Assembly: GCA_964568775.1 (NCBI GenBank)
Contig: CAZMQW010000004.1
Span: 164-64,163, forward strand
DNA from: an uncultured Candidatus Saccharibacteria bacterium
GTDB lineage: Bacteria > Patescibacteriota > Minisyncoccia > Minisyncoccales > MHMH01
DNA: 64,000 nucleotides
Direction: 5' to 3'
The notes beneath the pieces were generated by a model, which saw nothing but the letters and a program-made list of their open reading frames with translations, was not told the DNA's origin and searched no databases. Positions 1-64,000 of this stretch are shown here, piece after piece (within the stretch, counting starts at the first letter, position 1; every line of letters starts with the position of its first letter). Made by a program: the position numbers and the translations under genes.

Positions 1-266
1 ATATTTCTAGTTTGATTTTGCTTGAAAAAACAAAAAGTAAACTGATAGAAAATGGCTGGCGGATAATTAATATTGATACTACCGTTGTGACCGAAGAACC
101 CAGATTAGAAAGCTTTATTAATCCTATCCGGAAACGGCTTAGTCAAGCTCTTAATATTAAAATTGACTGCATGAGCGTGAAGGCAAGCACTGCGAACCGG
201 TTAGGTTTTATTGGTCAAAAAAAGGGAGTAGAGGTTTATGCAGTAGCTTTAATTGAAACTCTTTAA
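1..266 (+). CDS. ispF: 2-C-methyl-D-erythritol 2,4-cyclodiphosphate synthase, C-terminal part (5' end outside window)
   Basis: ORF 12..266 is open to the window edge. Translation IINIDTTVVTEEPRL...KASTANRLGFIGQKKGVEVYAVALI matches the IspF C-terminus as I know it. Confidence 0.8.
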   Translation, partial: ISSLILLEKTKSKLIENGWRIINIDTTVVTEEPRLESFINPIRKRLSQALNIKIDCMSVKASTANRLGFIGQKKGVEVYAVALIETL

Positions 267-297
267 CTTAGAAAAGTATAACCATATTAATTAAAAG

Positions 298-325
298 AGG
301 CGGTATCCCAATCCGCCCTTTTTAT
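298..325 (+). terminator. weak intrinsic terminator after ispF
   Basis: GGCGG (299-303) pairs with CCGCC (313-317) around a 9-nt loop, followed by a T-run at 319-323. Confidence 0.45.
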
Positions 326-347
326 TTAATTAAGGCTGAGCCTCAGC

Positions 348-384
348 AAATCGCCAACCAGGCGGTTTTTTGGTAGAATAGAGT
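348..384 (+). promoter_or_regulatory. hairpin + T6 + extended -10 (TGGTAGAAT) module, copy 1
   Basis: aaatCGCCaaccaGGCGgTTTTTTGGTAGAATagagt. TAGAAT is at 374-379 and the pcm ATG at 387, 7 nt later. Near-identical copies lie at 13488-13524 and 35443-35473. Confidence 0.5.
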
Positions 385-386
385 TG

Positions 387-986
387 ATGGAATTAGTTGA
401 TTCTTTAATAAAAGACGGCTGGCTGAAAACGCCCAGGATTATTGGAGCTTTCCGGAAGGTAAAAAGAATAGATTTTTTGCCCCAAGACATTAAGGATTTA
501 GCTGAATTGAACGAAGCTTTGCCGATTGGCTACGGTCAGACCATTTCCCAACCCTTAATAGTTGCTTTTATGCTGGAACAGTTGCAGCCCCAGCCCGGCG
601 ATAAGATATTAGATATTGGTGCCGGTTCCGGTTGGACCACAGCTCTACTGGCTGAGATAGTGGGGAATAGGGGAAAGGTTGTGGCTATTGAGCTCGTCCC
701 CGAGCTGAAAGCATTCAGCCAAAAAAATGTAAAGCATAAGAACGTGCAATTCATTTGCGCTGACGGCGCCAAGGGTTATAAGAAAGAAGCGCCTTTTGAC
801 AAAATTCTGGCTTCGGCCGCAGTACAAGAGAAGGTGCCTGTAGAATGGAAAAAACAATTAAAAACAGGCGGCCGGATAGTCACCCCGATCGGCTCCTCCG
901 TCTGGCTTTTCATTAAGAAATCGGCCGACGAGTTTGTTGAAAAAGAATTTCCCGGCTTTGCTTTCGTGCCTTTGATAGAAACATGA
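387..986 (+). CDS. pcm: protein-L-isoaspartate O-methyltransferase
   Basis: GYGQTISQPLIVAFMLEQL and the SAM-binding motif DIGAGSGWTTALLAEIVG. I prefer the ATG at 387 over the TTG at 384. Confidence 0.85.
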   Translation: MELVDSLIKDGWLKTPRIIGAFRKVKRIDFLPQDIKDLAELNEALPIGYGQTISQPLIVAFMLEQLQPQPGDKILDIGAGSGWTTALLAEIVGNRGKVVAIELVPELKAFSQKNVKHKNVQFICADGAKGYKKEAPFDKILASAAVQEKVPVEWKKQLKTGGRIVTPIGSSVWLFIKKSADEFVEKEFPGFAFVPLIET

Positions 987-1918
987 AAAAATTCATCCCA
1001 ATCATAATTATTGTTTGCCTTTTTATAGTTTTCGTGCCCAAAAATCCTTTTGCCGACGAAGAGATGCTTTTTCCTGTTGAAAAAGGGGAAAGCTCCAAGG
1101 AGATTGCTCTTAATCTAGAAGCAGACGGTTTGATCTGGTGGGGACCTCTTTTCCGAGTTTATGTTTTATTGACCGGCCAGGCCGGAGATTTGCAGGCTGG
1201 CACGTACCGGTTCTCTTCCTCAAACAGTCTTTTTAGCCTGGTTAGAGATATGGCTAATGGCGACATTGCCCAGGAAGAATTCACTATTATTGAGGGCTGG
1301 AATTTAAGGGATATCGGTTTTTATCTTGAAAACAAGGGTATGGCCCGAGCCGAGGAACTCTGGGAATTAACCGGCCTTCCTTTAGATACGCAATCCCGGG
1401 AAGGCTATTTGTTCCCTGATACTTATCTGGTCAGGCACAACGCTTCTCTAACAGAAATCCTTGCTAAGATGCAGGCCAATTTTGATAAAAAAACAGCCTC
1501 GTTGCTGGTAGAAATTGAAAAACAGGGCAAAACGCTTTCTGAAATCATCACCATGGCTTCTCTGATCGAGAAGGAAGTCAGAACAAAGGAAGACAAGGAA
1601 ACAGTTTCTGGTATTTTTTGGAAAAGGATTGCTGCTGGCAGGCCTTTGGAAAGCTGTGCCACCATTGCTTACATTAAAGGAGTCAGCCAGTGGCGCTATT
1701 CGTTTGAAGATACCAGAATTGAATCTTCCTACAACACTTATTTGAACTACGGCTTGCCGGCCGGCCCGATCTGCAATCCCGGCTTAGAAAGCATTGAGGC
1801 CGCCTTACACCCCAGAGAGAGCGATTATTGGTACTGGCTTTCCACTCCCGAGGGCGAAACTATTTTCACCAAAACACTGTCTGAGCACAATGCGGCCAAG
1901 GCGGAATACCTGAAATAA
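983..1918 (+). CDS. mltG: endolytic murein transglycosylase MltG/YceG family
   Basis: N-terminal TM segment, EGYLFPDTY motif, and a C-terminal SxYNTYxxxGLPxGPICNPG-like stretch. Overlaps the pcm stop as ATGA. Confidence 0.85.
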   Translation: MKKFIPIIIIVCLFIVFVPKNPFADEEMLFPVEKGESSKEIALNLEADGLIWWGPLFRVYVLLTGQAGDLQAGTYRFSSSNSLFSLVRDMANGDIAQEEFTIIEGWNLRDIGFYLENKGMARAEELWELTGLPLDTQSREGYLFPDTYLVRHNASLTEILAKMQANFDKKTASLLVEIEKQGKTLSEIITMASLIEKEVRTKEDKETVSGIFWKRIAAGRPLESCATIAYIKGVSQWRYSFEDTRIESSYNTYLNYGLPAGPICNPGLESIEAALHPRESDYWYWLSTPEGETIFTKTLSEHNAAKAEYLK

Positions 1919-1929
1919 GTCTAAAACTG

Positions 1930-1957
1930 TTGACAAAATCAGTGATTCGATTATAAT
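1930..1957 (+). promoter_or_regulatory. sigma70-type promoter of an orphan transcription unit
   Basis: TTGACA (1930-1935), 16-nt spacer, TATAAT (1952-1957). Confidence 0.55.
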
Positions 1958-1963
1958 GGGTGC

Positions 1964-2032
1964 ATGAAAGGAGGTGATGATCCTATGAGAGCGTTCTTGT
2001 CGGCAACATTAGGATCCGTTAAGTTCTTTTAA
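1964..2032 (+). CDS. possible mini-ORF, 22 aa from ATG 1964 (leaderless position) or 15 aa from ATG 1985 (SD AAGGAGGTG)
   Basis: MKGGDDPMRAFLSATLGSVKFF. ATG 1964 lies 6 nt after the -10 box. The in-frame ATG 1985 lies 7 nt after AAGGAGGTG. A second SD-led 4-codon ORF (MTWT) starts at 2103. Confidence 0.2.
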   Translation: MKGGDDPMRAFLSATLGSVKFF

Positions 2033-2173
2033 CCGGCCGGCGGCGCCCTGGACATCTGCCCAGATGCCTGTATTCCTTTTTCCCGAAAGATAAGGAGGCA
2101 TTATGACTTGGACCTGATAGTTATGATTTAAATAACTTGTTCCTGTCAAGCAATCCGTGAATTTATTACATAA

Positions 2174-2212
2174 GAGGGGTTTCCACCGTATTGATGGAGC
2201 CCCTCGTTTTTA
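2174..2212 (+). terminator. intrinsic terminator ending the orphan unit
   Basis: GAGGGG (2174-2179) pairs with CCCCTC (2200-2205), with an inner TCCA/TGGA pairing, followed by TTTTT. Confidence 0.65.
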
Positions 2213-2303
2213 TTGTTTCGGTTAACCATTACTTGACTTTTTTGTCAATTATGGTAAAGTTTATAATCGTCAATTCAGCATCTTTATAAAGGAGGTTATA
2301 ATA

Positions 2304-2972
2304 ATGATAATCCAGGAAAGAGTACAGGAACTGCTTGATTTTGAGGAGGTTTACGATAAGTGGTCGAATTTAGTCGTTTACACCGACCTACTCGCCGAAC
2401 CAGCAAAACTGACGGCCTTGAAACAGATGTTAATACCGAGCAATGCCTTGAAGCCGTTTATTGATGAAAGGTTCGAATGGCAAGTCGCAGAAGCAACGAA
2501 GCGCAAGAAACATGAAAGAGCGATCGCTTTTGTCCACGAAACTCTCAGAAAAATAGAAAGTTTTTTCAGCGACGACGACGCCAATATGAAGACGGCCCGC
2601 ATCCTGCTTTATGGCAAACTGGGAGTTATTTATGAAAAATGGGCCACTCTCGGTAAGCTAGCTGATTATTCGTTTGAGGACGAGGAGCGTCGTTTGAACT
2701 ATCTGTGCGCGGCCCGCTGGTATATGTTAGCTAACCTGGAACTCGGCTATATCAGCGACTACGGGCTGCAGGTAGTAGTTTGTTTCGCTAATGCGCAGTG
2801 TCCCGATTTACGGCTGGCAGCCACAAGAAAGATTTTCGGGGACAGAGAGGTATTCATGGTGGAAGACGCCTTATTGTTTCAAGATCTAGTCAGAAGAACA
2901 AAAAAAGCAGTTAAGTCAGGAAACGGTATAATTCAAATTTTCTGCGATTTACCCAATCCGACGAATAACTAA
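2304..2972 (+). CDS. hypothetical protein (222 aa)
   Basis: Clean ORF with a strong SD (aaaGGAGGttataataATG), its own promoter region at 2233-2267 and its own terminator. I recognise no family. Confidence 0.6.
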   Translation: MIIQERVQELLDFEEVYDKWSNLVVYTDLLAEPAKLTALKQMLIPSNALKPFIDERFEWQVAEATKRKKHERAIAFVHETLRKIESFFSDDDANMKTARILLYGKLGVIYEKWATLGKLADYSFEDEERRLNYLCAARWYMLANLELGYISDYGLQVVVCFANAQCPDLRLAATRKIFGDREVFMVEDALLFQDLVRRTKKAVKSGNGIIQIFCDLPNPTNN

Positions 2973-2977
2973 AAAAG

Positions 2978-3009
2978 GCTCATCACCCGTTTGGATGATG
3001 AGCTTTTTA
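2978..3009 (+). terminator. intrinsic terminator
   Basis: GCTCATCA (2978-2985) pairs with TGATGAGC (2996-3003), followed by TTTTT. Confidence 0.7.
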
Positions 3010-3025
3010 TTTATGTTATGATAAA

Positions 3026-3586
3026 ATGGAATATATGGCAGAAAAATCTTTAAAAGGCAAAAAAATAGCCGTAATTATCGCTTTTCGCGAGTTCCGGGAC
3101 ATAGAATATTTTATTCCCCGTAATATTTTGGCTGGCGCGGGAGCCCAGATTGTAACTTGCAGTTCTCAAAAAGGGATCGCTGTCGGTGCTGACGGGGGAG
3201 AGGCGCAGGTGAATTTGATTGTTCAAGAAATTAAAGTTGAAGATTATGACGCTTTGGTTTTTATCGGTGGGGCCGGCATGGTCAAGAATTTGGATAATCC
3301 TGATTTTCAAAGAATTGCCAGGGAAGCAGTTGAAAAAGGCAAGATTTTGGGAGCCATTTGCATTGCCCCGGCCTTACTAGCCAAAGCAGGTGTTTTAGCT
3401 GGCAAAAATGCGACTGTTTGGTCTAATCCTTTGGATAAATCAGCCGTTAAAATACTAAAAGAAGAAGGAGCTAAATATGTGGCCGAAGACATAGTAATTG
3501 ATGGCAGAATTATTACTGCCAGCGGTCCGCCCGTTGCCCGGCAATTCGGCGAAAGTATTGTCAACCTCTTGACAAAGGAATCATAG
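3026..3586 (+). CDS. DJ-1/PfpI family protein
   Basis: KKIAVIIA..., DALVFIGGAG, nucleophile-elbow-like GAICIAPALLAKAGVL, and a typical length of 186 aa. Confidence 0.8.
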   Translation: MEYMAEKSLKGKKIAVIIAFREFRDIEYFIPRNILAGAGAQIVTCSSQKGIAVGADGGEAQVNLIVQEIKVEDYDALVFIGGAGMVKNLDNPDFQRIAREAVEKGKILGAICIAPALLAKAGVLAGKNATVWSNPLDKSAVKILKEEGAKYVAEDIVIDGRIITASGPPVARQFGESIVNLLTKES

Positions 3587-3596
3587 ATGATAATAT
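3569..3596 (+). promoter_or_regulatory. rplJL promoter
   Basis: TTGACA (3569-3574), 16-nt spacer, TAATAT (3591-3596). It lies within the 3' end of the upstream CDS. Confidence 0.5.
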
Positions 3597-3602
3597 TAAT
3601 AT

Positions 3603-3702
3603 ATCCACAGACAGCAGGCAATTTATAAGTCCTGCCGAGGATAAAATAATCGAGATTGAATCTCTTTGTTTGTCTGTGGATCAACCACAGATTTTTAATT
3701 AT
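3603..3702 (+). promoter_or_regulatory. structured 5' leader of rplJ (L10-leader-like autoregulatory element)
   Basis: An 11-bp closing stem (ATCCACAGACA 3603-3613 with TGTCTGTGGAT 3671-3681) encloses two hairpins (GCAGG/CCTGC and GAGAT/ATCTC). Its position directly upstream of rplJ fits the known L10 leader. Confidence 0.5.
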
Positions 3703-4215
3703 ATGGCTTTAACCAAGACTCAAAAACAAAAAATCATTAGCGATTTAAAGGACAAGGTCGCCAGACAAAAAGCGATTGTTTTTGCTGATTTCCAGGGGTT
3801 GAAAGTGAAAGATTTGACTCAGCTGAGAAAGGAAATGAAAAAGAACGAAGGCGAGTTGAAAGTGGCCAAAAAGACTCTGATTTCAAAGGTTTTTCAAGAA
3901 AAGAAGATTAATTTAGATCTAAAGAAATTGAGCGGTGAAATAGTCCTGGGTTTTGGTTATCAGGATGAGGTTTTGCCTTTCAAAACCATTTATAATTTTT
4001 CCCGTGATCACGAAAATTTGAAGATTCTCGGCGGTTTAATCGGCGGAGAGCTGGTTGAACAGGAAAAAGCCGTTCTCTTGGGCCAATTGCCGGCCAAAGA
4101 GGAATTGCTAGCCAGGTTAATTGGCAGTATTTCCGCTCCGCTGTCGGGTATCGTTAACGTTTTACAAGGCAATATTAAAGGTCTAGTTTACGCTTTAAGC
4201 GCAATTAAAAAATAA
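3703..4215 (+). CDS. rplJ: 50S ribosomal protein L10
   Basis: [18 protein letters not shown]...[23 protein letters not shown] chose the ATG at 3703 because the upstream part of ORF 3670 overlaps the leader stem. Confidence 0.9.
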
Positions 4216-4220
4216 AATTT

Positions 4221-4634
4221 ATGGTCGAGAAAAAAGAACCTGTTAAGGTTCCGGAAAAATTCAGCAAGTTAGTGGAAGAAATTGAGAAGCTCTCGGTTTT
4301 AGAGTTGGCTGATTTGGTCAAGGTTCTGGAAGAGAAGTTCGGCGTTTCGGCTCAAGCTCCGGCGGCTGCCGTCCCAGCTGCGGCCGGAACAGCTACTCCA
4401 GAGGCTGAAGAAAAGTCAGTTTTCAATATTGAGCTGAAAACAGTCGGAGGCAACAAGATAGAAGTGATTAAAGCAGTCAGAGACGCAACCGGCAAGGGCT
4501 TGAAAGAAGCCAAAGACCTGGTTGATGCGGCCGCTACCTCTCCTCAGATGGTCAAAGAAAATGTCAAGAAGGAAGAGGCCGAAGAGCTCAAGAAAAAGTT
4601 TGAAGCAGCCGGCGCCAAGGTAGAGCTGAAGTAA
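4221..4634 (+). CDS. rplL: 50S ribosomal protein L7/L12
   Basis: An Ala/Pro hinge followed by [24 protein letters not shown]...[20 protein letters not shown]. Confidence 0.95.
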
Positions 4635-5822
4635 TTATTCCAAATATTCTTCCAACAGCTTTTTAATATCCAAAGCCTCGTCTCTCAGAGGTTCTCCAAT
4701 TTTGGTTAAAGGCTGGATTATGTCCCAGGCTTCCTGAAAAAGGGCCTGGGCTTTTTCTTCTTCGTTGAGAATCAGCATATTCTCGGCCATGGTCAGTTTC
4801 GATTGGGCCTGCTCTATTTTCTGCTGAGCTTCCTGCATTTCTATTTCTCTTTCGCCCTGGAAAAAGATAAAGAAGGCAATTAAAACTAGAATCAGGGCTA
4901 AAATCAAAATAAAGTTCTTTTTGGGCACAGCCATTTTTATCCGGGACAGCTTCAGACTTAGTTTTAAGTTTTTAAATTTCAGGCTGGGCAGGTTTATCTC
5001 GGGCAGTTTAAATTTAGGCATTTTGAATTCGGGCAGTTTTAAAGAAGGTAGTTTGAAGGAAGGTATTAATTTTGCGATCGGCCTGATAAAGGTTTTTTTA
5101 AAAGAAAAGGGCGGAGCTTCCTGGCGGAAAGTTAATAGCTGTTTAGTTTTGGGATCATCGTTAACCAGCAAAAAAAGGCAGGCTCCCGACACTTCGTTCA
5201 GGATTTGCTTTTTCTTTTTTATTATTTCTTTCAATTCTTTAGCATTGGCCACTTGTTTTAATTGCTTCAAAAAGCCTTTATCCTTGGTCAGAACGGAAAA
5301 AATTTCTTTATTCAGGACGATAACTTTATCGTTTTGGGCTAGTTTGCCAGCAGCAATGCTGCCAAAAACCTTGAGGGGATGGTTGGTTGACTCCCGGGAT
5401 TCCAAGTTCTGGCTGATATCCGAGAGCTCATTGTTTCTAACCAGTAGTATTTTCATCTGGCCTATTTTTGTAAAGTTTAAAGTAAAATTACTCAAACTCA
5501 AAACGCTGAAATTCAGATTGCCCAGCCAGTCAACATTGCCTTTTTGGATTTCCGCTTCCAAAAATTCATTTGCTTTCTTCAAACAGTCCCGCAAGCTCTG
5601 ACTGCAGGATTTTCTGAGTCCGGCACTGTAGTATTCTTTATGGATGATAGAAACCAGATTGTTCAGCAAGCGGGCGTTCTGGGGCAAAATCTGCTTCAGC
5701 TCGCCGCTCATGTATAAATTGCCCAGCTTTTTTTCGTAGATGCTGGCTGGTTCGTAGCTGAAAGTGCCGATGGCTCTATCTTCTTTGTTTTTAGGGATGA
5801 ATTGTAGTTCAAAAACCTGCAT
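4635..5822 (-). CDS. hypothetical single-pass membrane protein with a (x-K-L-P-x) pentapeptide repeat tract
   Basis: 395-aa ORF: N-terminal globular part, repeat tract, TM segment FILILALILVLIAFFIFF, and a C-terminal coiled-coil-like tail. I recognise no family with confidence. Confidence 0.6.
   Translation of the reverse strand: MQVFELQFIPKNKEDRAIGTFSYEPASIYEKKLGNLYMSGELKQILPQNARLLNNLVSIIHKEYYSAGLRKSCSQSLRDCLKKANEFLEAEIQKGNVDWLGNLNFSVLSLSNFTLNFTKIGQMKILLVRNNELSDISQNLESRESTNHPLKVFGSIAAGKLAQNDKVIVLNKEIFSVLTKDKGFLKQLKQVANAKELKEIIKKKKQILNEVSGACLFLLVNDDPKTKQLLTFRQEAPPFSFKKTFIRPIAKLIPSFKLPSLKLPEFKMPKFKLPEINLPSLKFKNLKLSLKLSRIKMAVPKKNFILILALILVLIAFFIFFQGEREIEMQEAQQKIEQAQSKLTMAENMLILNEEEKAQALFQEAWDIIQPLTKIGEPLRDEALDIKKLLEEYLE
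4944..5072 (-). repeat. in-frame tandem 15-nt repeats encoding KLIPS FKLPS LKLPE FKMPK FKLPE INLPS LKFKN LKLSL KLS
   Basis: Read directly from the translation and the periodic DNA (tttaaatttcaggc / tttaaatttaggc / tttgaattcgggc ...). Confidence 0.7.
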
Positions 5823-5851
5823 ATTTTTCTATTATAAAATTTATTGATTCT

Positions 5852-6415
5852 TTATTCCGTTCTTTTGGCATATTGTTCAGTTTGGGTATTGAGCTCGATG
5901 ATGTCGCCTTCCTTAATAAACAGGGGCGCGTTCACCTTGGCGCCGGTCTCCAAGGTGACGATTTTCGTGCCGCCCTGCGCCCGATCGCCCTTGATGCCGG
6001 GTGGAGCTTCAATCACTTTTAACTGGATTTTAATCGGCAAAGAAATATTGATTATTTTTTTATCAAATATCAAAGCTTCAACAATTAAGTTCGGTTTTAG
6101 AAATTTAACCTGAGTCCCTATTTGCTCTAAGCTTAAATCAAACCTTTTTGAAGGAGTTTTTTCTTCGCAGAAAAAATAGCGCTCCCGGTGGGAATAAAGG
6201 AATTTCGCCTTAAGGTTTATTAGTTCGGCTTCTTCAAAAGTTTCGCCCTGGTGGAAATTCCTGTCAAAGACATTGCCGGTTATCAGATTCTTTATCTTGC
6301 TTTGGATGACCGGCCTTCTTTGGGCTTTTTTCATCGGGCTTGCTTCCAGCACTTCGTAAGGTTCTTTGTCCAGAATAATCCTGACGCCTTTTTTTAAATC
6401 AGTGTGGGTTAGCAT
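5852..6415 (-). CDS. efp: elongation factor P
   Basis: MLTHTDLKKGVRIILDKEPYEVLEAS... and the three-domain length. I prefer the start at 6415, which makes the N-terminal 7 aa of the track ORF unlikely. Confidence 0.9.
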   Translation of the reverse strand: MLTHTDLKKGVRIILDKEPYEVLEASPMKKAQRRPVIQSKIKNLITGNVFDRNFHQGETFEEAELINLKAKFLYSHRERYFFCEEKTPSKRFDLSLEQIGTQVKFLKPNLIVEALIFDKKIINISLPIKIQLKVIEAPPGIKGDRAQGGTKIVTLETGAKVNAPLFIKEGDIIELNTQTEQYAKRTE

Positions 6416-6417
6416 AA

Positions 6418-6873
6418 TTACTTGACAATGCGCCATTCAATATCTTCTTCTTTCCCGGCAAACTCCAGCCATTCGTCGTACTCGTTGATCACGTACCATT
6501 TCCTTTTAGTTTCCGACCAAACCATGTGATTATTATTGAAATAAGGCTTTTTAACTATTTCTTTCGGTTTCAACCTGTCCAATTCCAGCCATTTCTTGAA
6601 AACGGTCTCAATGGCGTAATCCAAGCCTCTTGAGTTGGCCCACTGAGCCACCTTATCAACAGCCTCTTTGGCTTTTTTGACTGAGCCTGCCAGAGTTAAA
6701 AGCTGTTTGGCCGGCCGGGTGAATCTTGAATAGATAATTTTCTTCTTCTTGGCATCCTTTTTAATCTGTGTCAAAGTCAGCCCTTTACTGTAAAAGTAAT
6801 GGTTGACGATTTCCTGAATGTCGGTTTCTTTCTGGAGCTGTTTTTTTGTTTTCTTTTTCTTTCTTTTATTCAT
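6418..6873 (-). CDS. hypothetical basic protein (151 aa, Lys-rich N-terminus)
   Basis: Clean ORF. MNKRKKKKTKKQLQ... no family recognised. Confidence 0.55.
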   Translation of the reverse strand: MNKRKKKKTKKQLQKETDIQEIVNHYFYSKGLTLTQIKKDAKKKKIIYSRFTRPAKQLLTLAGSVKKAKEAVDKVAQWANSRGLDYAIETVFKKWLELDRLKPKEIVKKPYFNNNHMVWSETKRKWYVINEYDEWLEFAGKEEDIEWRIVK

Positions 6874-6910
6874 ACTTCTGTTTTTATTCTATATTAAATT
6901 TATTTAAATA

Positions 6911-6940
6911 AAAAGGGTTCAGATTTTACTCTGAACCGCT
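6911..6940 (-). terminator. intrinsic terminator (minus strand)
   Basis: GGTTCAGA (6916-6923) pairs with TCTGAACC (6930-6937). The A-run at 6911-6915 on plus gives a T-run on minus. Confidence 0.55.
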
Positions 6941-6962
6941 TTATGGTTTGATTTTAGGTACT

Positions 6963-7133
6963 TTAGGCGTTTAGAAAATATTTCGCCTGTATACCTTTGC
7001 CAGTGTGGCTCTCGGCCATACACTTGGCCCGGTTGTCACGGCATAGCCTGCTCAGGCAAAGGAGCGTTATGGTTTCGTTCAACCCGGCAGCTTGGCCGAT
7101 TTCTTCGCTGTTTTTGCCTTTTCTTTTCCGCAT
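6963..7133 (-). CDS. possible small basic protein (56 aa, below the track cutoff)
   Basis: Hand translation gives MRKRKGKNSEEIGQAAGLNETITLLCLSRLCRDNRAKCMAESHTGKGIQAKYFLNA. It is followed by the terminator at 6911-6940. No SD and no family. Confidence 0.3.
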   Translation of the reverse strand: MRKRKGKNSEEIGQAAGLNETITLLCLSRLCRDNRAKCMAESHTGKGIQAKYFLNA

Positions 7134-7194
7134 TATGATAAAATTGATTTGTCAATGATTTTAACCCAAGTTTTACGGCTGAAGATATTTATAT

Positions 7195-7206
7195 TAAGAT
7201 TAACTT
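7195..7206 (+). promoter_or_regulatory. -10 box TAAGAT placed 6 nt before the thpR ATG (leaderless geometry)
   Basis: tatTAAGATtaacttATG. Confidence 0.4.
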
Positions 7207-7707
7207 ATGAAACACCGCGTTTTTATTGCTATTAATCTGCCCGCAGGCATTAAAAACCAGCTGGTGAATTATCAGGCCAAATGGCCGGAATTGCCGGTGC
7301 GCTGGACCAAAAAAGAGAATCTGCACGTTACTTTTGATTTTCTGGGATATTTGACTGACGAGGAATTGGTGAAAGTTTGCCAAGATACTCAGGGGATGGC
7401 TTTAAAACACCAGTCTTTTTCCGTCACTCTCAATAAGATTTGTTACGGTCCGCCAGACAAAATGCCACCCCGCATGGTCTGGGTTACGGGAGAGAAAATA
7501 AAAGAATTTAACCTGACGCCTCATATTACCTTGGGCAGGATAAAAGCCTGGGAATTCCGGCGTATTGAACCGGACGAAAGGCCTCAGGTTGACGAAGATA
7601 TAAACCTAAACTTTGAAGTTGACTCAATAGAAGTCATGGAAAGTCAATTGAAAAGAGGGGGCTCAACTTACACTATTTTAGAATCATGTCCGCTCAGAAA
7701 AAATTAA
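7207..7707 (+). CDS. thpR: RNA 2',3'-cyclic phosphodiesterase (2H family, LigT/ThpR)
   Basis: Two H-x-T-x motifs (HVTFDFLG and HITLGRI) at the spacing typical of 2H phosphoesterases. Confidence 0.8.
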   Translation: MKHRVFIAINLPAGIKNQLVNYQAKWPELPVRWTKKENLHVTFDFLGYLTDEELVKVCQDTQGMALKHQSFSVTLNKICYGPPDKMPPRMVWVTGEKIKEFNLTPHITLGRIKAWEFRRIEPDERPQVDEDINLNFEVDSIEVMESQLKRGGSTYTILESCPLRKN

Positions 7708-8975
7708 AAATCCACTTTATCGGCATCGGCGGCATCGGCGTTTCCGCTTTAGCCCAATATTATCTGGCCAAAGGTCACCGGGTGAGCGGGTCTGATTTGG
7801 CGTCTTCGGAAATAATTCAATCTTTGAAAAAGAAAGGCGTTAAGATTTCTCTCGGCCAGCATAAAAGGAAAAATCTGCCCCGAGGTACAGATTTGGTTAT
7901 TTACAGCCCGGCCGTAAAAGGGGATAATCCCGAACTGTTGCCCGGAGCCAAATCTTATCCTCAGGCCCTGGGCGAGTTGACCAAAGAATATTTCACTGTG
8001 GCTGTTTCTGGCACCCACGGCAAAAGTACGACTGCGGCCATGATAGGCTTGATAATGGTTAAAGCCGGCCTTGACCCGACCGTGATTGTCGGCACAAAAG
8101 TCAAGGAATTCAACGACAGCAACTGCCGGGTGGGAAAAGGTAAATATTTGGTGATTGAGGCGGACGAGCATTTTGCTTCTTTTTTGAATTACTGGCCGAA
8201 TGTAATCGTTTTGACTAATATTGAAGAAGACCATCTGGACTATTACAAGAATCTTAAGAATGTTTTGAAAACTTACCGGGAATACCTGGGGCATTTGCCC
8301 GAGGACGGCGTTCTGATCGTTAACAAGGACGATAAAAACAGCCGCAGTCTGATTAAATCAGTCTCAGCTTCAACCAAATATTTTTCAACCAGGCAAAAAG
8401 AAGCAAACAAGTTAAAGAGAATACTTAAAGTGTCCGGGGGATACAACGTGGCCAATGCTTTGGCAGCTTTGACCTTAGTCCGTGTTTTGAAAGTTCCGGA
8501 CCGAAAAAGCTTTAAAGCCCTTTCAGATTACAGGGGTGCTTGGCGCCGGTTTGAAATAAGACAAAAGGGTCAATTGACTGTTGTGAGCGATTACGGCCAT
8601 CATCCGACTGAGATCAAAGCCGCTTTGAAAGCGGCCAGGGAAAAATGGCCGGATCGGGAAATCTGGTGCGTTTTTCAGCCGCACCAGTACCAGAGAACCC
8701 ATTATCTGTTTAAGGATTTCGTCAAAGTATTTTCTCGAACTCCGGTCAACAAAGTTTTTATTACTGATATTTACGACGTGGCCGGCCGGGAGAACAAAAC
8801 GATTAAAAAAAAGGTTAGTTCGGAAAAATTGGTTGGAGCCGTCAAAAAGCCCGAGGTCAGCTATTTGGCTAAAAACAAGATTATTGATTATCTCAAAAAC
8901 AATCTCTGGGGCAGGGAAGTGGTCATTTTTATGGGAGCGGGGGACATATACGAGGTTGACAAAACATTCAATTAA
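7686..8975 (+). CDS. murC: UDP-N-acetylmuramate--L-alanine ligase
   Basis: IHFIGIGGIGVSALAQYYLAKGHRVSGSD, the P-loop VSGTHGKSTT, and DYGHHPTEI. Confidence 0.9.
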   Translation: MSAQKKLKIHFIGIGGIGVSALAQYYLAKGHRVSGSDLASSEIIQSLKKKGVKISLGQHKRKNLPRGTDLVIYSPAVKGDNPELLPGAKSYPQALGELTKEYFTVAVSGTHGKSTTAAMIGLIMVKAGLDPTVIVGTKVKEFNDSNCRVGKGKYLVIEADEHFASFLNYWPNVIVLTNIEEDHLDYYKNLKNVLKTYREYLGHLPEDGVLIVNKDDKNSRSLIKSVSASTKYFSTRQKEANKLKRILKVSGGYNVANALAALTLVRVLKVPDRKSFKALSDYRGAWRRFEIRQKGQLTVVSDYGHHPTEIKAALKAAREKWPDREIWCVFQPHQYQRTHYLFKDFVKVFSRTPVNKVFITDIYDVAGRENKTIKKKVSSEKLVGAVKKPEVSYLAKNKIIDYLKNNLWGREVVIFMGAGDIYEVDKTFN

Positions 8976-9034
8976 AAAGACAATAAAGCAAGAGGCCAAA
9001 GGTCGATTCTTATACCAACCAAAAATACTTTACT

Positions 9035-9199
9035 ATGGATTTCTCGACTATCATTTTAATAATTGCCGCTGTTGTGCTGGTTGCTTTGGCTGTTTTCCTT
9101 TCGACCAGAAAGAAGGGCCCCCGCTTGCCGCAAAAACCAATGGGACCGGCTACGCCGCCTTCTTCGCCGCCTCCACCGCCAGCCACACCGTCAGCTTAG
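9035..9199 (+). CDS. possible small membrane protein with a Pro-rich tail (54 aa, below the track cutoff)
   Basis: Hand translation gives MDFSTIILIIAAVVLVALAVFLSTRKKGPRLPQKPMGPATPPSSPPPPPATPSA. It is in a different frame from track ORFs 8833 and 9063. Confidence 0.4.
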   Translation: MDFSTIILIIAAVVLVALAVFLSTRKKGPRLPQKPMGPATPPSSPPPPPATPSA

Positions 9200-9268
9200 T
9201 TCAGTTTTACTGATATTGTATTTAAGGGTTTGTCATTATGGCAGCCCTTTTATATAATATAGAAAGGT

Positions 9269-9712
9269 ATGAAAACCAGCCATAAAACTTTAGAATTCCA
9301 AACCAAAAAAGAATTTGACTTTATTGACTTGACCCAGGAGGTGGAAGAATTCGTCGGCCAGAGCCAGATTAAAAACGGCTTGGTTAACGTTCAGACCCTG
9401 CACACCACCGCCCCTTTATTTTTAAACGAGAACGAACCCATGCTGCTGGAGGATTTCCGAGAGCACCTGTCCAGGCTTTTCCCCAAGAACTTAAATTACC
9501 ACCACAATGATTTCAGCCGCCGCACAGTCAACATGCACGAGGATGAATGCCGCAACGCCCACTCCCACTGTCAGGCTTTGCATCTGCCCTCCAACCTGAG
9601 TTTGAATATTATTGACGGCCGAATGCAGTTGGGCCAGTGGCAGAGGATTTTTCTGGTTGAGTTAGACCAGGCCAAACTGAGAAAAATTCAACTGCAAATA
9701 ATCGGAGAATAA
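9269..9712 (+). CDS. YjbQ/UPF0047 family protein (secondary thiamine-phosphate synthase-like)
   Basis: VNVQTLHTTAPLFLNENEP...D..E and a C-terminal GxWQRIFLVELD motif, typical of the family. Confidence 0.75.
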   Translation: MKTSHKTLEFQTKKEFDFIDLTQEVEEFVGQSQIKNGLVNVQTLHTTAPLFLNENEPMLLEDFREHLSRLFPKNLNYHHNDFSRRTVNMHEDECRNAHSHCQALHLPSNLSLNIIDGRMQLGQWQRIFLVELDQAKLRKIQLQIIGE

Positions 9713-9713
9713 A

Positions 9714-11093
9714 ATGAAAAGGATTTTAACTATTGAAACAACCAAATATGTCGGGGAAAAGGTTAAGCTTTTCGGCTGGGTCAATACTCGGCGGGACCAC
9801 GGTCAGATAATTTTCATTGATTTAAGAGACAGGGCCGGATTGGTCCAGATTGTTTTCCCGGCCAAAACCGCCCACTCAATCAGGCCGGAGTGGGTGATTG
9901 CTGTTGAAGGAAAAGTCAAAGCCAGGCCTACAGGCATGCAGAATCCCAAAATGGCTACGGGCAAGATTGAGGTTGCAGCTGAAAAACTGGAAGTTCTCTC
10001 GAAAGCCAAAACCCTGCCTTTCAGTATTGATACTCCAGGTTATGAAATATCAGAGGAAAAACGTTTACAATACCGCTATTTGGATTTACGCCGAGCCAGG
10101 CTAAAGAAAAACTTGGCTGTCCGGCACCAGGTTATTCAGTTTATCAGGGACTTTTTAGCCAAAGAAGAATTCTGTGAAATCGAAACTCCGATTTTGACCA
10201 AATCAACGCCCGAGGGAGCTCGGGATTTTTTAGTACCTTCCCGCTTGCAGCCGGGCAAGTTTTACGCTCTGCCCCAAAGCCCCCAGCAGTACAAACAGAT
10301 GCTGCAGGTGGCCGGCTACGAGAGATACTTCCAAATTGCCAGATGTTTAAGGGACGAAGATCCCCGGGCTGACCGGCAGGCCGAACACACGCAGCTGGAT
10401 TTGGAAATGAGTTTTGTTGACCAGGAAGATATTCTAAGTTTAACTGAAAACTTGTATGCTCAGATGGTCAAGAAGCTTTTCCCTGGCAAGAAAATAACCA
10501 AAACTCCTTTTCCCCGGATCAGCTACGCCGAAGCCATGAAAAAATACCGGACCGACAAACCTGACCTGAGAAAAAATAAAAAGAATGCTGACGAACTGGC
10601 TTTTTGTTTTGTGGTTGATTTTCCCATGTTTGAATGGCACAAGGAAGAAAAAAAATGGGGGGCTGTGCATCATCCTTTCACCCGACCACAGACGACTGAA
10701 ATCAATAAGATTAAGAAGCAGCCAGAAAAAGTTTTGGCTCACCAGTACGACTTTGTTTTGAACGGTGCCGAAATCGGCGGTGGAAGCTTGCGGACAATTG
10801 ATTTAGCTGTTTTAACCGCTGTTTTTGAGGTTTTGGGCCACAAAAAACAAGACATTAAGAAAAATTTCAAACAATATTTCGAAGCTTTCACTTATGGAGT
10901 ACCGCCTCACGGTGGCATTGCCCCGGGGATTGACCGGTTTTTGGCCGTGGCTTTGGGCGAACCCAACATTAGGGAAGTGATTGCTTTTCCCAAGACCGGG
11001 GACAATCGGGATTTAATGATGGATGTGCCTTCTGAAGTTTCTCCCCGACAATTAAAAGAGCTTCATTTGAAAACAACCAAAAAGAAGCAATGA
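9714..11093 (+). CDS. aspS: aspartate--tRNA ligase, bacterial-type sequence but without the large insertion (GAD) domain
   Basis: FYALPQSPQQYKQMLQVAGYERYFQIARCLRDEDPRADRQAEHTQLDLEMSF, and motif 3 GGIAPGIDRFLAVALG. It is only 459 aa, and DKPDLR runs almost directly into VVDFPMFEW. Confidence 0.9.
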   Translation: MKRILTIETTKYVGEKVKLFGWVNTRRDHGQIIFIDLRDRAGLVQIVFPAKTAHSIRPEWVIAVEGKVKARPTGMQNPKMATGKIEVAAEKLEVLSKAKTLPFSIDTPGYEISEEKRLQYRYLDLRRARLKKNLAVRHQVIQFIRDFLAKEEFCEIETPILTKSTPEGARDFLVPSRLQPGKFYALPQSPQQYKQMLQVAGYERYFQIARCLRDEDPRADRQAEHTQLDLEMSFVDQEDILSLTENLYAQMVKKLFPGKKITKTPFPRISYAEAMKKYRTDKPDLRKNKKNADELAFCFVVDFPMFEWHKEEKKWGAVHHPFTRPQTTEINKIKKQPEKVLAHQYDFVLNGAEIGGGSLRTIDLAVLTAVFEVLGHKKQDIKKNFKQYFEAFTYGVPPHGGIAPGIDRFLAVALGEPNIREVIAFPKTGDNRDLMMDVPSEVSPRQLKELHLKTTKKKQ

Positions 11094-12049
11094 TTAGAAT
11101 TATCAAGCTAGTTTTACCCCTCCTGGTTTTGGGTCTGCTTGGCTGGTGGGGGATTAATAATTTACAACCGAAAGTTTTTGATTTTTTTTACCAAAGGGAG
11201 CTGATCCACAATCCCAAGATACTGAGCGCCCAGGCCAACCAGACAGCGTTTGAAGAAAGAACTAAAGTGTTGAAGCCCTTGCGCGACCAGAGAACAGCTG
11301 ATTTGAATATTGCGGCCCGCTCAGCCGTTTCTTTTCTGGTTAAGGATTCGGGCCAGGAAATGATGCTTTTTCAAAAACAGATTGACAAACCCCTGCCCAT
11401 TGCCAGTTTGACTAAGTTAATGACCGCTCTGGTTGTTTTAAAAAACTACGACCTTGGCAGAAATATTACAGTTTCCCAGGAAGCGGTTCAGCAGGAAGAA
11501 GACTTGGGCCGGTTGACGGTTGGTCAGACTCTTTCGGTGGAAACCTTGCTCTATCCTTTGCTTATGGAATCGAGTAATGACGCAGCTTTCAGCCTGGCCA
11601 ACGATTATCCGGATATGGATCAGACTAAGTTTGTCGGGCTAATGAACTCTCAAGCGCAAAAACTGGGCATGTCTGATACTTATTTTAGCAATGAAAGCGG
11701 GCTTGATTCGGAGAACTCGGAACCGAGCAATTATTCCACGGCCCGCGACCTGGTTGTTCTGGTCCAGGCTTTACTGGATGAACCTTTAATCTGGCAGATT
11801 CTGGGTACAGCCAAAATAAATCTGTACGGGGTTGAACTGATCAGCACCAACCAGCTTTTAGAAGAGATGCCTCATGTTATCGGCGGCAAGACCGGCTATA
11901 CCGAAGAGGCCCTGGGTTGCTTTCTTCTGGTTCTCAAGCCCTTTATGGGCCACCAGTATGCGGTCAACGTGATTTTAGGCACTGGCAACGGCCGCTTTAC
12001 TGAAATGGCCAAGCTGGTTGACTGGAATAAAAAAGCCTATCAATGGTAA
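11090..12049 (+). CDS. D-alanyl-D-alanine carboxypeptidase (serine type, PBP5/6-like)
   Basis: SxxK (ASLTKLM), SxN (SSND) and KTG (GKTGYT) motifs in the expected order, with an N-terminal signal/anchor. Confidence 0.8.
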   Translation: MIRIIKLVLPLLVLGLLGWWGINNLQPKVFDFFYQRELIHNPKILSAQANQTAFEERTKVLKPLRDQRTADLNIAARSAVSFLVKDSGQEMMLFQKQIDKPLPIASLTKLMTALVVLKNYDLGRNITVSQEAVQQEEDLGRLTVGQTLSVETLLYPLLMESSNDAAFSLANDYPDMDQTKFVGLMNSQAQKLGMSDTYFSNESGLDSENSEPSNYSTARDLVVLVQALLDEPLIWQILGTAKINLYGVELISTNQLLEEMPHVIGGKTGYTEEALGCFLLVLKPFMGHQYAVNVILGTGNGRFTEMAKLVDWNKKAYQW

Positions 12050-12053
12050 ATTT

Positions 12054-13127
12054 ATGCTTTACTTTCCCGAAGCAGCTACCGACGTGATCAAAACATTCTT
12101 TCTGGGAACTGTCAGCTTTCTCATAGCTTTCTGGTTCACGCCTTTTCTGACCAGGATCCTTTACAAGTACAAACTCTGGCGCAAGACTGTCCGAACCAAG
12201 TCAATCGATAACAAGGAACTAACTTACTTCCAGAAGTTTCATTCCGAGGGAGAAACCAATATCCCCAGGTTCGGGGGCGTTTTAATCTGGCTCGCTCCAG
12301 TTTTTATCGCCGGTCTCTTTTATATTTTACACAAAGCTGACACCGGCGTCTGGTGGCTGGAAAAACTGACCTTTTTGAGCCGGGACCAGACCTGGCTGCC
12401 TTTTTTCGCCCTGATTACGGGCGCTTTCGTCGGGCTGATGGACGATTTCCTGCAGATAAGAGGCAAAGGCAGATATATTTCGGGAGGCCTGGGTTTGAAG
12501 CAGAGACTTGTTTTGATGGGGTTGATCGGCATTGCGGGTGCTTGGTGGTTTTACTACAAACTTGGCTGGTCAACTCTGCATGTGCCGGGCATGGGCGATT
12601 TGGAAATCGGCATCTGGTACATTCCTTTGTTCGTTATCGTAATGATGGCAACTTATTCTGGCGGGGTGATTGACGGGCTGGACGGTTTATCGGGAGGAGC
12701 GTTTGCCTCCATCTTCGGAGCTTACGCTGGCATTGCTCTGTTTTTAGGCCAGATTAACCTGGCTGCTTTCTGTACGGTTGTTCTGGGAGCTTTGCTGGCT
12801 TTCTTGTGGTTTAATATTCCGCCGGCCCGCTTCTATATGGGCGAGACCGGGATGATGGGGCTCTGCGCTGCTTTGACCGTGGTTGCTTTTATGACTGATT
12901 CGGTTCTGCTTTTGCCGATCATCGGAATTCTGCTGGTGATAGAGTCAGGCTCGGTTATTCTGCAGTTGCTATCCAAGAAGTTGCGCCATAAAAAAATATT
13001 CCTGGCTGCTCCCATCCATCATCATTTTGAAGCCAAAGGTTGGCCTCCTTACAAGGTAACAATGAGGTTTTGGGTTATTGGGGCGGTAGCGGCCATTATC
13101 GGTATTACTATAAGGTTATTAGGTTGA
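12054..13127 (+). CDS. mraY: phospho-N-acetylmuramoyl-pentapeptide transferase
   Basis: Polytopic membrane protein with GLMDDFLQIRGK, DGLDGLSGG and APIHHHFE motifs. I chose the start at ATG 12054, after the upstream stop. Confidence 0.9.
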   Translation: MLYFPEAATDVIKTFFLGTVSFLIAFWFTPFLTRILYKYKLWRKTVRTKSIDNKELTYFQKFHSEGETNIPRFGGVLIWLAPVFIAGLFYILHKADTGVWWLEKLTFLSRDQTWLPFFALITGAFVGLMDDFLQIRGKGRYISGGLGLKQRLVLMGLIGIAGAWWFYYKLGWSTLHVPGMGDLEIGIWYIPLFVIVMMATYSGGVIDGLDGLSGGAFASIFGAYAGIALFLGQINLAAFCTVVLGALLAFLWFNIPPARFYMGETGMMGLCAALTVVAFMTDSVLLLPIIGILLVIESGSVILQLLSKKLRHKKIFLAAPIHHHFEAKGWPPYKVTMRFWVIGAVAAIIGITIRLLG

Positions 13128-13185
13128 GTTTGAGTCTCTGCGCCCCTGCGGTTAAAATCCAAACAATCACTCAATAGGTGGGGGA

Positions 13186-13213
13186 CTTGACAAATTTTAG
13201 CAAGGGTGTACAA
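13186..13213 (+). promoter_or_regulatory. near-consensus promoter with extended -10
   Basis: TTGACA (13186-13191), 16-nt spacer, TGTACAAT (TACAAT at 13208-13213). Confidence 0.55.
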
Positions 13214-13219
13214 TGTGAA

Positions 13220-13369
13220 GATAGAAGGGTGGTTCGTCACAGTGACTCAAGGTATGTATGTCCTTAACGTAACAGGCCTCTCTACCTAGTAGAGAGACGC
13301 TCTCCATGAGAGAGTGATAGTATGGACAGAAGTATCTTGAATAGTGGCATTACAACCACCCCTTTTTTT
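13220..13369 (+). ncRNA. candidate ~150-nt structured small RNA of unknown class
   Basis: No credible ORF. The ends pair (GGGTGGTT near 13223-13230 with AACCACCC near 13354-13361), followed by T7 at 13363-13369. Internal hairpins include CTCTCTAC/GTAGAGAG and CTCTC/GAGAG. Confidence 0.4.
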
Positions 13370-13487
13370 ACTTAAAATATCACTAGAATTAGGCTCAAAG
13401 GGTTAAATCTGGCATACAAACATATCTCTCCAATCTTTCAAACACAGTTCTAATGTCGTCCACGAGCCCATGCGGATTAAATTTAAA

Positions 13488-13524
13488 GAATCGCCAAGTA
13501 GGCGGTTTTTTGGTAGAATAGAGT
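13488..13524 (+). promoter_or_regulatory. hairpin + T6 + extended -10 module, copy 2
   Basis: Identical to copy 1 at 32 of 34 nt, with both differences in the hairpin loop. TAGAAT is at 13514-13519 and the ATG at 13527, 7 nt later. Confidence 0.5.
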
Positions 13525-13526
13525 AT

Positions 13527-14783
13527 ATGAAAAAGTTAAGCTTTTTAAGGAAAAGGCATCCTCGGTTCATCTACCAAGATTACTATTACAAGATTGTCAA
13601 CGATAATCTGCGGATTTGTTTCAAGTTCAAGATTGAACCGAATATCCGCTTCAAACCGGAAATCATTATCAGGAACGTTTCCGCATCAAGGCTGAAGAAG
13701 ATAGGGGAGAGGGCTTTAAACAATTTCGTCTTCCATTTGGGTCTGATAGAGATGTTAAGCTATTGGAAAGCCACCTGTTCACCGGAAATACTGGTCAGAG
13801 CCGGCTATTTGAACAAGGAGCAGATTAAATGGTGGCACGATTTGATAGTCAAAGGAATGGGCCAGTTCTTCTACGAGAATAAAATAGACTGGCGGCCAGC
13901 TGGCTTTTTAAAAATAACCAGCAATCCCAAGATTGAGGTTAAAAGTACCGAAGCCAGTAAGCTTGAGTTTAAAGACAGGTATTTGGTACCAATTGGCGGG
14001 GGCAAGGACTCAATTGTTACGTTGGAGCGCTTGAAAAGCCGAAAGGAATCTTTAAATTGTTTCTTGCTCAATCCCATTCAGGCAGCTAAGAGAATAACCA
14101 GGCTGGCCGGCGTTAGAAAGCCTGTTGTCGTTGAAAGAAAGATTGATCCGGTCTTGTTAAGGTTGAATAAACAAAGCTATCTTAACGGCCACACGCCCTT
14201 CACTGCTCTGCTTTCCTTTTTAAGCGTTTTCTGCGCCGTACTTTTTGACTACGAACACGTTGCTTTTTCCAATGAAAAGTCAGCTGACGAGGGCAATGTC
14301 AGATATCGGGGCAAAGTAATCAACCACCAGTACTCAAAAAGTTCGGAGTTTGAAAATAAATTCAAAGCTTATTGCAAAAAATATCTGGCCAGAAACATTC
14401 ATTATTTCAGCTTTTTGAGAAGATACAGCGAACTTCAAATCTCCCGGCTGTTTGCCAAATACCCCAAGTATTTTATTGCTTTCAGCAGCTGCAACGTGGC
14501 TGCCAAAACAAAGAAGAAATGGTGCGGCCAATGCCCCAAATGCCTTTTCGTTTACGCTGCTTTGTATCCTTATCTTGATAAAAAACAGCTTTTGAAGATA
14601 TTCGGTAAAGATCTTTTTGTCGATAAAAAACTGCTGCCTGTTTTGAAAAGTCTGATAGGGCAGGGGAGACATAAGCCGTTTGAGTGCGTCGGTACTTACC
14701 AGGAGAGCCGGCAAGCTTTAAAATTGAGCCTTAAAAAAGCAAAGCAATCAGGTAAAGTACCTTATTTGTTGACAAAATTATAA
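13527..14783 (+). CDS. PP-loop ATPase-like protein; candidate MurL-type UDP-MurNAc-L-Ala-L-Glu epimerase
   Basis: PP-loop-like LVPIGGGKDS and C-terminal CGQCPKCLF. The gene sits between mraY and murD. The MurL assignment rests on context plus the known ATP dependence of MurL, so it is inference. I chose the start at MKKLSF. Confidence 0.5.
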   Translation: MKKLSFLRKRHPRFIYQDYYYKIVNDNLRICFKFKIEPNIRFKPEIIIRNVSASRLKKIGERALNNFVFHLGLIEMLSYWKATCSPEILVRAGYLNKEQIKWWHDLIVKGMGQFFYENKIDWRPAGFLKITSNPKIEVKSTEASKLEFKDRYLVPIGGGKDSIVTLERLKSRKESLNCFLLNPIQAAKRITRLAGVRKPVVVERKIDPVLLRLNKQSYLNGHTPFTALLSFLSVFCAVLFDYEHVAFSNEKSADEGNVRYRGKVINHQYSKSSEFENKFKAYCKKYLARNIHYFSFLRRYSELQISRLFAKYPKYFIAFSSCNVAAKTKKKWCGQCPKCLFVYAALYPYLDKKQLLKIFGKDLFVDKKLLPVLKSLIGQGRHKPFECVGTYQESRQALKLSLKKAKQSGKVPYLLTKL

Positions 14784-14820
14784 TAGTATTTTAACAATTT
14801 ATTAAAAGGAGGCTAGGTCG

Positions 14821-15267
14821 ATGAACGAACAGAAAACAAACAAGAATTGTCGCCAGAAAATAGTTCTGGCAGCTCTTTACCTTTTTTCTCAAAACAAGAA
14901 CAAAAAAGCAGACAGCCCGCATGGTCGAGATAAAGAAGTCAGCTGGCCTGAAATTGCCGAATGCGTAAAGGAATTCCAGAAAAAGTTCCCCTTGGGATAT
15001 GAATTCTCCGATGAGCTTCTTGTCTGCCAAGACTTGATAGAAGACTTAAAAGACCTATGGCTAGATAAAAATTATATCAGAATGTGGACTAATGAGCCCA
15101 GGGGTGTTCCGCTTTTCCCCACGAACTTCGTTGCTTTAAAGCCAGAGGGCGCAAATTATATTAAAAGAGAAGTATTACTGTCTTTCGAAATGATAGAAGC
15201 GCTGAACAAGGCTATCGAGTTGGCAATTGAAAGATATAAAAAAACCTGGGGACCATATAGTCGTTGA
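14821..15267 (+). CDS. hypothetical protein (148 aa) inserted in the mur cluster
   Basis: Strong SD (aaaaGGAGGctaggtcgATG) and its own terminator. No family recognised. Confidence 0.6.
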   Translation: MNEQKTNKNCRQKIVLAALYLFSQNKNKKADSPHGRDKEVSWPEIAECVKEFQKKFPLGYEFSDELLVCQDLIEDLKDLWLDKNYIRMWTNEPRGVPLFPTNFVALKPEGANYIKREVLLSFEMIEALNKAIELAIERYKKTWGPYSR

Positions 15268-15270
15268 TAG

Positions 15271-15297
15271 GAGGCAGGAAAATTCCTGCCTTTTTTA
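15271..15297 (+). terminator. intrinsic terminator
   Basis: GGCAGGAA (15273-15280) pairs with TTCCTGCC (15283-15290), followed by T6. Confidence 0.75.
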
Positions 15298-15336
15298 TTT
15301 TAAAAAAGCCTGAATTTATGCTATTTTAAAAATAGC

Positions 15337-16575
15337 ATGCTGGAAGAATTCAAAGATAAGAAAATACTAATTTTGGGTTTTGGCCGGGAAGGCCAGGACA
15401 ATTTTTTGTTTTTGAGAAGGCTGTTTCCTAAAAAGACCTTGGGCGTTGCCGACAGATTAAAAATTAGGGGGCGCTGGCGAAAGGTTAAAAACGCGGAGTT
15501 CCATTGTGGCGAAAGTTACCTGACTTCTCTCAAAGATTACAAGGTGATTATTAAGTCTCCGGGAATTCCTTTTAAAATCATTACTCCTTTTTTAACCAAG
15601 AAACAAATAGTGACAACGCAAACAGAAATATTCCTGAAAAACTGTCCCGGTCAAGTTGTCGGCGTAACCGGCACCAAAGGGAAAAGCACCACCGCTACCT
15701 TGATCCACGAAATTCTCAAAAAAGGAGGCGTTAAATCCCAACTGGTCGGTAATATCGGCCGGCCCTCTCTTTCTTTATTATTTCAGGCTAAACCCCAATC
15801 GGTCTATGTTTACGAACTGTCTTCCCATCAGCTGTACAATCTTAAAAAAAGTCCTCAAATTGCCGTTCTTTTGAATATTTACCCCGAACATTTAGATTAT
15901 TACCGCAGTTTCAGTGAATATGTCATGACTAAAGCCAATATCACCAAATACCAGACAAAAAAGGATTATCTTGTTTTTAATTCCCGGGATCCTTTGGTCA
16001 GCAAAATAGCCCGGCAGTCAAAAGCCAAAAAGATTCCAGTTCAAGGAAAGTATTATAATCTGGACAAACAAGCAGCCAGAAGAGTAGGGGAGATATTCAA
16101 GATTTCTCCTCAGATTATTTCAAAGGCTATTGCAGAATTCAAGTTTTTGCCTCACCGTTTGGAATTTGTCGGTAAGTTCAGAGGAGTTGAATTTTACAAC
16201 GATTCTTTGTCAACCATTCCCCAAACAACCATGGAAGCTTTGGATCATTTGGGCGATAGGGTGCATACCTTGATTCTGGGCGGGTATGACAGGGGATTGG
16301 ATTTCAAGAAATTAGGACAAAGAATCAATAAAAGCAAAATAAAAACTCTGATTCTTTTCCCCAACACCGGTCAGCGCATCCTGGCTCAAGTTAAATCCCG
16401 CTCCATCAAGCACTTTTTTGTCAGCAACATGAAAAAAGCAATTGAAATAGCTTATCAACAGACCGCCAAAGGCAAAATCTGCCTGTTGTCGCCAGCTTCG
16501 CCCAGCTTCGGCTTGTTCCGAGATTACGAAGAGAGAGGCAATTTATTTAAAAAGTTCGTTAAAATGTTAAAATAG
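15337..16575 (+). CDS. murD: UDP-N-acetylmuramoylalanine--glutamate ligase (MurD family; D-Glu versus L-Glu specificity not decidable)
   Basis: GVTGTKGKSTTATLIHEIL, Mur ligase middle and C-terminal domains, and a SPASPSFGLF.DYEERG tail. Confidence 0.9.
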   Translation: MLEEFKDKKILILGFGREGQDNFLFLRRLFPKKTLGVADRLKIRGRWRKVKNAEFHCGESYLTSLKDYKVIIKSPGIPFKIITPFLTKKQIVTTQTEIFLKNCPGQVVGVTGTKGKSTTATLIHEILKKGGVKSQLVGNIGRPSLSLLFQAKPQSVYVYELSSHQLYNLKKSPQIAVLLNIYPEHLDYYRSFSEYVMTKANITKYQTKKDYLVFNSRDPLVSKIARQSKAKKIPVQGKYYNLDKQAARRVGEIFKISPQIISKAIAEFKFLPHRLEFVGKFRGVEFYNDSLSTIPQTTMEALDHLGDRVHTLILGGYDRGLDFKKLGQRINKSKIKTLILFPNTGQRILAQVKSRSIKHFFVSNMKKAIEIAYQQTAKGKICLLSPASPSFGLFRDYEERGNLFKKFVKMLK

Positions 16576-16579
16576 AACA

Positions 16580-17671
16580 ATGAAAGGCAAACCCGATCAT
16601 ATTCTGCTGGCTTCGGTGATTATGCTGATTTTGCTGGGCGTTGTCATCTTAACCAGCGTTTCAGCCGCTTTAAGCTTGGAGAAGTTCAATTCGTCTACCT
16701 TTTACCTGTTTCACCATATTGTTTATGGTCTTTTGCCGGGCATTCTGTTGGGATTTTTGGCTTTTAAAATGCCCCTGAACCTTATCAAAAAATGGGCGCC
16801 TCTTCTGCTTTTGTTTAATTTAATGCTGCTGATTCTGGTTTTTATGCCCAAGATCGGTCTGACTTTAGGGGGAGCCAGGAGCTGGATTAACTTGGGCTTT
16901 GCTTCTTTCCAGCCTTCGGAGTTTTTAAAACTAACTTTTGTTCTGTATCTGGCTTCCTGGCTGGCAATCAGGACAGAGAAATCTAGGCAGAATTTTTCCA
17001 AAACTTTGGTTGCTTTTTTGGCAGCCATTGGCCTGATCGGATTGCTCTTGATTCTGCAGCCAGACATCGGCACCCTGGGAATAATTGTTATGACCGGAGT
17101 GGTCATGTATTTTTTGGCGGGCACGCCGTTGAGGCACAGCTTTTTAATGGTTTTGGGCATTGGCGCGGCCCTAGCTGCTTTGATCAAAATTGCGCCTTAC
17201 CGTTTGGCCAGAATATCTGTTTTTTTCAATCCGGACATTGACCCAATGGGCATCGGCTACCAGGTCAAGCAAGCCTTGATCGCGGTCGGCTCGGGCGGCA
17301 TCCTGGGCCGGGGACTGGGCATGAGCGTCCAGAGATACGGCTTTCTGCCCCAGCCCATGGCCGATTCCATTTTTGCCTGCTACGCTGAAGAATGGGGGCT
17401 GATCGGCGCTCTGGTCCTGATAGCTTTGTTAATGGTTTTTATCTGGCGGGGCTTCACCATCGCCAAGAATACCACCAACAAGTTCTTTCAGCTGACCGCC
17501 CTGGGCTTGACCGGCTGGCTGGCTTTGCAGGCTTTCATCAACATCGGCTCCATGGTCGGGATACTGCCGTTAACCGGCATTCCTTTGCCTTTTATAAGCT
17601 ACGGCGGTTCGGCTCTGATAACTTCGTTGGTCGGGGTCGGTATTCTGCTTAATATTTCAAAACAAACATGA
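16580..17671 (+). CDS. ftsW: SEDS-family peptidoglycan polymerase FtsW/RodA
   Basis: About 10 TM segments, QPSEFLKL, GYQVKQALIAVGSGGILGRGLG and LPLTGIPLPFISYGGS. Confidence 0.85.
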   Translation: MKGKPDHILLASVIMLILLGVVILTSVSAALSLEKFNSSTFYLFHHIVYGLLPGILLGFLAFKMPLNLIKKWAPLLLLFNLMLLILVFMPKIGLTLGGARSWINLGFASFQPSEFLKLTFVLYLASWLAIRTEKSRQNFSKTLVAFLAAIGLIGLLLILQPDIGTLGIIVMTGVVMYFLAGTPLRHSFLMVLGIGAALAALIKIAPYRLARISVFFNPDIDPMGIGYQVKQALIAVGSGGILGRGLGMSVQRYGFLPQPMADSIFACYAEEWGLIGALVLIALLMVFIWRGFTIAKNTTNKFFQLTALGLTGWLALQAFINIGSMVGILPLTGIPLPFISYGGSALITSLVGVGILLNISKQT

Positions 17672-18795
17672 TTAAAATTTTATTCACCGGCGGAGGCACG
17701 GCCGGCCACGTTATACCCATTGTGGCCGTGGCCCGGGAGATAAGGAAACTGGGGTTTGAGGACAATTTCTTTTATCTTGGGCCGAAGGACGAGTTCAGCT
17801 CGATTTTGCTTTCGCAAGAGGACATTAAAATTAAAACAGTGATGGCCGGCAAAATCAGAAGATATTGGACATGGAAAAGTTTTTTACGCAACATCGTTGA
17901 TCTGCTGTTTAAAACGCCTTTGGGATTTTTCCAGGCTTTTTTCCAGGTCTTTCTCATCAACCCGAACCTGATTTTCAGTAAAGGAGGCTATGGCGCTTTG
18001 AGTACTTGTCTGGCCGGCTGGCTGTTGCAGGTGCCGGTTTTTTTGCACGAGTCAGACGTGGTGCCGGGCCTGGCCAACCGTTTTCTGAGCAGATTCAGCG
18101 CCAAAATCTTTGTTTCTTTCCCGGTGGCCCAGACAGAATATTTCTCAGCCGAGAAAATGATTTCGGTCGGCAACCCGATCAGAAGAGAAATAACTCAGGG
18201 CAATCGGGCAAATGCCAAGAAATTGTTTAATATTCAAGGCGACCGGCCGGTCATCCTGATTCTGGGCGGCTCGCAGGGAGCGCAGAAGATCAATGACATG
18301 GTTTTGACTATTCTGCCGCAGATGCTTAATGACTTTGAAATAATCCACCAGACCGGTGAAAAAAACTTCCAGCAGGTCAGGGCCGAAGCCAAGGTGGTTA
18401 TTGACCAGAGCTTGAGTAAATACTACCATCCCGTTGCTTTTCTGCGGGAAGTGGAAATCAGGGAGGCTTACAAGGTAGCTGACTTGGTGGTAAGCAGAGC
18501 TGGTTCTGGCAGCATATTTGAAATAGCAGCCTGCACCAAGCCAAGCATTCTGATTCCTTTGTCAAACTCGGCCCAGAACCATCAGGTTAAGAACGCTTAC
18601 GCTTACGCTGAATACGGCGCTGCTTTGGTGATGGAAGAAGCTAATCTGGCACCCCATTTTTTCCTGGAAAAGCTCAAGTATCTGTTCTCCCGTCCGGCCG
18701 AACTGGACAATATGAAAAAAACAGCGGAAGGTTTTGGCCAGCCGGAATCGGCCACCATCATCGCTCAATACGTCATTGACCGCCTCAAGAAATAA
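17668..18795 (+). CDS. murG: UDP-GlcNAc--lipid I N-acetylglucosaminyltransferase
   Basis: FTGGGTAGHVIP, LGGSQGA and RAGSGSIFE motifs. ATGA overlap with ftsW. Confidence 0.9.
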   Translation: MIKILFTGGGTAGHVIPIVAVAREIRKLGFEDNFFYLGPKDEFSSILLSQEDIKIKTVMAGKIRRYWTWKSFLRNIVDLLFKTPLGFFQAFFQVFLINPNLIFSKGGYGALSTCLAGWLLQVPVFLHESDVVPGLANRFLSRFSAKIFVSFPVAQTEYFSAEKMISVGNPIRREITQGNRANAKKLFNIQGDRPVILILGGSQGAQKINDMVLTILPQMLNDFEIIHQTGEKNFQQVRAEAKVVIDQSLSKYYHPVAFLREVEIREAYKVADLVVSRAGSGSIFEIAACTKPSILIPLSNSAQNHQVKNAYAYAEYGAALVMEEANLAPHFFLEKLKYLFSRPAELDNMKKTAEGFGQPESATIIAQYVIDRLKK

Positions 18796-18806
18796 TCTTA
18801 TTTATC

Positions 18807-19492
18807 ATGGCTTCGATCAAAGAAAATACTACCATCCGGCAATACCAGGATTTTACCAACCAGGTTTACGGCCTGTCCAACAAACGGCATTTCGGCTTGT
18901 GGGACATGGTCAGCAACCTGGAGCGGTTTGTCACGAGAGGTTTAAAAGGCATCAGAAAAAAAGACAAAAAAAAATCAAACTGAATCTTTTAATCGCTCTA
19001 ACCTGGTTCAGCTCAATTATGAACAGGCTGCAGATAGACCTGGAGGATGTTACGTGGCAGAGGTTTCCTTTTTTATGTTCTTACTGCGGTTCGTGCCCCT
19101 GCGTTTGCAAGGAGAAAAAAGTTAAAACAAGACAGGCTATCGCTGTGGACGAAATAAAGAGAGTTAAAACATTGAAAGGATTCCAGAATATGTTCAGCCA
19201 GATTTATCCTTCTGGCCGGCGGACGATCGAGGATGCGGGCATTCATTTGGCCGAGGAGCTGGGGGAATTTTCCGAATCAATCATGACTTATCGGGGCGGC
19301 CACCAGGAAAATGATTTCAATAAAATAGAAAAAGAAGCGGCTGATCTGCTTTCCTGCTTCATGGGCGTTTTTAACTCGGCCGACATATCCATGGCCAAGG
19401 AACTGTCTTTAATGTTCGCTGAAAACTGCCACGTTTGCAAAAAACTGCCCTGCACCTGCCAATTCCTTGACATTACCAAATTTAAATCCTAG
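18807..19492 (+). pseudogene. MazG-like nucleotide pyrophosphohydrolase (tandem domains, Cys clusters) split by a -1 frame change in a poly-A tract
   Basis: Frame 3 reads MASIKENTTIRQYQDF...GLKGIRKKDKKKSN* (stop at 18981). The MazG-like helix continues in frame 2 as IKLNLLIALTWFSSIMNRLQIDLEDV..., with EELGEFSE and EAADLL later. The junction is the A9 run at 18966-18974, preceded by an A7 run. Confidence 0.6.
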
Positions 19493-19539
19493 CATAAGGA
19501 AATAAAACCGAATACTTAGTTTCAGAAAAGGAGGTTCCG

Positions 19540-19971
19540 ATGTACTGGGGAAATTGCGTAGAGTCAATAATAATATTTCGTAGAGAAGGCCACCCGACCG
19601 CAAGAAAAGAACACGAATGCTGCGAATGTGGAGAGACGATTAAAATAGGTGATAAATACTGGTATTTCGTCGGCTGCTGGAACGATGGTTACCATGATGA
19701 CTATGATAATTATTTCGGGGCGTATAAAACGTGCTCACAGTGCGAAAAAGACTGGGATAAAATCATAGCAGCTCACCACGAAAACGGAGAAATAGAAGCC
19801 TGTCATATTTTCGGATTACTCAGAGAGGCCGTCCAGGAAGCGTTTGACGAAGGCTTCTTAACAGAAAACGACCAGCTAGTGCAAGAGTGGCTTGGTATTT
19901 TCCCGATAGAGATCCAGGGAAAACAAGAGGCACTTTTACAAATGAAACTTTACAGCGAACCCCTTCTTTAA
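19540..19971 (+). CDS. hypothetical Cys-rich protein (143 aa) with an N-terminal CxxC...CxxC zinc-ribbon-like module
   Basis: SD aaaaGGAGGttccgATG. HECCECGETIKIGDKYWYFVGC...CSQCEKDW. Confidence 0.6.
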   Translation: MYWGNCVESIIIFRREGHPTARKEHECCECGETIKIGDKYWYFVGCWNDGYHDDYDNYFGAYKTCSQCEKDWDKIIAAHHENGEIEACHIFGLLREAVQEAFDEGFLTENDQLVQEWLGIFPIEIQGKQEALLQMKLYSEPLL

Positions 19972-19986
19972 AAACGCAACCAGTGT

Positions 19987-20016
19987 AAGCTTCGGGACGA
20001 AACCGGAGCTTTTTTA
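19987..20016 (+). terminator. intrinsic terminator
   Basis: AAGCTTCGG (19987-19995) pairs with CCGGAGCTT (20003-20011), followed by a T-run. Confidence 0.7.
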
Positions 20017-20042
20017 TTGAATAAGATTATGATAAGCTGAAA

Positions 20043-21470
20043 TTGATGAAGATGTTTGATTTTGGTAAAACTCCTAGAGTCAGAATAGCGCCTTCTCCCA
20101 CCGGCTCTCTTCATATCGGTACGGCCAGAGCCGCGCTTTTCAATTATCTTTTTGCCAAAAAAGAGAATGGCAAGTTCATTTTGCGGATAGAAGACACCGA
20201 TCTGGCCAGATCTTTGCCCAAATTCGAAAAGGATATTATCGAAAGCCTGGGATGGCTAGGCATCAAATGGGACGAAGGTCCTTTCCGACAAAGCGAAAGA
20301 ATTTCAAGTTATAATAAACATTTAAAAAAACTTTTAGAAGAAAATAAAGTTTATTATTGTTTTTGCTCGGCCGACGAATTGGAAGATAAAAGACAGGAGC
20401 AGATGAGTAGGGGAGAGGCTCCCCGGTACAACGGCAAATGCCGGGAATTGTCCGAGAAAGAAGTTGAAAAAAACCTGGCTGATAAAAAACCCTGCATCAT
20501 CAGATTCAAAACTCCGGCCAAAAAAGTAAGTTTTATTGATTTAATCAGGGGCAAGGTGGAGTTCGACGCTTCTTTATTGGGAGACTTTGCTATAGCCAAA
20601 AGCCTGGACAGCCCTTTGTACAATTTTGCCGTGGTGGTGGATGATTTTGAAATGAAAATCTCCGATGTTATCCGGGGGGAAGACCACTTGCCTAACACGC
20701 CAAAGCAGATTCTCTTGCAGGAGGCTTTGGGCCTTCCCCAGCCCCAATACGCCCATCTGCCTTTGATTTTGGGACCTGACCGCAGCAAGCTGAGTAAAAG
20801 GCACGGGGCTGTGGCCATTGCCGATTACCGCAAACAGGGCTATCTGCCCGAAGCTATGGTCAACTTTATGGCGTTTCTCGGCTGGAATCCCGACACGGAA
20901 AGAGAGATTTATTCTCTGGCTTCCTTGGTCAAGGAATTCTCCTTGAAAAACGTGCAGAAATCAGGCGCTGTTTTTAATATTAAACGGCTGGACTATCTGA
21001 ACGGTTTTTATCTGAGGAGTAAGTCAGTAAGTAAATTGGCTGAATTGTGCGCCCCTTATTTGCCCAAGACTGACAAAATTCAGCTGGAAAAAATCGTGGC
21101 TCTTTATCAGGAAAGGCTGAAAAAGCTTTCCGAAATCAAGGGATTGACCGAATTCTTCTTTAAAGACAAGCTGAACTACGATAAAAAGCTTTTGCAGTGG
21201 AAAAGCATGGCTGACAAGGAAATCAGCCAATCTCTTGACAAATCAGAGAAAATATTGTTTAAAATAGATAAGAAAGAATGGACCAGGGGCAACCTGGAAA
21301 AGAGTTTGATGGCAGAGGCGGAAAAAGCAGGGGACAGGGGAGAGCTTTTGTGGCCCCTAAGGGTTGCTTTGACCGGCCAGGAAGCTTCCGCCCCGCCGTT
21401 TGAGATAGCCGAGATCCTGGGCAAGGAAAAAACATTAAAAAGGATAAAAGAGGCGAAAAAGCTTTTATGA
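20043..21470 (+). CDS. gltX: glutamate--tRNA ligase
   Basis: RIAPSPTGSLHIGTARAALFNY (HIGH) and KLSKRHG (KMSKS). The start could be any of the first three Met/Leu codons. Confidence 0.9.
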   Translation: MMKMFDFGKTPRVRIAPSPTGSLHIGTARAALFNYLFAKKENGKFILRIEDTDLARSLPKFEKDIIESLGWLGIKWDEGPFRQSERISSYNKHLKKLLEENKVYYCFCSADELEDKRQEQMSRGEAPRYNGKCRELSEKEVEKNLADKKPCIIRFKTPAKKVSFIDLIRGKVEFDASLLGDFAIAKSLDSPLYNFAVVVDDFEMKISDVIRGEDHLPNTPKQILLQEALGLPQPQYAHLPLILGPDRSKLSKRHGAVAIADYRKQGYLPEAMVNFMAFLGWNPDTEREIYSLASLVKEFSLKNVQKSGAVFNIKRLDYLNGFYLRSKSVSKLAELCAPYLPKTDKIQLEKIVALYQERLKKLSEIKGLTEFFFKDKLNYDKKLLQWKSMADKEISQSLDKSEKILFKIDKKEWTRGNLEKSLMAEAEKAGDRGELLWPLRVALTGQEASAPPFEIAEILGKEKTLKRIKEAKKLL

Positions 21471-21844
21471 CAAAAATCAAAACCATCATCAATATTTCAT
21501 TAATCGTTGGTTTGCTGTTGCCGGGTTTTTGTTTTGCGCAAGAAGACGCCGTAGCCATGCCCCAAACCATAGAAGAGGCGAAAGGCTTTGGTTTAAACAT
21601 CCTCAAAGCCCTGCCTGACGCCACTAAAAAGGTCTGGCAGGAAGAAGCCTGGCCTTTTATCCTGCAGATGTGGGGTTGGGCGCAGGATATGTGGAATACC
21701 TATTTGGGTCATTATGTTGAGGATTGGTGGAATAAGGTGCTCAACTGGACCGGCAAAGAACCGGCCAATCTGCAAACAGAATTCCAAAAAGAGAGACAAG
21801 AGATGGAAAAAGACACCTGGGAAAGGTTTAAAGACCTCTTTTAA
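21467..21844 (+). CDS. hypothetical secreted Trp-rich protein (125 aa)
   Basis: Signal-peptide-like N-terminus. ATGA overlap with gltX. Confidence 0.55.
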   Translation: MTKIKTIINISLIVGLLLPGFCFAQEDAVAMPQTIEEAKGFGLNILKALPDATKKVWQEEAWPFILQMWGWAQDMWNTYLGHYVEDWWNKVLNWTGKEPANLQTEFQKERQEMEKDTWERFKDLF

Positions 21845-21943
21845 AGGCAGGGGAGGTACTTGACAGGGCTTTTGGCCCTGTTATTGTATATATAGGGAAC
21901 GTCGCACAATGTTAGTAAAGCGATATATAATATAAGCACTAAT

Positions 21944-22900
21944 ATGACCAGGTCTAATACCCCTATTATCAAGCATATTCCTGACTTCCTTGACTATTGC
22001 GAGGTTGAGAAAGGTTTAGCTGATAAAACCCAGGAAAATTATCAGAGATATTTAAATAAGTTTATCGGCTGGCTGAAAAAGACCAAGAAGCAGGATCTCA
22101 AACCCCACGAGCTCTCGGCCGATGACATCTGGGCTTACAGGCTCTATTTATCACGCTCCCAGGATGAAAAGGGCCGTATATTGAAGAGAACCACCCAAAA
22201 CTACTATCTAATAGCTCTGAGGGCCATTTTGGGCTATTTTGTGGCCAAAGACGTGGTTTCCATCCCCCCGGGCAAAATAACCCTGCCAAAGGACGTTAGA
22301 ACCCAAAAAACCGTTAAATTCCTTACCTTAGAGCAGGTTGAGAAACTTTTGCTGGCTCCGGACATAAAGACCAAGCCAGGGCTGAGAGACAGGGCTATTT
22401 TGGAGGCTCTTTTTTCCACTGGCTTGAGGATAGCTGAACTGGTGGCTCTGAATAAAGAGCAGTTCACCAACATAAAAGACAAGAAGGATCTGGAACTTGG
22501 CATCATCGGCAAAGGCGGCACTCCCCGGACCGTTTATTTTTCTGAAAGAGCCCTGCTCTGGCTCAGGAAATATCTGGATAGCCGCCAAGACAAAGAAAAA
22601 CCCTTGTTCGTCCATTATAAGGCCAGGAAAGACTCAAACAGCCGGCTGACAGCCCGCTCCATGGAGAGAATCATCAAAAAATACGCTCTGTTGGCTGGCG
22701 TGCCCATATTTACCACCCCTCATACTCTGCGTCACAGCATGGCTACAGATTTGCTCAACCAGGGGGTTGATTTGAGGACCATCCAGGAATTTCTGGGCCA
22801 CCGCAGCATTATCAGCACCCAGATCTACACCCACGTTACCAACAAGCGCCTGAGGGATATCCACCGCCAGTTCCACGGGGGCAAAAATCTCAAAAAATAG
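21944..22900 (+). CDS. tyrosine recombinase, XerC/XerD-like
   Basis: N-terminal SAM-like domain. Catalytic region GLRIAEL...HTLRHSMATDLLNQGVDLRTIQEFLGHRSIISTQIYTHV. Confidence 0.85.
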   Translation: MTRSNTPIIKHIPDFLDYCEVEKGLADKTQENYQRYLNKFIGWLKKTKKQDLKPHELSADDIWAYRLYLSRSQDEKGRILKRTTQNYYLIALRAILGYFVAKDVVSIPPGKITLPKDVRTQKTVKFLTLEQVEKLLLAPDIKTKPGLRDRAILEALFSTGLRIAELVALNKEQFTNIKDKKDLELGIIGKGGTPRTVYFSERALLWLRKYLDSRQDKEKPLFVHYKARKDSNSRLTARSMERIIKKYALLAGVPIFTTPHTLRHSMATDLLNQGVDLRTIQEFLGHRSIISTQIYTHVTNKRLRDIHRQFHGGKNLKK

Positions 22901-22926
22901 ATGACCGAGGCAGAACCTCGATCATC
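22900..22926. other. 27-bp imperfect palindrome (11-5-11) overlapping the recombinase stop codon by 1 nt; terminator hairpin or dif-like site
   Basis: GATGACCGAGG cagaa CCTCGATCATC. The arms match at 10 of 11 positions. No T-run follows. Confidence 0.3.
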
Positions 22927-22932
22927 TAAAAC

Positions 22933-22961
22933 TTGACGTTTGGCTAGTTATGGGGTGTAAT
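22933..22961 (+). promoter_or_regulatory. candidate promoter
   Basis: TTGACG (22933-22938), 17-nt spacer, TGTAAT (22956-22961). Confidence 0.4.
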
Positions 22962-22967
22962 AGTTTC

Positions 22968-23043
22968 CTTGTTTTCCCGTCATAACTATAAGGAGAGAAA
23001 CAAAACCTTAGTGTTTGTACCAGGAGTTAATCCTGGTTTTTTC
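22968..23043 (+). ncRNA. candidate ~75-nt small RNA
   Basis: Lies between the candidate promoter and a clean terminator (ACCAGGA gttaa TCCTGGT + T6, 23019-23043). There is no start codon after the internal AAGGAGAG. Confidence 0.3.
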
Positions 23044-23067
23044 AATCATACTATATGTCGCACAATA

Positions 23068-23283
23068 TTACTCCCCTTTTACCTCAACCTGTTTCTTTTT
23101 GCTGAAAAAGAAGATATAGATAATCTCCAGAATGGCCAGGGTGTTAAGGATAAGGATGGCGATAAACCACTTCTTGTGGCTGTTTTTGGCGGCCCGCCAA
23201 AGCGCTATCCCCTTCCAGGGTAGAACCCATAAAACAAGCAGGTAGATATACAATTGATTTTCCAAAAGAAACTGCTCCGTCAT
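23068..23283 (-). CDS. small two-TM membrane protein (DUF5652-like by recollection)
   Basis: LPWKGIALWRAAKNSHKKWFIAILILNTLAILEIIYIF. Confidence 0.55.
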   Translation of the reverse strand: MTEQFLLENQLYIYLLVLWVLPWKGIALWRAAKNSHKKWFIAILILNTLAILEIIYIFFFSKKKQVEVKGE

Positions 23284-23294
23284 ATTATTTAAAA

Positions 23295-24086
23295 TTAATA
23301 AATCTCGTAAGTTACCGTAACCGTGACCGTTACCTTATTCTCGCCGGTTTCAATCTGCATCTCTCCCCCGCCGCCGCCCATGGCTTCCGGCACAGCGGCG
23401 TAATCGTACCGCGGCACAACTCCGCCCTCGCTGAACCCGACCACCTTGCCCAGGCTCATGTCCAATTGGTCAGCCAGAACCTTGGCTTTAGCTTTTGCTT
23501 CCTCAACCGCCGCTTCCCTGGCCTGATTTTTTAAATCATCCTCGTCCTCAATCGTAAACTGCAGATCGCTGACCTGGTTAGCTCCCTCTCCGGTCGCTCC
23601 CTGTATAATGTCGCCGACCTTGGCCAGATCCCTGATTTTAACCTGCAGGGCTTGGTAAACTTCATACCCTACTAGAACTCTCCGGCCGCTGGGGCAAGGT
23701 ATCAGGCAAGTGCCCGGTTCATACCATTCGTAGCGCGGGTAGATGTTGAACCCGGTTGTTTTAACGTCCTTGTCAGTCACGCCCTCGCCTTTAACAAAGG
23801 CAATGACAGCGTTCATTTTTTCGGTATTTTCACTCAGAGCCTCGTTGACTGTTTTAGCCTCGGTCACCACTGAAAAAGAAGTTAAAGCTAAATCTGGAGC
23901 TGCGTAGACCTCGCCCGTGCCAGAAACCGAAATCGTGTTCTCGGTGGCGGTGATTTTGTCGCCGATATCAATCGCCAGAGAAACAATTAAAACAACCAAG
24001 AGCACGCTGACCAGTATCAACAAAGCGTTGATGCTGGTAATGAGGCCCTTGGTGGTTTTCTTTAAAAAATCAATGTTAAACTTCAT
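23295..24086 (-). CDS. SIMPL/DUF541 family periplasmic protein
   Basis: N-terminal anchor, TISVSGTGEVYAAPDLALTSFSV, and a C-terminal ...KVTVTVTVTYEI pattern. Confidence 0.75.
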   Translation of the reverse strand: MKFNIDFLKKTTKGLITSINALLILVSVLLVVLIVSLAIDIGDKITATENTISVSGTGEVYAAPDLALTSFSVVTEAKTVNEALSENTEKMNAVIAFVKGEGVTDKDVKTTGFNIYPRYEWYEPGTCLIPCPSGRRVLVGYEVYQALQVKIRDLAKVGDIIQGATGEGANQVSDLQFTIEDEDDLKNQAREAAVEEAKAKAKVLADQLDMSLGKVVGFSEGGVVPRYDYAAVPEAMGGGGGEMQIETGENKVTVTVTVTYEIY

Positions 24087-24123
24087 ATTGGTTAATGTTA
24101 TTAATTATCTTCGACCTGAATCC

Positions 24124-24175
24124 ATTATACCACAATAAAAGGCCCCCAAGGAATAATAGATAATGTTTGGGGGCT
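24124..24175 (-). promoter_or_regulatory. terminator hairpin + T-run followed directly by extended -10 TGGTATAAT
   Basis: On minus: GCCCCCAA...TTGGGGGC cTTTTATTG TGGTATAAT. This is the same terminator-then-promoter layout as the three-copy module. Confidence 0.55.
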
Positions 24176-24185
24176 TGTTGCGAGA

Positions 24186-24734
24186 TTATGTGGCGGCGCC
24201 GGTAAGCAAGGACAAGTTTGTTAACTCAATCATCTCCCCGTCGACAGCTCGATATATTTTTATGGTTGTCTGGCAGTCAGGGGAAATTTCCTTGTGCTGC
24301 TGAAAGGCTTTTCGTATGGCAGGCTGGTAGTCGGTATCAGATATGATCTCAATCCCGTCCCCTTGGCCGCATTTCGGACAATGCCACATGCCGTCGCAGT
24401 CTGCGGAGATAGCTAGTTTGGCGAGCAGTTTAGGTTTTATGTGCACCCGGGTCGAATCTTGGCCAAAAGATAATCCTGCTCCAACAAGTATCTGTTTGAC
24501 ATGTTGACCTAGTCTGGTGCCGGTAGTTTCTTGAAACTCGCGGATAGTCTGTTTGTCGGGCAAAACTATCACTGCTTCGTCGCCAACCACTAAAAGAATA
24601 TTGAGGGTGCAGTATGGGCTGTTTCCTTTTCTGCTGGTATAAACCAGGCTGCTTTTGATGTCAGCTTTCTCCCTTAAGGGAGAAAGTAATTTTCTAACAA
24701 AAGCGATGAAAGCATCATTTATCTTAAATTCCAT
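24186..24734 (-). CDS. hypothetical protein (182 aa)
   Basis: SD acGGAGGGaagaacgaATG. Contains CDGMWHCPKCGQ. No family recognised. Confidence 0.55.
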   Translation of the reverse strand: MEFKINDAFIAFVRKLLSPLREKADIKSSLVYTSRKGNSPYCTLNILLVVGDEAVIVLPDKQTIREFQETTGTRLGQHVKQILVGAGLSFGQDSTRVHIKPKLLAKLAISADCDGMWHCPKCGQGDGIEIISDTDYQPAIRKAFQQHKEISPDCQTTIKIYRAVDGEMIELTNLSLLTGAAT

Positions 24735-24836
24735 TCGTTCTTCCCTCCGTATTGTTCAATTATCTATTAATATATTCGCTCAATATTATTAAAAAGTCAA
24801 ATATAAAAACCGCCTGTTGAGCGGTGAAGAATATTC

Positions 24837-25109
24837 TTAAAATTCAGTCTCCAGTATTTCCTCGTACGATTTATCAAGGAAGTCATCAAGCTTACCGGCA
24901 ATCGTTTCTATTTCCATTTCGCCTTCTGCGTTTTTGGCTACGATGGCGGCTCGGCTGCCGTTCTTGAAGTTCAGTTCCAGCTTGCCGTCTATTCTATTAA
25001 AACCTACCAGCATGCAGAATCTTGGCTCATAAACATTGTACTCCTCAAACGAATCGGTCATCTTGGGCTTTTTGTCGTGTTTCAGGTTTTTACTTTCTTT
25101 AATCTTCAT
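24837..25109 (-). CDS. hypothetical protein (90 aa)
   Basis: Clean ORF between intergenic regions. No family recognised. Confidence 0.45.
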   Translation of the reverse strand: MKIKESKNLKHDKKPKMTDSFEEYNVYEPRFCMLVGFNRIDGKLELNFKNGSRAAIVAKNAEGEMEIETIAGKLDDFLDKSYEEILETEF

Positions 25110-25169
25110 AAAACGATTAAAGATAAGTTGATAGTCCCTTAATTCAGTTTAAACTTATTTATTGAAGCG

Positions 25170-25838
25170 TCAAGCCATGGAATTATTATTGGATTCTTTA
25201 ATTTTTCGGTAGGCAAAATAAGAATAAACCAGACTCAATAGAGCGGCCGCCAAAACAGCTGCGATAAAAATAGAAAAGGATAAATTAGGAAAAACTAAGC
25301 CGACCAGAGCGACCAGACCGGCGACAACAAACAATTTGCCGCCGAATCGGTGGGTCTTGTCCCAAACCTCTTCCGAATGAAGAGTCCAGGGGGTTCTGAT
25401 GCCGACAAAATAATTCTTTTTCACCTTGGGTAGAACCAAACCGATGGAGATGAATAAAATAGAGAAAGCTGGCAGGATAAAGTAATTGATATTGAACTCA
25501 GTACCCAGAGCCATTCCCAAACTGTAGAGGTAAAGTAAAACCAGGAATAAGACCATAATAGTACGCAGCCAGTAATAAGGCAGAGCGAACCTGGCGTAGT
25601 TTTTTTTCAAAGGGTCAATCAGGGGCAGGAACGTCATTAAAAGATAGACTCCCAGAGCAATAGCCGGCAAAAACAGAACGCCGAATGTCTTGCCAGACCA
25701 AGCGTCAACCTCTCCCCTGGCGTTCCAGTGGGAAGGTATTTGCTCTGGCAGTTCGGGATAAAGAACCAAGCCGATGATAAAAGCAAAAACAATCAAGGCA
25801 ACCGGCAGCAGTTCTTTTCTGGTGAAATTATTTATCAT
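25170..25838 (-). CDS. SdpI/YhfL-family membrane protein with DUF1648-like N-terminus
   Basis: LYPELPEQIPSHWNARGEVDAWSGK followed by multiple TM segments. Confidence 0.7.
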   Translation of the reverse strand: MINNFTRKELLPVALIVFAFIIGLVLYPELPEQIPSHWNARGEVDAWSGKTFGVLFLPAIALGVYLLMTFLPLIDPLKKNYARFALPYYWLRTIMVLFLVLLYLYSLGMALGTEFNINYFILPAFSILFISIGLVLPKVKKNYFVGIRTPWTLHSEEVWDKTHRFGGKLFVVAGLVALVGLVFPNLSFSIFIAAVLAAALLSLVYSYFAYRKIKESNNNSMA

Positions 25839-25940
25839 GTTTCTTAATTGACTATACCATAAAAAAGGAGCCGATTGAATAATCGACCCCTTATTTTTAT
25901 TATTTTCTTTCTTACCTCCTAATTATTAATCTTTTGACCG

Positions 25941-26378
25941 TCAAGCACCGAGGAAAATCGGGTCTTTTTTATTTTTTCCCTCTTTTTCTTCGGGTCTTTT
26001 GACGTGGTTTTCCATTACTGGACGGTTAGAAATATTCTTTGGCTGGCATTCCAGGCAGAAGAGCACGGGATAGCCTCCATTTTCCGCCATGGTTTTTAAC
26101 CTTTCCATGGGGATGACTGCGCCGCAATCGCTGCACAGTTCAAGAGTGCCTTGCTCTATTTTCGATAGAACCTTTTCGATCTTCCGGAGCTCTTTAGTAT
26201 TCTTGTCGTAAAGCACCGGGCTTGATTCTTCGATCATGAAGGAGCCGTTGCCGCCGAAACAATCTCCTTCGCGCCGGCCCTCGGCCAGCGGAGACGAATG
26301 GTTATTTAGCCATTTTTGCAGTTGTTCCGCCTTTTTGGTAACTGCTGTTTTGATTTCAAGTTCTGTCTGTTTATTCAA
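25941..26378 (-). CDS. TraR/DksA-family C4 zinc-finger protein
   Basis: A coiled-coil-like N-terminal part followed by CSDCGAVIPMERLKTMAENGGYPVLFCLECQ. Confidence 0.55.
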   Translation of the reverse strand: MNKQTELEIKTAVTKKAEQLQKWLNNHSSPLAEGRREGDCFGGNGSFMIEESSPVLYDKNTKELRKIEKVLSKIEQGTLELCSDCGAVIPMERLKTMAENGGYPVLFCLECQPKNISNRPVMENHVKRPEEKEGKNKKDPIFLGA

Positions 26379-26475
26379 CTTATTACTCCTGCATTCTTTT
26401 ATTGTGTTAGTCTTGCTCCACTCCGGAACTGAAACAAAACTACTATGGCGTCACCCCCTTTCTTTTTAAGATTTA

Positions 26476-27174
26476 TTAATTTTCAAGGTGCGATAATTTC
26501 AATAAATTGATGATATATTCCTTGGCTTTTAATTGTAACCTTATATTATTCTCAAATTCCAGAGCTGTCAATGGCCCGAAATATTCCAAAGGATACCTTT
26601 TTAGATAGTCCAGTTCGGACAAATCATTTAAATAATGGGGCTCTTCCGGAAAAGCCTTATCTTTTTTATTCAGCATTGGAAAGTTTTTGGCCGGGCTGAT
26701 ATGGCTACAGCCAACCGGGTATTTTTCTATCAGTTTGATGTTTTGTTGGTATCTGGCCGGCTGAAAAACCCGGGCGTTTTCCAAATGGGAGAAATCAAGA
26801 CAAATACCCCCGAACTCCTGAAGTTCTTTTTCGTCAAACGGATAAAGGCAGTTTTCAATGTAAATTGTTTTTTTATATTTGTCCAAATTATAAAGAAAAG
26901 GGAATTCCCTTTCGGTGTGGGTGTTGAAAACCTCGGTCTGGTAATGCTCAATCAAATAATCCATTTCCCACGGCTCCATATCGTTTCTAATATGGACGAA
27001 CGGGATTCTCTCAACCTTGGTTTGTTTGAGCAGCTGATAAAGTTGCTTCCTTTCTTCCTGCTTCAAACAAGTGGGAAAAAGAGCCACTTCCTTCAACCCC
27101 AGATCCTTTACTTCTTTAACCTTATCCCGCCAGGCTGATTTGGTTTTGGTGGTGATGGCCGGTAAAATTTTCAT
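26476..27174 (-). CDS. hypothetical protein (232 aa), last gene of the isoprenoid operon
   Basis: I chose the start at MKILPAI (27174), 1 nt after the uppS stop. No family recognised; a TIM-barrel-like alternation is only an impression. Confidence 0.55.
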   Translation of the reverse strand: MKILPAITTKTKSAWRDKVKEVKDLGLKEVALFPTCLKQEERKQLYQLLKQTKVERIPFVHIRNDMEPWEMDYLIEHYQTEVFNTHTEREFPFLYNLDKYKKTIYIENCLYPFDEKELQEFGGICLDFSHLENARVFQPARYQQNIKLIEKYPVGCSHISPAKNFPMLNKKDKAFPEEPHYLNDLSELDYLKRYPLEYFGPLTALEFENNIRLQLKAKEYIINLLKLSHLEN

Positions 27175-27175
27175 A

Positions 27176-27865
27176 TTATCTTCCTTTTGTTCTTTGACGA
27201 AGGCTGAACTCGGCCAAAGCTTTATCCAAATCAACTTCGGTAAAGTCCGGCCAGTACTTATTGCAGAAATAAAGTTCGGAATAAGCTGCCTGCCAGATTA
27301 AAAAATTGGAGATTCTTTGCTCTTTCCCGGTTCTGACCATCAAGTCAACGTCCGAGGTCCAGAGGTTTTCGGAAATGGTTTTTTCGGTAATCTTCTCCGG
27401 TGAAATCTTCTTTCGAATGATATTCCTGACGGCTGAGGTTATCTCGGCCCGGCCCCCGTAGCTTAAAGCTATATTCAAAACCATACCGCAGTTCTTTTTG
27501 GTCAAATCCTCGGCTTTTTTAAAAGAAGCTTGGATAACCTTGGGTAGTTTTTCTCTTTGGCCGATAATTTTAAGTCTAATCCCCTCTTTGGCAAACTGCC
27601 TGACGTCTTTGCTCAGAGCTTTTTTGAGCAAACTCATTAAAAAACTAACCTCAGTTTTGGATCTCTGCCAGTTCTCGGTTGAAAAAGTAAAAAGGGTCAG
27701 GATTTTGACGCCTTTTTTCTGGCAGTGCCTGATAATTCTTTCGGCCATTTCCATCCCTTTCTCGTGGCCTTTAGAAACCGACAAGCCTCGCTCTTTAGCC
27801 CAGCGCCGGTTGCCGTCCATAATAATGCCCAAATGTTGTGGAATTTTACTCATTTTGTCTTGCAA
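27176..27865 (-). CDS. uppS: isoprenyl transferase (undecaprenyl-diphosphate synthase family)
   Basis: HLGIIMDGNRRWAKERG, FSTENWQR, and RTGKEQRISNFLIWQAAYSELYF. Confidence 0.9.
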   Translation of the reverse strand: MQDKMSKIPQHLGIIMDGNRRWAKERGLSVSKGHEKGMEMAERIIRHCQKKGVKILTLFTFSTENWQRSKTEVSFLMSLLKKALSKDVRQFAKEGIRLKIIGQREKLPKVIQASFKKAEDLTKKNCGMVLNIALSYGGRAEITSAVRNIIRKKISPEKITEKTISENLWTSDVDLMVRTGKEQRISNFLIWQAAYSELYFCNKYWPDFTEVDLDKALAEFSLRQRTKGR

Positions 27866-28692
27866 TAATCGGCTAAGTTTAAAAGAAATTCCTTTTCCTT
27901 TTTAGGAAAAATCTTTTCTTGCTTTATGTTTTCCTGGCTCTTAACGATCAGACGTTGCTGCATTTTTCGGTATTTTTCTTTCTGGAAACCAAAAATATTC
28001 TCAATGTCGCCGTCTTTCAGGTCGTCCCTGATCTGAAAAGCTATACCCAGAGGCAGAGCGAACCGCTCTATTTTTTTCAGAAATTTTTCATCGGCTCCCC
28101 CCAATAAAGCCCCGACCTGCAAAGGAGTTACTACGGTGTAAAAAGCGGTTTTCCTGGTGTATATTTCCAGAACGTCTTGATCGGTGAATTTTTTCTTATT
28201 CCTTAAGTTTAACTCAAACATCTGGCCGTAGCCAGTGGAATACAGAGTCTGATTGAGTTTTTCCAGGGCCTTAAGCCTGTAACCAACCGGAAAAGGGCTG
28301 TCAGTCAAAATTTCGTAGCCCAGCGCATTGACCAAATCGCCAGCGCAAATCGCCAGATTTTCTCCGCAAAGGCGGTGCAGGGCTTTTTTGCCTCTTCTCA
28401 GTTCGTCTTTATCAATGATGTCGTCGTGAATTAAAAGATAGTTATGGATTAGCTCAATAAAAATAGAAGTTGTTAAAATGCCTTTTTTATTGCTTCCCCC
28501 GGCTAAAAAATAACCGTAATTAACCAAAATCGCCCGGATTCTTTTGGCCGGACGCAGAGAATATTCTTTCAGCCAGCCGAGCACCTCTTTTTCAAAAGGC
28601 GCTTTGGCTTGAGAAATCTTACCGTCAAAAAATTTCTCTATCTCTTGGCTAATTCCTTTTTGATAGTTTGATAAAGTTTGAGAAAATTGCAT
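27850..28692 (-). CDS. trans-polyprenyl diphosphate synthase
   Basis: First Asp-rich motif LIHDDIIDKDELRRGK and second motif FQIRDDLKD. Confidence 0.85.
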   Translation of the reverse strand: MQFSQTLSNYQKGISQEIEKFFDGKISQAKAPFEKEVLGWLKEYSLRPAKRIRAILVNYGYFLAGGSNKKGILTTSIFIELIHNYLLIHDDIIDKDELRRGKKALHRLCGENLAICAGDLVNALGYEILTDSPFPVGYRLKALEKLNQTLYSTGYGQMFELNLRNKKKFTDQDVLEIYTRKTAFYTVVTPLQVGALLGGADEKFLKKIERFALPLGIAFQIRDDLKDGDIENIFGFQKEKYRKMQQRLIVKSQENIKQEKIFPKKEKEFLLNLADYCKTK

Positions 28693-29638
28693 CGCTTTCC
28701 ATTTTAATGGTTTTTGGCAAAAGCCACGGCAGGTTGAAACCCAAAAAATAGACCGTCTTAGTGATTAACTGTAAAACAGTAATCTTGAACTGAAAACGTT
28801 TTTTTAACTGCCGATGGTATTTTAGGAAATCCGGAAAAGTGCTGAGCATAATATCGGCTGCTGTCAGCCCCCAGATCACTCCCCCGCCCGACCATGGCTT
28901 GGTTAACCCGGCCGCGTCGCCGCAAACAGTGACTGATTTATTAAAAGGCAAAGAAAATCCCTGGGGAATCAAAGCTGAAAGTTTATTGGACAATTGAATA
29001 TTCTTTTGCTTTAAAAAATCTTCAAAAATTAATACCGCTTCCTTGGGCCGGCCGATAATGCCGTATTCTGTTTTCTGGCCTCGGGGAATCTTCCAGATAA
29101 AGCCGTCCTTGACTGCCCAGGTTTCAACGCAGTCAGAACTGTCTGATTGATCAACAAAACCAAGAATGCCGACCCGGTATTTCAATTGTTTCAAACTTAA
29201 ACTTTTTCTGACAAAAGAATTGACACCGTCGCACCCGATTATCCTGTCAAACCCCTGGGGCAAAGCATCAACCGTTTTGCCCAAGACAATTTCTGCGCCC
29301 GCTCTCTTAGCCGAATCAGCTACCAATATATCAAGTTCGGCGTGGCTCATCACCAGAAAATCCTGGGAAAAGTTAATTCTGACTGTTTTGCCGGGAAAAT
29401 GAACCAAGGCCGATTTAATCCTGTTCTGGGCCAATGATCGGCTCCGGGGAATAAACTCTAAAATCTTTTCAGAAAAAAGACCTGCACAGGCCTCTTTACC
29501 GATTTTATTCTTTTTTTCAAAAATTATCACCCGATGACCTTTTTCAGACAGTTTCCAACCAAGATACAGTCCGACTATCCCGGCTCCGATAATAGCCACT
29601 TTCAATTTTGATTGGTTCTTTTCCATTGTTTTTAGCAA
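28649..29638 (-). CDS. FAD-dependent oxidoreductase, geranylgeranyl-reductase-like
   Basis: Rossmann motif VAIIGAGIVGLYLGWKLSEKGHRVIIFEKK and later VCGDAAG. Overlaps the prenyl synthase gene. Confidence 0.65.
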   Translation of the reverse strand: MLKTMEKNQSKLKVAIIGAGIVGLYLGWKLSEKGHRVIIFEKKNKIGKEACAGLFSEKILEFIPRSRSLAQNRIKSALVHFPGKTVRINFSQDFLVMSHAELDILVADSAKRAGAEIVLGKTVDALPQGFDRIIGCDGVNSFVRKSLSLKQLKYRVGILGFVDQSDSSDCVETWAVKDGFIWKIPRGQKTEYGIIGRPKEAVLIFEDFLKQKNIQLSNKLSALIPQGFSLPFNKSVTVCGDAAGLTKPWSGGGVIWGLTAADIMLSTFPDFLKYHRQLKKRFQFKITVLQLITKTVYFLGFNLPWLLPKTIKMESDAIFSNFIKLSKRN

Positions 29639-29747
29639 TAATGAAACCTACGGCGAAAGAAAGCAGAGAAATCAGGATGACGCCGACAACTAAAATGATA
29701 TCAGACTGGTTGTTTTTGACAAATTGTTTGAACTTTGCTAAATTCAT
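29544..29747 (-). CDS. possible small membrane protein (67 aa), overlaps the start of the reductase gene out of frame
   Basis: TM segment IILVVGVILISLLSFAVGFIIA. Doubtful because of the ~90-nt overlap. Confidence 0.3.
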   Translation of the reverse strand: MNLAKFKQFVKNNQSDIILVVGVILISLLSFAVGFIIAKNNGKEPIKIESGYYRSRDSRTVSWLETV

Positions 29748-29752
29748 ATTAT

Positions 29753-30028
29753 ATGGCTAAGACTAAAGCTACCGGTACCAGCCGCTTGGGTAGAGATTCC
29801 GCTCCCAAATATTTGGGAGTCAAACTGTTTGAGGGAGAAAAAGCCAAGCCAGGCATGATTATTATAAAACAGCGCGGTACCAAATTCCTACCCGGCAGAA
29901 ACGTAAGTAAAGGCCGGGACGACACCCTTTACGCTCTGAAAGAGGGTGTGGTTAAATTTTCCACCAAAAGAAAGAAATCTTTTAACAACAGCCAGAGAAT
30001 CGTAAAAATCGTCAATATAGAACCTTAA
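29753..30028 (+). CDS. rpmA: 50S ribosomal protein L27
   Basis: MAKTKATGTSRLGRDSAPKYLGVKLFEGE...IIIKQRGTKF.PG.NV. I chose the start at ATG 29753. Confidence 0.9.
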   Translation: MAKTKATGTSRLGRDSAPKYLGVKLFEGEKAKPGMIIIKQRGTKFLPGRNVSKGRDDTLYALKEGVVKFSTKRKKSFNNSQRIVKIVNIEP

Positions 30029-30046
30029 TAAAAAAAAGGAGGCAAT

Positions 30047-30283
30047 ATGACAGGGATAAAACTTGCTTTAGTGATTATCGGTACGCTTATTGGCGCGCTC
30101 TGTGTGTCTTACGGATTCCCGATTTATTTCCTGACGGACTGGGAGGTATCTCAACCTGCTACTTTCTTTTTCTGGTTGGGTATATTCGGTCTAGCTATAT
30201 TATTTAGCGTAGCAATAGTAACGACGGGACCCGCCTTAATCTCCAGATTGAATTTCAATAAAAAAACGCTGAAAAAACGATGA
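30047..30283 (+). CDS. small membrane protein (78 aa, 2 TM)
   Basis: SD aaaaaGGAGGcaatATG. Hydrophobic segments. Confidence 0.55.
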   Translation: MTGIKLALVIIGTLIGALCVSYGFPIYFLTDWEVSQPATFFFWLGIFGLAILFSVAIVTTGPALISRLNFNKKTLKKR

Positions 30284-30312
30284 TTGACCATAACAGCTAA
30301 AGTTCTATCAAA

Positions 30313-30342
30313 CCGGTTGAGGTATAAACCTCAACCTTTTTA
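30313..30342 (+). terminator. terminator between convergent genes
   Basis: GGTTGAGGT (30315-30323) pairs with ACCTCAACC (30328-30336), followed by TTTTT. Confidence 0.65.
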
Positions 30343-31959
30343 TTTTGTCGCTGCTTTTATAAAATCGCGGAACAAGGGATGGGGTCGCAGCGGTCTTGAT
30401 TTCAATTCGGGATGGAACTGCGTGCCCACAAAAAACGGATGCTTGGCGATTTCAATTATTTCCACCAAATCCTTTTCGGGGTTAAGGCCGGCCACAATCA
30501 GTCCTCTCTTCTCCAAAACGTCCCGGAAAGCGTTGTTCAATTCGTAGCGGTGGCGGTGCCTCTCAAAAACAGTGGAACGCTTGTAGGCTTTAAAACTTCT
30601 GGTTTTGGGCTTTATCCGGCATTTGTACTCCCCTAATCTCATGGTGCCCCCGTACTTTTTTTCCTTTAAAAGAGCGCTCTGGTCGGGCATTACGTCAATC
30701 ACGTTCTCTTTGCCTTTGGGAGAGAATTCGGCTGAGTTGGCCCGTTTCAGCCCGGCCACGTGCCGGGAGAACTCAACCACGGCCAATTGCATGCCCAGAC
30801 ACAATCCCAAGAATGGGATTTTATTTTTGCGGCAGAACTCAATCGCTTTGATTTTCCCTTCTATCCCACGGGAGCCGAAACCGCCCGGCACAATAATGCC
30901 GTCGTAATCTTTCAGCTCTTTGAGGGCGCGGGGATTCTTTTCGTAATCTTCGGCCGACAGCCAAAAAATCTCCGGTTTTCTTTTGTGGAACCAAGCAGCG
31001 TGCTTGACCGCCTCGATAATGGAAATATAAGAATCCATTAAAGTGAACTTGCCGCTTTCAAAATATTTGCCCACAATCCCGATTTTGACCGGCTTCTTAG
31101 CTGATTTAATAGTTTGAACTAGTCTTTTCCAGTCTTTGAGGTTACCTTTTCTCTTGGTCCGCAGGCCGAACTTTTTCAGTATCCTTTCTCCCATCTTGTC
31201 TTTTTCGAAATTAATAGGTATTTCGTAAATCGCTTTGATGTCGGGAGCGGAAATAACGTCTTCCTTGGCTACGTTGCAGAAAACAGAGATTTTCTTTTTA
31301 CGAGGCTGATCCAAAGGCACAGCTGCCCTAGCCACGATCATGTCGGGCTGGATACCGGCCATATTCAGCCACCGGACCGCCTGTTGGGTCGGTTTTGACT
31401 TCATCTCCCCTATCATCCGGGGCAAAGGCAGATAACTGACCAGAATGAAAATAACGTCGCTGGGCGAATTCAGCCTCATCATCCTGGAGGCCTCTAAAAA
31501 CAGACTGTTTTGGTACTCGCCGACCGTGCCGCCGATTTCAATCAAAACAAAATCAGCCTTGGTTTTTCTGGCTGCTTTTTTTATTCGGAAAATGACCTCT
31601 TCTGGAATGTGCGGTACTACCTCAACGCATTTACCTTTGTATTCCAGGTTCCTTTCCCGGTTGATGACCGCCTGATAGACTCGGCCAGTCGTAATATAAT
31701 TCAAAGTACTCAGGTCCTCGTCAATAAAGCGTTCGTAATTGCCCACGTCCTGGTCGCACTCGGTGCCGTCGGCAGTCACGAAAACTTCTCCGTGCTCAAT
31801 AGGATTCATGGTGCCCGCGTCAACGTTGACGTAGGGGTCAATTTTAACGGCCGTAACTCTGTAGCCTTTGCTTTTTAGAATACGGCCGATGCTGGCTGTA
31901 GTCACTCCTTTGCCGATGCCTGACATTACCCCGCCAGCCACGAAAATGTATTTTGCCAT
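30340..31959 (-). CDS. pyrG: CTP synthase
   Basis: MAKYIFVAGGVMSGIGKG and glutaminase domain motifs GLCLGMQ and HRHRYE. Confidence 0.95.
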   Translation of the reverse strand: MAKYIFVAGGVMSGIGKGVTTASIGRILKSKGYRVTAVKIDPYVNVDAGTMNPIEHGEVFVTADGTECDQDVGNYERFIDEDLSTLNYITTGRVYQAVINRERNLEYKGKCVEVVPHIPEEVIFRIKKAARKTKADFVLIEIGGTVGEYQNSLFLEASRMMRLNSPSDVIFILVSYLPLPRMIGEMKSKPTQQAVRWLNMAGIQPDMIVARAAVPLDQPRKKKISVFCNVAKEDVISAPDIKAIYEIPINFEKDKMGERILKKFGLRTKRKGNLKDWKRLVQTIKSAKKPVKIGIVGKYFESGKFTLMDSYISIIEAVKHAAWFHKRKPEIFWLSAEDYEKNPRALKELKDYDGIIVPGGFGSRGIEGKIKAIEFCRKNKIPFLGLCLGMQLAVVEFSRHVAGLKRANSAEFSPKGKENVIDVMPDQSALLKEKKYGGTMRLGEYKCRIKPKTRSFKAYKRSTVFERHRHRYELNNAFRDVLEKRGLIVAGLNPEKDLVEIIEIAKHPFFVGTQFHPELKSRPLRPHPLFRDFIKAATK

Positions 31960-31962
31960 TGA

Positions 31963-32415
31963 TTATTCTGTTTTCTCTTCGCTAACGATTACTTTTATTT
32001 CCACTTCCAAATTATGGCTGAAGCGAATCTTGATTGGGAATTCGCCCAATTCTTTGATCGGCGTTTCCAAAATAATCTGATCTTTTTTAACATCAAATCC
32101 CGTTTCCTTTAATTTTTCAAAAATCTTCGGAGCTGTAATCGCCTCGAACAGCTGCTTTTCGTCGCCGATCTTGACCGGTATCATTATTTCCTGGCCTTCC
32201 AACGAACCGGCTAAAGCCTGGACTTTTTTCAAGTCGTCTTCAGCTTTTTTCTCTAAATCGGCCTGCTGGGTTTCCAGCCATTTCAAAGCTTCGGGCGTGG
32301 CCGGCTTGACCAGGCCCTTGGGAATCAGAAAATTCCTGGCATGTCCGTCAGCCACGTGTTTTACTTCGTATTTCTTGCCTAATTTCTCAATGTCTTGGAG
32401 AAGGATAACTTTCAT
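31963..32415 (-). CDS. rplI: 50S ribosomal protein L9
   Basis: [35 protein letters not shown]. Confidence 0.9.
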
Positions 32416-32426
32416 ACTAATTTATC

Positions 32427-33629
32427 TTATCTGATTTGTTTGATTAATTCAATAGCTTTGTCCAGCTGGGGGTCAAGATCTTCGGCGTAATCGTCCTCGG
32501 TCATTTCTATTTCAACGTCGGGAGCCAACCCTTCGCCGTCAATCAAGGTGCCGTTGGGCGTCAACCATCTGGCCACGGTCACTTTGACCGAACCTTTGGT
32601 TAAATCCTCCAGGGTTTGAACCGAACCTTTGCCAAAAGACTGCTCGCCTACCAGCAGAACGTCTCTGTTGTCTCTCAAAGCGCCAGCCAGAATCTCCGAG
32701 CCCGAAGCCGAACCCTGATTAATAAGAACAATTAAAGGATAGGTTGAAAGCTGGCCCGCGCCCTGAGCCAGATATTCTTTGTTTTCTTTTTTGCCACCGA
32801 AATCCTCAACCGTCACCACCTGGCCTTTTTCCAAAAACCAGCCCGCGATTGATTGAGCCACTTCCAAGTAGCCGCCCGGATTGTTTCTCAAATCCAAAAT
32901 AATTCTGTCGGCCTGGCTGTTGAGAATCTGAACGCCAGCTTGCTGGAAAGCTGTGCGGCCGGTTTCGGAAAAGTGATAAAGTTTGATATAGGCAATGTTA
33001 TCCTCTTTCATCTCCAGCTTCAGAGAAGGTATTTCAACCACGTCTCTGACAATGCTGATTTCTTTTGTTTCGGACCAGCCTTCCCGGAAAATCGTCAGCA
33101 CAACTTCTGTGTTTTTGGGTCCGCGAATAAGCTTGACTGCGTCGTCAGTCGTCATCCCGGCAGTAGAAGTTTCGTCCACCTTAAGAATCTTGTCGCCGGC
33201 CAAAAGACCTGCCCGGAAAGCCGGAGTGCCCTCTAAAGGAGCAACCACAGTCAATTCATTATTTCTGATGCCTATTTCCATGCCGACTCCCTGGAATTCG
33301 CCCGAAACATCCTCTTTGAAAATCTTGGAATCGGCCGGGGGCATGAAAACCGTGTAAGGATCTTTCAAGGAACTGACCATGCCAGAAATCGCCCCGTAAA
33401 TCATCTGCTGGTAGTCTATTTTGTCAGGGTCTACGAATTCTTTCTCCAGAACCTGCCAGGCTTCCCAGAAAAGGGAGAAATCAAATTCAGCCGGCTCGCC
33501 CGATTCGGTGTTGATTAAACAAGCGGGCGGGGCAACTGGTATCTGGGATTGGCGGAAATAAAAGCCGCCCGCAAACCCGGCTAAAACAATTATTAACAGG
33601 ACAAATAAAAATATACCTTTTTTCAGCAT
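32427..33629 (-). CDS. S41-family C-terminal processing peptidase
   Basis: A PDZ-like segment, then NQGSASGSEILAGAL and FGKGSVQ. Confidence 0.85.
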   Translation of the reverse strand: MLKKGIFLFVLLIIVLAGFAGGFYFRQSQIPVAPPACLINTESGEPAEFDFSLFWEAWQVLEKEFVDPDKIDYQQMIYGAISGMVSSLKDPYTVFMPPADSKIFKEDVSGEFQGVGMEIGIRNNELTVVAPLEGTPAFRAGLLAGDKILKVDETSTAGMTTDDAVKLIRGPKNTEVVLTIFREGWSETKEISIVRDVVEIPSLKLEMKEDNIAYIKLYHFSETGRTAFQQAGVQILNSQADRIILDLRNNPGGYLEVAQSIAGWFLEKGQVVTVEDFGGKKENKEYLAQGAGQLSTYPLIVLINQGSASGSEILAGALRDNRDVLLVGEQSFGKGSVQTLEDLTKGSVKVTVARWLTPNGTLIDGEGLAPDVEIEMTEDDYAEDLDPQLDKAIELIKQIR

Positions 33630-33669
33630 ATTGAATTATTGTAGCTTAAAACAATGCATCGAGCAAATA

Positions 33670-34578
33670 TTATTTATTCATTTTACCAGATTTTCTCTGA
33701 CGGGAAAATCTCAATATCAAAAAGACGATGCAAAGAAAGCCGAAAGCGCTAAACAGCTGGCCGACTAGCATATTGCCTTTCTCTATTTCCAGCTTGACCG
33801 CAGCTCCGACCGAAGCAAAAGCTAAACGGGCCAAATCCCATTCGTTCCGGTCCGGCTTTAAAAAACCGATGGTTACCTCTCTTTTATCGGAAATTAAATC
33901 GTGGTCAGTATCGGGATCCAAGGGATTGATATTGAGAGCCAATTCAACCTCGTCAGTCAAACCGTCGTTGTCGTCGTCCGTATCAAGGTTGTTGCCCAGA
34001 CCGTCTTCATCAGTATCGGCCCACTCAGCCGCATCTAAAGGAAAGATATCGTCGGAATCTTGAACTTCGTCCCCGTCAGTATCGGGATTCAAATAATCCG
34101 TGCCCAAAACAGATTCTTCCTCGTCAGTCAGCCCGTCGTTATCGTTGTCGTCGTCAACCCTGTCCCCTATCTCATCCTCATCAACATCCGAGTCAACGAA
34201 ATAGCTTTCTTGGCCGGCTTCATTGTTCTCAATGTTTTCGTCGGCCGGATAGGTTCCAACAATTTCTGCTCCGATGTTATGGGTGCCGGGAGCAAAAACC
34301 CAGTCAATGAAAACATCGTCGTACGTGCCCACTTTGACTGAAATCGGCTGGGGGTCGGCAATTTCCTGGCCGTTAAGGAAAAAAGTAACGAAGCCGCAGA
34401 TATCCTCGTCCCCGACGTTGAACACCCGGGCAAAAACCCTCACTTCTTCTCCCTCAACCGGGTTCTCTTTGGAAAAAGTAATATCGGAAACATTAAGAGA
34501 CAGATCGGCTCCAGCCAAAACAAAACCGCTAGTCAGCAAGCAAAAGAAAGTTGTAAGTAATATTAAAAACTTTTTCAT
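33670..34578 (-). CDS. secreted, C-terminally anchored protein with a CARDB-like domain and Asp-rich calcium-binding (thrombospondin type-3-like) repeats
   Basis: Signal peptide from MKKFLILL, repeated DTDGDEVQDSDD / DTDEDGLGNNLDTDDDNDGLTD, and a C-terminal TM segment. Confidence 0.6.
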   Translation of the reverse strand: MKKFLILLTTFFCLLTSGFVLAGADLSLNVSDITFSKENPVEGEEVRVFARVFNVGDEDICGFVTFFLNGQEIADPQPISVKVGTYDDVFIDWVFAPGTHNIGAEIVGTYPADENIENNEAGQESYFVDSDVDEDEIGDRVDDDNDNDGLTDEEESVLGTDYLNPDTDGDEVQDSDDIFPLDAAEWADTDEDGLGNNLDTDDDNDGLTDEVELALNINPLDPDTDHDLISDKREVTIGFLKPDRNEWDLARLAFASVGAAVKLEIEKGNMLVGQLFSAFGFLCIVFLILRFSRQRKSGKMNK

Positions 34579-34657
34579 GATTTGAAAAATAACCGGCAAA
34601 GGCAGCGGCCATCTTTTTTAATCTCCTGGCGGTGCCAAATACAGGGACAAATCTCTG

Positions 34658-34972
34658 TCATAGATTTTTATCCAGCCATTCTCTGATTAATTCCTCTGGC
34701 TGAACTCCCATAAGCCCGCTGACCACTTTGCCCTCCTTGAACAAGAGAACGATCGGTATCCGGTCAATCTCGTATTCGGTAGCGGTCAAGGGGGCTTGGT
34801 CAACGTTGAGTTTGGCGAAAATCGCCTTGTCTTGGTATTCTCCAGCCAGTTTTTCCAGAATCGGAGCAAGCATCAGACAAGGCAAGCAGGCGGACGACCA
34901 AAAATCCACCAACACGGGCTTGGCAGCGGTCTGGACTTCCTTTTTGAAATTTTCATCTGTCAAATCAAGCAT
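34658..34972 (-). CDS. trxA: thioredoxin with an atypical A-C-L-P-C active site
   Basis: VLVDFWSSACLPCLMLAPILEKLAGEY aligns with the canonical WCGPC region. Confidence 0.8.
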   Translation of the reverse strand: MLDLTDENFKKEVQTAAKPVLVDFWSSACLPCLMLAPILEKLAGEYQDKAIFAKLNVDQAPLTATEYEIDRIPIVLLFKEGKVVSGLMGVQPEELIREWLDKNL

Positions 34973-35373
34973 TACTCGGTGGTTTTGCCGTCAAATTCGT
35001 CGGTCGTATCGGCCTCGGCCTCTTCCTTAGTGGAGTGAATCACCTTGTCCCGGTGTTCGGGCGGAGAATAAACAGTATACAGCTTCATTGCCTTGTCGGA
35101 AGAAGTGTTAATGATGTTGTGTTTCACCCCGGCCGGGATAACCACGGCTGAGCCGTCCTCTAAAGGATATTCCACGTCATTCAAAACAGCTTTGCCTTCG
35201 CCTTCCTCCACCCGGATAAACTGATCCAGGGTATTATGGGTCTCCGAACCGATTTCCTCGTTGGGCTTGAGACTCATTACCACCAATTGGCTGTTTTTGG
35301 CCGTATAGAGAACCTGGCGGAAATTGCTGTTCTCTTCGGTCAATTTTTCAATGTTGGTTACGTAGCCTTTCAT
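34972..35373 (-). CDS. cupin-domain protein
   Basis: SETHNTLDQFIRVEEGEG...VVIPAGVKHNIIN, a two-motif cupin pattern. Confidence 0.7.
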   Translation of the reverse strand: MKGYVTNIEKLTEENSNFRQVLYTAKNSQLVVMSLKPNEEIGSETHNTLDQFIRVEEGEGKAVLNDVEYPLEDGSAVVIPAGVKHNIINTSSDKAMKLYTVYSPPEHRDKVIHSTKEEAEADTTDEFDGKTTE

Positions 35374-35412
35374 GTTTTTTTAAAAAATATATTAATTTAC
35401 TTTCGACCGTTG

Positions 35413-35436
35413 ACGATTAAGACTGAATCTTAATCG
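35413..35436 (-). promoter_or_regulatory. perfect 9-bp hairpin in the ~60-70-nt 5' UTR of the cupin-thioredoxin operon
   Basis: CGATTAAGA (35413-35421) pairs with TCTTAATCG (35428-35436). No U-run follows. Confidence 0.35.
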
Positions 35437-35442
35437 CATATT

Positions 35443-35473
35443 CCATCTTACCAAAAAATCGCCTGGTTGGCGA
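35443..35473 (-). promoter_or_regulatory. hairpin + T6 + extended -10 module, copy 3
   Basis: On minus: tCGCCaaccaGGCGaTTTTTTGGTAAGATgg, matching copy 1 at 27 of 30 nt. Confidence 0.45.
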
Positions 35474-35494
35474 CTTTTTGGGATTAAATCATAT

Positions 35495-36229
35495 TTATCT
35501 TCCCCAGCGGAACAGATTCTTTACCCAGCCGAATACGCCCTGGCTGTTATTTTCTCTTTCAGCCAGCTCTTGGAGTCTGGCCTGCTCCTGTTCCATTTTC
35601 TGGATTTGTTCCTGCATCATAGTTCTGACTTCTTCGTTACAGGCAACACAATCTTCTCTCAATTGTTTGAGCTCCTGAACTCTTTCCTGGTTCTGGTTTA
35701 TCTCCTGCTTCATTTCTTGGGCCGCTTCTTTTTCACCGCCCATGAAGAACCTGACAAAAGTATTTCTCTTTTGTATTTTTTCTTCAGCCACAATGGTTGC
35801 CTGGACGGAATTGTTGAATTCCTGAGCGATTACAGAAACCTGAGGGCCGATGCCGGGAGCCAAGTCTTCTATCGCCAACAAGGCGTGGATCGCTTCCCTG
35901 GCTTTGTTCTGATTCTGGTACACTTTCTGCTGGACCCCGCTTAGAGTTTCAACCTCCTGGGCCATTTCTTGCTCTCTCTGCTGGATCATCTCTCTGGCCT
36001 GGATGGTGTTAACGGCTCTTTCCGGCGCTTCCAATATAAAAGGTCCGGCCTCTTCCCTAATCTGAGCCTGCTGCTCGGTCCTTATCTGCTGCTCCTGGCC
36101 CTGATTCTGCGTCTGCTGTTCTGTCTGTACTTGCTGCGCTTGCTGGATTCCCTGTTGACCGGTCTGGGCGGCCAAAGCCGCCGAACCGATCAAGGTAAGG
36201 GCCAACAATGGTATTATTAGTTTTTTCAT
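35495..36229 (-). CDS. secreted Gln/Glu-rich coiled-coil protein (244 aa)
   Basis: Signal peptide MKKLIIPLLALTLIGSAALA and a Q/E-rich low-complexity body. Confidence 0.55.
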   Translation of the reverse strand: MKKLIIPLLALTLIGSAALAAQTGQQGIQQAQQVQTEQQTQNQGQEQQIRTEQQAQIREEAGPFILEAPERAVNTIQAREMIQQREQEMAQEVETLSGVQQKVYQNQNKAREAIHALLAIEDLAPGIGPQVSVIAQEFNNSVQATIVAEEKIQKRNTFVRFFMGGEKEAAQEMKQEINQNQERVQELKQLREDCVACNEEVRTMMQEQIQKMEQEQARLQELAERENNSQGVFGWVKNLFRWGR

Positions 36230-36288
36230 ATGTGTTGAATGCGAAAAATAATTATCGACCTTTCCTCTTTTTTATAGCAAAAGAGTTT

Positions 36289-36483
36289 CTATTTGGCAAT
36301 TTGTTTTACAAAGTTGCTGATCGAACGATCATAGGTTTTCTCCGCTTCTTTGGAAAAATAGCAAGCGGGTAACTCACCCTTCTCCCGGTGGTGTTTGATG
36401 CATTCGCAGCAAATCCCTTTCCGCGGACAGCCCGGATAGGTGCAGGGGCAGTCTTTTAAGTTTTGCTCTTTTTGGCATTCCAT
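36289..36483 (-). CDS. small Cys-rich protein (64 aa)
   Basis: [27 protein letters not shown] lies 6 nt upstream of the ATG. Confidence 0.55.
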
Positions 36484-36501
36484 ATATTTATCTTAGCAAA
36501 A

Positions 36502-37653
36502 TCAGCCTATCTTGGCTTGTCTCCTGGTGTAAAAGTAAAAAACAGTCCCGCCTAAAAATTCAATCAGCCCGGCCGTGCAGAAAACGTACCTAATACTAGA
36601 AGCATCCATTATCGCTCCCAAAAGCAAAGGCGAGACAACGAAACCCGCTGTCATAGCCGTATCCAGAGAACTCATCAAAGTGCCCATGCCCATATTTTTT
36701 CCCAGCAGAACAGTAATGGCGGTAACTGAAGGTATGGCCACGGCCGTGCCAATACCCATTAAAGCGCTGATAAAAATCAGTTCTCTAAAGCTGTCAACGA
36801 ACGGTATCAGCAACAAACCCGTGCCGCCGATCAGAATGCCGATCATAATAAAAGAAAACTTGTTGTATCTGTCAGCCAGCCGGCCGAACACCCTCTGCAG
36901 CGAAATGTTGAAGAATGTATCAACCGCGAACAAGATGCCGATCTTGGAGGCGGTAATATTGATATTGGAAGCAAATAGCGGCAGGAACACCATTAGGCTG
37001 GCCCGGCCCATGGCCATGCTTATCCTGGTAAAAAAAAGTCCTTTAACAATGTTATTTTTGAAAATTGTCCTGAACGGAATAATATCCTCTTTTTTTCTTA
37101 AATTTTTTATATCGGGCAACAAAAACAAAGTGATAAAGAAAGCCGCCAAAGACAGCAAGGCCATAGCGTAAAAAGCAGCGTCAAACCCGAAAACGTCTTT
37201 GAGCAAACCGCCCAGAATCGGGCCCATGCCCATGCCCAAGAATAAAGCAATGTTGAAAGTGCCCATGGAAGCTGCTTCCTTACCTTCTTTCCTGGTCTCC
37301 CCAACATAAGCCATGGCCACCGGCACAATCATGGCCGAGGTAAACCCGTGAATGATTCTAACCACGGCCAAAGAATAAATGCTGTCGGCCAAAAGATAAA
37401 ACAGGGAAATGACCGCGTAGCCCAGCAATCCCCAGACAATGAATTTTTTCCTGCCTTTCAAATCGGAAATCCGGCCGATGATCGGCAGTAATATCAGGCG
37501 GGACAGGGCAAAGCCGGAGAATATCACTCCCAGCCAAAGACCGCCAGCTCCCAAACTCTCAGCATAAATCGGCATTAAAGGGGTTATAATGCCGATGCCT
37601 AACATGGAAGCAAAGACAGCTACGAATAATGTGTTGAATATTTTCTTATGCAT
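36502..37653 (-). CDS. MFS transporter
   Basis: 12 TM-like segments and GRISDLKGRKK (MFS motif A-like). I chose the start at ATG 37653. Confidence 0.8.
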   Translation of the reverse strand: MHKKIFNTLFVAVFASMLGIGIITPLMPIYAESLGAGGLWLGVIFSGFALSRLILLPIIGRISDLKGRKKFIVWGLLGYAVISLFYLLADSIYSLAVVRIIHGFTSAMIVPVAMAYVGETRKEGKEAASMGTFNIALFLGMGMGPILGGLLKDVFGFDAAFYAMALLSLAAFFITLFLLPDIKNLRKKEDIIPFRTIFKNNIVKGLFFTRISMAMGRASLMVFLPLFASNINITASKIGILFAVDTFFNISLQRVFGRLADRYNKFSFIMIGILIGGTGLLLIPFVDSFRELIFISALMGIGTAVAIPSVTAITVLLGKNMGMGTLMSSLDTAMTAGFVVSPLLLGAIMDASSIRYVFCTAGLIEFLGGTVFYFYTRRQAKIG

Positions 37654-37731
37654 AAACGTCAACGTTTATTTTATCAGTTAAACAAAGCTAAGGCAAGAAA
37701 AAACCGCTCTTTGAGCGATTTCCGGCCAAAT

Positions 37732-38268
37732 TCAGTCTGCCAGAACAAAACGCCATTTTCTCTTTGACCAGTAGGGGCCCGCGTAATCTATGCCGATACG
37801 GGCCGTGGCTTTAATTTGAGATGGTTTTACCGCCTCTCCCCTATCTTCCAGCCAGATTCTTTTGCTTTTAGTTAAATCTTCCCCGTAAAATGATTTGTCC
37901 AGTTTCAGATAGCGGCAAAGCTTGCCCGGGCCGGATGTTTCTTTCCCCTGGTCAAGCGCCCTGATTAAAACGCATTCGGGCTCGTTTTTTTGGCCCGTGG
38001 AAATATTGAACTGCCAGTACATGCCGTAAACCAGATAAATGTAGATATGCCCGCCCACCAGATACTCGGCCTTGTTACGCTCGGTCATCTTTCCTTTGAA
38101 AGCGTGGGAAGCTTTGTCTTGGGGTCCGATGTAGGCTTCGGTTTCTGTAATCTTGCCGACTATCCTTTTACGCCCTACTTTTCTGACAATGCATCTGCCC
38201 AAAAGCTTTTTGGCCGCGGTTAAAGTCGGCTGGGTATAAAAACTCCTGGCCAGTCTTTCATGTTTCAT
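37732..38268 (-). CDS. mpg: DNA-3-methyladenine glycosylase (Mpg/AAG family)
   Basis: FYTQPTLTAAKKLLG..., ITETEAYIGPQDKASHA, and GHIYIYLVYGMYWQFN. The N-terminal 75 aa of the track ORF overlap the upstream gene and are rejected. Confidence 0.85.
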   Translation of the reverse strand: MKHERLARSFYTQPTLTAAKKLLGRCIVRKVGRKRIVGKITETEAYIGPQDKASHAFKGKMTERNKAEYLVGGHIYIYLVYGMYWQFNISTGQKNEPECVLIRALDQGKETSGPGKLCRYLKLDKSFYGEDLTKSKRIWLEDRGEAVKPSQIKATARIGIDYAGPYWSKRKWRFVLAD

Positions 38269-38269
38269 T

Positions 38270-38896
38270 TTACTCTCCCGGTTTAAAGCTTCTGGCCATC
38301 TGATAGAACAGATTCCGATAAGCTGACCAGGCATTCTGGTAGGCGTTGAAAGAGAGACCCCAGATAGTGCCGTCAGCCTCTTCAACAAAAACCAGCAGGG
38401 TTTTGAAATCAATTTCCTCCTGGGTGCTCTCAATTTCAATAAAATAAGCGGCATTCCCGTTAATTGTCTCTTCTTTCTCCTCGGTAAACTCAATAATGGG
38501 GATTGCCTGGGTTAAAGATTCTTTGATGCTGACAGCATACTCTTGCACGTTATTCAGGCCTTGATATATCCCCAAATCGTCGTTCTTGATAGTCAGGTTG
38601 GTCCTGAAATTAATCTCCTGGTTTGAAATCTCTTCCTGTCCGTCAACCGCCATAAACAAAATGCTGTAAGGAGGCTCGGCATCTTCCTGCCAGCCGGGCG
38701 GCAAAATTATCTCAAAACCTTCTTTTGCTAAAAGGGTTTCTCCTAACACTTTTGTTGCCTCCGGCCCTCCAGTAACTTCCTCATCTAAAACCAAAGGAGT
38801 CCCTTCTTCCTGCGGTCTGTTTAAATAATAGTGAGTAGCTACCGCTGCAGCAACCAGCACAACTATAACGATGGTAATGATAATTTTTGAGTTCAT
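38270..38896 (-). CDS. hypothetical membrane-anchored extracytoplasmic protein (208 aa)
   Basis: N-terminal TM segment. TAGAAT lies 7 nt upstream of the ATG. Confidence 0.55.
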   Translation of the reverse strand: MNSKIIITIVIVVLVAAAVATHYYLNRPQEEGTPLVLDEEVTGGPEATKVLGETLLAKEGFEIILPPGWQEDAEPPYSILFMAVDGQEEISNQEINFRTNLTIKNDDLGIYQGLNNVQEYAVSIKESLTQAIPIIEFTEEKEETINGNAAYFIEIESTQEEIDFKTLLVFVEEADGTIWGLSFNAYQNAWSAYRNLFYQMARSFKPGE

Positions 38897-38925
38897 CTTC
38901 TTAATTCTACCAAAAAATCGTCTTT

Positions 38926-39345
38926 TTACAAATCAACCAAATAATTTTTTAAGAATTGCTCAACCGCCATAACGGTTTCTTTTTTTAACTTGGGCGGACT
39001 TTCAGCCACCCAAACTGCAAAATTATAGAGTTCTTTATTGTCAACTTTCAACCACCTCTTGTTTTTATGAAGAAAAAGAAAGAGCGTCGTCATAGCGACT
39101 CTCTTATTGCTATTCTGGAAGGGGTGATTTTTAACCATCAAATAAAAAAGAATCGCCGCCTTCCCGGTGAATCCTTTATAAACCGGCTTTCTTTCAAACG
39201 TCTGAAAAGGAACTATCAGAGAACTTTCCAAAATATTGGGGAAACGAGTGGTAAAATCAGGTATCGGCTCGCTGTAGGTCATTAATTCTCTGGCCAGTCT
39301 AAAGGCAGTGTATTCCACTTCGGCAACAGATAAGGTTTTTATCAT
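38926..39345 (-). CDS. doc: Fic/Doc-family toxin (death-on-curing-like)
   Basis: HPFQNSNKRVA matches the Doc variant of the Fic motif. 4-nt overlap with the upstream HTH gene. Confidence 0.7.
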   Translation of the reverse strand: MIKTLSVAEVEYTAFRLARELMTYSEPIPDFTTRFPNILESSLIVPFQTFERKPVYKGFTGKAAILFYLMVKNHPFQNSNKRVAMTTLFLFLHKNKRWLKVDNKELYNFAVWVAESPPKLKKETVMAVEQFLKNYLVDL

Positions 39346-39599
39346 GTCGTACCAAGTAATTTTAATGTTTCTTTGTACTCGGCAACCGTTTTCTTAACCG
39401 CTTTTTCAACCTCTAGTTTTTCCTGCTTGCTCAGCTCTTTTCCCAGAATCTCCCCCACATCCTTCTTGTCAATAATGAAATTCCGGCCAACCTTTGTCGC
39501 TTTAATTTTCCCGCCCTTAATCTTTTTAAAAACCGCTATCCGGCTAATACCCAATATCTTTGCTAATTCGGTTGTTGAAAGGAATTTTTTGTCTTCCAT
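39342..39599 (-). CDS. excisionase/MerR-type HTH protein, probable antitoxin of Doc
   Basis: LSTTELAKILGISRIAVFKKIKGGKIKATKVGRNFIIDKKDV. Confidence 0.6.
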   Translation of the reverse strand: MEDKKFLSTTELAKILGISRIAVFKKIKGGKIKATKVGRNFIIDKKDVGEILGKELSKQEKLEVEKAVKKTVAEYKETLKLLGTT

Positions 39600-39666
39600 G
39601 ATAAAATTTATTAGGTTAACGCTCTGTTATCAGATTAACATATGTTAACATGCTTGTCAATGGTTT

Positions 39667-40149
39667 TTAGAAAAATGAGCCGATAAAGAAACCGATAATT
39701 ATCAAAGCGAGAATCAACCTGATAAGCGTGCCGAAAAAGAAACCGACGAAAGTGCCCAGAGCCGACTTGAAAGCCTGTTTCTTTTCCCGGCCCGTGGCCA
39801 GCTCGCCCAAGAAAGCGCCGACAAACGGCCCCACGATTATTCCCCAAAAGCCCAAAACAACCAATCCAGCCGCCAATCCCAGAAAAGCTCCCAGAATGCC
39901 TAACTTACCAGCCTGGTATTTCTTAGCTCCCAGCAAAGGAGCCAGAAAGTCCAAAGCCAGCACTACTGCCGTCAGCCCGAAAAAGACTAAAACAGCCAGC
40001 AAAGAAATCTGGCTGAACCCGGTGGCTGCAGCGTAAATGAAAAAACCCAGCCAGACCAATATAACACCGGGCAGAAAGGGCAAGATTACTCCGGCCAGGC
40101 CGGCCAGCATTAATACAGCTGCCAGGATAATTAGTATTATCTCGCTCAT
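39667..40149 (-). CDS. DUF456-like membrane protein
   Basis: Four hydrophobic segments. LAGLAGVILPFLPGVILVWLGFFIYA. Confidence 0.65.
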   Translation of the reverse strand: MSEIILIILAAVLMLAGLAGVILPFLPGVILVWLGFFIYAAATGFSQISLLAVLVFFGLTAVVLALDFLAPLLGAKKYQAGKLGILGAFLGLAAGLVVLGFWGIIVGPFVGAFLGELATGREKKQAFKSALGTFVGFFFGTLIRLILALIIIGFFIGSFF

Positions 40150-40153
40150 TTAA

Positions 40154-40708
40154 CTATTTGAAATAGATGGTGAATTCCAGCGCGTCGTCGTGCTCGGGCA
40201 AACCCGAGGGATTGTCTTTCTGGAAAATAATGGCTCCTCTTTTCATGAAATCGGGCGCTCCCTCGTAATAAGGATTTTCAAACTCCAAAACAGCGGTGAA
40301 GGGCACGAATTCCTCGGTCATCCAGTCGCTCTGGGCCGTGGCAATCGCTTCAGCAATAATCAAACCGTCCCAATCGGTCAAAACGATCGGGAAATCCGCC
40401 TCAAAGAACCAGTAGCCCCGAGCCTCTCCCCTGACTTCTAAGGGACTGCTGACGACTGAATTGGGCCGCGGATTGTCTGCCCGAATCAAGTCAATCTTTT
40501 CCAGTTCGTTGCCGATATCTTCAATAAAGGTTATGTCCCCGGCCCGGCACTGCCTGGGATAAGACTCCATAACAGCATAACCGGCCTCAATACATTCATT
40601 AAAGCTTTCGATGCTGATTTCTGATTGCTTTTTTGATTGAAAACCGAAGTAATAGACAGCGCCTATAACGATCAAAATCAAAATTATTATCAAAACTTTG
40701 TTTCTCAT
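40154..40708 (-). CDS. secreted protein with a Gmad2-type Ig-like domain
   Basis: SSPLEVRGEARGYWFFEADFPIVLTDWDG. TAAGAT lies 6 nt upstream of the ATG. Confidence 0.55.
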   Translation of the reverse strand: MRNKVLIIILILIVIGAVYYFGFQSKKQSEISIESFNECIEAGYAVMESYPRQCRAGDITFIEDIGNELEKIDLIRADNPRPNSVVSSPLEVRGEARGYWFFEADFPIVLTDWDGLIIAEAIATAQSDWMTEEFVPFTAVLEFENPYYEGAPDFMKRGAIIFQKDNPSGLPEHDDALEFTIYFK

Positions 40709-40742
40709 GTTTTTATCTTACCAAAAAAGCATTGGTTTGGCT

Positions 40743-40770
40743 AAAAAGAAACCGCCGAATATCGGCGGCT
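40743..40770 (-). terminator. intrinsic terminator
   Basis: CCGCCGA (40752-40758) pairs with TCGGCGG (40762-40768). A T-rich run follows on minus. Confidence 0.6.
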
Positions 40771-40779
40771 TCTTTCACC

Positions 40780-40866
40780 CTATTTTTCGGGTTTTGGCTT
40801 CTTGGCCATTTTTTTGAGCTCCCGTTTTCTGAAGCTCCATTTAGAAGAGGCCACTGGAGCGACCAT
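40780..40866 (-). CDS. possible 28-aa basic peptide inside an orphan promoter-terminator unit (could instead be an sRNA)
   Basis: Hand translation gives MVAPVASSKWSFRKRELKKMAKKPKPEK. No good SD. Confidence 0.2.
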   Translation of the reverse strand: MVAPVASSKWSFRKRELKKMAKKPKPEK

Positions 40867-40891
40867 TTCCGTTGGAGCCTCTAGCAAGCAA

Positions 40892-40919
40892 ATTATAGCC
40901 TGGCCGAAACCCCTGTCAA
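40892..40919 (-). promoter_or_regulatory. consensus sigma70 promoter
   Basis: On minus: TTGACA (40919-40914), 16-nt spacer, TATAAT (40897-40892). Confidence 0.55.
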
Positions 40920-40972
40920 TAGGTCTTGAGGGTATGGGAAATGAAATGAATAAGATTCTTTTTCCTGTTATT

Positions 40973-41197
40973 TTAAATCCCGTTTATTTTGAAAATCTTG
41001 TTTCTTTCTCGGAAGCCCTTGACTATTCTTATTTTTGATTCGGGAATCCTGAAATAAAGAGCCAGGCTTTTCACCACCGCCCTGTTGGCCAGACCCATGA
41101 CGGGCTTTTCTTTTACCTTTACCTCAAAACCGTCTTCTGCCTTCTTAATAATCTCTTCCTTTTTCGAATTCGGAAAGACTTTAACCTTTATCAGCAT
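40973..41197 (-). CDS. DUF167/YggU-like protein
   Basis: IKVKVFPNSKKEEI...KEKPVMGLANRAVVKSLALYF. Confidence 0.7.
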   Translation of the reverse strand: MLIKVKVFPNSKKEEIIKKAEDGFEVKVKEKPVMGLANRAVVKSLALYFRIPESKIRIVKGFRERNKIFKINGI

Positions 41198-41609
41198 ATT
41201 TATTCAGGCAAAAGCCGGCAATCGCCGCAATAATGATAAAATAGCCGATGGTCAGATACCAGCTGTCGATATAAACCGTAATATAACGGTGGGCCAGGCT
41301 AGGCACCCAGGTTGAACTGCCCCAGGCGTGACCCAAAAAGAAACTCAGGGCCACTATGATGTTCAGCGGCCTTTTCAGGTTGATTATTAAAAAAGAAACG
41401 AAAAGGAGATAGAAAATGAAGAACAAAATGAAATAGCCCGGGTGCAAAACCAGCAAGGAAGCGCCCAAGGGACCGCCTTCGTTAAAAAGGCCGTAATTCT
41501 GCCAATAGTATTCCGACTGGCCGGCCAGAGTGAAAATCAAATCCAGCGCCATGACCAAGACAACCGGAACGATAAATGGAATATTGGATTTAGAAAAAGG
41601 ATTTTTCAT
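41181..41609 (-). CDS. hypothetical polytopic membrane protein (142 aa)
   Basis: Four hydrophobic segments. Confidence 0.55.
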   Translation of the reverse strand: MKNPFSKSNIPFIVPVVLVMALDLIFTLAGQSEYYWQNYGLFNEGGPLGASLLVLHPGYFILFFIFYLLFVSFLIINLKRPLNIIVALSFFLGHAWGSSTWVPSLAHRYITVYIDSWYLTIGYFIIIAAIAGFCLNKYADKG

Positions 41610-41614
41610 TGATA

Positions 41615-42451
41615 TTATCTTAACAGGGTCTTCGCCTCTTTAACCAAGGCGCCAATCTTTTTGACCGGTATATTGAAAGCTCGGCCGAATCTCTGCGTGT
41701 TTATCTTCAAAACGTCCTCGGCCAGCATTATGTTCCTGCGGATGAATGCTTCTTTGACGTATCCTCTCAACGAAGGAAGAATGGTCACGGGATAAAGCTT
41801 TCTTTCCTCTATCAGACGCTCCAATCCCCTGTTCCTGGGAAACTTCCAGCCCAGAAGCTCAATGCCCGCGCATAAGGCGTATTTTACGGCCCGGTTGGTG
41901 AACTTGGTGTTGGTCACCATAATTGTCTTTGTTTCCAGCCTTTTTCCTTTAAATCGTGAACCTCCTTTAATATCGAGGTAGCGGGCGTAGTTGGCTAGCA
42001 CATCCTTGGTATGGACTCTTTCGCCAGGCAGGTTGCGGTATTTGCACTCGCCGACATAAAAGACATTACCCTTCTTAGCTGTAAAGTCTATTTCGTGGCC
42101 GGACAGGCACCGGCCCGACAAATACTGGTTCGTTTTGACTTTAAACCCCTCTTCCCTGAAGATTTCTCCAATGTACTTTTCAAAAGGAAACCCGGTCGGC
42201 CCCAGCTTCCTCATCCCGTCCTTTAAAGAAAACCTCAAAGCCGACTGGTTGTTTTTCTTGGCCAGTAGACTTTTTACCCGGTTGAAGATGCGGGACGTCT
42301 TCATCCCGGGCCGAACCTCTTTTTGTACGGTCCCGGCTATTTCTTCAGCCAAAGACCGGGAAGCGCCGACCCTCCTGGCCGAATCGTAAACCTTTTTGAA
42401 AGAAAAAGGCTCTTTTTCGCTTCTTGAATTAATAATATAAATGGGAACCAT
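41615..42451 (-). CDS. ATP-cone domain fused to an Mrr-like PD-(D/E)xK endonuclease domain
   Basis: The N-terminal KEPFSFKKVYDSARRVGAS...AEEIAGTVQKEV is ATP-cone-like. It is followed by FEKYIGEIFREEGF...GHEIDF...VGECKY. Confidence 0.65.
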   Translation of the reverse strand: MVPIYIINSRSEKEPFSFKKVYDSARRVGASRSLAEEIAGTVQKEVRPGMKTSRIFNRVKSLLAKKNNQSALRFSLKDGMRKLGPTGFPFEKYIGEIFREEGFKVKTNQYLSGRCLSGHEIDFTAKKGNVFYVGECKYRNLPGERVHTKDVLANYARYLDIKGGSRFKGKRLETKTIMVTNTKFTNRAVKYALCAGIELLGWKFPRNRGLERLIEERKLYPVTILPSLRGYVKEAFIRRNIMLAEDVLKINTQRFGRAFNIPVKKIGALVKEAKTLLR

Positions 42452-42464
42452 TTGGGTATTTCTT

Positions 42465-42650
42465 TTAAGGTGATCCTATGCCCAGGTCTCGACAAATTTT
42501 CTTAGCTAAAAAGTTATCGATTTCGTTATGCCGAGGAACAGTAGATGATTTCTTCACCAAAGGATTAAAAAAGACGCTGTGTTTAGCGCCTTCTCTAACA
42601 AGAATGCAATTATTTTTTACAATATGCCTGATTAAACCGTTCCGTCTCAT
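42465..42650 (-). CDS. hicA: HicA-family mRNA interferase toxin
   Basis: REGAKHSVFFNP...STVPRHNEIDNFLAKKICRDLGI. Confidence 0.75.
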   Translation of the reverse strand: MRRNGLIRHIVKNNCILVREGAKHSVFFNPLVKKSSTVPRHNEIDNFLAKKICRDLGIGSP

Positions 42651-42871
42651 TTTAAAGAAACCGAAAGGGGTTCCCGGATTACTTTTCCTTTAGGAAGTTC
42701 TTTTTTATTAATAATTCGGTTGGTTTCCAGGATTAGCGAAAGAGCCTCTTTGAGGTTTTCTTTTACCTCCCGCAGACTTCTTCCCTGAGTATTAACCCCG
42801 GGTATCTCTTCCACCCAACCCAAATACCATTTTCCGCTTTTTTTATAGATGGCCGTGAATTGTTTCACCAT
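42647..42871 (-). CDS. hicB: HicB-family antitoxin
   Basis: FTAIYKKSGKWYLGWVEEIPGVNTQGRSLREVKENLKEAL. 4-nt overlap with hicA. Confidence 0.75.
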   Translation of the reverse strand: MVKQFTAIYKKSGKWYLGWVEEIPGVNTQGRSLREVKENLKEALSLILETNRIINKKELPKGKVIREPLSVSLK

Positions 42872-43013
42872 ACATTTTTATTGTATAACGCACTAAAAAT
42901 AGTGTCAACTTCAAGCTGAATTTTGGCTATTTTTGACTTTCCTTGCGGTATAAATTATCGAAAAGAGATCTCTTGAACAGAGAGTTTAAAAATAATAATT
43001 TAAAATCGAAAAC

Positions 43014-43166
43014 CTATTTCTTTGCAATCAGATATATGGACTGGAACCCTACCGCCACCCCCAATCCGATCAATACCCAAGCCAGATCGCTTTTACCAAT
43101 CCACATGGCCTCATTGATTATGACGATAACCGCGATGATCAGCGAAATCCAAGGTAAATATTTCAT
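43014..43166 (-). CDS. possible small membrane protein (50 aa, below the track cutoff)
   Basis: Hand translation gives MKYLPWISLIIAVIVIINEAMWIGKSDLAWVLIGLGVAVGFQSIYLIAKK. Confidence 0.3.
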   Translation of the reverse strand: MKYLPWISLIIAVIVIINEAMWIGKSDLAWVLIGLGVAVGFQSIYLIAKK

Positions 43167-43205
43167 AGATTATTCGTTTTTAATTGTTCGACCTTTAAAC
43201 TTTGG

Positions 43206-43526
43206 TTACTTTTGGTCTTCTCTCAAGTGCCGCCAGTCCCCGCTCTTGCCATAATACTCCCGCTTCTCGTTCTTCTTGATTTTCTTCATCAACTCCTGGT
43301 AACCATCCTTATCTAGCATTTCCAGTATACTCAAACAATAAATCACTATGTCGATAATTTCCTCAGCTAATTCGTCTTTGTCGTCTTTGCGATAAGCCTT
43401 GACCGCCTCTCCCAACTCTTCGGTCAAAAACAAAAACTCCTTGCTCAAATCGATAGTATTGAAGCCTTTTTTAACTTTATTCTCAAGAATCCTCTTTTGT
43501 AGTTGTTTGATGGTTAATTCGTCCAT
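43206..43526 (-). CDS. MazG-like nucleotide pyrophosphohydrolase
   Basis: LTEELGEAVKAYRK...ELAEEIIDIVIYCL (the EExxE ... ExxD pattern). I chose the start at MDELTIK. Confidence 0.75.
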   Translation of the reverse strand: MDELTIKQLQKRILENKVKKGFNTIDLSKEFLFLTEELGEAVKAYRKDDKDELAEEIIDIVIYCLSILEMLDKDGYQELMKKIKKNEKREYYGKSGDWRHLREDQK

Positions 43527-43527
43527 A

Positions 43528-43701
43528 CTACATACCCAAAGTCTCAAAAGCCCTATAGACCAAAAACGCCGGCCAAACCAAAGCTTTTAAGAATCCCAGT
43601 ATTCCCGTCCAAAAAGTGGGCGCCTGGCTGATGAAATAAACGGCTGCGCCAATCATCCCCAGGCCATAGACCGCGCTGCCGCCGCGAAATATGTGTTTCA
43701 T
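43528..43701 (-). CDS. small membrane protein (57 aa, below the track cutoff)
   Basis: Hand translation gives MKHIFRGGSAVYGLGMIGAAVYFISQAPTFWTGILGFLKALVWPAFLVYRAFETLGM. TTTTTTGGTAGAAT lies 6 nt upstream of the ATG. Confidence 0.45.
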   Translation of the reverse strand: MKHIFRGGSAVYGLGMIGAAVYFISQAPTFWTGILGFLKALVWPAFLVYRAFETLGM

Positions 43702-43751
43702 ATTTTCATTCTACCAAAAAACAGCTCCAAATAAAAACCGCTAGGTAAAAC

Positions 43752-44255
43752 CTAACGGCTCTTTTTTATAACTTTATCTTTACTTATTACTTCGGCAATC
43801 TGATGAATCTCCCAATTATACATGGTGTCGTCCTTTTCCAGACGGGCAAATTCTACTGCATCTTCTTTCTGGGTGAAATAAAGATAAGATAGAAAAGCCC
43901 GAGGGTTTAGACCGATAGGTCCGTCAGCCACAATATCCCAATTTCCCTTTGGCTGAGGCGAAAGAATCCCGAGATCAATCAAAAGGGAGTGCACTTTCTT
44001 TTTCTGGTCATGGAATCTTCCCATGGCAAAATGCTCATGGTAATGCGGCCAGTCAACCTTCGGTTTGTCATTAACTAAACTAATGAATCCTTTGGCGCTT
44101 TCCTCAAAGTCTTTTATCCACTCTTCCTTGGCGCAAGCGATGCAAGTTAAACCGTCTTTAAATATGGTTACCGACAGACCAAGGTAAATAAAAGAAATGT
44201 TCCGGTATTTCCCGGCCTTCGTGTCCTTACATTTCCAGCACAATCCTTTTAACAC
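43752..44255 (-). CDS. hypothetical protein (167 aa) with an N-terminal CxxC...CxxC module
   Basis: SD gaaaGGAGGaagaagGTG. CWKCKD...FIYLG...CIACAKEEW. Confidence 0.55.
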   Translation of the reverse strand: MLKGLCWKCKDTKAGKYRNISFIYLGLSVTIFKDGLTCIACAKEEWIKDFEESAKGFISLVNDKPKVDWPHYHEHFAMGRFHDQKKKVHSLLIDLGILSPQPKGNWDIVADGPIGLNPRAFLSYLYFTQKEDAVEFARLEKDDTMYNWEIHQIAEVISKDKVIKKSR

Positions 44256-44268
44256 CTTCTTCCTCCTT

Positions 44269-44640
44269 TCAACTATCTAAGTTTTCTAAGGCTTTAATAA
44301 AACTGAATTCCGGATACTTTGGCTTGCCGTCTTTATCTCGGATAACGCAATAAGCCTCAGGAATGGCGCAGAGACACTCGACCCATTTTCCACCGGCATT
44401 GCAGTATTGCTTATCACCCTCTATTTTATAGAAGTCGCAGACACCGAAATCAATCTTGTAGGCTTTTTGGAGATAATAAACTAACTGTCGGGCAGACATC
44501 GGATCCCATAGCCAGGCCCCTGGCAGAAGCTCCATTAACTTATCCAGTCTTTCTTTGACGCTGCCAGCTTGTCGCAGGGCTTCAATTAATTCCTTATTCT
44601 CTTCAATCTGTTTAATTGCCTCTTGAACCTGATTTGCCAT
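44269..44640 (-). CDS. hypothetical Cys-containing protein (123 aa)
   Basis: SD ttaaGGAGGtttaaaATG. Confidence 0.55.
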   Translation of the reverse strand: MANQVQEAIKQIEENKELIEALRQAGSVKERLDKLMELLPGAWLWDPMSARQLVYYLQKAYKIDFGVCDFYKIEGDKQYCNAGGKWVECLCAIPEAYCVIRDKDGKPKYPEFSFIKALENLDS

Positions 44641-44742
44641 TTTAAACCTCCTTAATAATAAGAACTATATTAATAGCTATTTTTAACATCAGTCAACTAA
44701 AAAATCAAGTCTTTTATACTTGATTAACTTCAGACTAACAGA

Positions 44743-44979
44743 CTAAATTTTGGTTATTTTTGATTTGGCTTTTTTAATTTGAGTAGGTTTTTCCAGCAAC
44801 CTTCCTTTGTGCAGCTTATATAAAAGCGGGATTACACCGCAGTCCTTACATCTTCCCCAGCCGCACTTTCCTCTGCCTTTTTTTGATAGTTGCCTGCACA
44901 AAGCAATTTCCCTATTAAAAACATTCTTATTAATAATGTTCTTCTTTAGCCCTGTTTTACAGGTTATTTTCTTTTTCAT
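44743..44979 (-). CDS. small basic Cys-rich protein (78 aa)
   Basis: CRQLSKKGRGKCGWGRCKDCGVIPLLYKL. ATGA overlap with the CYTH gene. Confidence 0.5.
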   Translation of the reverse strand: MKKKITCKTGLKKNIINKNVFNREIALCRQLSKKGRGKCGWGRCKDCGVIPLLYKLHKGRLLEKPTQIKKAKSKITKI

Positions 44980-45497
44980 GGTTTTACTTTTGAATAATTG
45001 TATTTCTCCAAGAAAGATTTGATGTCCGAGTATTTCTTCCCCGACAAAAAACCACCAGCCATGAACTCTTCCTGGGTAACGTCGGCCAAACAGAAATCCG
45101 GCATTTTAAAATTCGCTTTTTCTTCGGCTGAGTTAAACTCAAAATCCGCTAAAGCCAAGCCTGCCAGATCGTCTAGGAAAACATCAATTTCCGCCATTGT
45201 ATTATTTACTGGATAAAAATACCTGATTTTCCTTACTCTTTTACCTTTCAATTTGGACAATCCCTCAAATTCTTTTTCTGAAATAGGAATGTTATATTCG
45301 TGATGCTCCGATGCATCATTGGCTGCAATTGGAAACTTCTTGGTAATCTCGTAATTGTCTCCCTGCCGGCGGATCCGTAAAGTCGGATGCACCGCTGATT
45401 GAGGAATGTAAATATCAAGCACCTCGACTGATTTGCAGTTTTTCAAATCCTTTGGCATTTCCTTGAGTAGAAATGTTCTCTCTAATTCTAACTCCAT
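44976..45497 (-). CDS. CYTH-domain (triphosphate tunnel metalloenzyme) protein
   Basis: The N-terminal LELERTFLL corresponds to the ExExK signature, and the length is ~170 aa. TGCTAGAAT lies 7 nt upstream of the ATG. Confidence 0.7.
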   Translation of the reverse strand: MELELERTFLLKEMPKDLKNCKSVEVLDIYIPQSAVHPTLRIRRQGDNYEITKKFPIAANDASEHHEYNIPISEKEFEGLSKLKGKRVRKIRYFYPVNNTMAEIDVFLDDLAGLALADFEFNSAEEKANFKMPDFCLADVTQEEFMAGGFLSGKKYSDIKSFLEKYNYSKVKP

Positions 45498-45502
45498 ATA
45501 TT

Positions 45503-45826
45503 TTATTCTAGCAGAAAAACGTCTGCTCGACGAATTATTATAATTAAAAAAAGGACGGGCTTGGAGGCAAAGTAGCGAGACTCCGAGTGCTCGTAAAATA
45601 ATTCGGCTGCACTTCCGTCTCCCCAGTTAATGCTGCCGACGCAGTGCATTACGGCCAAACGCGGACTCGTAAATACTACCCATAAAGGCAGATAATACCG
45701 GTGGGCATCTATCAGGCCTATTAAAACCTCCTTCTTACATTCTCTTTCGGCTTCCTCAACTTTTTCATCTTTGAGCTTTTCAAATTGCTCGGTGAATAGC
45801 TGGGAAATACTTGTCTTTTTGGACAT
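45503..45826 (-). CDS. hypothetical protein (107 aa)
   Basis: SD aaaaaGGAGGagaaATG. Confidence 0.5.
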   Translation of the reverse strand: MSKKTSISQLFTEQFEKLKDEKVEEAERECKKEVLIGLIDAHRYYLPLWVVFTSPRLAVMHCVGSINWGDGSAAELFYEHSESRYFASKPVLFLIIIIRRADVFLLE

Positions 45827-45895
45827 TTCTCCTCCTTTTTATTTATGAAGTTGTTCGGGTGCAACGGGATTCTTTATCCTACCGCATCTCATGAG

Positions 45896-45930
45896 AAAAT
45901 CAAGTCCGTCCGTCTCTATATTGTCAGACG
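45896..45930 (-). repeat. island intergenic element, copy a
   Basis: Plus strand: aaaatcaagtccgtccgtcTCTATATTGTCagacg. Confidence 0.5.
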
Positions 45931-46010
45931 CAAAATAAAAAGGTACTGACATTATGCCAGCACCTACTCGAATATCCCTTTAAGTGTTTTATGCCACTCC
46001 CTTGATTCAG

Positions 46011-46613
46011 CTAACCAAATAATTCTTTCATCATCTTCTTGATGTCTTCTGATTGGCCAACCTTTTTGGTCACCCCGTTTGTCGTTTCCGAATAGCTTAT
46101 GGAAACGACGGGTGTCGTGTGATGAACGTTCGCGCGCGACCAGATGTTTTCGACCGTTTCAAGCTTTCTGATCTCCTGAATTTCTTCCTGACTGAAATAG
46201 TTCAGAAGCATTGTTTTGCCCGTGCGCAGTAGCATTATCGCGGCATAGGTAAACGGGAGATCCGTTCCCTCTTTGAAAACCGGCCGGTGCAGAGCTAACT
46301 GTTTCTGAAGGGGCGCAACGAGAGAAGACGTTTTCTCCAAAGGCTCGCCCAGCATGTAAACCGCTCCGCTCTCCGTTTGGACCCTTATGGCCTTATCGAC
46401 AAACTCTTGAGGCACGAGCCGCCAAACGGCTCCTAAGGGTTTGGCTATCCCGGTCTCGTCGAAATCCACCATTCTTGCAATCCAGCATTCGAAACAAAAG
46501 TGCCCTGAAATATTCTGGGGAACCATCTCGCCGTAATAGATGAAACTGCAGCCCTTGAAACCGCAATCATCGCATAACATTTCTGGGAAATATCCCCTTT
46601 TTGTATCAGCCAT
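46011..46613 (-). CDS. hypothetical protein (200 aa) with an N-terminal CxxC...CxxC module
   Basis: SD gcaaGGAGGtggataATG. CDDCGFKGCSFIYYG...CFECW. Confidence 0.55.
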   Translation of the reverse strand: MADTKRGYFPEMLCDDCGFKGCSFIYYGEMVPQNISGHFCFECWIARMVDFDETGIAKPLGAVWRLVPQEFVDKAIRVQTESGAVYMLGEPLEKTSSLVAPLQKQLALHRPVFKEGTDLPFTYAAIMLLRTGKTMLLNYFSQEEIQEIRKLETVENIWSRANVHHTTPVVSISYSETTNGVTKKVGQSEDIKKMMKELFG

Positions 46614-46706
46614 TATCCACCTCCTTGCATAGTTGACTTATCGCTTTATTTAAAAAGAAAGGTTTTTCTTCCTCCTTACTAATTTGTATATTAAACAATC
46701 CATCTT

Positions 46707-46741
46707 AAAAATCAAGCTCCGACTGTCTATATTGTCGGATG
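46707..46741 (-). repeat. island intergenic element, copy b
   Basis: Plus strand: aaaaatcaagctccgactgTCTATATTGTCggatg. Confidence 0.5.
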
Positions 46742-46794
46742 TAAAAATAAAATGGGCAGGGATGTCATATAACTTCCCTGCCTTTGTTTGTTGG

Positions 46795-47832
46795 TTAGTA
46801 TAGAGTAACATTCTCCGGGTTATACAGTTCGGTAATTGACTGGCCCAAGACTGTCCTTTTGACGGCTTCGGCAAGCAAAGATTCTACCCACAGCACGACG
46901 AACTTGGACCTGCCGGAAATCATTTGAGCGGTGTTAGGTATGCTGTTGGTGACGACGAACTTCTCTATGGATGAAAATTCCAGTTTCCGAATCAAGCTGT
47001 CTTTGGCCATTTTTTTGTCGGCAAAGACGGCATGAGGAGCTATCATCCAAACCGATCGGCCGCCCTCTTCTAAGACCTTGGCCGCGTCTTTGATAGCGGT
47101 CTTGCCGGTCAGGATTTCATCGTCAATCATCAGACAGAACTTGTCTCCGACGTCGCCGATAATGCCCTTAATTTCCGGCTCTTCCCGGTCATCGCGCCTG
47201 CCCTTGTCAATGTAGGCTGTCGGAATATGCAGAAGTCTAGCAAAGTCACTGTAGCGCTTGCTCGCTCCTTCATCGGGAAAAACGAGCACGCTTTCTTCTT
47301 TCGGCTGGAAGGTGAAAACGTTTTTTTCCAGATAATCAAGCAGAATGTAAATGCTTGTTATCTCGTCAGCCACCGGATCGAAGTAGTGTTTAAGATGATC
47401 GTCGTGAGGATCAAGCAGCAGAATCCGGTTGATGCCGAAAGAATAATTCAGGATGTGAGCCAGGCGATAGGCCATAGTGGAAATGCGGGGCTGATTCTTT
47501 TTGTCCGACCTGGCGTAAGGATAGTAAGGAAAGACAACCAGAATGTCGGCTGGCCTGGCGCCCTTCAAGGCGTCAAGAAGCGCAAAAAGCTCAATTATCC
47601 TCTCGTTGACCGGCGGCACTTGGGTATGAATCACCACTACGAAATGGTCCCGGACGTTTTCCACCCGCACTTGGAGATTTTCATTACTGAAGCGAGCAAC
47701 CTGACTTCTCCCCAGCTTTAGGCAACCGTCTGCTTGCAGGTTTTTAGGTAAACGGGTTTGCAAAGCTTTGCAGATTTCTTTTGCCAAGACATCAGAACCT
47801 CTCGTGCTAAAAACCTTAACAGGATACGGCAT
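46795..47832 (-). CDS. prs: ribose-phosphate pyrophosphokinase family protein (divergent)
   Basis: VFPYYPYARSDKK and MIDDEILTGKT correspond to the Prs Y(F/A)RQDR and PRPP-binding loops. SD atGGAGGGAGGaaaagaatATG. Confidence 0.8.
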   Translation of the reverse strand: MPYPVKVFSTRGSDVLAKEICKALQTRLPKNLQADGCLKLGRSQVARFSNENLQVRVENVRDHFVVVIHTQVPPVNERIIELFALLDALKGARPADILVVFPYYPYARSDKKNQPRISTMAYRLAHILNYSFGINRILLLDPHDDHLKHYFDPVADEITSIYILLDYLEKNVFTFQPKEESVLVFPDEGASKRYSDFARLLHIPTAYIDKGRRDDREEPEIKGIIGDVGDKFCLMIDDEILTGKTAIKDAAKVLEEGGRSVWMIAPHAVFADKKMAKDSLIRKLEFSSIEKFVVTNSIPNTAQMISGRSKFVVLWVESLLAEAVKRTVLGQSITELYNPENVTLY

Positions 47833-47948
47833 ATTCTTTTCCTCCCTCCATTATTAATTTAGAACCATCCTTTATGGTTCTTTTGAATCTTGCCACTTTC
47901 TAACTGTTTTGTCCACCTCCCTTTAAATCAACTTTGTACAAGATGCAA

Positions 47949-47984
47949 CTTCCGTAACTCAATCCCTGTTATGTCGTGTAATGT
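47949..47984. repeat. 36-nt repeat R1
   Basis: cttccgtaactcaatccctgttatgtcgtgtaatgt, identical to R2 at 33 of 36 nt. Confidence 0.6.
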
Positions 47985-48074
47985 TATCTGATGGTCAGGA
48001 GGTCGTTCGGCCTACCTGATGCACTGATAGTTAAGGGAGGGCCTCCGACCCACTAGATGAGTTGTGGGATAATC

Positions 48075-48113
48075 TACAAAAAAGCTCCAATCAAGTATGT
48101 GTGATTTGGAGCT
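48075..48113 (-). terminator. intrinsic terminator
   Basis: AGCTCCAA (48083-48090) pairs with TTGGAGCT (48106-48113). T6 follows on minus. Confidence 0.7.
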
Positions 48114-48132
48114 ATTATTCTGGTTATCCCTT

Positions 48133-48582
48133 TTAGGGACGCAATATAACCCTTTTAATGGCGTGCAAAGGGACTCTCCAACTGGTGCCAGCGAAATTGA
48201 CTTCAACCTTTTTATTTTTATCTTCTTTATCTGGTGCTCTGAGATACTGGGCCACGAGACAGAAACTTATATCTGGATTTTCCAATATCCCTTCCGCTCT
48301 TATTTTCTCGGTTTTTTCCTTGGCGCCGGCGATCATAGCCCAGTCAGAATATCCTTTACAATTAGCAACAGCGCTGATGTCAACCTCTAAAAAAATTCTG
48401 GCGTCTTTGCTTATCTTGCCGCAGTAGCAATGGACCGATAACCGAAAAATGTGGCAGATTTCTTGATTTACAAGGTTCTCGTGGATAGACCTCCGCAGTT
48501 CGTCTTACTCTTTCTTAGGCCTTCCTTGCCAGCTAAGAACATCTAAATCAATACAGTGAAACCACGCTGAATTTTGAGCCAT
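48133..48582 (-). pseudogene. 150-codon reading frame with a strong SD, interrupted by an in-frame TAA at codon 26
   Basis: aaaGGGAGGaaaatcaaATG at 48582. MAQNSAWFHCIDLDVLSWQGRPKKE, then TAA (48507-48505), then DELRRSIHENLVNQ...MIAGAKEK... in the same frame. No ATG, GTG or TTG occurs between 48504 and 48336. Confidence 0.5.
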
Positions 48583-48637
48583 TTGATTTTCCTCCCTTTA
48601 TAGAATTCGCTAAAAGTAGTTTACAGTATTTCAATAA

Positions 48638-48661
48638 GAAAAGTCAACTCCGACCGTCTAT
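48638..48661 (-). repeat. island intergenic element, proximal half (copy c2)
   Basis: Plus strand: gaaaagtcaactccgaccgtctat. Confidence 0.45.
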
Positions 48662-48663
48662 GG

Positions 48664-48699
48664 CTTCCGTAACTCAGTCCCTGTTTTGTCGTGCAATGT
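48664..48699. repeat. 36-nt repeat R2
   Basis: cttccgtaactcagtccctgttttgtcgtgcaatgt. Confidence 0.6.
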
Positions 48700-48722
48700 A
48701 TTAGGATAATCAGACGGTTAAT

Positions 48723-48748
48723 CCGCCGTCCGTCTATATTGTCGAATG
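48723..48748 (-). repeat. island intergenic element, distal half (copy c1)
   Basis: Plus strand: ccgccgtccgTCTATATTGTCgaatg. It shares ccgtctat with c2, 62 nt away. Confidence 0.45.
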
Positions 48749-48814
48749 TAAAATAAAAGGGCCGTGTGGTTTCTACGAGGAAAGCACGGCCTTAATAAAC
48801 AATCCCTTTTTATA

Positions 48815-49390
48815 TTATCTCGTATTTATTATCCTTTCACCGGCATCTTCGGGCAGGTTCTTGCCACCGGGACCAATAATTCTCATGGGCAACCGCTTCA
48901 CACCGCCGGATTTTGCTATTTCCTCCATCTGCTTTTTTATTTCAGTGAAGCGAGGATCTTCTTTGGGCGGTACGTATGAGGGGCCGATGACCATCCGCCA
49001 TTTCTTATGGGAGGGACACGATGGCGAAGGACAATCTCCAGGGCTTCCTGCTATTTCGGAGTAATGACAGTCTGCACAATGGACGGTTCCTCCGATAACT
49101 CCCGGCGGACCCATGCTGTACCAGTGCTCACCGAGATACCATATCAGCAGCTCAATCGTCTCTAGAAACTCCTTTCGCGTTTTGCTGTCGAACGATTTCA
49201 GGGTAACGTTCTTGTCGTGAAGCTCAAAAAGAGCATCCTGGATTTTATTTTCGATACTGATTCGCTTCACTCCTTTAAGCCTGTTCAGCAACATTACCGT
49301 TTTGACGCGAAGGCCTTTGGGCAGATCGTTTACTTTATCTCCGTCTACCCTGCTTTCCCTGACATTATCTTCCACTCTTATGATTTGCAT
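48815..49390 (-). CDS. hypothetical protein (191 aa) with a Cys/His cluster
   Basis: SD aaaaGGAGGctaagcgATG. HCADCH...CPSPSCPSH. Confidence 0.55.
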   Translation of the reverse strand: MQIIRVEDNVRESRVDGDKVNDLPKGLRVKTVMLLNRLKGVKRISIENKIQDALFELHDKNVTLKSFDSKTRKEFLETIELLIWYLGEHWYSMGPPGVIGGTVHCADCHYSEIAGSPGDCPSPSCPSHKKWRMVIGPSYVPPKEDPRFTEIKKQMEEIAKSGGVKRLPMRIIGPGGKNLPEDAGERIINTR

Positions 49391-49487
49391 CGCTTAGCCT
49401 CCTTTTATTGCGATATATTTTTAAATCTACGCGTTCTCTTTCACGCCGTCTGTCCGAAAGAATAAAGAGTTCTTTTTTTCGCCCCTT

Positions 49488-49721
49488 TCAATCATCATGG
49501 CGTTCCATTTTTATTCCCGGCTGGAAACGACCTTCGTACACAAGACGATCCCTCTTTCTGCAACGGGGGCAATAGGCAAATATTTTAGGGGTTACTTTTT
49601 CTTTTTTCTCTTCCCCTAGACGTAATGCGCCGTTGCAATCTTTGCAGGTTTTTTCTCCGGCAATCTCTATTTTCACATCTTCCAAACCGAGAGATCTGGC
49701 TATTTTTTTAAAGTTCGGCAT
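49488..49721 (-). CDS. small zinc-ribbon protein (77 aa)
   Basis: SD taaGGAGGtgagataATG. CKDC...CPRC. Confidence 0.55.
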   Translation of the reverse strand: MPNFKKIARSLGLEDVKIEIAGEKTCKDCNGALRLGEEKKEKVTPKIFAYCPRCRKRDRLVYEGRFQPGIKMERHDD

Positions 49722-49758
49722 TATCTCACCTCCTTATATCAAATTACACAATCCTGAT

Positions 49759-49795
49759 AAAAAAACAAGTCCTCCCGTCCTATGTTGCCGGATAT
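49759..49795 (-). repeat. island intergenic element, copy d (variant)
   Basis: Plus strand: aaaaaacaagtcctcccgtcctatgttgccggatat. Confidence 0.4.
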
Positions 49796-49836
49796 AAAAA
49801 AGCCAGCTGGCCCCGGCTCCAATCACCCCGACTAAT

Positions 49837-50865
49837 CTATTTAGGAACCACTCTTTTTATCATAAAAACTATATTCTCATTTGCATTACGGTATCCTATT
49901 TCAATTTTAGGGTTCTTCTTATGCCAAACTCTAAAAATCTCATCCGCAAAAGCCTGGCCCACCGTATCCACCCCCTTAAAATCTAAAATTATTTTATTGA
50001 ATTTATCCAAGCCGCTGACTATTCTTCTTGCCTGGGAACGGGATATAAATTCGGGATTAATTTTATAAAGCGACACCTTTGTCTCCGTTTTGGAAAATTC
50101 AAAAGCCGGACCAGAATATTTTCTGAATATATCATTCAAATTTCTTCGGTAATCCAAACTAATATTAAAACCGACTTTGGTGCCTTTAATCCTCGCTGCA
50201 TCTTTTATGAATACATCGTTCAAAATATTATCGAATATCAATTTCTTGGCCGAAGACCGAATAACCAATTTCTCAGCTGCTTTTGAGGTAAAGAAAATCC
50301 CCTCCCCGCTATGTTCTTTCGGGACGGTAGTCTGCTTTCCTTTCAATAAATCTTGTATTGCCTCCAGCTCGTTCTTCAACTTTCTTTTTTTCATTATATT
50401 AACAAAGATTCCTATACCCCAATCCCTGACTTCAAACTCGACGCCTCCCCTGTCTTTTTTTATCGTTACCCGTATCTTATCTGAAATAGAGTGCTCGATT
50501 GCGTTGTTGAGCATTTCTGTAAAAGCATACCGTACGATACTCAGAACATTCTTGGGAAGGCTGAATAAGATGCCGGTATTTTTCTCTATCTCGTCGAAAA
50601 CCAAATCTTCCGAAACGTCTTTATTCTTAAAATAACGCCGAGCAGTCAGAATTGATCTTTTGGCCGACAAATCTGCCTTATTTTTAGCAGACACATAACG
50701 GGCCATGTTCGCTTTGCCGATAAGAGATATCTTTCCTTCTTGCTTTAACTTTTGGAAAAATCTATTAATATAGGCGCGAGAAAAACCGGTTTCCTTCACA
50801 ATATCGGAAACTTTAACTCTTTTATTTTTATTTATTTTTGCCAATATCAGCTTATAAATATCCAT
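49837..50865 (-). CDS. wHTH + GHKL (anti-sigma-kinase-like ATPase) + STAS-like (DUF4325-type) fusion protein
   Basis: N-terminal VKVSDIVKETGFSRAYINRFFQKLKQEGKI; middle FTEMLNNAIEHS...VRDWGIGIF; C-terminal ILDFKGVDTVGQAFADEIFRVW. Confidence 0.6.
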   Translation of the reverse strand: MDIYKLILAKINKNKRVKVSDIVKETGFSRAYINRFFQKLKQEGKISLIGKANMARYVSAKNKADLSAKRSILTARRYFKNKDVSEDLVFDEIEKNTGILFSLPKNVLSIVRYAFTEMLNNAIEHSISDKIRVTIKKDRGGVEFEVRDWGIGIFVNIMKKRKLKNELEAIQDLLKGKQTTVPKEHSGEGIFFTSKAAEKLVIRSSAKKLIFDNILNDVFIKDAARIKGTKVGFNISLDYRRNLNDIFRKYSGPAFEFSKTETKVSLYKINPEFISRSQARRIVSGLDKFNKIILDFKGVDTVGQAFADEIFRVWHKKNPKIEIGYRNANENIVFMIKRVVPK

Positions 50866-50902
50866 ATGTTTGTTGACGACTTTATTGTATTATTAAAATT
50901 GA

Positions 50903-50924
50903 AAGTTGTCAACAAGTTGTCAAC
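50903..50924. repeat. perfect tandem 11-bp direct repeat over the promoter of the wHTH gene (candidate operator)
   Basis: aagttgtcaac occurs twice in tandem. The core GTTGNCAAC is palindromic. A third near-copy, gttgacgac, lies at 50871-50879 next to the ATG. Confidence 0.45.
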
Positions 50925-50930
50925 ATATAT

Positions 50931-50973
50931 GGTCAAGTATAGCCTGTCTCCGACCGTTTATGTTGTACGGATG
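50931..50973 (-). repeat. island intergenic element, copy e (variant)
   Basis: Plus strand: ggtcaagtatagcctgtctccgaccgtttatgttgtacggatg. Confidence 0.4.
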
Positions 50974-51025
50974 TAAAATAAAAGGCCTGCCTTTCGGTTT
51001 AAATCCGATTGGTAGGCCATAATAG

Positions 51026-51334
51026 CTAATCATCGACAGCCGGTCTAAATCTTGACGCAACCCATCTAATGTCGCTGTGCAGCTGGCGGAGATGCTTTAT
51101 ATTTGTTCTGTTGTAAACCCCGATCGGAGATCCCTCGTAAGGAATTGCATTATATCTGCCGTTGCCGCCGATTTTATAGGTTCGGCCTTCGAAAGTCCAT
51201 GTTCCTGCCACCTTGTCAACGATTACCCCTTCCGGCACTCCCGCTATTAAGGTCGAAGCGGTGGTATTCACAGGCCAGACAAGCGATATTAAGTTCTTTT
51301 TTTTACACCTCGGCTTTAACTCTTCTGCTGCCAT
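51026..51334 (-). CDS. hypothetical protein (102 aa)
   Basis: I chose the start at MAAEEL because the first ATG of the track ORF is part of the SD (atGAAGGAGGctaaaATG). Confidence 0.5.
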   Translation of the reverse strand: MAAEELKPRCKKKNLISLVWPVNTTASTLIAGVPEGVIVDKVAGTWTFEGRTYKIGGNGRYNAIPYEGSPIGVYNRTNIKHLRQLHSDIRWVASRFRPAVDD

Positions 51335-51402
51335 TTTAGCCTCCTTCATTCTGGCAAAATCTTAAAATTATTAAAGAATATAATAATTATGAATCTTTCA
51401 TA

Positions 51403-51435
51403 AGAAAAGTCAAGGCTCCGGCCCTCTATATCATC
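51403..51435 (-). repeat. island intergenic element, copy f (variant, overlaps the acyP stop)
   Basis: Plus strand: agaaaagtcaaggctccggccctctatatcatc. Confidence 0.4.
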
Positions 51436-51709
51436 TCACTTTAAACGTATTGAATTCGCCTTGATAATCCTCCCAACTGAGCCGAAAGTCGTCCACCTGG
51501 GCAAAAGCCGGGCCCTGCCTGGTCCAATCAACCATTTCCTCCACTTTATCTTTCTCTCCCTCAAACACGGCTTCCAGCCTACCGTCAGGCAGATTGCGCA
51601 CCCAGCCGGTAACCGACAAGGCCAAAGCTTTTTTGAGAGTGTTGTTCCTGAAAAACACTCCCTGGACCCTGCCCGAAACCAATAAATGGCATCTGATTTT
51701 TTCAGTCAT
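51431..51709 (-). CDS. acyP: acylphosphatase
   Basis: VSGRVQGVFFRNNTLKKALALSVTGWVRNLPDGRLEAVFEG. Confidence 0.85.
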   Translation of the reverse strand: MTEKIRCHLLVSGRVQGVFFRNNTLKKALALSVTGWVRNLPDGRLEAVFEGEKDKVEEMVDWTRQGPAFAQVDDFRLSWEDYQGEFNTFKVR

Positions 51710-51760
51710 AAATTTCAGTAAAACTACTTTAATTTTATGTTCTTAAAACGTCCATGTCAA

Positions 51761-51784
51761 AATAAAAACCGCCGAAAGGCGGGG
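51761..51784 (-). terminator. intrinsic terminator
   Basis: CCGCC gaaa GGCGG (51769-51782) with a T-run on minus. Confidence 0.7.
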
Positions 51785-51829
51785 TGATCAAGGCCAAGCC
51801 TTAACCAATGAACGTTTGTTATTGAATCA

Positions 51830-52045
51830 TTATTTCTCTTCCCTGCTGATTTCCTGTTTTTCTTTAGTGCTGAGAGACGTCAGCCAGAAAATGAAAGGCC
51901 GGCGCAGTTTGTCTATGGACCAATTGTTATCTTTGAAAAGGGACGCCTTAGCCACCTTGAAATGAGACAGCAAAGAGGGGGTCGCCTGCAGGTTGTCAGA
52001 AGCCAATCGGTTGTGTTCCTCTAAAAATTGCTGTTTCTTGGTCAT
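51830..52045 (-). CDS. hypothetical protein (71 aa)
   Basis: TATTAT lies 6 nt upstream of the ATG. No family recognised. Confidence 0.45.
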   Translation of the reverse strand: MTKKQQFLEEHNRLASDNLQATPSLLSHFKVAKASLFKDNNWSIDKLRRPFIFWLTSLSTKEKQEISREEK

Positions 52046-52064
52046 GCTTCTATAATACGCTTAT

Positions 52065-52367
52065 TCACGAAAAAAGCAATACCGCCGGTTCGAGACTAAA
52101 AAACCTTGAATAAAATAAAAAGTGGGTCGGTGTTACCGCTCCACTTCTCTTGAAAACTAAGGGACCTGCCCTTTCCAGCTTCTTCCAGGCTTCTAACTCT
52201 TTTTGATGTCTTTCTTCTATTCTGGCGTCTACCGCAATTGCATAGTTCATTTCAAACTGACGGAGCTTTTCATGGTCAATCGGTTCGGTAAACTGAATGG
52301 CGGAACCGCATATTCTTACCGCCGAACCCTCTTTAACTGCTTCCTGACAAGCCTTAGCAAGATTCAT
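52065..52367 (-). CDS. hypothetical protein (100 aa)
   Basis: SD taaGGAGGtattaacaATG. Confidence 0.5.
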   Translation of the reverse strand: MNLAKACQEAVKEGSAVRICGSAIQFTEPIDHEKLRQFEMNYAIAVDARIEERHQKELEAWKKLERAGPLVFKRSGAVTPTHFLFYSRFFSLEPAVLLFS

Positions 52368-52417
52368 TGTTAATACCTCCTTATAATAGGTCTAATTCTA
52401 TAATGCGCTTTATAATT

Positions 52418-52453
52418 GAAAAATCAAGTCCGGCCGGAATTATATTGCAAGGC
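52418..52453 (-). repeat. island intergenic element, copy g (variant)
   Basis: Plus strand: gaaaaatcaagtccggccggaattatattgcaagg. Confidence 0.45.
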
Positions 52454-52514
52454 TGTTTTCAAAAAGAAAACGCCCCAGGGAAGGGACGCTTCCTGTCGGA
52501 TCGACCCCGAGCAT

Positions 52515-52859
52515 TTAGATCCCCTTCTTTTCCTTGTCGTACTTTCTCCAAGCTTCGGCGATAGACGGCTCAACTTTGTCCAGCTCCGCCAGGGTCTTTT
52601 CCCTGAGTTCCGAGGTGGTTATCTCTTCTTGGCTCTCAGCCAGCTGGATTATGGTTGAGGCCACCTGCTCGGCCACTTCGTTCTTCCTCTCCTCCGGCAG
52701 ATCGGCTTCGCGGGCGGCGGCCAGGATTGAATTCTTTATTTTTTCGGGGGCAAAGGGCTGCCTTATCCCGTCTTTTTTAGTAACTTCTTTAGCCATAATG
52801 GATGAATATTTGTTTAATTTAGAACTGCGACCTTTTTTGAGAATACTTAATTTTCCCAT
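52515..52859 (-). CDS. stand-alone ATP-cone domain protein (start uncertain: 52859 or 52796)
   Basis: VTKKDGIRQPFAPEKIKNSILAAAREADL...EITTSELRE resembles the ATP-cone of NrdR and RNR. Confidence 0.55.
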   Translation of the reverse strand: MGKLSILKKGRSSKLNKYSSIMAKEVTKKDGIRQPFAPEKIKNSILAAAREADLPEERKNEVAEQVASTIIQLAESQEEITTSELREKTLAELDKVEPSIAEAWRKYDKEKKGI

Positions 52860-52916
52860 TTTATGGCCTTCCTGTCAAAATAAAAAGCCCCGCAATTTAC
52901 GTTTTGAGAAACGGGG

Positions 52917-53237
52917 CTAAACCAGAACTTCCGTGCTGGCTTCCAGCGTATTAAACCTTTTTTGTTTTTTTAACTTATTAAGCTTCTGTCCTTCTAAAAG
53001 CCAGGTGAAAATGTCGTAGACCGGTGATTGCTGCCCTTCGAGAATTATCTCTAAATATTGAAAGGATCTTTCCTGCCCGAGGATTGTCTCCGGCTCTTGG
53101 CTTGAAGTAGTGCTAATAATGCAGGAAACGCGGCCTTTGGTAGATTCTTCTTTTATTAATTGTTCAAGGTTCTTGTTTAAAGCTTCCGTTTTGATGTTGA
53201 TCTTAAGCCTGATTTTCGCTTTGCCGCTGCCAGCCAT
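52917..53237 (-). CDS. hypothetical protein (106 aa)
   Basis: I chose the start at MAGSGKAK, after the SD aaaaGGAGGtgagcggaATG. Confidence 0.5.
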   Translation of the reverse strand: MAGSGKAKIRLKINIKTEALNKNLEQLIKEESTKGRVSCIISTTSSQEPETILGQERSFQYLEIILEGQQSPVYDIFTWLLEGQKLNKLKKQKRFNTLEASTEVLV

Positions 53238-53277
53238 TCCGCTCACCTCCTTTTGATACAAATTAGCAGGAATCACT

Positions 53278-53297
53278 GAAAAGTCAAGGTTATAAAA
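53278..53297 (-). repeat. island intergenic element, copy h (promoter-proximal part only)
   Basis: Plus strand: gaaaagtcaaggttataaaa. Confidence 0.3.
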
Positions 53298-53359
53298 ACA
53301 AATTTAAAAGGAGCCTGCAACGAGACAGACTCCTCAACTTATTAAACTCTTGATTCTCC

Positions 53360-54544
53360 TTAATAGGACACGGCTGCTTCTTTGAATGCAGCTTCGATGT
53401 CTTCTTGCAAGGCCGGGATATCAGCCACTACTGAATAACGGATGTAGTCGCCGAAATGGACTCCGACAGCGCCGGTCTTTTCAATCATGGCGAAGTTGAA
53501 GTCTTCGGAACTCTGTATTTCCCGTCCAAGTGCTTCTTTGGGCGTCTGCCAGAACGTATAGAAAGTGGAATGTGGCTCAACTACTAATCTCATGCCGTAT
53601 ATCTTCAGCAGATTAATCAGCAACTGCCGTTTGTCCCGGTAAGCCCTAACGCACCGGCCTATGCCTTCTTGGTCATTCCTGATGGTATTGAGCACTCCGG
53701 CCGCCATAGCCGAGACAAAACCGCTATCGGTATTGCCCTTAATGGTTTTGAGGTTGCCGATGAAGTCGGGCGAACCGGCCATGGCGCCGACCCGCCAGCC
53801 GGTACCGTTAGCGATCAGTTTTGAGGCCGAATAACCGGTTATCCATGACAGCTTCGGGAAGTGAGGCGCCACATCGGTCAAGGAACAGTTCTCGGGGCCG
53901 AAGTTATGGGACAGGTAAGCTTCGTCATCGAATATCCTTATTCCTTCCTGGGCGCAGAAATCGCAAAGTTCTTTCCACCAGTTGAAGTCAACCGTCTGGC
54001 CGCTCGGGTTGTGGCCGCCGTAATTGAGCATTAGCAGGTTGACGCCCGGCTCAATGTCGTTAACGGAAAAACGGAAAGAGTTTTCCGGATTAAGCGGCAA
54101 TTCCTGTACCGGCACTCTTAGATAACGACACCAGTCCTTGGGTGTGGGATAGCCGGGGAAGGTCATGGCCGCGACCTTAACAGGTCTGCCGTCAAGGTAC
54201 GAACCGCAGGCCAAAGGAATTAACCCCAGCATTGCCTTAATGCCCGGTATGGGTAAAAAGTCCGCGTCTATATCAGATAAAGGTACGCTGGTGTGATACT
54301 GAGCGAACTCCTTGGCAAAGTGAGGTAGGGGCGGACAACCGTTGTCCGCATATTCGTGCCACACCTCTTCCTTGCTTTTGATCGCGTTTGACGCTTTCAG
54401 TCTGGCGCTCCAGAGAGCGGGACCGGTCGGCTGACCGATAGAAAGTTTAATGGGTTTTATCCCCTGCGCTACTGCTTCATTTGTCTTTTCTTTAATTCTC
54501 TGGAATAGGTTTTCTCCTCCGGGTGGTAACCATGATGGTAACAT
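53360..54544 (-). CDS. class I/II PLP-dependent aminotransferase (LL-diaminopimelate-aminotransferase-like; specificity unknown)
   Basis: HNPSG and the PLP-lysine context YSASK. ~394 aa. SD aaaaaGGAGGtatgtaagATG. Confidence 0.75.
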   Translation of the reverse strand: MLPSWLPPGGENLFQRIKEKTNEAVAQGIKPIKLSIGQPTGPALWSARLKASNAIKSKEEVWHEYADNGCPPLPHFAKEFAQYHTSVPLSDIDADFLPIPGIKAMLGLIPLACGSYLDGRPVKVAAMTFPGYPTPKDWCRYLRVPVQELPLNPENSFRFSVNDIEPGVNLLMLNYGGHNPSGQTVDFNWWKELCDFCAQEGIRIFDDEAYLSHNFGPENCSLTDVAPHFPKLSWITGYSASKLIANGTGWRVGAMAGSPDFIGNLKTIKGNTDSGFVSAMAAGVLNTIRNDQEGIGRCVRAYRDKRQLLINLLKIYGMRLVVEPHSTFYTFWQTPKEALGREIQSSEDFNFAMIEKTGAVGVHFGDYIRYSVVADIPALQEDIEAAFKEAAVSY

Positions 54545-54560
54545 CTTACATACCTCCTTT

Positions 54561-55865
54561 TTATTTACTTGGTTTCAGGATGTCCTTTTCGAATTCCAGC
54601 GTGGCGAAGAGGTCCTCAATCGTTTCGGCTCGCCGGATCAGTTCAACGCTGCCGTCGGGGTGCAGTAACAGCTCTTTGATTCTCAACCAACCGTTGTAGT
54701 TGGAACACATGCCGGGACTGTGCGCGCCAACGTCGTGCTGAAGCATAAAGTCGTTAACTTCGGTATTCTTGGGCAGAAGTCTGCGTTTGGCGAAATAGTC
54801 GTTGTCTTCACAAAGCGATCCGTGGACGTTAAACACTCCCTGGCTACCTTTTTTGCATTCTTTAAGCCGGCAGTCAGAATCAAGGATATCAATATGATGA
54901 TAAGCTGTCTTGGGATAAACGGCCGGTCGCGGGTTAGCTGCCAAAGTACAGGTGTCAACGCCAATTAGCTTATGGTATTTTTTTGTGCGTTGAATCACTC
55001 TAGCTACCAAGGCGCCATGGGGGCCGGTCATTAAACGACCGCACTCCATAAACAATCTCGGTGCATACCCGTGCTTCTCTTTGAACTTATACAGCAGCTT
55101 TCCAGATTCTCTGGCCAGGCCCGGCAAATTGAATGGTTTTTCGCTGGGGCGATAAGGAATGCCGATTCCGCCCCCGATATTGAAAAACTCAAATTTGATA
55201 TTGAGTGCTTCGGAAACCATTTCAATAACCTGTAACAACATCTTGACCGTTTGCACCATGTAACGAAGCCTCCGTTCGTTGGATATTATCATGGTGTGTA
55301 TGCCGACATGCTTGGCTCCCCTCTCAATCGCCCGGCGGTACGCCTCAACGATATTCTCATGAGGAACGCCGTATTTAGAATCATACGGATTGCCAATAAA
55401 TCCGGTACCGGTGCGCCGCTTGCCCGGGTTATACCTGAAGCAGATGAGCTTGGGAAACTTCAGCACTCTGTCAATCATTTCTTCCGCATCCAGATTCAGA
55501 ATGCAACCGCCGTCAGCCGCCGCCAACTCAAATAACTCATCAGAAGTATTGTTTGAGGTCAGCATTAAGTGGGTGGGCGGTATCTTTTGCTCGCGCATTG
55601 ATATCAGCTCTGACGGAGAACTGCAGTCAAACCCGAAATCCTGCTCCTGGTACATCAATCTGGCTATTACCGAAGCATTGGGCCAGGCTTTGACAGCGTA
55701 GTATTCTTGGAAGCCGAAGATAGGATCCTGGAAACAGGCTTTCAATATTCTCGCTTCGTCACGTATCCCCTGTACATCGAAAATGCGAAAGGGCGTGCCG
55801 TAATGCTGGATAACTTCTGGCAGAACTGGCAACAGACGTTCTTTGAACGCTTTTGACATAGGCAT
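54561..55865 (-). CDS. fold-type III PLP decarboxylase (diaminopimelate/ornithine/carboxynorspermidine decarboxylase family)
   Basis: YAVKAW (PLP Lys), GGGIGIPY, CEDND, and HDVGAHSPGMCSNYNG. Confidence 0.8.
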   Translation of the reverse strand: MPMSKAFKERLLPVLPEVIQHYGTPFRIFDVQGIRDEARILKACFQDPIFGFQEYYAVKAWPNASVIARLMYQEQDFGFDCSSPSELISMREQKIPPTHLMLTSNNTSDELFELAAADGGCILNLDAEEMIDRVLKFPKLICFRYNPGKRRTGTGFIGNPYDSKYGVPHENIVEAYRRAIERGAKHVGIHTMIISNERRLRYMVQTVKMLLQVIEMVSEALNIKFEFFNIGGGIGIPYRPSEKPFNLPGLARESGKLLYKFKEKHGYAPRLFMECGRLMTGPHGALVARVIQRTKKYHKLIGVDTCTLAANPRPAVYPKTAYHHIDILDSDCRLKECKKGSQGVFNVHGSLCEDNDYFAKRRLLPKNTEVNDFMLQHDVGAHSPGMCSNYNGWLRIKELLLHPDGSVELIRRAETIEDLFATLEFEKDILKPSK

Positions 55866-55916
55866 AGTCTTTATCTCCCTTCCTTTATTTTTTACTTAAA
55901 GTGCTTATATATTAAA

Positions 55917-55973
55917 AGGAGGGTTAATCCTCCTGCTAATTCTGTATATTAATCAGATAAATGGATTAGTCAA
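55917..55973 (-). promoter_or_regulatory. promoter plus SD/anti-SD-like leader hairpin of the decarboxylase-aminotransferase operon
   Basis: On minus: TTGACT (55973-55968), 16 nt, TAATAT (55951-55946). In the leader, AGGAGG gattaa/ttaatc CCTCCT (55917-55934) is followed by TTTTAAT. Confidence 0.45.
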
Positions 55974-56011
55974 CCCCTCCTGATCTTAGTCTTTTTTTTC
56001 TTGGTAATTGC

Positions 56012-56039
56012 TTGACATATTTGGAATAAAGAGTATAAT
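56012..56039 (+). promoter_or_regulatory. consensus sigma70 promoter
   Basis: TTGACA (56012-56017), 16 nt, TATAAT (56034-56039). Divergent from the promoter at 55946-55973. Confidence 0.55.
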
Positions 56040-56143
56040 GAAAGCAGATTAGTAAGTCGAGGTATCTTAGTTTTATTAATTAAGTATGGCGGCTTAAGAG
56101 TCACAAAGGTCGCTATTTATTTTTAACCAAAAACCATCAGAAC

Positions 56144-56332
56144 ATGGAATTCAAGAAATTTGGCGACAGGCCCAAAAGAGATTTTGCCCCCAGAGAAATG
56201 GTTAAAGGAAGCTGGAAATGCGCCGACTGCGGTGCTGAAATAACCGAGCTTCCGTTTGAACCATCTGGCGACAGGCCGATCTATTGCCGGGACTGTCATT
56301 CTAAGCGAAGAGCCCAAAGATTTGGACGCTAA
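56144..56332 (+). CDS. small CxxC-x17-CxxC zinc-ribbon protein (62 aa)
   Basis: WKCADCGAEITELPFEPSGDRPIYCRDCH. Confidence 0.65.
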   Translation: MEFKKFGDRPKRDFAPREMVKGSWKCADCGAEITELPFEPSGDRPIYCRDCHSKRRAQRFGR

Positions 56333-56345
56333 GCTAGAAATCAAA

Positions 56346-56372
56346 AACCCGCCGGAATCCGGCGGGTTTTTG
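56346..56372. terminator. bidirectional intrinsic terminator
   Basis: ACCCGCCGG (56347-56355) pairs with CCGGCGGGT (56359-56367), with an A-run before and a T-run after. Confidence 0.8.
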
Positions 56373-56377
56373 TATCG

Positions 56378-56535
56378 TCCGACGAAAAGTTCAAGAAATT
56401 AAAAGATGGCGGTGTAAACCGCCACGTCTATTACTTCTGCGCAAAGACAAAAAATATTAACTGCAAGAATCCGGCTATCAACGAAACGAATTGGTCGGGC
56501 TGATGGATAAAATCGACTTGGACGAGCAAAATTGA
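56378..56535 (+). pseudogene. decayed fragment of a large serine recombinase (zinc-ribbon/coiled-coil region), frameshifted
   Basis: SDEKFKKLKDGGVNRHVYYFCAKTKNINCKNPAINE, then after a frame change ELVGLMDKIDLDEQN*. There is no start codon and no catalytic domain. Confidence 0.4.
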
Positions 56536-56544
56536 TGTGTTTTT

Positions 56545-56573
56545 AGTATACAATTTATTTATTATTTTGTCAA
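56545..56573 (-). promoter_or_regulatory. orphan promoter firing antisense across the recombinase fragment
   Basis: On minus: taaatccTTGACA (56573-56568), 17 nt, TATACT (56550-56545). The next terminator on this strand is at 56346-56372. Confidence 0.4.
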
Positions 56574-56602
56574 GGATTTAAGCTTTTAATGAAATCAGAG
56601 GC

Positions 56603-56654
56603 AAAATAAAAGAGGGCTGGGACTTAATTCGCTTTCGCGAACAAATCCCAACCC
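56603..56654 (-). terminator. intrinsic terminator
   Basis: On minus: GGGTTGGGA...TCCCAGCCC followed by tcTTTTATTTT. Confidence 0.6.
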
Positions 56655-56683
56655 TTATATTGTATTTACAGTCAGTACCAACT

Positions 56684-57496
56684 TTACTTAATCAGTTTTC
56701 TGAGTCTTATCACTTTCCAGCCAACCAAGCCAAGCGATACCACCAAGGCAAAGAGAACACAGGCCACACCTTCAAACATAGAGATGTATTCATGTCTTAC
56801 CCGTTGGATGTAAGCCGTCAGGTTATTGAAATCAGTTACCCGGGCTGTCTCCAAAACTTGAATCTGGGCATTAAGCTGGGCAGTCTGGCTGTCTACAGTT
56901 CGCTGGTTAACATCAACGCGGTAGGACAAATCATCAATGGATTGCTCGTTGATTGCTATGTGTGTCTCGGCTCCGTAGACAACTTTGTCCATTATCTTTT
57001 CGTCCTCTTGTTCGCTCTCCTTTGTGACAATCGCCAATCGGAGACCAAGCTTATCTAATCTCGCTGTTAGTTGGGTAGTTTGGTTATCTAAGGTTTGTTT
57101 CCCAATAATCAACTTGGTGATTGCATCCATTGATAACCCTGTAAGTTCCCGTAGTTCAGCTATCTGGCCTTCGATTCTCGGTCCTATTCCTGTAATCTTC
57201 CAGTAGTAGACGTAATCATACATTCCATTACCATTCATATGTTGAATGATATATTGGTTCATCTGGTCCTGAACAACCGCCACTTGCTGTTGACTGGCCA
57301 TTGGCGCTCCGTTGATGTCAAATGATACATCACCGCCGGCATTTATGTCAACGTCGAAGTCCACATCGCCAGGGGTCACTACGGCCACATCAACGTCTAC
57401 GCCTGGTGGCGGATCATCAGCAAATGCGGGCACGCTTACCCCTAAACATACTACCAGTACCAGGAGAACGGCTAGACTTTTTAATAGGTGTTTCAT
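56684..57496 (-). CDS. secreted, C-terminally anchored coiled-coil protein (270 aa)
   Basis: Start at MKHLLKSLAVLL after the SD gaaaGGAGGttgttgtATG. Signal peptide, (V/I)D(V/F)D repeats, Q-rich heptad-like region, and a terminal TM segment plus RLRKLIK. Confidence 0.6.
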   Translation of the reverse strand: MKHLLKSLAVLLVLVVCLGVSVPAFADDPPPGVDVDVAVVTPGDVDFDVDINAGGDVSFDINGAPMASQQQVAVVQDQMNQYIIQHMNGNGMYDYVYYWKITGIGPRIEGQIAELRELTGLSMDAITKLIIGKQTLDNQTTQLTARLDKLGLRLAIVTKESEQEDEKIMDKVVYGAETHIAINEQSIDDLSYRVDVNQRTVDSQTAQLNAQIQVLETARVTDFNNLTAYIQRVRHEYISMFEGVACVLFALVVSLGLVGWKVIRLRKLIK

Positions 57497-57627
57497 ACAA
57501 CAACCTCCTTTCTTATATATTTTTTTCGGTTTGCCATTCGTTTTCAAGCATCATCTCCTTATCGGTCGTTATTTTTATGTTAAAGGGCTAATTACCCTGT
57601 TAAAAAGGGAATAATTATCAATGTTTA

Positions 57628-57656
57628 ATTTTAACACACCAGAGAGTTTCTGTCAA
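57628..57656 (-). promoter_or_regulatory. promoter of the 56684 gene
   Basis: On minus: taaatccTTGACA, 17 nt (gaaactctctggtgtgt), TAAAAT. Confidence 0.5.
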
Positions 57657-57667
57657 GGATTTAAAAA

Positions 57668-57708
57668 GAAGAAGGGCTGGAATGAATTGAATCGATTCCA
57701 GCCCTTTT
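57668..57708 (-). terminator. intrinsic terminator
   Basis: GGGCTGGAAT (57674-57683) pairs with ATTCCAGCCC (57695-57704). A T-rich run follows on minus. Confidence 0.7.
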
Positions 57709-57760
57709 GAAGTTATTTGCTTCTTGGAAAGCTCGGGGAGCAAATTTCCCGGGTGCTAGT

Positions 57761-58645
57761 TTACCATGCCTTTGTCGAAAAATCAGGCATACTGAAGTTG
57801 CTGACAAAGTCGGCGACGATGTTGAGCATGGCACCGAAACCAGTATCAGTAGCTGTTATCGTGGGAAGACCACTGACGTCAAGACTACCTAGCCAGTTAA
57901 AGGCACCGCTGGTGGAGCCTGTCATCGAAATGTTATTGAATGTGACTCCGTTGTTGCCAAGGCCGTAGAGATTGAATGTGCCGATACCTACTGCGTTAAA
58001 GTCAGCATTCGTGTAGCAACCACAACCTTCACCTAATCTTACCTGTCCTGCGCTGGCTTCTGCGTTCATGCAGTCAAGATCAGCATCCCCGGTACCGCCA
58101 GCCCATAGACCGGCGAAATTAACATTGCCGCTGTCCATGGATCTCTCAAGGTAATAGCTGTCTGCACCGGTTACAGTGATATGGTCGTTGGCATTCCATC
58201 CGTAGTTACAGTCCTTCATGCTGGCATAATTGGTCGCAGATCTGTTCTGGAGAGTAGCCGAGCCATTCATAATCTCAACGTAGGTATAGGAGTTCTGTCC
58301 GGCCGCGCCATAAGAAGTTTTGGCGTCTGTCCTCTCTACGTTCAGCGAAGCTTGACCAAAACCGGTGATGGCGGTTTCCAGGGTAAAGGAGTTTGAATCA
58401 ACGCCATAGTTGTAGGGATTATCGTTGCTGTCGGTAGCATGGAATTCGCCCACATGATTGCTGCCCCCAGAATGGAAGTTCGCGTTAGCGTCTCCGGTGT
58501 CAACCGTCCCATCAACAATTCCTGCTCCGCCCCAGGTTACATCCACCTGCGTTGGGTCAGCGGCCAGGACGGCGCCGGTAAGAGCCGTCGTCATCAGGAT
58601 AACCAGGGTAAGTGTACTAAGAATCCTGAAAAGTCCTTTTTTCAT
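57761..58645 (-). CDS. secreted Gly/Asn/Thr/Ser-rich protein (294 aa), unknown family
   Basis: SD aaGGAGaaGGAGaataaggaaATG. Signal peptide ending VLAADP. Beta-rich composition. Confidence 0.6.
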   Translation of the reverse strand: MKKGLFRILSTLTLVILMTTALTGAVLAADPTQVDVTWGGAGIVDGTVDTGDANANFHSGGSNHVGEFHATDSNDNPYNYGVDSNSFTLETAITGFGQASLNVERTDAKTSYGAAGQNSYTYVEIMNGSATLQNRSATNYASMKDCNYGWNANDHITVTGADSYYLERSMDSGNVNFAGLWAGGTGDADLDCMNAEASAGQVRLGEGCGCYTNADFNAVGIGTFNLYGLGNNGVTFNNISMTGSTSGAFNWLGSLDVSGLPTITATDTGFGAMLNIVADFVSNFSMPDFSTKAW

Positions 58646-58863
58646 TTCCTTATTCTCCTTCTCTCCTTAGTTTTGATTTCGCTTGCGCGAGCTAAGAAGA
58701 AAATATATCAACCAGTCTTTACTGGGTAATTTTCTCTTATAGGCATCACTTCCTTTTATTCATAACTTTCTAACTTTCCGTATTATCTTGTTAAGAAACT
58801 GTAATTAATTACTTAAAAATTGGGGGATACCATCCTTAATAATGGTTCCTCCAATAATAACAA

Positions 58864-58892
58864 AGGTTAACACATCCAGAAAATCTTGTCAA
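58864..58892 (-). promoter_or_regulatory. candidate promoter of the 57761 gene (leaves a ~215-nt 5' UTR)
   Basis: On minus: cTTGACA, 17 nt (agattttctggatgtgt), TAACCT. The spacer resembles that of the promoter at 57628-57656. Confidence 0.35.
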
Positions 58893-59005
58893 GCTCTCTC
58901 CATTACATAGATATATATTTAGCGAAACCAAGCAATCTTGTTAAATCCTTTCAATCCAATTCTTAGACAAATAAAAAGCCAAGTTTTTAGAAATCCTAAA
59001 ATTAT

Positions 59006-60184
59006 TTAAGATATCTGTTTCTTTCTTTTTCTCTTTTTGGATAGGAATAATAAAATAACGAGTATAACTACAACAAGAATTAAAATCCACCACATATTTA
59101 CCTGACCAAAGAAACCACCAACTGCGGCTAAAAATATGTTTGAATCCCCTTCTTCTTCAACTATCTCTGCTGCTTCTTCTTCTTCTTCTCCTTCTTCTTC
59201 AATGGTTTCTTCTCCTTCAGTTCCTTCTTCAGCCTCTCCTTCAATAATTTCTCCGCCTTCTTCTCCTTCGGTCTCTTCAACTACTTCTTCTCCCCCCTCT
59301 TCCTCTTCAGTTGTTTCTTCTTCAGTTGTCTCTTCCTCAGTCTCTGTTCCTAAAGTAGTAAAACTATGCTCAGTGCTAATTGCTAAAGAAGCATGAGAAA
59401 CACAACGATAATAATAAGTACTACCAGGCGCTAGCCCAGGAATAGTTACCGAATGATAAGTTACCTTTGTATAGTCTTCAGGATTGGGATAAGAGTGAGG
59501 GTAGCCATAAGTGGTGGTGGCTAAATTAAATTCATAATCTTCGCCTTCAAGCGCATAAATCACCCAGCTGGTAGAAGGATAGCTGGTATTCCAAGCTATA
59601 GTTACGCTTGTTGTGGCAACGTCTGGTATTGCTTCATTAAAAATTGATAAACCAGGTGGAATGCCGCCGCCTCCACCACCGCCGGTTCCGCCACCTGATG
59701 GCGGTAATGGCAAGCCGCCTTCAGTGCCTTCAAAACCAACTAAAATATCAAAGCCTAAAGTTTTTTCCTGGTAGTCGTTTTCAGAACCAGGATTAAAAGT
59801 AATTATAAAATCATACTGAGTTTGATTTCCGTCAGCCAAATCAGAAAGATAGGTTTCACCCTGACTAAAGAATTTTTCCAAAGTATCGTTGAAAATAGCT
59901 GTTGTTCCTTCTTTAATAGTTAAATTTAATTGAGAAGAAAGATCATCAGGATCGATTTGATTTATGGCTTCGGTAGCGATTCTTTGAGTTTCTCCAGAGT
60001 TATTAGTAACTTTAACCCAACGGGTAACACTATCTCCCGGCAAAAAATTAGCTTGATTAAATAAAGGCGTGCTTTCAAACTCCACTTCTAAAGGAGAAAC
60101 AGCCTGAGTTGAAGAAATAGACAAAAATCCAACACCAAAAAAAGTGATTGAAATTATTAAAATTGTTTTAGTTATCTTATTCAT
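59006..60184 (-). CDS. fibre-locus accessory protein: signal peptide, TasA-body-like domain, poly-Gly linker, Fn3-like domain, polyacidic tract, C-terminal TM + KKRKRKK
   Basis: FLPGDSVTRWVKVTNNSGETQ...NDYQEKTLGFDILVGFEG, GGGTGGGGGGG, SVTIAWNTSYPSTSWV...YYYRC, the (E/T/G)-rich tract, and WWILILVVVILVILLFLSKKRKRKK. Confidence 0.6.
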   Translation of the reverse strand: MNKITKTILIISITFFGVGFLSISSTQAVSPLEVEFESTPLFNQANFLPGDSVTRWVKVTNNSGETQRIATEAINQIDPDDLSSQLNLTIKEGTTAIFNDTLEKFFSQGETYLSDLADGNQTQYDFIITFNPGSENDYQEKTLGFDILVGFEGTEGGLPLPPSGGGTGGGGGGGIPPGLSIFNEAIPDVATTSVTIAWNTSYPSTSWVIYALEGEDYEFNLATTTYGYPHSYPNPEDYTKVTYHSVTIPGLAPGSTYYYRCVSHASLAISTEHSFTTLGTETEEETTEEETTEEEEGGEEVVEETEGEEGGEIIEGEAEEGTEGEETIEEEGEEEEEAAEIVEEEGDSNIFLAAVGGFFGQVNMWWILILVVVILVILLFLSKKRKRKKQIS

Positions 60185-60190
60185 AATTTA

Positions 60191-62080
60191 TTATTCACTA
60201 AGATTAATTTCAGAATCTTCCGTGTCTTCAGGCTCTTCACCCTCTTCTTCGTCTGATGTGTCGTCGTTCTCTGATCCTAGTTCTTGCCCTAGCTCCTCTT
60301 CGGGTTGATCTATTACTTGTTCTTCAATAGCTGGTTCTTCTTCTAAAAGTTCTTCACTTGGTTCTTCTGCTGGTTCTTCCTCGGTTGGTTCAACTGAAAG
60401 TTCTTCAACGGGTTCCTCTTGAGTTGCTTCTTCTTCAATAGGTTCTTCTTTAGTGGTTGGTTCCTCTTCCAAGGGTTCTTCAGTTGGTTCGTCTGGAATT
60501 TCGGTCACCTCTTCAGTAATTTCATCATCTTCGGTTTCAATATTTTCATCATTAATAACTGCATCAGTGGTAGTTTTATTGGTATTTTCATTAATAGTTT
60601 CTTCAACAACTTCTTCTTCATCAACCGGTTCTTCTTCTACTGGTTCCTCTTCTAAAGGTTCTTCAATAGAAAGTTCTTCCTCTATGGGTTCTTCTTCAAC
60701 GAGTGGTTCTTCTTCGACAAAAGGTAGCTCGTCAACACCTAACAACTGACTCAAACTACAAACACCTCCTTCGTCAACCTCGCCATCGCAATCGTTGTCA
60801 ACCTCATCGCAAATTTCATAAGTTGGCATCACGGCTCCAATGCATTTTCCCCAAATCCCTTGCTCGCAAATCTGCACTCCAATCTGACAAGCACCAATTT
60901 CACATCCACAAGGCCGGTTGGCACCATTTTGTTCACAAGTTTCACGAACTGGTTCTTGAACAATATTTTCCATAATAAATTCTTGGGTCTCTGCAATCTC
61001 TATTATCTCATCGTCACCTAATTGATTAAATGTGCCTGGGGTTGGAATAGGATCAACCCAGTTAGGAGAACCATCTGGTATTCTTGCGTAAGTCTTATCA
61101 ATTATAATTGCTCCATCATAAGAAATTGTATCTATTTCATTATTTTCACTGTCGTAGAGAGTAATTATATCGCCTTCATCATCTAAAATATCTTCTCCGA
61201 CTTTTGATAAATCAATAACTAACCATTCTCCAGGCTCAATTATTGTATTTGTCGTACTTCCGTATAGAATATCTGAATTTATTGTAATAATTGTACTTTG
61301 ACTTTCAATCAGCCAATTAGCAATATCCACCGGATAAGTATCGCCTCTATTGTAAAGTTCAACAAACTCTGGATAATCGCCAGCAATTGGCAAAAATTCA
61401 TTCAGAACAATAGAAGAAGGATCCGCTATATAATTACTGATATCTTCTGTATTTGAAAAACCAGAAAGATAGTCGAAATCTACTTGCCAGCCGTCAAAAA
61501 TAAACTTGAAATCGCAGAATTTATCTTTATAATTTTCCTCTGGAGTCCCTAATGGCAGGGAAACTTGGAAATACCATCTATCTTCTTGTCCTTCATATCC
61601 AGAAATCTCTATAGCTGGAAAGGTTAAATCCATTAAAGGGCCGCTGTATTCCAATTGCATATTTTGCCCACTGGGTCTTGGCCAAACAGTATAAAGCCAA
61701 GTTTTAAGCTGAAGCACCCCACAGAAATCATCGTCTCCGGAGATTTTTTCTGTTTGAGCTGTATATTTAAAAGGCAGTGTACCGTCATTATCAATATAAA
61801 TATCCCGAGCCACCGAATCGCCTGGTTTTAGGTCTTCAGCTTTATCATACGGGTAAAAGTTCGTTTGTCCTGATCTCAAATGAAAATCCAAGGTTCCGGC
61901 AGCAAAAGTATTAGCATTAGAATTTTCGTTATCAAAGAAATAAGCCAGAGTTTTACCAACAGCTAAAAGTCCGGTCCAGTTAAGACCGACAATTACAAAA
62001 AGTACAACTATCTTTAAAACAGATGTTTTTATAATTCCTTTATTCTGCTTTATTTGTTTTTTTCTTTTTAACCTCGCCAT
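60191..62080 (-). CDS. large TasA-like subunit fused to a lamin-tail domain, a Cys-rich DNDCDG module and a ~190-aa polyacidic (E/P) tail
   Basis: GKTLAYFFDNENSNANTFAAGTLDF (SipW-type signal/TasA N-terminus), VLNEFLPIAGDYPEFVELYN (LTD), CEICDEVDNDCDGEVDEGGVC, and EEPLVEEEPIEEE... repeats. Confidence 0.7.
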   Translation of the reverse strand: MARLKRKKQIKQNKGIIKTSVLKIVVLFVIVGLNWTGLLAVGKTLAYFFDNENSNANTFAAGTLDFHLRSGQTNFYPYDKAEDLKPGDSVARDIYIDNDGTLPFKYTAQTEKISGDDDFCGVLQLKTWLYTVWPRPSGQNMQLEYSGPLMDLTFPAIEISGYEGQEDRWYFQVSLPLGTPEENYKDKFCDFKFIFDGWQVDFDYLSGFSNTEDISNYIADPSSIVLNEFLPIAGDYPEFVELYNRGDTYPVDIANWLIESQSTIITINSDILYGSTTNTIIEPGEWLVIDLSKVGEDILDDEGDIITLYDSENNEIDTISYDGAIIIDKTYARIPDGSPNWVDPIPTPGTFNQLGDDEIIEIAETQEFIMENIVQEPVRETCEQNGANRPCGCEIGACQIGVQICEQGIWGKCIGAVMPTYEICDEVDNDCDGEVDEGGVCSLSQLLGVDELPFVEEEPLVEEEPIEEELSIEEPLEEEPVEEEPVDEEEVVEETINENTNKTTTDAVINDENIETEDDEITEEVTEIPDEPTEEPLEEEPTTKEEPIEEEATQEEPVEELSVEPTEEEPAEEPSEELLEEEPAIEEQVIDQPEEELGQELGSENDDTSDEEEGEEPEDTEDSEINLSE

Positions 62081-62555
62081 AAATCTTTTTTATCTCATCA
62101 AAAATAATGATAGCGGCTGGCACAATAATAATTAAGGCGAACCCTATTGGTTTTTTAGCAAAATCTACGGCATAACCAATAAACGGAACAGAAAATAAAA
62201 CTTTACCTAAAATATCTTTTTTGGTGATTTCTTTAATGTCCGGAGCGTTATTAGCATCACCTTTGGTAATGTAATAGGGTTCTCCTCCAGTTACTTTAAT
62301 GTCATGAATTCGGTGGGTGGTCGGTGTTTTTATTTTAGTTACCTTACCAAAAGAAATAACATCACCAATTTTATAGTCGTCCATCGGCTTTACCATCACA
62401 ATACCTCCCATTTTAATCGCCGGCTCCATTGATCCTGATTGAACAATCATCAATTTATAATTCCCGGTAATTGGAAAAATTGAAACAATTAATAAAACGG
62501 CGATTACAGCAATCAAAGCAATAATAATATAATAAATAATTTTAAAAGATTTCAT
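62040..62555 (-). CDS. sipW: signal peptidase I, archaeal/ER type (SipW-like)
   Basis: N-terminal TM segment, SGSMEP catalytic Ser box, TTHRIHDI His box, and a C-terminal TM segment. Confidence 0.8.
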   Translation of the reverse strand: MKSFKIIYYIIIALIAVIAVLLIVSIFPITGNYKLMIVQSGSMEPAIKMGGIVMVKPMDDYKIGDVISFGKVTKIKTPTTHRIHDIKVTGGEPYYITKGDANNAPDIKEITKKDILGKVLFSVPFIGYAVDFAKKPIGFALIIIVPAAIIIFDEIKKIYGEVKKKKTNKAE

Positions 62556-62581
62556 TTTGGCTGCTGACTATAATTTTTTTG

Positions 62582-63289
62582 TTAAGGAGTTATCTGATTT
62601 AAACCTAATTCAATATCAAACTGAAAATCATCGCCCATTGCAGTATTATTTGGAATACCGTCAAGAATCCAGCTGTAAGAAGGCCAGGTCTCACTGATAA
62701 ACATAACGGTAATACCCATATACAATTCCTCGCCCGGATTTAAAACAATGTTTTCTTCGGCCATCAAATCGGTATCTGTTGGTAAGCTATAATAGTCGCT
62801 TTCATTTGGATATCCTGCCCAGAATTTGCAATCTTCCCAGTCGTAGGAAGCTGGACGTTGCCCGGAAGTGTCATCAACCCAAAATACAATATACACTTGA
62901 TCAAGAAATTCTCCGTAACCACTTGCTGCTATTGAGTAGCCATCCGGATCTAATCTAAGATTTTCTGCATCACCTGCACTTTCTTCTGGGTCAATAACTC
63001 CGTTTTCATTAGTTGTTACATTAGTAACTTTATAAGACAATACACCCGGCAATGACCCGTTATTCTTTATTGTATAGGTAGCGGTGCCAAGGGTATCTCC
63101 AGGTTTCATATTGCTTATTTCAAATGGAATGAAAGCATCCTCCCCATTCACTTTCAAATCCAAGGTTCCAGTAGTAAAGGTGTTGCCGGTGCTGGTTTCG
63201 GTATCGCTGAAATAAGCGACTGTTCCGCCAATACCAATAGCCCCCGCCATACTAACAATTGACAAACTAATTAGGATTTTTTTGCTCAT
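62582..63289 (-). CDS. TasA/camelysin-like fibre subunit (235 aa)
   Basis: GGTVAYFSDTETSTGNTFTTGTLDLKV, PGD..., and the C-terminal DDFQFDIELGLNQ. Confidence 0.75.
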   Translation of the reverse strand: MSKKILISLSIVSMAGAIGIGGTVAYFSDTETSTGNTFTTGTLDLKVNGEDAFIPFEISNMKPGDTLGTATYTIKNNGSLPGVLSYKVTNVTTNENGVIDPEESAGDAENLRLDPDGYSIAASGYGEFLDQVYIVFWVDDTSGQRPASYDWEDCKFWAGYPNESDYYSLPTDTDLMAEENIVLNPGEELYMGITVMFISETWPSYSWILDGIPNNTAMGDDFQFDIELGLNQITP

Positions 63290-63389
63290 TATATTTTAAT
63301 GTTTATTTCTTAAAACCTTTACAGGTTGCCCCAAAATAGCCACAAGGAAAGGTTTGAGGCAACCGAAAGAGCTTCAAGGATAAATCCTT

Positions 63390-64000
63390 TTATTTATCTG
63401 TATCCGTGTAGGTCATCAAAGCCGTATCAAAGAGGTAATCTGCGGGAGTCCAGCTAGTCATCGGACCAGTTGTTTCACTGCCATTATTGTAGTCACTGGC
63501 TGTAACTAACCAAATCTTGGCACCTTCTGGATGATTCTCGTCTGCGCAAGTCCCCCAATCTGGAAGATCCATTCCTAAGTCTACACTACCACTGAAACTG
63601 ATAGTTCTGTTACCACTAGCTGTTCTTCCACAACCAATCAAAGCACCGTCTCCTGCCCATGGATCAGCATAGTAGATTAAGCAATATTTAGTATCTATCA
63701 GGGGCGCTTTTCCAGTCAAACTATAGTCAAAAGTCGGACCAGTAAGGTTGTAGGTTAAAGTAGCTTTGATATTATCAGCTTCATCTATAATCTGCCAATC
63801 AGGAGCTCCTGTTTTGTTTTCCAAAACGAGTTCACCTGTGAGCTGTTCAGCGTAAATTTCGATGTCAAAGGTCATTGTGTCAGCCTGTGCCCAGTTGCCA
63901 GTTTCCGGAACTAAATGATAGCTCTGGGTTACTTTCATGCTTCCGTTGGCTGGAATCATACCTAAGAAAATAGATTGGCCATTAATATCTGAAATTCTAA
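63390..64000 (-). CDS. TasA-like subunit with an extra C-terminal domain, 5' end outside the window
   Basis: The frame stays open upstream of the track Met to the window edge (...RISDINGQSIFLGMIPANGS...). TMTFDIEIYAEQ resembles the TasA-family C-terminal strand. Confidence 0.6.
   Translation of the reverse strand, partial: RISDINGQSIFLGMIPANGSMKVTQSYHLVPETGNWAQADTMTFDIEIYAEQLTGELVLENKTGAPDWQIIDEADNIKATLTYNLTGPTFDYSLTGKAPLIDTKYCLIYYADPWAGDGALIGCGRTASGNRTISFSGSVDLGMDLPDWGTCADENHPEGAKIWLVTASDYNNGSETTGPMTSWTPADYLFDTALMTYTDTDK

Follow-up and report, generated by a model that had tools for sequence, protein, structure and literature searches.

The signature of leaderless genes is a Pribnow box located 6-8 nt from the start codon (PMC6028130; PMC3160421). 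Transcription start sites (TSSs) centre on a point 7 bp past the -10 box, and a YRY element located 7 or 8 bp past it fixes the TSS in 93% and 79% of cases, respectively (PMC12641261). A transcription-enhancing promoter spacer has also been described, in which an AT-tract close to the -10 leads into a G-rich extended -10 region (PMC12641261). Among Parcubacteria, just 48% had an anti-Shine-Dalgarno (anti-SD) motif that could be detected (PMC9297842). In Nanosynbacter lyticus, the sole CPR species in a 49-species promoter survey, the -10-to-TSS distance was unusually variable (standard deviation >3.6 bp).

The DNA analysed here is a stretch of 64,000 nt (the window). Its host is a small-genome Parcubacteria (CPR/Patescibacteria) bacterium. 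We read the sites described below, with a probability of about 0.8, as extended -10 sigma-70 promoters that are predicted from the sequence to yield leaderless mRNAs.

Results

A preliminary description had reported at least 11 starts with a box 6-8 nt 5' of the ATG. When the sequence was re-read, the layout proved real: the ten boxes given with coordinates were exactly in place, the eleventh (gene 51830) was found with a spacer of 6 nt, and seven unlisted sites brought the number to 18 (Table 1). At the ten sites, the spacer, counted between the final T of the box and the A of the start codon, is 6 nt (five sites), 7 nt (four sites) or 8 nt (one site). The start codon is ATG at all 18 sites, and 13 of them have a pyrimidine at -1. 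That a T-tract and TGG often precede the box is a fair statement, as TGn lies directly 5' of the box at 7 of the 11 listed sites: TGG after a T6 run at five (pcm, 13527, 38270, 40154 and 43528) and TGC at two (36289 and 'CYTH').

Table 1. Box-ATG sites and related elements in the window ("added" marks sites that were unlisted in the preliminary description)
Feature	Coordinates	Strand	Elements
pcm (PCMT) module	352..389	+	T6 366-371, TGG 371-373, TAGAAT 374-379, 7 nt, ATG 387
pcm hairpin	352-364	+	CGCC-AACCA-GGCG; TCGCCA as -35-like hexamer, 17 bp
mini-ORF	1930..1966	+	TTGACA 1930-1935, 16 bp, TATAAT 1952-1957, 6 nt, ATG 1964
DJ-1/PfpI gene (added)	3019..3037	+	TGA + TAAAAT 3022-3027, 7 nt, ATG 3035; directly 3' of the terminator of gene 2304-2972
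thpR (LigT-like)	7195..7209	+	TAAGAT 7195-7200, 6 nt, ATG 7207; TTTACG -35-like at 17 bp; without TGn
MurL-like gene ('PP-loop gene' in the preliminary description)	13492..13529	+	pcm-type cassette: CGCC-AAGTA-GGCG + T6 5' of TGG, TAGAAT 13514-13519, 7 nt, ATG 13527
ftsW (added)	16565..16582	+	TGT + TAAAAT 16568-16573, 6 nt, ATG 16580
rpmA (L27; added)	29716..29755	+	TTGACA 29716-29721, 17 bp, TGC + TAAATT 29739-29744, 8 nt, ATG 29753
gene 4635-5822 (added)	5820..5836	-	TATAAT 5836-5831, 8 nt, ATG 5822
rplI (L9; added)	32413..32429	-	TAAGAT 32429-32424, 8 nt, ATG 32415
S41 peptidase gene (added)	33627..33643	-	TACAAT 33643-33638, 8 nt, ATG 33629
cupin-gene cassette	35445..35472	-	CGCC-AACCA-GGCG + T6 + TGG + TAAGAT
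DUF6485 gene (36289)	36481..36520	-	small hairpin AGCC-AAGATA-GGCT, GATTTTGC, TAAGAT 36495-36490, 6 nt, ATG 36483
PsbP-like membrane-anchored gene (38270)	38894..38931	-	TTGTAA 38931-38926, 16 bp incl. T6, TGG, TAGAAT 38909-38904, 7 nt, ATG 38896
Gmad2-domain gene (40154)	40706..40768	-	strong terminator CCGCCGATATTCGGCGG + T-rich tail 40768-40743, TAGCCA between terminator and second T6, T6, TGG, TAAGAT 40720-40715, 6 nt, ATG 40708
gene 41181-41609 (added)	41607..41625	-	TGT + TAAGAT 41622-41617, 7 nt, ATG 41609
hicB-hicA operon	42869..42908	-	TTGACA 42908-42903, 17 bp, TACAAT 42885-42880, 8 nt, ATG 42871
57-aa gene (43528)	43699..43760	-	upstream terminator CCGTTAGGT-TTT-ACCTAGCGG + TTTTTATTT, second T6, TGG, TAGAAT 43713-43708, 6 nt, ATG 43701
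'CYTH' gene 44976-45497	45495..45535	-	small hairpin CGTC-GAGCA-GACG, TTTTTC, TGC, TAGAAT 45510-45505, 7 nt, ATG 45497
gene 51830-52045	52043..52057	-	TTGCTT -35-like at 16 bp, TATTAT 52057-52052, 6 nt, ATG 52045

The product of gene 13527 matches NCBIfam MurL (NF041275, 290 bits); a longer ORF from ATG 13470 would run through the promoter copy of this gene. An SD-led gene lies 5 nt upstream of the 'CYTH' gene, and no match to the 'CYTH' product was found in Pfam and NCBIfam profile searches. Four sites are weak. In the mini-ORF, a perfect AAAGGAGGTGA SD follows ATG 1964 and is followed by a second ATG at 1985, 21 nt downstream, so the +1 ATG may be incidental and a leaderless gene is doubtful here; an Rfam search of the region 1915-2310 gave no match. 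In rplI, the upstream S41 gene ends with the TAA that opens the box, so coincidence is conceivable, and no consistent box was found in the orthologue upstream regions compared. The ftsW box, less certain, is a possible internal promoter 4 nt after the upstream gene, and gene 41181-41609 lies 5 nt after its upstream gene, so its box would also be an internal promoter.

In the window, TTTTGSTARRAT occurs 7 times (0.31 expected) and TARRAT-N7-ATG 10 times (3.1 expected), and neither count was reached in any of 100 dinucleotide shuffles. When a motif-blind gene set was used (first ATG of long non-overlapping ORFs, n=87), TANNNT was found at spacer 6, 7 and 8 in 7, 5 and 11 genes, versus 1.1-1.7 per offset for other ATGs. 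TA[AG][AG]AT at spacer 6-8 precedes 10/87 gene starts versus 9/1373 other ATGs (Fisher p 2e-8), and TG.TA...T precedes 9/87 versus 5/1373 (Fisher p 1e-8). Both enrichments remain when intergenic ATGs that are not starts serve as the comparison (p about 6e-4). The box and an SD-like 4-mer were mutually exclusive in the window (0 overlaps), in line with the earlier remark that none of these genes has an SD; the SD of the mini-ORF sits 3' of its +1 ATG.

Regions around pyrG from 80 independent Parcubacteria genomes, with 1187 genes, were also analysed. TGnTAnnnT was counted 50, 14, 15 and 12 times at spacer 6, 7, 8 and 9, versus 0-8 at other offsets, and was 12-fold over the neighbouring offsets. 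At spacer 6-8 it precedes 79/1187 gene starts versus 160/30694 other ATGs (p 1e-52). The distribution of -10-to-ATG distances is not flat and has a sharp spacer peak both in the window and in the 80 related genomes. When 108 genes chosen for TAnnnT at spacer 6 alone were aligned, T (.64) and G (.47) appeared at -15/-14 and T (.67), T (.68) and G (.36) at -35 to -33, none of which was part of the selection, and T (.58) at -1. Many distinct pcm orthologues retain (TGG)TAnnAT-6-ATG despite diverged upstream sequence, and the box is absent where pcm is operon-internal. Of 58 distinct upstream regions of rpmA orthologues, about 17 retain a -10 box with the TGn extension at 6-11 nt (mostly 6-9) before the ATG, and most of these also have a TTGACA-type -35. 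The thpR orthologue in L082 has TGTTAAGAT-8-ATG, and ftsW in L005 has TGCTATAAT-6-ATG. The layout with a -10 box shortly before the ATG turns out to be common to the whole lineage.

It had been stated that no -35 box is apparent. This is not the case, since weak to perfect -35 hexamers are present in the window and the clade has TTG at -35 to -33. Perfect TTGACA at 16-17 bp was found in the promoters of hicB (11/12 consensus matches), rpmA and the mini-ORF, and -35-like hexamers at 17 bp are TCGCCA (pcm, 13527) and TAGCCA (40154). The 'TGG' of the layout is the classical TGn extended -10 element, which accounts for a weak -35 next to TGn and a strong one at sites lacking it: there the hexamer reads TTGACA (mini-ORF, hicB), TTTACG or TTGAAT.

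The T-tract had been proposed to act as an upstream promoter element. A UP-like role does not stand, because the tract is located in the spacer (-20 to -15) and not upstream of the -35, but at some sites the tract is the promoter's own. It is possible, if unlikely, that T6 is a mere tail of terminators adjoining promoters in a compact genome and has no promoter role. At pcm, 13527 and 35445 the sequence folds into A-run/hairpin/T-run structures, and in many relatives strong hairpins of diverse stems, with dG values as low as -29 kcal/mol, stand immediately 5' of the T6-GG-TAGAAT box, with a co-directional gene 40-130 nt upstream (the nearest upstream gene is co-directional in all but one case). 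The T-run is also absent from most leaderless-type promoters of the clade; T>=4 ends at -15 in only 16/79 clade sites, so the tract is not general there. However, at pcm, 40154 and 43528 the strong terminator is another structure, 20-40 nt further upstream, and the T6 itself follows a stem of at most 3-4 bp, so this T-run is assigned to the promoter. The CGCC/GGCG 4-bp stem is a weak terminator on its own. T6 is present at 38270, where a strong hairpin upstream was not found, and hairpin-less divergent rpmA promoters with a perfect TTGACA still have T5 ending at -15. The run ends exactly at -15, its last T being the T of TGn (T>=5 runs at 15/155 unique sites versus 1.4 expected), and an AT-tract with a G-rich extended -10 region is the enhancing spacer already described (PMC12641261). 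At some sites, then, the T-run is the tail of the terminator hairpin of an upstream gene, and at pcm, 40154 and 43528 it belongs to the promoter alone.

Another reading accepts the promoters but takes the +1 ATG not to be the start codon, with downstream initiation and ordinary leaders. For pcm, this is opposed by 80 orthologues that align from residue 1-3, with an ATG at the homologous position in most, and by Pfam PCMT, which covers residues 2-198. Coverage likewise begins at the first profile positions for L27, L9 and DUF6485, and the proteins of 38270 and 40154 have typical hydrophobic anchors at the N-terminus. The public gene caller (JGI) chose the same start for pcm and began the DJ-1 gene at ATG 3035 (183 aa). 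The spacer peak was moreover defined by the first ATG of long ORFs, and irrelevant ATGs would give none. On the other side, the SD-led ATG of the mini-ORF would suit downstream initiation, and homology support for the N-terminus does not extend to the small or unannotated genes 43528, 51830, 44976 and 41181. At the cassette 35445-35472, the ATG 5 nt past the box opens a 15-codon ORF only, and the cupin gene starts at ATG 35373, which gives a leader of about 71 nt. We consider downstream initiation improbable.

The A/T-rich box could also be a non-SD ribosome-binding or translational-enhancer motif in leadered mRNAs, much like the AT-rich motif seen in 'group B' genomes of the Bacteroidota type, with promoters further upstream. 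SD-like motifs are rare in the 80 genomes (126/1187 genes overall and 21/322 operon-internal genes), the limited anti-SD occurrence (PMC9297842) means that some non-SD mechanism must exist, and upstream regions are A/T-rich in general. A group-B motif would be expected at internal genes too (PMC6028130), but the motif was found in only 3/322 internal genes versus 69/765 first-in-operon genes. TG at -15/-14 and TTG at -35 to -33 co-occur with it at the exact sigma-70 distances, hicB and rpmA have perfect TTGACA-17-box promoters, and the T-A-n-n-n-T pattern is that of a -10 box, not of a generic A-rich stretch. A ribosome-binding role is thus very improbable; judged from its near-confinement to operon first genes and the accompanying TG and TTG, the motif is a promoter.

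That composition and search alone created the pattern (A/T-rich intergenic DNA, stops or ORF boundaries, favourable picking) is scarcely credible and was rejected at the sequence level: loose TANNNT is common at all offsets (~50 per offset in the 1187 genes) and also raised at offset 0 (100), the rplI box holds an upstream stop codon, and TAG/TAA at spacer 6 is a stop in frame with the ATG that could bias the 'first ATG' rule, but the shuffles and the intergenic ATGs leave the window counts significant, the extended motif peaks in independent genomes, and boxes incapable of being stops (TG.TA[CT]..T) give the same peak (26/11/8 at spacer 6/7/8 versus 0-5 elsewhere in the 80 genomes).

Discussion

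The sites would act as housekeeping sigma-70-type promoters, mostly of the extended -10 class (TGn + TA(G/A)(A/G)AT) with a -35 at 16-17 bp. The preferred transcription start, 7-8 nt past the box, would be the A of the ATG, which usually follows a pyrimidine and precedes T and thereby forms a Y-R-Y start element. With a spacer of 6-7 nt the mRNA would begin with AUG. With a spacer of 8 nt it would have a 1-2 nt leader, which is more likely than a zero-length leader at rpmA, hicB, S41, gene 4635 and rplI. Such SD-less mRNAs would take the leaderless route, with the ribosome and initiator tRNA on the 5'-terminal AUG.

The T-run at -20 to -15 provides the T of TGn with its last T and, in compact intergenic regions, may double as the U-tail of the terminator hairpin of the upstream gene. 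Within about 40-45 bp (hairpin, T6, GG, TAGAAT, N6-7, ATG), one unit would end and the transcription and translation of the next would start. Where the hairpin is of the CGCC-N5-GGCG type, its 5' arm (TCGCCA) also occupies the position expected for the -35 hexamer. Where the transcripts really begin, that they are translated by the leaderless route and that transcription terminates at the hairpins are all predictions from the sequence.

The earlier proposal that these mRNAs have no SD and start no more than 1-2 nt from the AUG is supported as an inference by the spacer peak, the first-gene restriction, the -10/-35 signals and the pyrimidine at -1, and the geometry kept in pcm and rpmA orthologues and the start codons confirmed by homology and by the public gene call also point to it. 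The variable -10-to-TSS distance of N. lyticus speaks against it. Leaderless genes are not the only ones with this promoter type, and the motif alone is no proof of leaderlessness, because the same type drives leadered transcripts (44/81 in relatives, and 35445-35472 in the window).

The kind of arrangement is well known from TA-led genes and 'group C' of GeneMarkS-2, and the layout is familiar from other bacteria. New are the lineage, whose GC is low to mid, and the hairpin-T6-GG-TAGAAT-N6-ATG module in its compact form.

Position of the -10 box at gene starts

Eighteen sites in the window were analyzed, the 11 listed in a preliminary description made by a model from the sequence alone and 7 that were added here. 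The coordinates of ten listed sites proved exact, with 6–8 nt from the last T of the -10 box to the A of the ATG (this distance is called the spacer below); the box of the eleventh, gene 51830, is located in the table. The T-tract and TGG described before the box were also recovered, as T6 plus TGG in 5/11 sites, and TGC was found in two more. TTTTGSTARRAT occurs 7 times in the window versus 0.31 expected, and TARRAT-N7-ATG 10 times versus 3.1 expected.

Coordinates of the added sites, the gene 51830 box and the recurrent elements in the window
Feature	Coordinates (strand)	Remark
Gene 51830	box 52057-52052 (-)	TATTAT
DJ-1 gene	box 3022, ATG 3035	added site
rpmA	box 29739, ATG 29753	added site
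Gene 4635-5822	4635-5822	added site
S41 peptidase gene		added site
rplI		added site
Gene 41181-41609	41181-41609	added site
ftsW		added site
aTCGCCAAnnnGGCGgTTTTTTGGTAGAAT cassette	352 (+), 13492 (+), 35472 (-)	three copies in the window
CGCC-N5-GGCG palindrome	352-364 (+), 13492-13504 (+), 35460-35472 (-)	A-run and T-run at the flanks

Gene starts in the window were picked without regard to the motif: long ORFs that do not overlap one another were collected, and the first ATG of each was used (n = 87). They were compared with the 1373 other ATGs. TANNNT was present at spacer 6, 7 and 8 in 7, 5 and 11 of the 87 starts, versus 1.1–1.7 per offset for the other ATGs; summed over spacer 6–8, it preceded 23/87 gene starts versus 68/1373 other ATGs. 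Stricter motifs gave odds ratios of 20–32 (p about 1e-8), and the enrichment was still significant against intergenic non-start ATGs. As an independent and decisive test, 80 pyrG regions were taken, each from a different Parcubacteria genome (the clade set; 26–50% GC, 1187 genes by the motif-blind rule); these sequences had no part in the original finding. Here TGnTAnnnT was found in 50 genes at spacer 6, in 14, 15 and 12 at spacer 7, 8 and 9, and in 0–8 at the remaining offsets from 0 to 29, and it preceded 79/1187 gene starts versus 160/30694 other ATGs (p 1e-52). The distance profile between box and ATG, earlier named as the check to be made, is thus peaked rather than flat in both the window and the clade loci.

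A box with TAG or TAA at spacer 6 is an in-frame stop that could favour the "first ATG" behind it and so produce such a peak artificially. This explanation was rejected, since boxes that hold no stop (TG.TA[CT]..T) still peak in the clade, with 26, 11 and 8 genes at spacer 6, 7 and 8 versus 0–5 at other offsets.

A second excess was observed in the window. Boxes resembling the -10 element lie 11–12 nt before the ATG at gene starts 6873, 20046, 21944, 25838 and 62555, for example TGGTATAGT-12-ATG (25170-25838) and TAGAAT-12-ATG (6418-6873), and TA..AT at spacer 12 was counted 5 times versus 0.4 expected. From their position, these boxes would give leaders of 4–6 nt without a Shine-Dalgarno (SD) motif. 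No such excess shows in the related genomes.

Start codons and conservation in orthologues

The start codon is ATG in 18/18 sites. Profiles PCMT, L27, L9 and DUF6485 (the last for gene 36289) are covered from their first positions, 80 orthologue hits of pcm align from residue 1–3, and JGI gene calls share the starts ATG 387 (pcm) and ATG 3035 (DJ-1 gene). If gene 13527 began at the upstream ATG 13470, its ORF would cross a promoter that is almost the same in sequence as the non-coding promoter of pcm, and 13527 was therefore taken as the start. This gene (13527-14783, +) had been described as a PP-loop gene, but no PP-loop protein is evident; its product matches the MurL family (UDP-MurNAc-L-Ala-L-Glu epimerase, NF041275) with 290 bits, below the equivalog cut-off, and is called MurL-like here. 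The MurL-like gene lies directly upstream of a murD-like/ftsW/murG cluster. The mini-ORF site is a weak case, since an SD and a second ATG come after its first ATG. The start codons of the small ORFan genes are putative, and the rplI, ftsW and 41181 sites are uncertain.

The window has a GC content of ~43%, and the best relatives of its CTP synthase (73–76% identity) come from MAGs labelled Candidatus Nealsonbacteria, Parcubacteria, Minisyncoccales or Paceibacterota, which places its source in the Parcubacteria group of the CPR (Patescibacteria). This organism is also represented by short contigs in two JGI samples (3300031551, 3300031624) and one sequencing run (SRR9707468). When 24 window proteins were searched by tblastn against all fetched loci, orthologues were found only for pcm, rpmA, rplI, S41, DJ-1, ftsW and a few others, and none for 36289, 38270 (PsbP-like), 41181, hicB, the "CYTH" gene or 51830.

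For pcm, 79 orthologous loci from metagenomes (58–78% identity) were compared. No box is present where pcm lies closely behind another gene. At loci where pcm is the first gene of a unit, (TGG)TAGAAT, TATAAT or TACAAT stands exactly 6 nt (in a few cases 7–8 nt) before the homologous ATG in many distinct orthologues, whose sequences further upstream differ. About 17 of 58 distinct rpmA (L27) upstream regions carry a -10 element extended by TGn, 6–11 nt (mostly 6–9 nt) before the ATG and with a -35 mostly of the TTGACA type; other rpmA orthologues have their promoter 20–30 nt upstream, also without SD. The rplI orthologues show no consistent box, and the rplI site was downgraded for this reason.

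The box as part of an extended -10 promoter

In the clade, 69/765 genes with an upstream gap or a divergently oriented neighbour carry the motif, versus 3/322 operon-internal genes. It is nearly confined to first genes and therefore does not behave as a ribosome-binding motif. Three apparent internal promoters are present in the window (ftsW, 41181 and 44976, the "CYTH" gene). When 108 clade genes chosen only for TAnnnT at spacer 6 were aligned, unselected T (.64) and G (.47) appeared at -15/-14, and T (.67), T (.68) and G (.36) at -35 to -33; these three form a -35 element with canonical spacing (17 bp). Position -1 is T in.58. The "TGG" of the preliminary description is the TGn extended -10 element, and TG is found at -15/-14 in 11/18 window sites.

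That no -35 box is apparent, as had been stated, was not borne out: besides the TTG at -35 to -33 in the clade, hexamers ranging from weak matches to perfect TTGACA were found in the window. TTGACA is perfect at hicB, rpmA and the mini-ORF site, and rpmA has it together with TGn. The sites with TGn have 3–4/6 matches to TTGACA at 16–17 bp (TCGCCA twice, TAGCCA, TTGTAA). A better -35 is present at 3/7 sites without TGn (TTGACA at the mini-ORF and hicB, TTTACG at thpR), while at the remaining 4/7 it is no better than at the TGn sites. Of the sites, only hicB and 38270 are picked up by a generic promoter/terminator scan (at least 9/12 matches including the -35); a scan of this kind, which depends on the -35, is not useful for extended -10 promoters.

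T-run, hairpins and the recurrent cassette

Among 155 unique leaderless-type promoters from all loci, T-runs of at least 5 end exactly at -15 in 15, versus 1.4 expected, and the last T is therefore the T of TGn. It had been proposed that the T-tract of a terminator may double as a promoter element, and in many relatives the T-run does look like a terminator tail. In the window, however, a separate strong terminator is located further upstream at pcm, 40154 (the Gmad2-domain gene) and 43528 (the 57-aa gene), and 38270 has no hairpin. Divergent rpmA promoters with perfect TTGACA also have a T-run; for these reasons the T-run is also part of the promoter. As a promoter element of the whole clade the T-tract was rejected, being lineage-specific (16/79 sites). 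The T-run before GG fits a described spacer organisation (PMC12641261) in which an AT-tract proximal to the -10 and, behind it, a G-rich extended -10 region each raise transcription.

Of 81 distinct promoters of the form T5+-Gn-TAnnAT in intergenic DNA, 44 are leadered, and in 28 the box lies 6–9 nt before an ATG. The promoter type as such is general, leaderless placement being one subset of it. One leadered case in the window is the cassette at 35445-35472 (minus), ~71 nt before a cupin gene.

In many relatives, strong hairpins of unrelated sequences (dG -12 to -29 kcal/mol) abut T6-GG-TAGAAT, and a co-directional gene nearly always ends 40–130 nt upstream. From sequence and folding, these hairpins with T6 look like terminators whose U-tail doubles as promoter spacer. 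The window hairpins that abut T6 have only 4 G-C pairs, lengthened by A-T pairs, and those folded at pcm, 13527 and 35445 have a dG of about -12 to -15.

The aTCGCCAAnnnGGCGgTTTTTTGGTAGAAT cassette also recurs before different genes in loci L005, L022, L097, L117, L120, L121, L124, L126 and L143 of the fetched set, and as a repeat it could have been spread by recombination. It folds as an A-run/CGCC-loop-GGCG/T-run hairpin, with TCGCCA exactly at the -35 position. The CGCC-N5-GGCG palindrome within it precedes GGTAGAAT in several species, at unrelated genes and with a loop that nearly always begins with AA; this palindrome could be a protein-binding site. Our own reading is that aTCGCCAAnnnGGCGgTTTTTTGGTAGAAT would be a terminator-promoter fusion shaped by joint constraints.

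SD-led genes and neighbouring elements

The genes with a box had been described as lacking an SD. Consistently, no gene in the window has both a box and an SD-like 4-mer, and 6 of ~1087 have both in the clade. AAGGAGG itself occurs in 27 copies in the window versus 12.3 expected, and ~20 window genes have a perfect AAGGAGG 4–10 nt before the start. These SD-led genes are clustered at 43700-58700 (mostly minus strand), with others at 2304, 14821, 19540 and 30047, and nearly all are domain-less ORFans that match nothing in Pfam, PHROG or NCBIfam; only a PRPP-synthetase-like gene, an aminotransferase and an Orn/DAP decarboxylase depart from this. The set may be a mobile island. A check of the ORFan cluster (43.7–58 kb) for prophage origin gave no PHROG, Pfam or NCBIfam hits. 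No SD is present at the conserved pcm, rpmA, rplI, rplL, pyrG and ftsW, and two styles of translation initiation seem to separate by gene class.

SD-like 4-mers precede 126/1187 clade genes. Of the internal genes, 3/29 in the window and, for the clade, 21/322 have an SD-like motif, and the small number in the clade agrees with the detection of an anti-SD motif in only 48% of Parcubacteria (PMC9297842). The translation of internal cistrons in this lineage is accounted for by neither SD nor leaderless initiation.

An Rfam search of the whole window at the gathering threshold gave only the L10 leader (RF00557, 48.6 bits, 3587-3706, +) upstream of rplJ-rplL; rplL has no SD (aaaaaataaaatttATG). At E≤1, no match was found in two gene-less gaps that adjoin leaderless sites. 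Just upstream of the MurL-like gene, 13187-13372 (+) has a canonical promoter (TTGACA, 17 bp, TACAAT at 13212-13217) followed by ~150 nt without a long ORF. The predicted fold of this region is one long closed structure (-53.4 kcal/mol, z = -4.4). The region ends with a GGTGG..CCACC stem and T7, has no Rfam match even at E≤1, and is a candidate for an unannotated small RNA. Immediately before the leaderless promoter of 40154, 40745-40925 (-) has a perfect 12/12 promoter (TTGACA, 16 bp, TATAAT at 40897-40892), then ~140 nt containing only ORFs of 21–35 aa, and ends at the strong terminator CCGCCGATATTCGGCGG plus a T-run; it is a candidate small RNA or micro-protein unit. A gene-less gap of 385 nt (1930-2300, +) lies behind a perfect TTGACA-16-TATAAT and holds AAGGAGG twice (1968, 2092), in both cases with short ORFs behind it. 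The gap has no Rfam match, and contig L081, from the same species, carries it unchanged. At ~22000-23300 the left genes (+) and the right genes (-) converge, and the cumulative GC skew peaks at 20–22 kb, which together suggest a replication terminus in this part of the sequence.

Predicted leaderless translation

Leaderless mRNAs start at the AUG, and in other bacteria it is established that the ribosome and initiator tRNA bind this 5' AUG directly. By analogy, the same binding would take place in the organism of the window. Across bacteria, the distribution of transcription start sites (TSSs) has its centre 7 bp past the -10 element, and in E. coli promoter variants a YRY triplet 7 or 8 bp after the box sets the start in 93% and 79% (PMC12641261). 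Counted from the end of the box, the A of the ATG falls on base 7 or 8 in 13/18 window sites, and a pyrimidine precedes the ATG in 13/18, giving Y-A-T. Because the box distance and the Y-A-T triplet fit the published TSS rules, AUG 5' ends are predicted; the transcripts would start with AUG, or with a leader of 1–2 nt at spacer 8. A Pribnow box 6–8 nt from the start codon is exactly what the literature gives as the signature of leaderless genes (PMC3160421; PMC6028130).

We give a probability of roughly 0.4 to the reading that Parcubacteria use leaderless initiation as the main translation start of the first genes of operons, and have evolved an all-in-one intergenic module of ~45 bp. The order in this module would be a terminator hairpin with its 5' arm as the -35, T6 as terminator tail and promoter spacer, GG, TAGAAT, N6 and ATG; in the form of aTCGCCAAnnnGGCGgTTTTTTGGTAGAAT it is repeated nearly unchanged ahead of unrelated genes of several species. 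If true, it would be a signal compaction of undescribed degree, and the CPR would provide a low-GC model of leaderless expression. A lineage-wide leaderless signal would give a concrete answer for first-cistron translation in Parcubacteria, of which around half reportedly have no anti-SD motif and which are low-GC, unlike the classical high-GC leaderless phyla. In CPR bins, gene starts are mis-placed by callers that take an SD for granted, as with the ORF from 13470 through the promoter; a promoter-at-start model would correct the starts of first genes throughout a very large uncultured radiation. The TTTTTTGG-TAGAAT-N6-ATG consensus would be a ready-made expression signal for CPR genetics, and the hairpin-T6 fusion is a testable case of a terminator and a promoter with common bases.

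Comparison with known systems

The T-rich stretch has a counterpart in Campylobacter and Helicobacter promoters, where it lies right upstream of TGn-TAnAAT and replaces a weak -35; unlike at the sites here, the mRNAs of those promoters are mostly leadered and contain an SD. The extended -10 promoters of Kuo et al. 2025 (PMC12641261) share with the present sites the TG at -15/-14, the 17-bp spacing, a -35 that is weak or dispensable with TGn, an AT-tract directly 5' of the G-rich extended -10 and a TSS 7–8 bp after the box on Y-R-Y, which is predicted here. Unlike that AT-tract, the T6 here is uninterrupted and often appears to be shared with a terminator.

No report tying CPR, Patescibacteria or Parcubacteria to leaderless genes turned up in the literature search. 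In its geometry, the layout matches the pattern known as TA-led or group C (GeneMarkS-2; Zheng et al. 2011), which is found in Actinobacteria such as Mycobacterium tuberculosis and Streptomyces, in Deinococcus-Thermus and in some Mycoplasma, and the principle is not new. As in group C, TANNNT lies 6–8 nt from the start of operon first genes that have no SD, and the AUG 5' end is predicted here. Group C genomes have 25–50% leaderless transcription units (PMC6028130), and the window share is comparable (~13/56 operon-first genes plus a few internal promoters). hicBA in the window appears leaderless, as toxin-antitoxin operons are in M. tuberculosis (PMC8485053). According to the MetaGeneMark-2 preprint, group C genomes with code 11 nearly all have a high GC content, whereas the Parcubacteria genomes have 26–50% GC. 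The box here is a full TA(G/A)(A/G)AT, often with TGn, versus a bare TAnnnT in high-GC group C genomes, and the non-leaderless genes here mostly have no SD, while in group C such genes do use one. Low-GC group C genomes also exist with code 4 (Mycoplasma), for which the same preprint gives 30–60% predicted leaderless transcripts with the -10 box beside the start. The lineage studied here likewise has a reduced low-GC genome, but it uses code 11 and is phylogenetically unrelated; the terminator-promoter fusion proposed here is not described for Mycoplasma in that text. Judged by sequence, the architecture appears modestly new in that the terminator tail would be shared with the promoter spacer and the start codon would lie at the predicted +1.

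Follow-up and report, generated by a model that had tools for sequence, protein, structure and literature searches.

The locus considered here lies in a 64,000-nt stretch of DNA (referred to throughout, at its full length, as the window) from an uncultivated, Nealsonbacteria-like bacterium, and consists of a MazG-like gene whose two parts are read in different frames. The genes before it, among them a Mur-ligase gene, ftsW and murG (Table 1), make up a partial dcw-type cell-wall context (window 7686-18795, plus strand). This context is not conserved: in the nearest relative a methylpurine-DNA glycosylase gene comes before the MazG-like gene, and the window has its glycosylase gene elsewhere, on the opposite strand. 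Downstream is a 143-aa Cys-rich ORF that has no Pfam match and matches only phage families of unknown function (phrog_7314, E 1e-6; phrog_19515; phrog_28814); in the nearest relative the MazG-like gene is followed by one for a 63-aa Cys-rich DUF6485 protein and then by encapsulated-ferritin-like, thioredoxin and ferredoxin-thioredoxin-reductase genes. In Rfam, a ribosomal protein L10 leader is the window's sole match at gathering threshold.

Table 1. Features of the locus and contigs of the same population, in window coordinates.
Feature	Position	Strand	Remarks
Ribosomal protein L10 leader (RF00557)	3587-3706	+	Rfam, 48.6 bits; upstream of ORF 3670-4215
Mur-ligase gene	7686-8975	+
ftsW	16580-17671	+
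murG	17668-18795	+	ends 11 nt before the MazG-like start
MazG-like gene, 5' fragment	18807-18983	+	frame-3 ORF, 58 aa, opens at ATG 18807
A7 run	18956-18962	+	in frame, AGA AAA AAA = R50 K51 K52; frame break lies elsewhere
A9 tract	18966-18974	+	site of the frame change; born by loss of the G of GAA (Glu55)
A_AAA_AAA heptamer	18968-18974	+	zero frame; potential -1 ribosomal slip site, which would give …D K K K I…
MazG-like gene, 3' part	18974-19492	+	frame 2, codons 57-228 and TAG 19490-19492
Stop of the frame-3 ORF	18981-18983	+	TGA
Cys cluster 1	19076-19108	+	C91-x2-C94-x2-C97-x-C99-x-C101; end of the degenerate N-terminal domain
115-aa fragment	19145-19492	+	from GTG 19145; P0121, P0122
Metal-binding motif	19253-19345	+	E150 E151 x2 E154 x2 E157 … E177 x2 D180; C-terminal domain
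Cys cluster 2	19427-19459	+	C208-x2-C211-x4-C216-x-C218; all four Cys and P215 invariant
CC dinucleotide	19459-19460	+	one C missing in L055
Cys-rich ORF (CCEC…CSQC)	19540-19971	+	143 aa; downstream of the MazG-like gene
Methylpurine-DNA glycosylase gene	37732-38493	-
Contig L001 (JGI 3300031551)	16304-19094		100% over 2,791 nt; A9
Contig L002 (Logan SRR9706179)	17364-18993		1,630 nt, one base more than the window and no mismatch; intact
Contig L055 (Logan SRR9707468)	18349-19839		one gap relative to the window; A9 and a second deletion
Contig L005 (Logan SRR9706179)	18940-20060		100% over 1,121 nt; A9

One gene in two frames

A single gene is split between the ORF at 18807-18983 and a frame-2 ORF that ends at 19492. 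The first consists of family codons 1-56, two out-of-frame codons (S, N) and the TGA stop, while frame 2 is free of stops from 18734 up to its terminal TAG; the junction reads …AGA AAA AAA GAC AAA AAA AAA TCA AAC TGA…. The whole span is 686 nt (3n+2), so that the frame needs +1 or -2 nt, and one base added in A9 gives a 228-aa fusion, …GIRKKDKKK|IKLNLL…. When this fused protein was searched against the window with tblastn, residues 1-56 were found in frame 3 and residues 50-228 in frame 2, and no second copy of the gene was detected within the 64 kb.

The initial annotation had described a 58-codon frame-3 ORF ending at TGA 18981 and continued in frame 2, with an A7 run at 18956-18962 and the frames joining in the A9 run at 18966-18974; these coordinates agree with ours, and the gap-free alignment of the fused product to its homologues (see below) bears out both the joining point and the proposal that the 686 nt are mended by a -1 shift or one added base. 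Of the two tract lengths that it named as giving an intact frame, A10 does so (as does A7), but A8 does not, leaving 685 nt. A shift in the A7 run rather than in A9 was considered and rejected: it would give R53-Q54 where the aligned homologues mostly have D53 (D/N/I, never R), and the intact allele described below (L002) differs solely inside the A9 region.

Public records divide the gene in several ways. A 58-aa gene is called at JGI contig Ga0315548_1030481, and the 115-aa fragment is the only annotated part of the gene on the NCBI contig of 64,734 bp and on a JGI contig of 5,298 bp. In window 18734-18965 the -1 frame (frame 2) has no stops over the gene's first 54 codons and the 24 codons upstream, and because it is open there one gene caller produced a chimeric 256-aa ORF (P0123). 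Orthologues have a mean of 4.75 stops in the same -1-frame region, with none in 1 of 44, and among the window's own genes -1-frame stretches are open in 4% at 54 codons and in 1% at 77 codons; the open frame is probably a product of chance and higher GC.

A tandem MazG-like protein with two Cys clusters

Assignment of the 228-aa product to the MazG-like group draws on matches in sequence and structure. Pfam MazG (PF03819) aligns with residues 146-196 and, at 20.9 bits (E 4.4e-4), falls just short of the 22-bit cut-off; a 76-sequence profile compared with the PDB recovers 1vmg (E 1.6e-4), 5ie9 (E 1.5e-3) and 2gta (E 0.088); and a PHROG MazG-like family matches at E 1.4e-3. Precomputed Pfam domains were absent from all 120 homologues listed. 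The AlphaFold2 model (pLDDT 94, pTM 0.91) is all-helical and has the four-helix-bundle fold, and its C-terminal domain matches 1vmg in Foldseek with probability 1.00, a target-normalised TM score of 0.79 and an rmsd of 1.5 A over 80 columns. At the level of single domains DCTPP1, RS21-C6 and DR2231 are also matched, more weakly (E about 1, none at E <= 0.001), and the whole two-domain model has no significant global match (best E 0.41).

When the profile of residues 1-104 was compared with that of residues 118-228, 97 columns aligned at a probability of 95% (E 3e-8), and the protein is thus an internal duplication. Each half ends in an invariant C-x2-C-x4-C-x-C cluster; C91, C94, C99 and C101 of the first are invariant in the 76 sequences, and the two clusters align with each other in the comparison of the halves. 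The halves differ in their acidic ligands: E151, E154, E157, E177 and D180 are invariant in the 76 sequences at the positions where Pfam MazG, 1vmg and 5ie9 align, and the N-terminal half has R/K/N/W in their place. Only the second MazG-like domain looks catalytic, to judge from these residues, and the first is probably a stand-in for the partner subunit of the usual MazG dimer; the protein is predicted to be an NTP pyrophosphohydrolase. The profile self-comparison, the model and the invariant cysteines together support the tandem architecture with two Cys clusters that had been read from the sequence at the outset. The accompanying statement that the junction falls inside one continuous MazG helix did not hold, since in the model helices 31-50 and 54-74 of the first domain are separate and the junction sits in the lysine-rich loop and N-cap that connect them. 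Nothing functional is left in the 58-aa product; every family-invariant residue of the downstream part is kept in the window gene.

Orthologues are read in a single frame

In a 5.8-billion-cluster protein collection the fused protein has 525 homologues at E<=1e-3. The top 120 are 59-74% identical to the query at 92-100% coverage (nearly all 100%) and are full length, nearly all exactly 228 aa. The fused product aligns to its homologues (whole-protein identity 58-74%) without a gap across the junction, where the query GLKGIRKKDKKK|IKLNLL faces the consensus GLKGIRKxDKEKTKINLL. The few annotated homologues are named 'MazG-like family protein' or 'NTP pyrophosphatase' (Candidatus Nealsonbacteria, Paceibacterota). 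The 228-aa family (L006-L053) occurs at 46-67% identity across many CPR lineages, including Nealsonbacteria, Paceibacterota, Woykebacteria, Liptonbacteria, Wolfebacteria and Komeilibacteria, as well as in MAGs labelled as DPANN archaea (Aenigmatarchaeota, Woesearchaeota, Nanoarchaeia); the latter occurrences reflect either transfer between ultra-small episymbionts or errors of binning or labelling.

At the DNA level, contigs drawn from one genome per species provided 48 loci with a relative of the gene, 47 of them covering the site, and in all 47 the gene runs through in a single frame. The usual orthologue reads GAx AAA GAA AAA ACx AAA at the site, and at the deletion site (codons 53-57) no A-run in any of the 47 exceeds 7; the sole longer ones in this stretch, an A8 and an A9, belong to the upstream RKK(N) codons of L043 and L042 and are in frame. 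The nearest relative (P0001, 74% identity) has GAC AAG GAA AAA ACC at the site and shares AGA AAA AAA GAC at the position of the A7 run. No conserved two-frame layout was found among the 47 orthologous loci, so the idea of a frame shift conserved in orthologues, which the initial annotation had raised, gives way to a layout that appears peculiar to the window.

Two of these orthologues have peculiarities of their own. L031 (DAIDAM010000005.1) has an in-frame TGA at about 2750-2752, at the family-invariant Trp84 (…EDEV*KRFPYLC…), with the remainder intact, and this is either a TGG-to-TGA nonsense change or the mark of a genome that decodes UGA as Trp. In L048 (JAPLWL010000004.1, 2501-3091) a 196-aa orthologue has a clean in-frame deletion of residues ~103-143, which removes the linker between the domains together with the catalytic domain's first helix.

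Frameshifted and intact alleles in one population

Contigs of the same population were recovered by exact-product look-ups using the flanking genes (Table 1). Two are identical to the window over their whole aligned length and carry A9. The third, L002, is intact: it reads GAC AAA GAA AAA ATC AAA CTG at the site, in frame, with AAAGAAAAAA at the position of A9, and encodes D-K-E-K-I, in agreement with the family consensus DKEK. The intact allele is known from this one short contig, which stops 25 nt past the G. The G allele is taken as real because one cannot believe in an error that inserts exactly the base by which reading frame and consensus residue alike are restored, and GAA is taken as the ancestral state because the nearest relative reads GAC AAG GAA AAA. 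The window allele thus reads as the ancestral sequence minus the G of Glu55, with A3 and A6 joined into A9. We ruled out that the second allele stems from a duplicated paralogue, the gene being single-copy in the window and the flank identical through murG.

The fourth contig, L055, has A9 and a second deletion, the loss of one C, by which the conserved C-terminus QFLDITKFKS is replaced by NSLTLPNLNPSIRK; the second deletion comes from a single short, low-coverage Logan contig and could be an error. Both contig differences from the window fall in the MazG-like gene, a concentration weakly above chance (~0.06 in an aligned-length tally).

In all, A9 is present in two SRA runs (SRR9706179, SRR9707468), in JGI 3300031551 and in the NCBI contig, that is, in at least four assemblies; on the NCBI contig (64.7 kb), as on the JGI contig of 5.3 kb, it is implied by the 115-aa gene calls. 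Other records are silent: among ~15 billion proteins there is no exact record of a full-length 228-aa protein with DKEK or with DKKK (the A10 product), nor of five other possible frame-2 products, exact-product look-ups with gltX (three alternative starts), the 115-aa fragment and P0122 gave no match, and the run and sample accessions turned up in no paper. Gapped and ungapped DNA patterns spanning the site matched nothing in metagenome or genome contig collections, which means that these collections do not hold the population, not even L001.

These data bear directly on whether the break is a sequencing or assembly artefact, the true sequence being in frame (AAAGAAAAAA or A10) and A9 an error. 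The break does lie in the longest homopolymer of the window, the organism is apparently at low coverage (contigs of 1-3 kb), and the Logan graph of SRR9706179 is broken exactly at the site with both versions present: L005 begins 26 nt before the A9 run and L002 ends 25 nt after the G. These contig ends look like an unresolved two-allele bubble in a de Bruijn graph with k = 31, which we take to be the value used in the Logan pipeline. Against an error stand the difference between the versions, which is a G and not a tract length, and the recurrence of A9 in independent read sets, in the JGI assembly and in the NCBI contig; we therefore regard an artefact as improbable, and the homopolymer error suggested initially as disfavoured, a judgement to which the other homopolymers of the window contribute (see below).

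The coexistence of two alleles in one read set (SRR9706179) also invites comparison with a phase-variable switch, in which the poly-A would toggle between A9 and A10 by replication slippage and so turn the enzyme off and on within the population; a coding tract of nine A is hypermutable by slipped-strand mispairing. Yet the ON allele is the ancestral, G-interrupted sequence and not A10, the contigs hold only A9 and the G-interrupted form as alleles at the tract, and the A10 protein is missing from the ~15 billion sequences; the tract is, moreover, unconserved in relatives, and the genome avoids long runs. A switch of this kind is accordingly very improbable.

Homopolymer runs in the window

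Apart from the A9 tract, no homopolymer in the 64 kb reaches a length of 9; dinucleotide-preserving shuffles lead one to expect 17.8 +/- 6.4 such runs, and each shuffle has at least one. Since the sole run of this length sits exactly at the break, the coincidence of tract and frame change is not due to chance. Among 18 confident genes none of the five Lys-Lys-Lys stretches is encoded as AAA AAA AAA, AAG always interrupting them, although AAA is the preferred Lys codon (386 against 202 AAG). Long A/T runs are thus avoided, which suggests selection against slippery tracts.

A further 60 runs of 7-8 A or T occur in the window, whose ORF map is dense, and no other split gene was found in it; as none of these runs breaks a gene, the assembly has no general homopolymer problem, a further point against an artefact at A9. 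Candidates for additional split genes (7686-8975/8833-9213, 37732-38493/38270-38896 and ORFs in 26476-29638) were rejected, their Pfam matches being complete domains of separate genes; the suspicious overlapping pairs were a PsbP-like gene beside the methylpurine glycosylase and complete MurD-type ligase domains, and 8833-9213 and 26476-27234 had no match.

Slippage and recoding signals at the junction

A slippery heptamer of the form X_XXY_YYZ is present as A_AAA_AAA at 18968-18974, with zero-frame codons AAA AAA, and the A9 run is of the length (at least 9 A/T) from which transcriptional slippage is expected (PMC5009743). Runs of 9 A/T cause efficient slippage of bacterial RNA polymerase, mostly as single-base insertions (PMC5009743; PMC5574713; PMC4256274); among transcriptional indels in A/T runs +1 predominates and becomes exponentially more frequent as the run lengthens, while in the same study no frame-restoring transcription error was found for pseudogenes of Buchnera (PMC5574713). 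Because +1 A is the predominant class, the A9 allele probably yields some full-length …DKKKIKL… protein.

Stimulatory elements were not found. The 100 nt downstream fold no better than shuffled sequence (MFE -21.5 versus a shuffle mean of -21.2, z -0.10), the first 50 nt forming one weak hairpin (7 bp, 18-nt loop, -6.5 kcal/mol), and no Shine-Dalgarno-like (GGAGG-like) element was seen 10-14 nt upstream when the sequence was read by eye. Nor are the run and the frame split kept across related lineages, being absent from the 47 orthologues, the nearest relative and the conspecific contig L002.

Evolved programmed recoding, either a -1 frameshift of the dnaX or IS type or programmed transcriptional slippage, with the 58-aa peptide and the full-length enzyme as its two products, would account for the slippery heptamer, the A9 run and the stop that follows two codons later in the zero frame. 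It would not account for a two-frame layout that is conserved in none of 47 orthologous loci and more than 500 proteins, for the lack of stimulatory elements, or for a tract that is derived within the population, and we consider it extremely improbable.

A weaker form of the same idea, that adventitious slippage rescues the gene sufficiently for its function, A9 being the major allele and the gene effectively alive, has more to recommend it. The tract reaches the length of efficient slippage and the added A that is needed would be the commonest product; A_AAA_AAA stands in the zero frame; A9 is found in four or five assemblies and the intact allele once; and all family-invariant residues downstream are intact. 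But the tract arose only with the deletion and occurs in none of the 47 orthologues, no stimulator is present at the site, and one A9 contig (L055) already has a second frameshift. A preserved gene, furthermore, is to be expected in any case because the event is so recent that the flanks are 100% identical. Sufficient rescue is on balance unlikely.

Discussion

The window probably carries a genuine and very young frameshift allele of a gene conserved in one frame, null to leaky in its effect, and so an incipient pseudogene. Of the three options first put forward for the locus (slippage site, pseudogene or homopolymer error), it is therefore mutation towards a pseudogene that is favoured, in the form of a young allele, while conserved slippage finds no support, given the single frame of 47/47 orthologues and the lack of a stimulator, and homopolymer error is disfavoured by the G of the alternative allele, the recurrence of A9 across data sets and the absence of any other split gene.

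The order of the mutational steps, like the leakiness of the product, we infer as follows. An ancestral GAC AAA GAA AAA ATC (D53 K54 E55 K56 I57) would have lost the G of Glu55, either directly or by a G-to-A change followed by slippage from A10 to A9. This deletion fused A3 and A6 into A9 and moved the 172 downstream codons into the -1 frame, with the consequence that standard decoding gives a 58-aa peptide without a catalytic domain. Full-length …DKKKIKL… would then arise only as a by-product, when RNA polymerase adds one A on A9 or, by an alternative route, through a -1 ribosomal slip on A_AAA_AAA. Accordingly the A9 allele may be a null or a leaky hypomorph, the hypomorph being more likely, and it would either segregate with the intact allele in the natural population or have recently replaced it. 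Apart from its one frameshift the window copy is perfectly preserved, which fits a very recent event and, equally, a gene under selection through slippage-supplied protein; the second deletion in L055 is as expected where selection is relaxed.

The finding is real but ordinary. It offers a snapshot of gene inactivation in an uncultivated bacterium of reduced genome, in which ancestral and frameshifted alleles lie on otherwise identical DNA and a doubly hit allele possibly coexists with both, and in which the missing base left behind a tract prone to slippage, by which the loss of the gene could be cushioned. It also counsels caution in annotation, since what is one gene of 228 codons appears in public records as a stub of 58 aa, a fragment of 115 aa or a chimeric ORF of 256 aa, and it outlines an apparently uncurated family of 228-aa tandem MazG-like proteins with two Cys4 clusters in CPR bacteria and DPANN-labelled MAGs. 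If leaky rescue occurs, a phenomenon of endosymbionts would extend to free-living or episymbiotic Patescibacteria. Should the A9 allele be both prevailing and functional, expressed only through RNA-polymerase slippage or -1 frameshifting on the newborn tract, which we think decidedly unlikely, it would represent 'savior' slippage caught in the act, a tuned-down house-cleaning NTPase and the first such case in the candidate phyla radiation.

Comparison with known systems

The closest parallel is with the poly(A)-interrupted genes of Buchnera and Blochmannia (2008), for which slippage reportedly supplies the full-length product. There, as in the window, a frameshift lies in a run of at least 9 A within an otherwise intact gene of a bacterium with a small genome, and one A added in the mRNA would restore the frame. 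Unlike those tracts, the one described here is neither ancient nor shared but was born of the deletion, its intact allele coexists with it, and the genome around it is not AT-extreme (~44% GC) and is depleted in long runs.

Programmed transcriptional slippage, as in Thermus thermophilus dnaX (A9), Shigella spa13 and Citrobacter rodentium tssM1, resembles the locus in its template and its early zero-frame stop. In tssM1 an A11 run yields a shift of about 20%, both products are needed, and the slippage site is conserved also in Yersinia pseudotuberculosis (PMC4256274). Programmed sites are conserved in this manner, whereas the relatives of the window gene are all single-frame and its short product amounts to 58 aa of a degenerate domain. 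The -1 ribosomal frameshifting at A_AAA_AAG or A_AAA_AAA in E. coli dnaX and IS elements likewise shares with the locus a zero-frame heptamer followed by the rest of the gene in the -1 frame; in contrast to those sites, that of the window has no hairpin or pseudoknot, no Shine-Dalgarno-like stimulator and no conservation.

The encoded protein, finally, shares with MazG-like all-alpha NTP pyrophosphohydrolases (PF03819; 1vmg SSO3215, 5ie9, YpjD 2gta, DCTPP1/RS21-C6, DR2231) the fold and the EExxE…ExxD motif of its C-terminal half. Those enzymes are usually homodimers, whereas the window protein has two domains fused in one chain, the first of them degenerate, and is set apart further by the invariant Cys4 cluster in which each of its domains ends.
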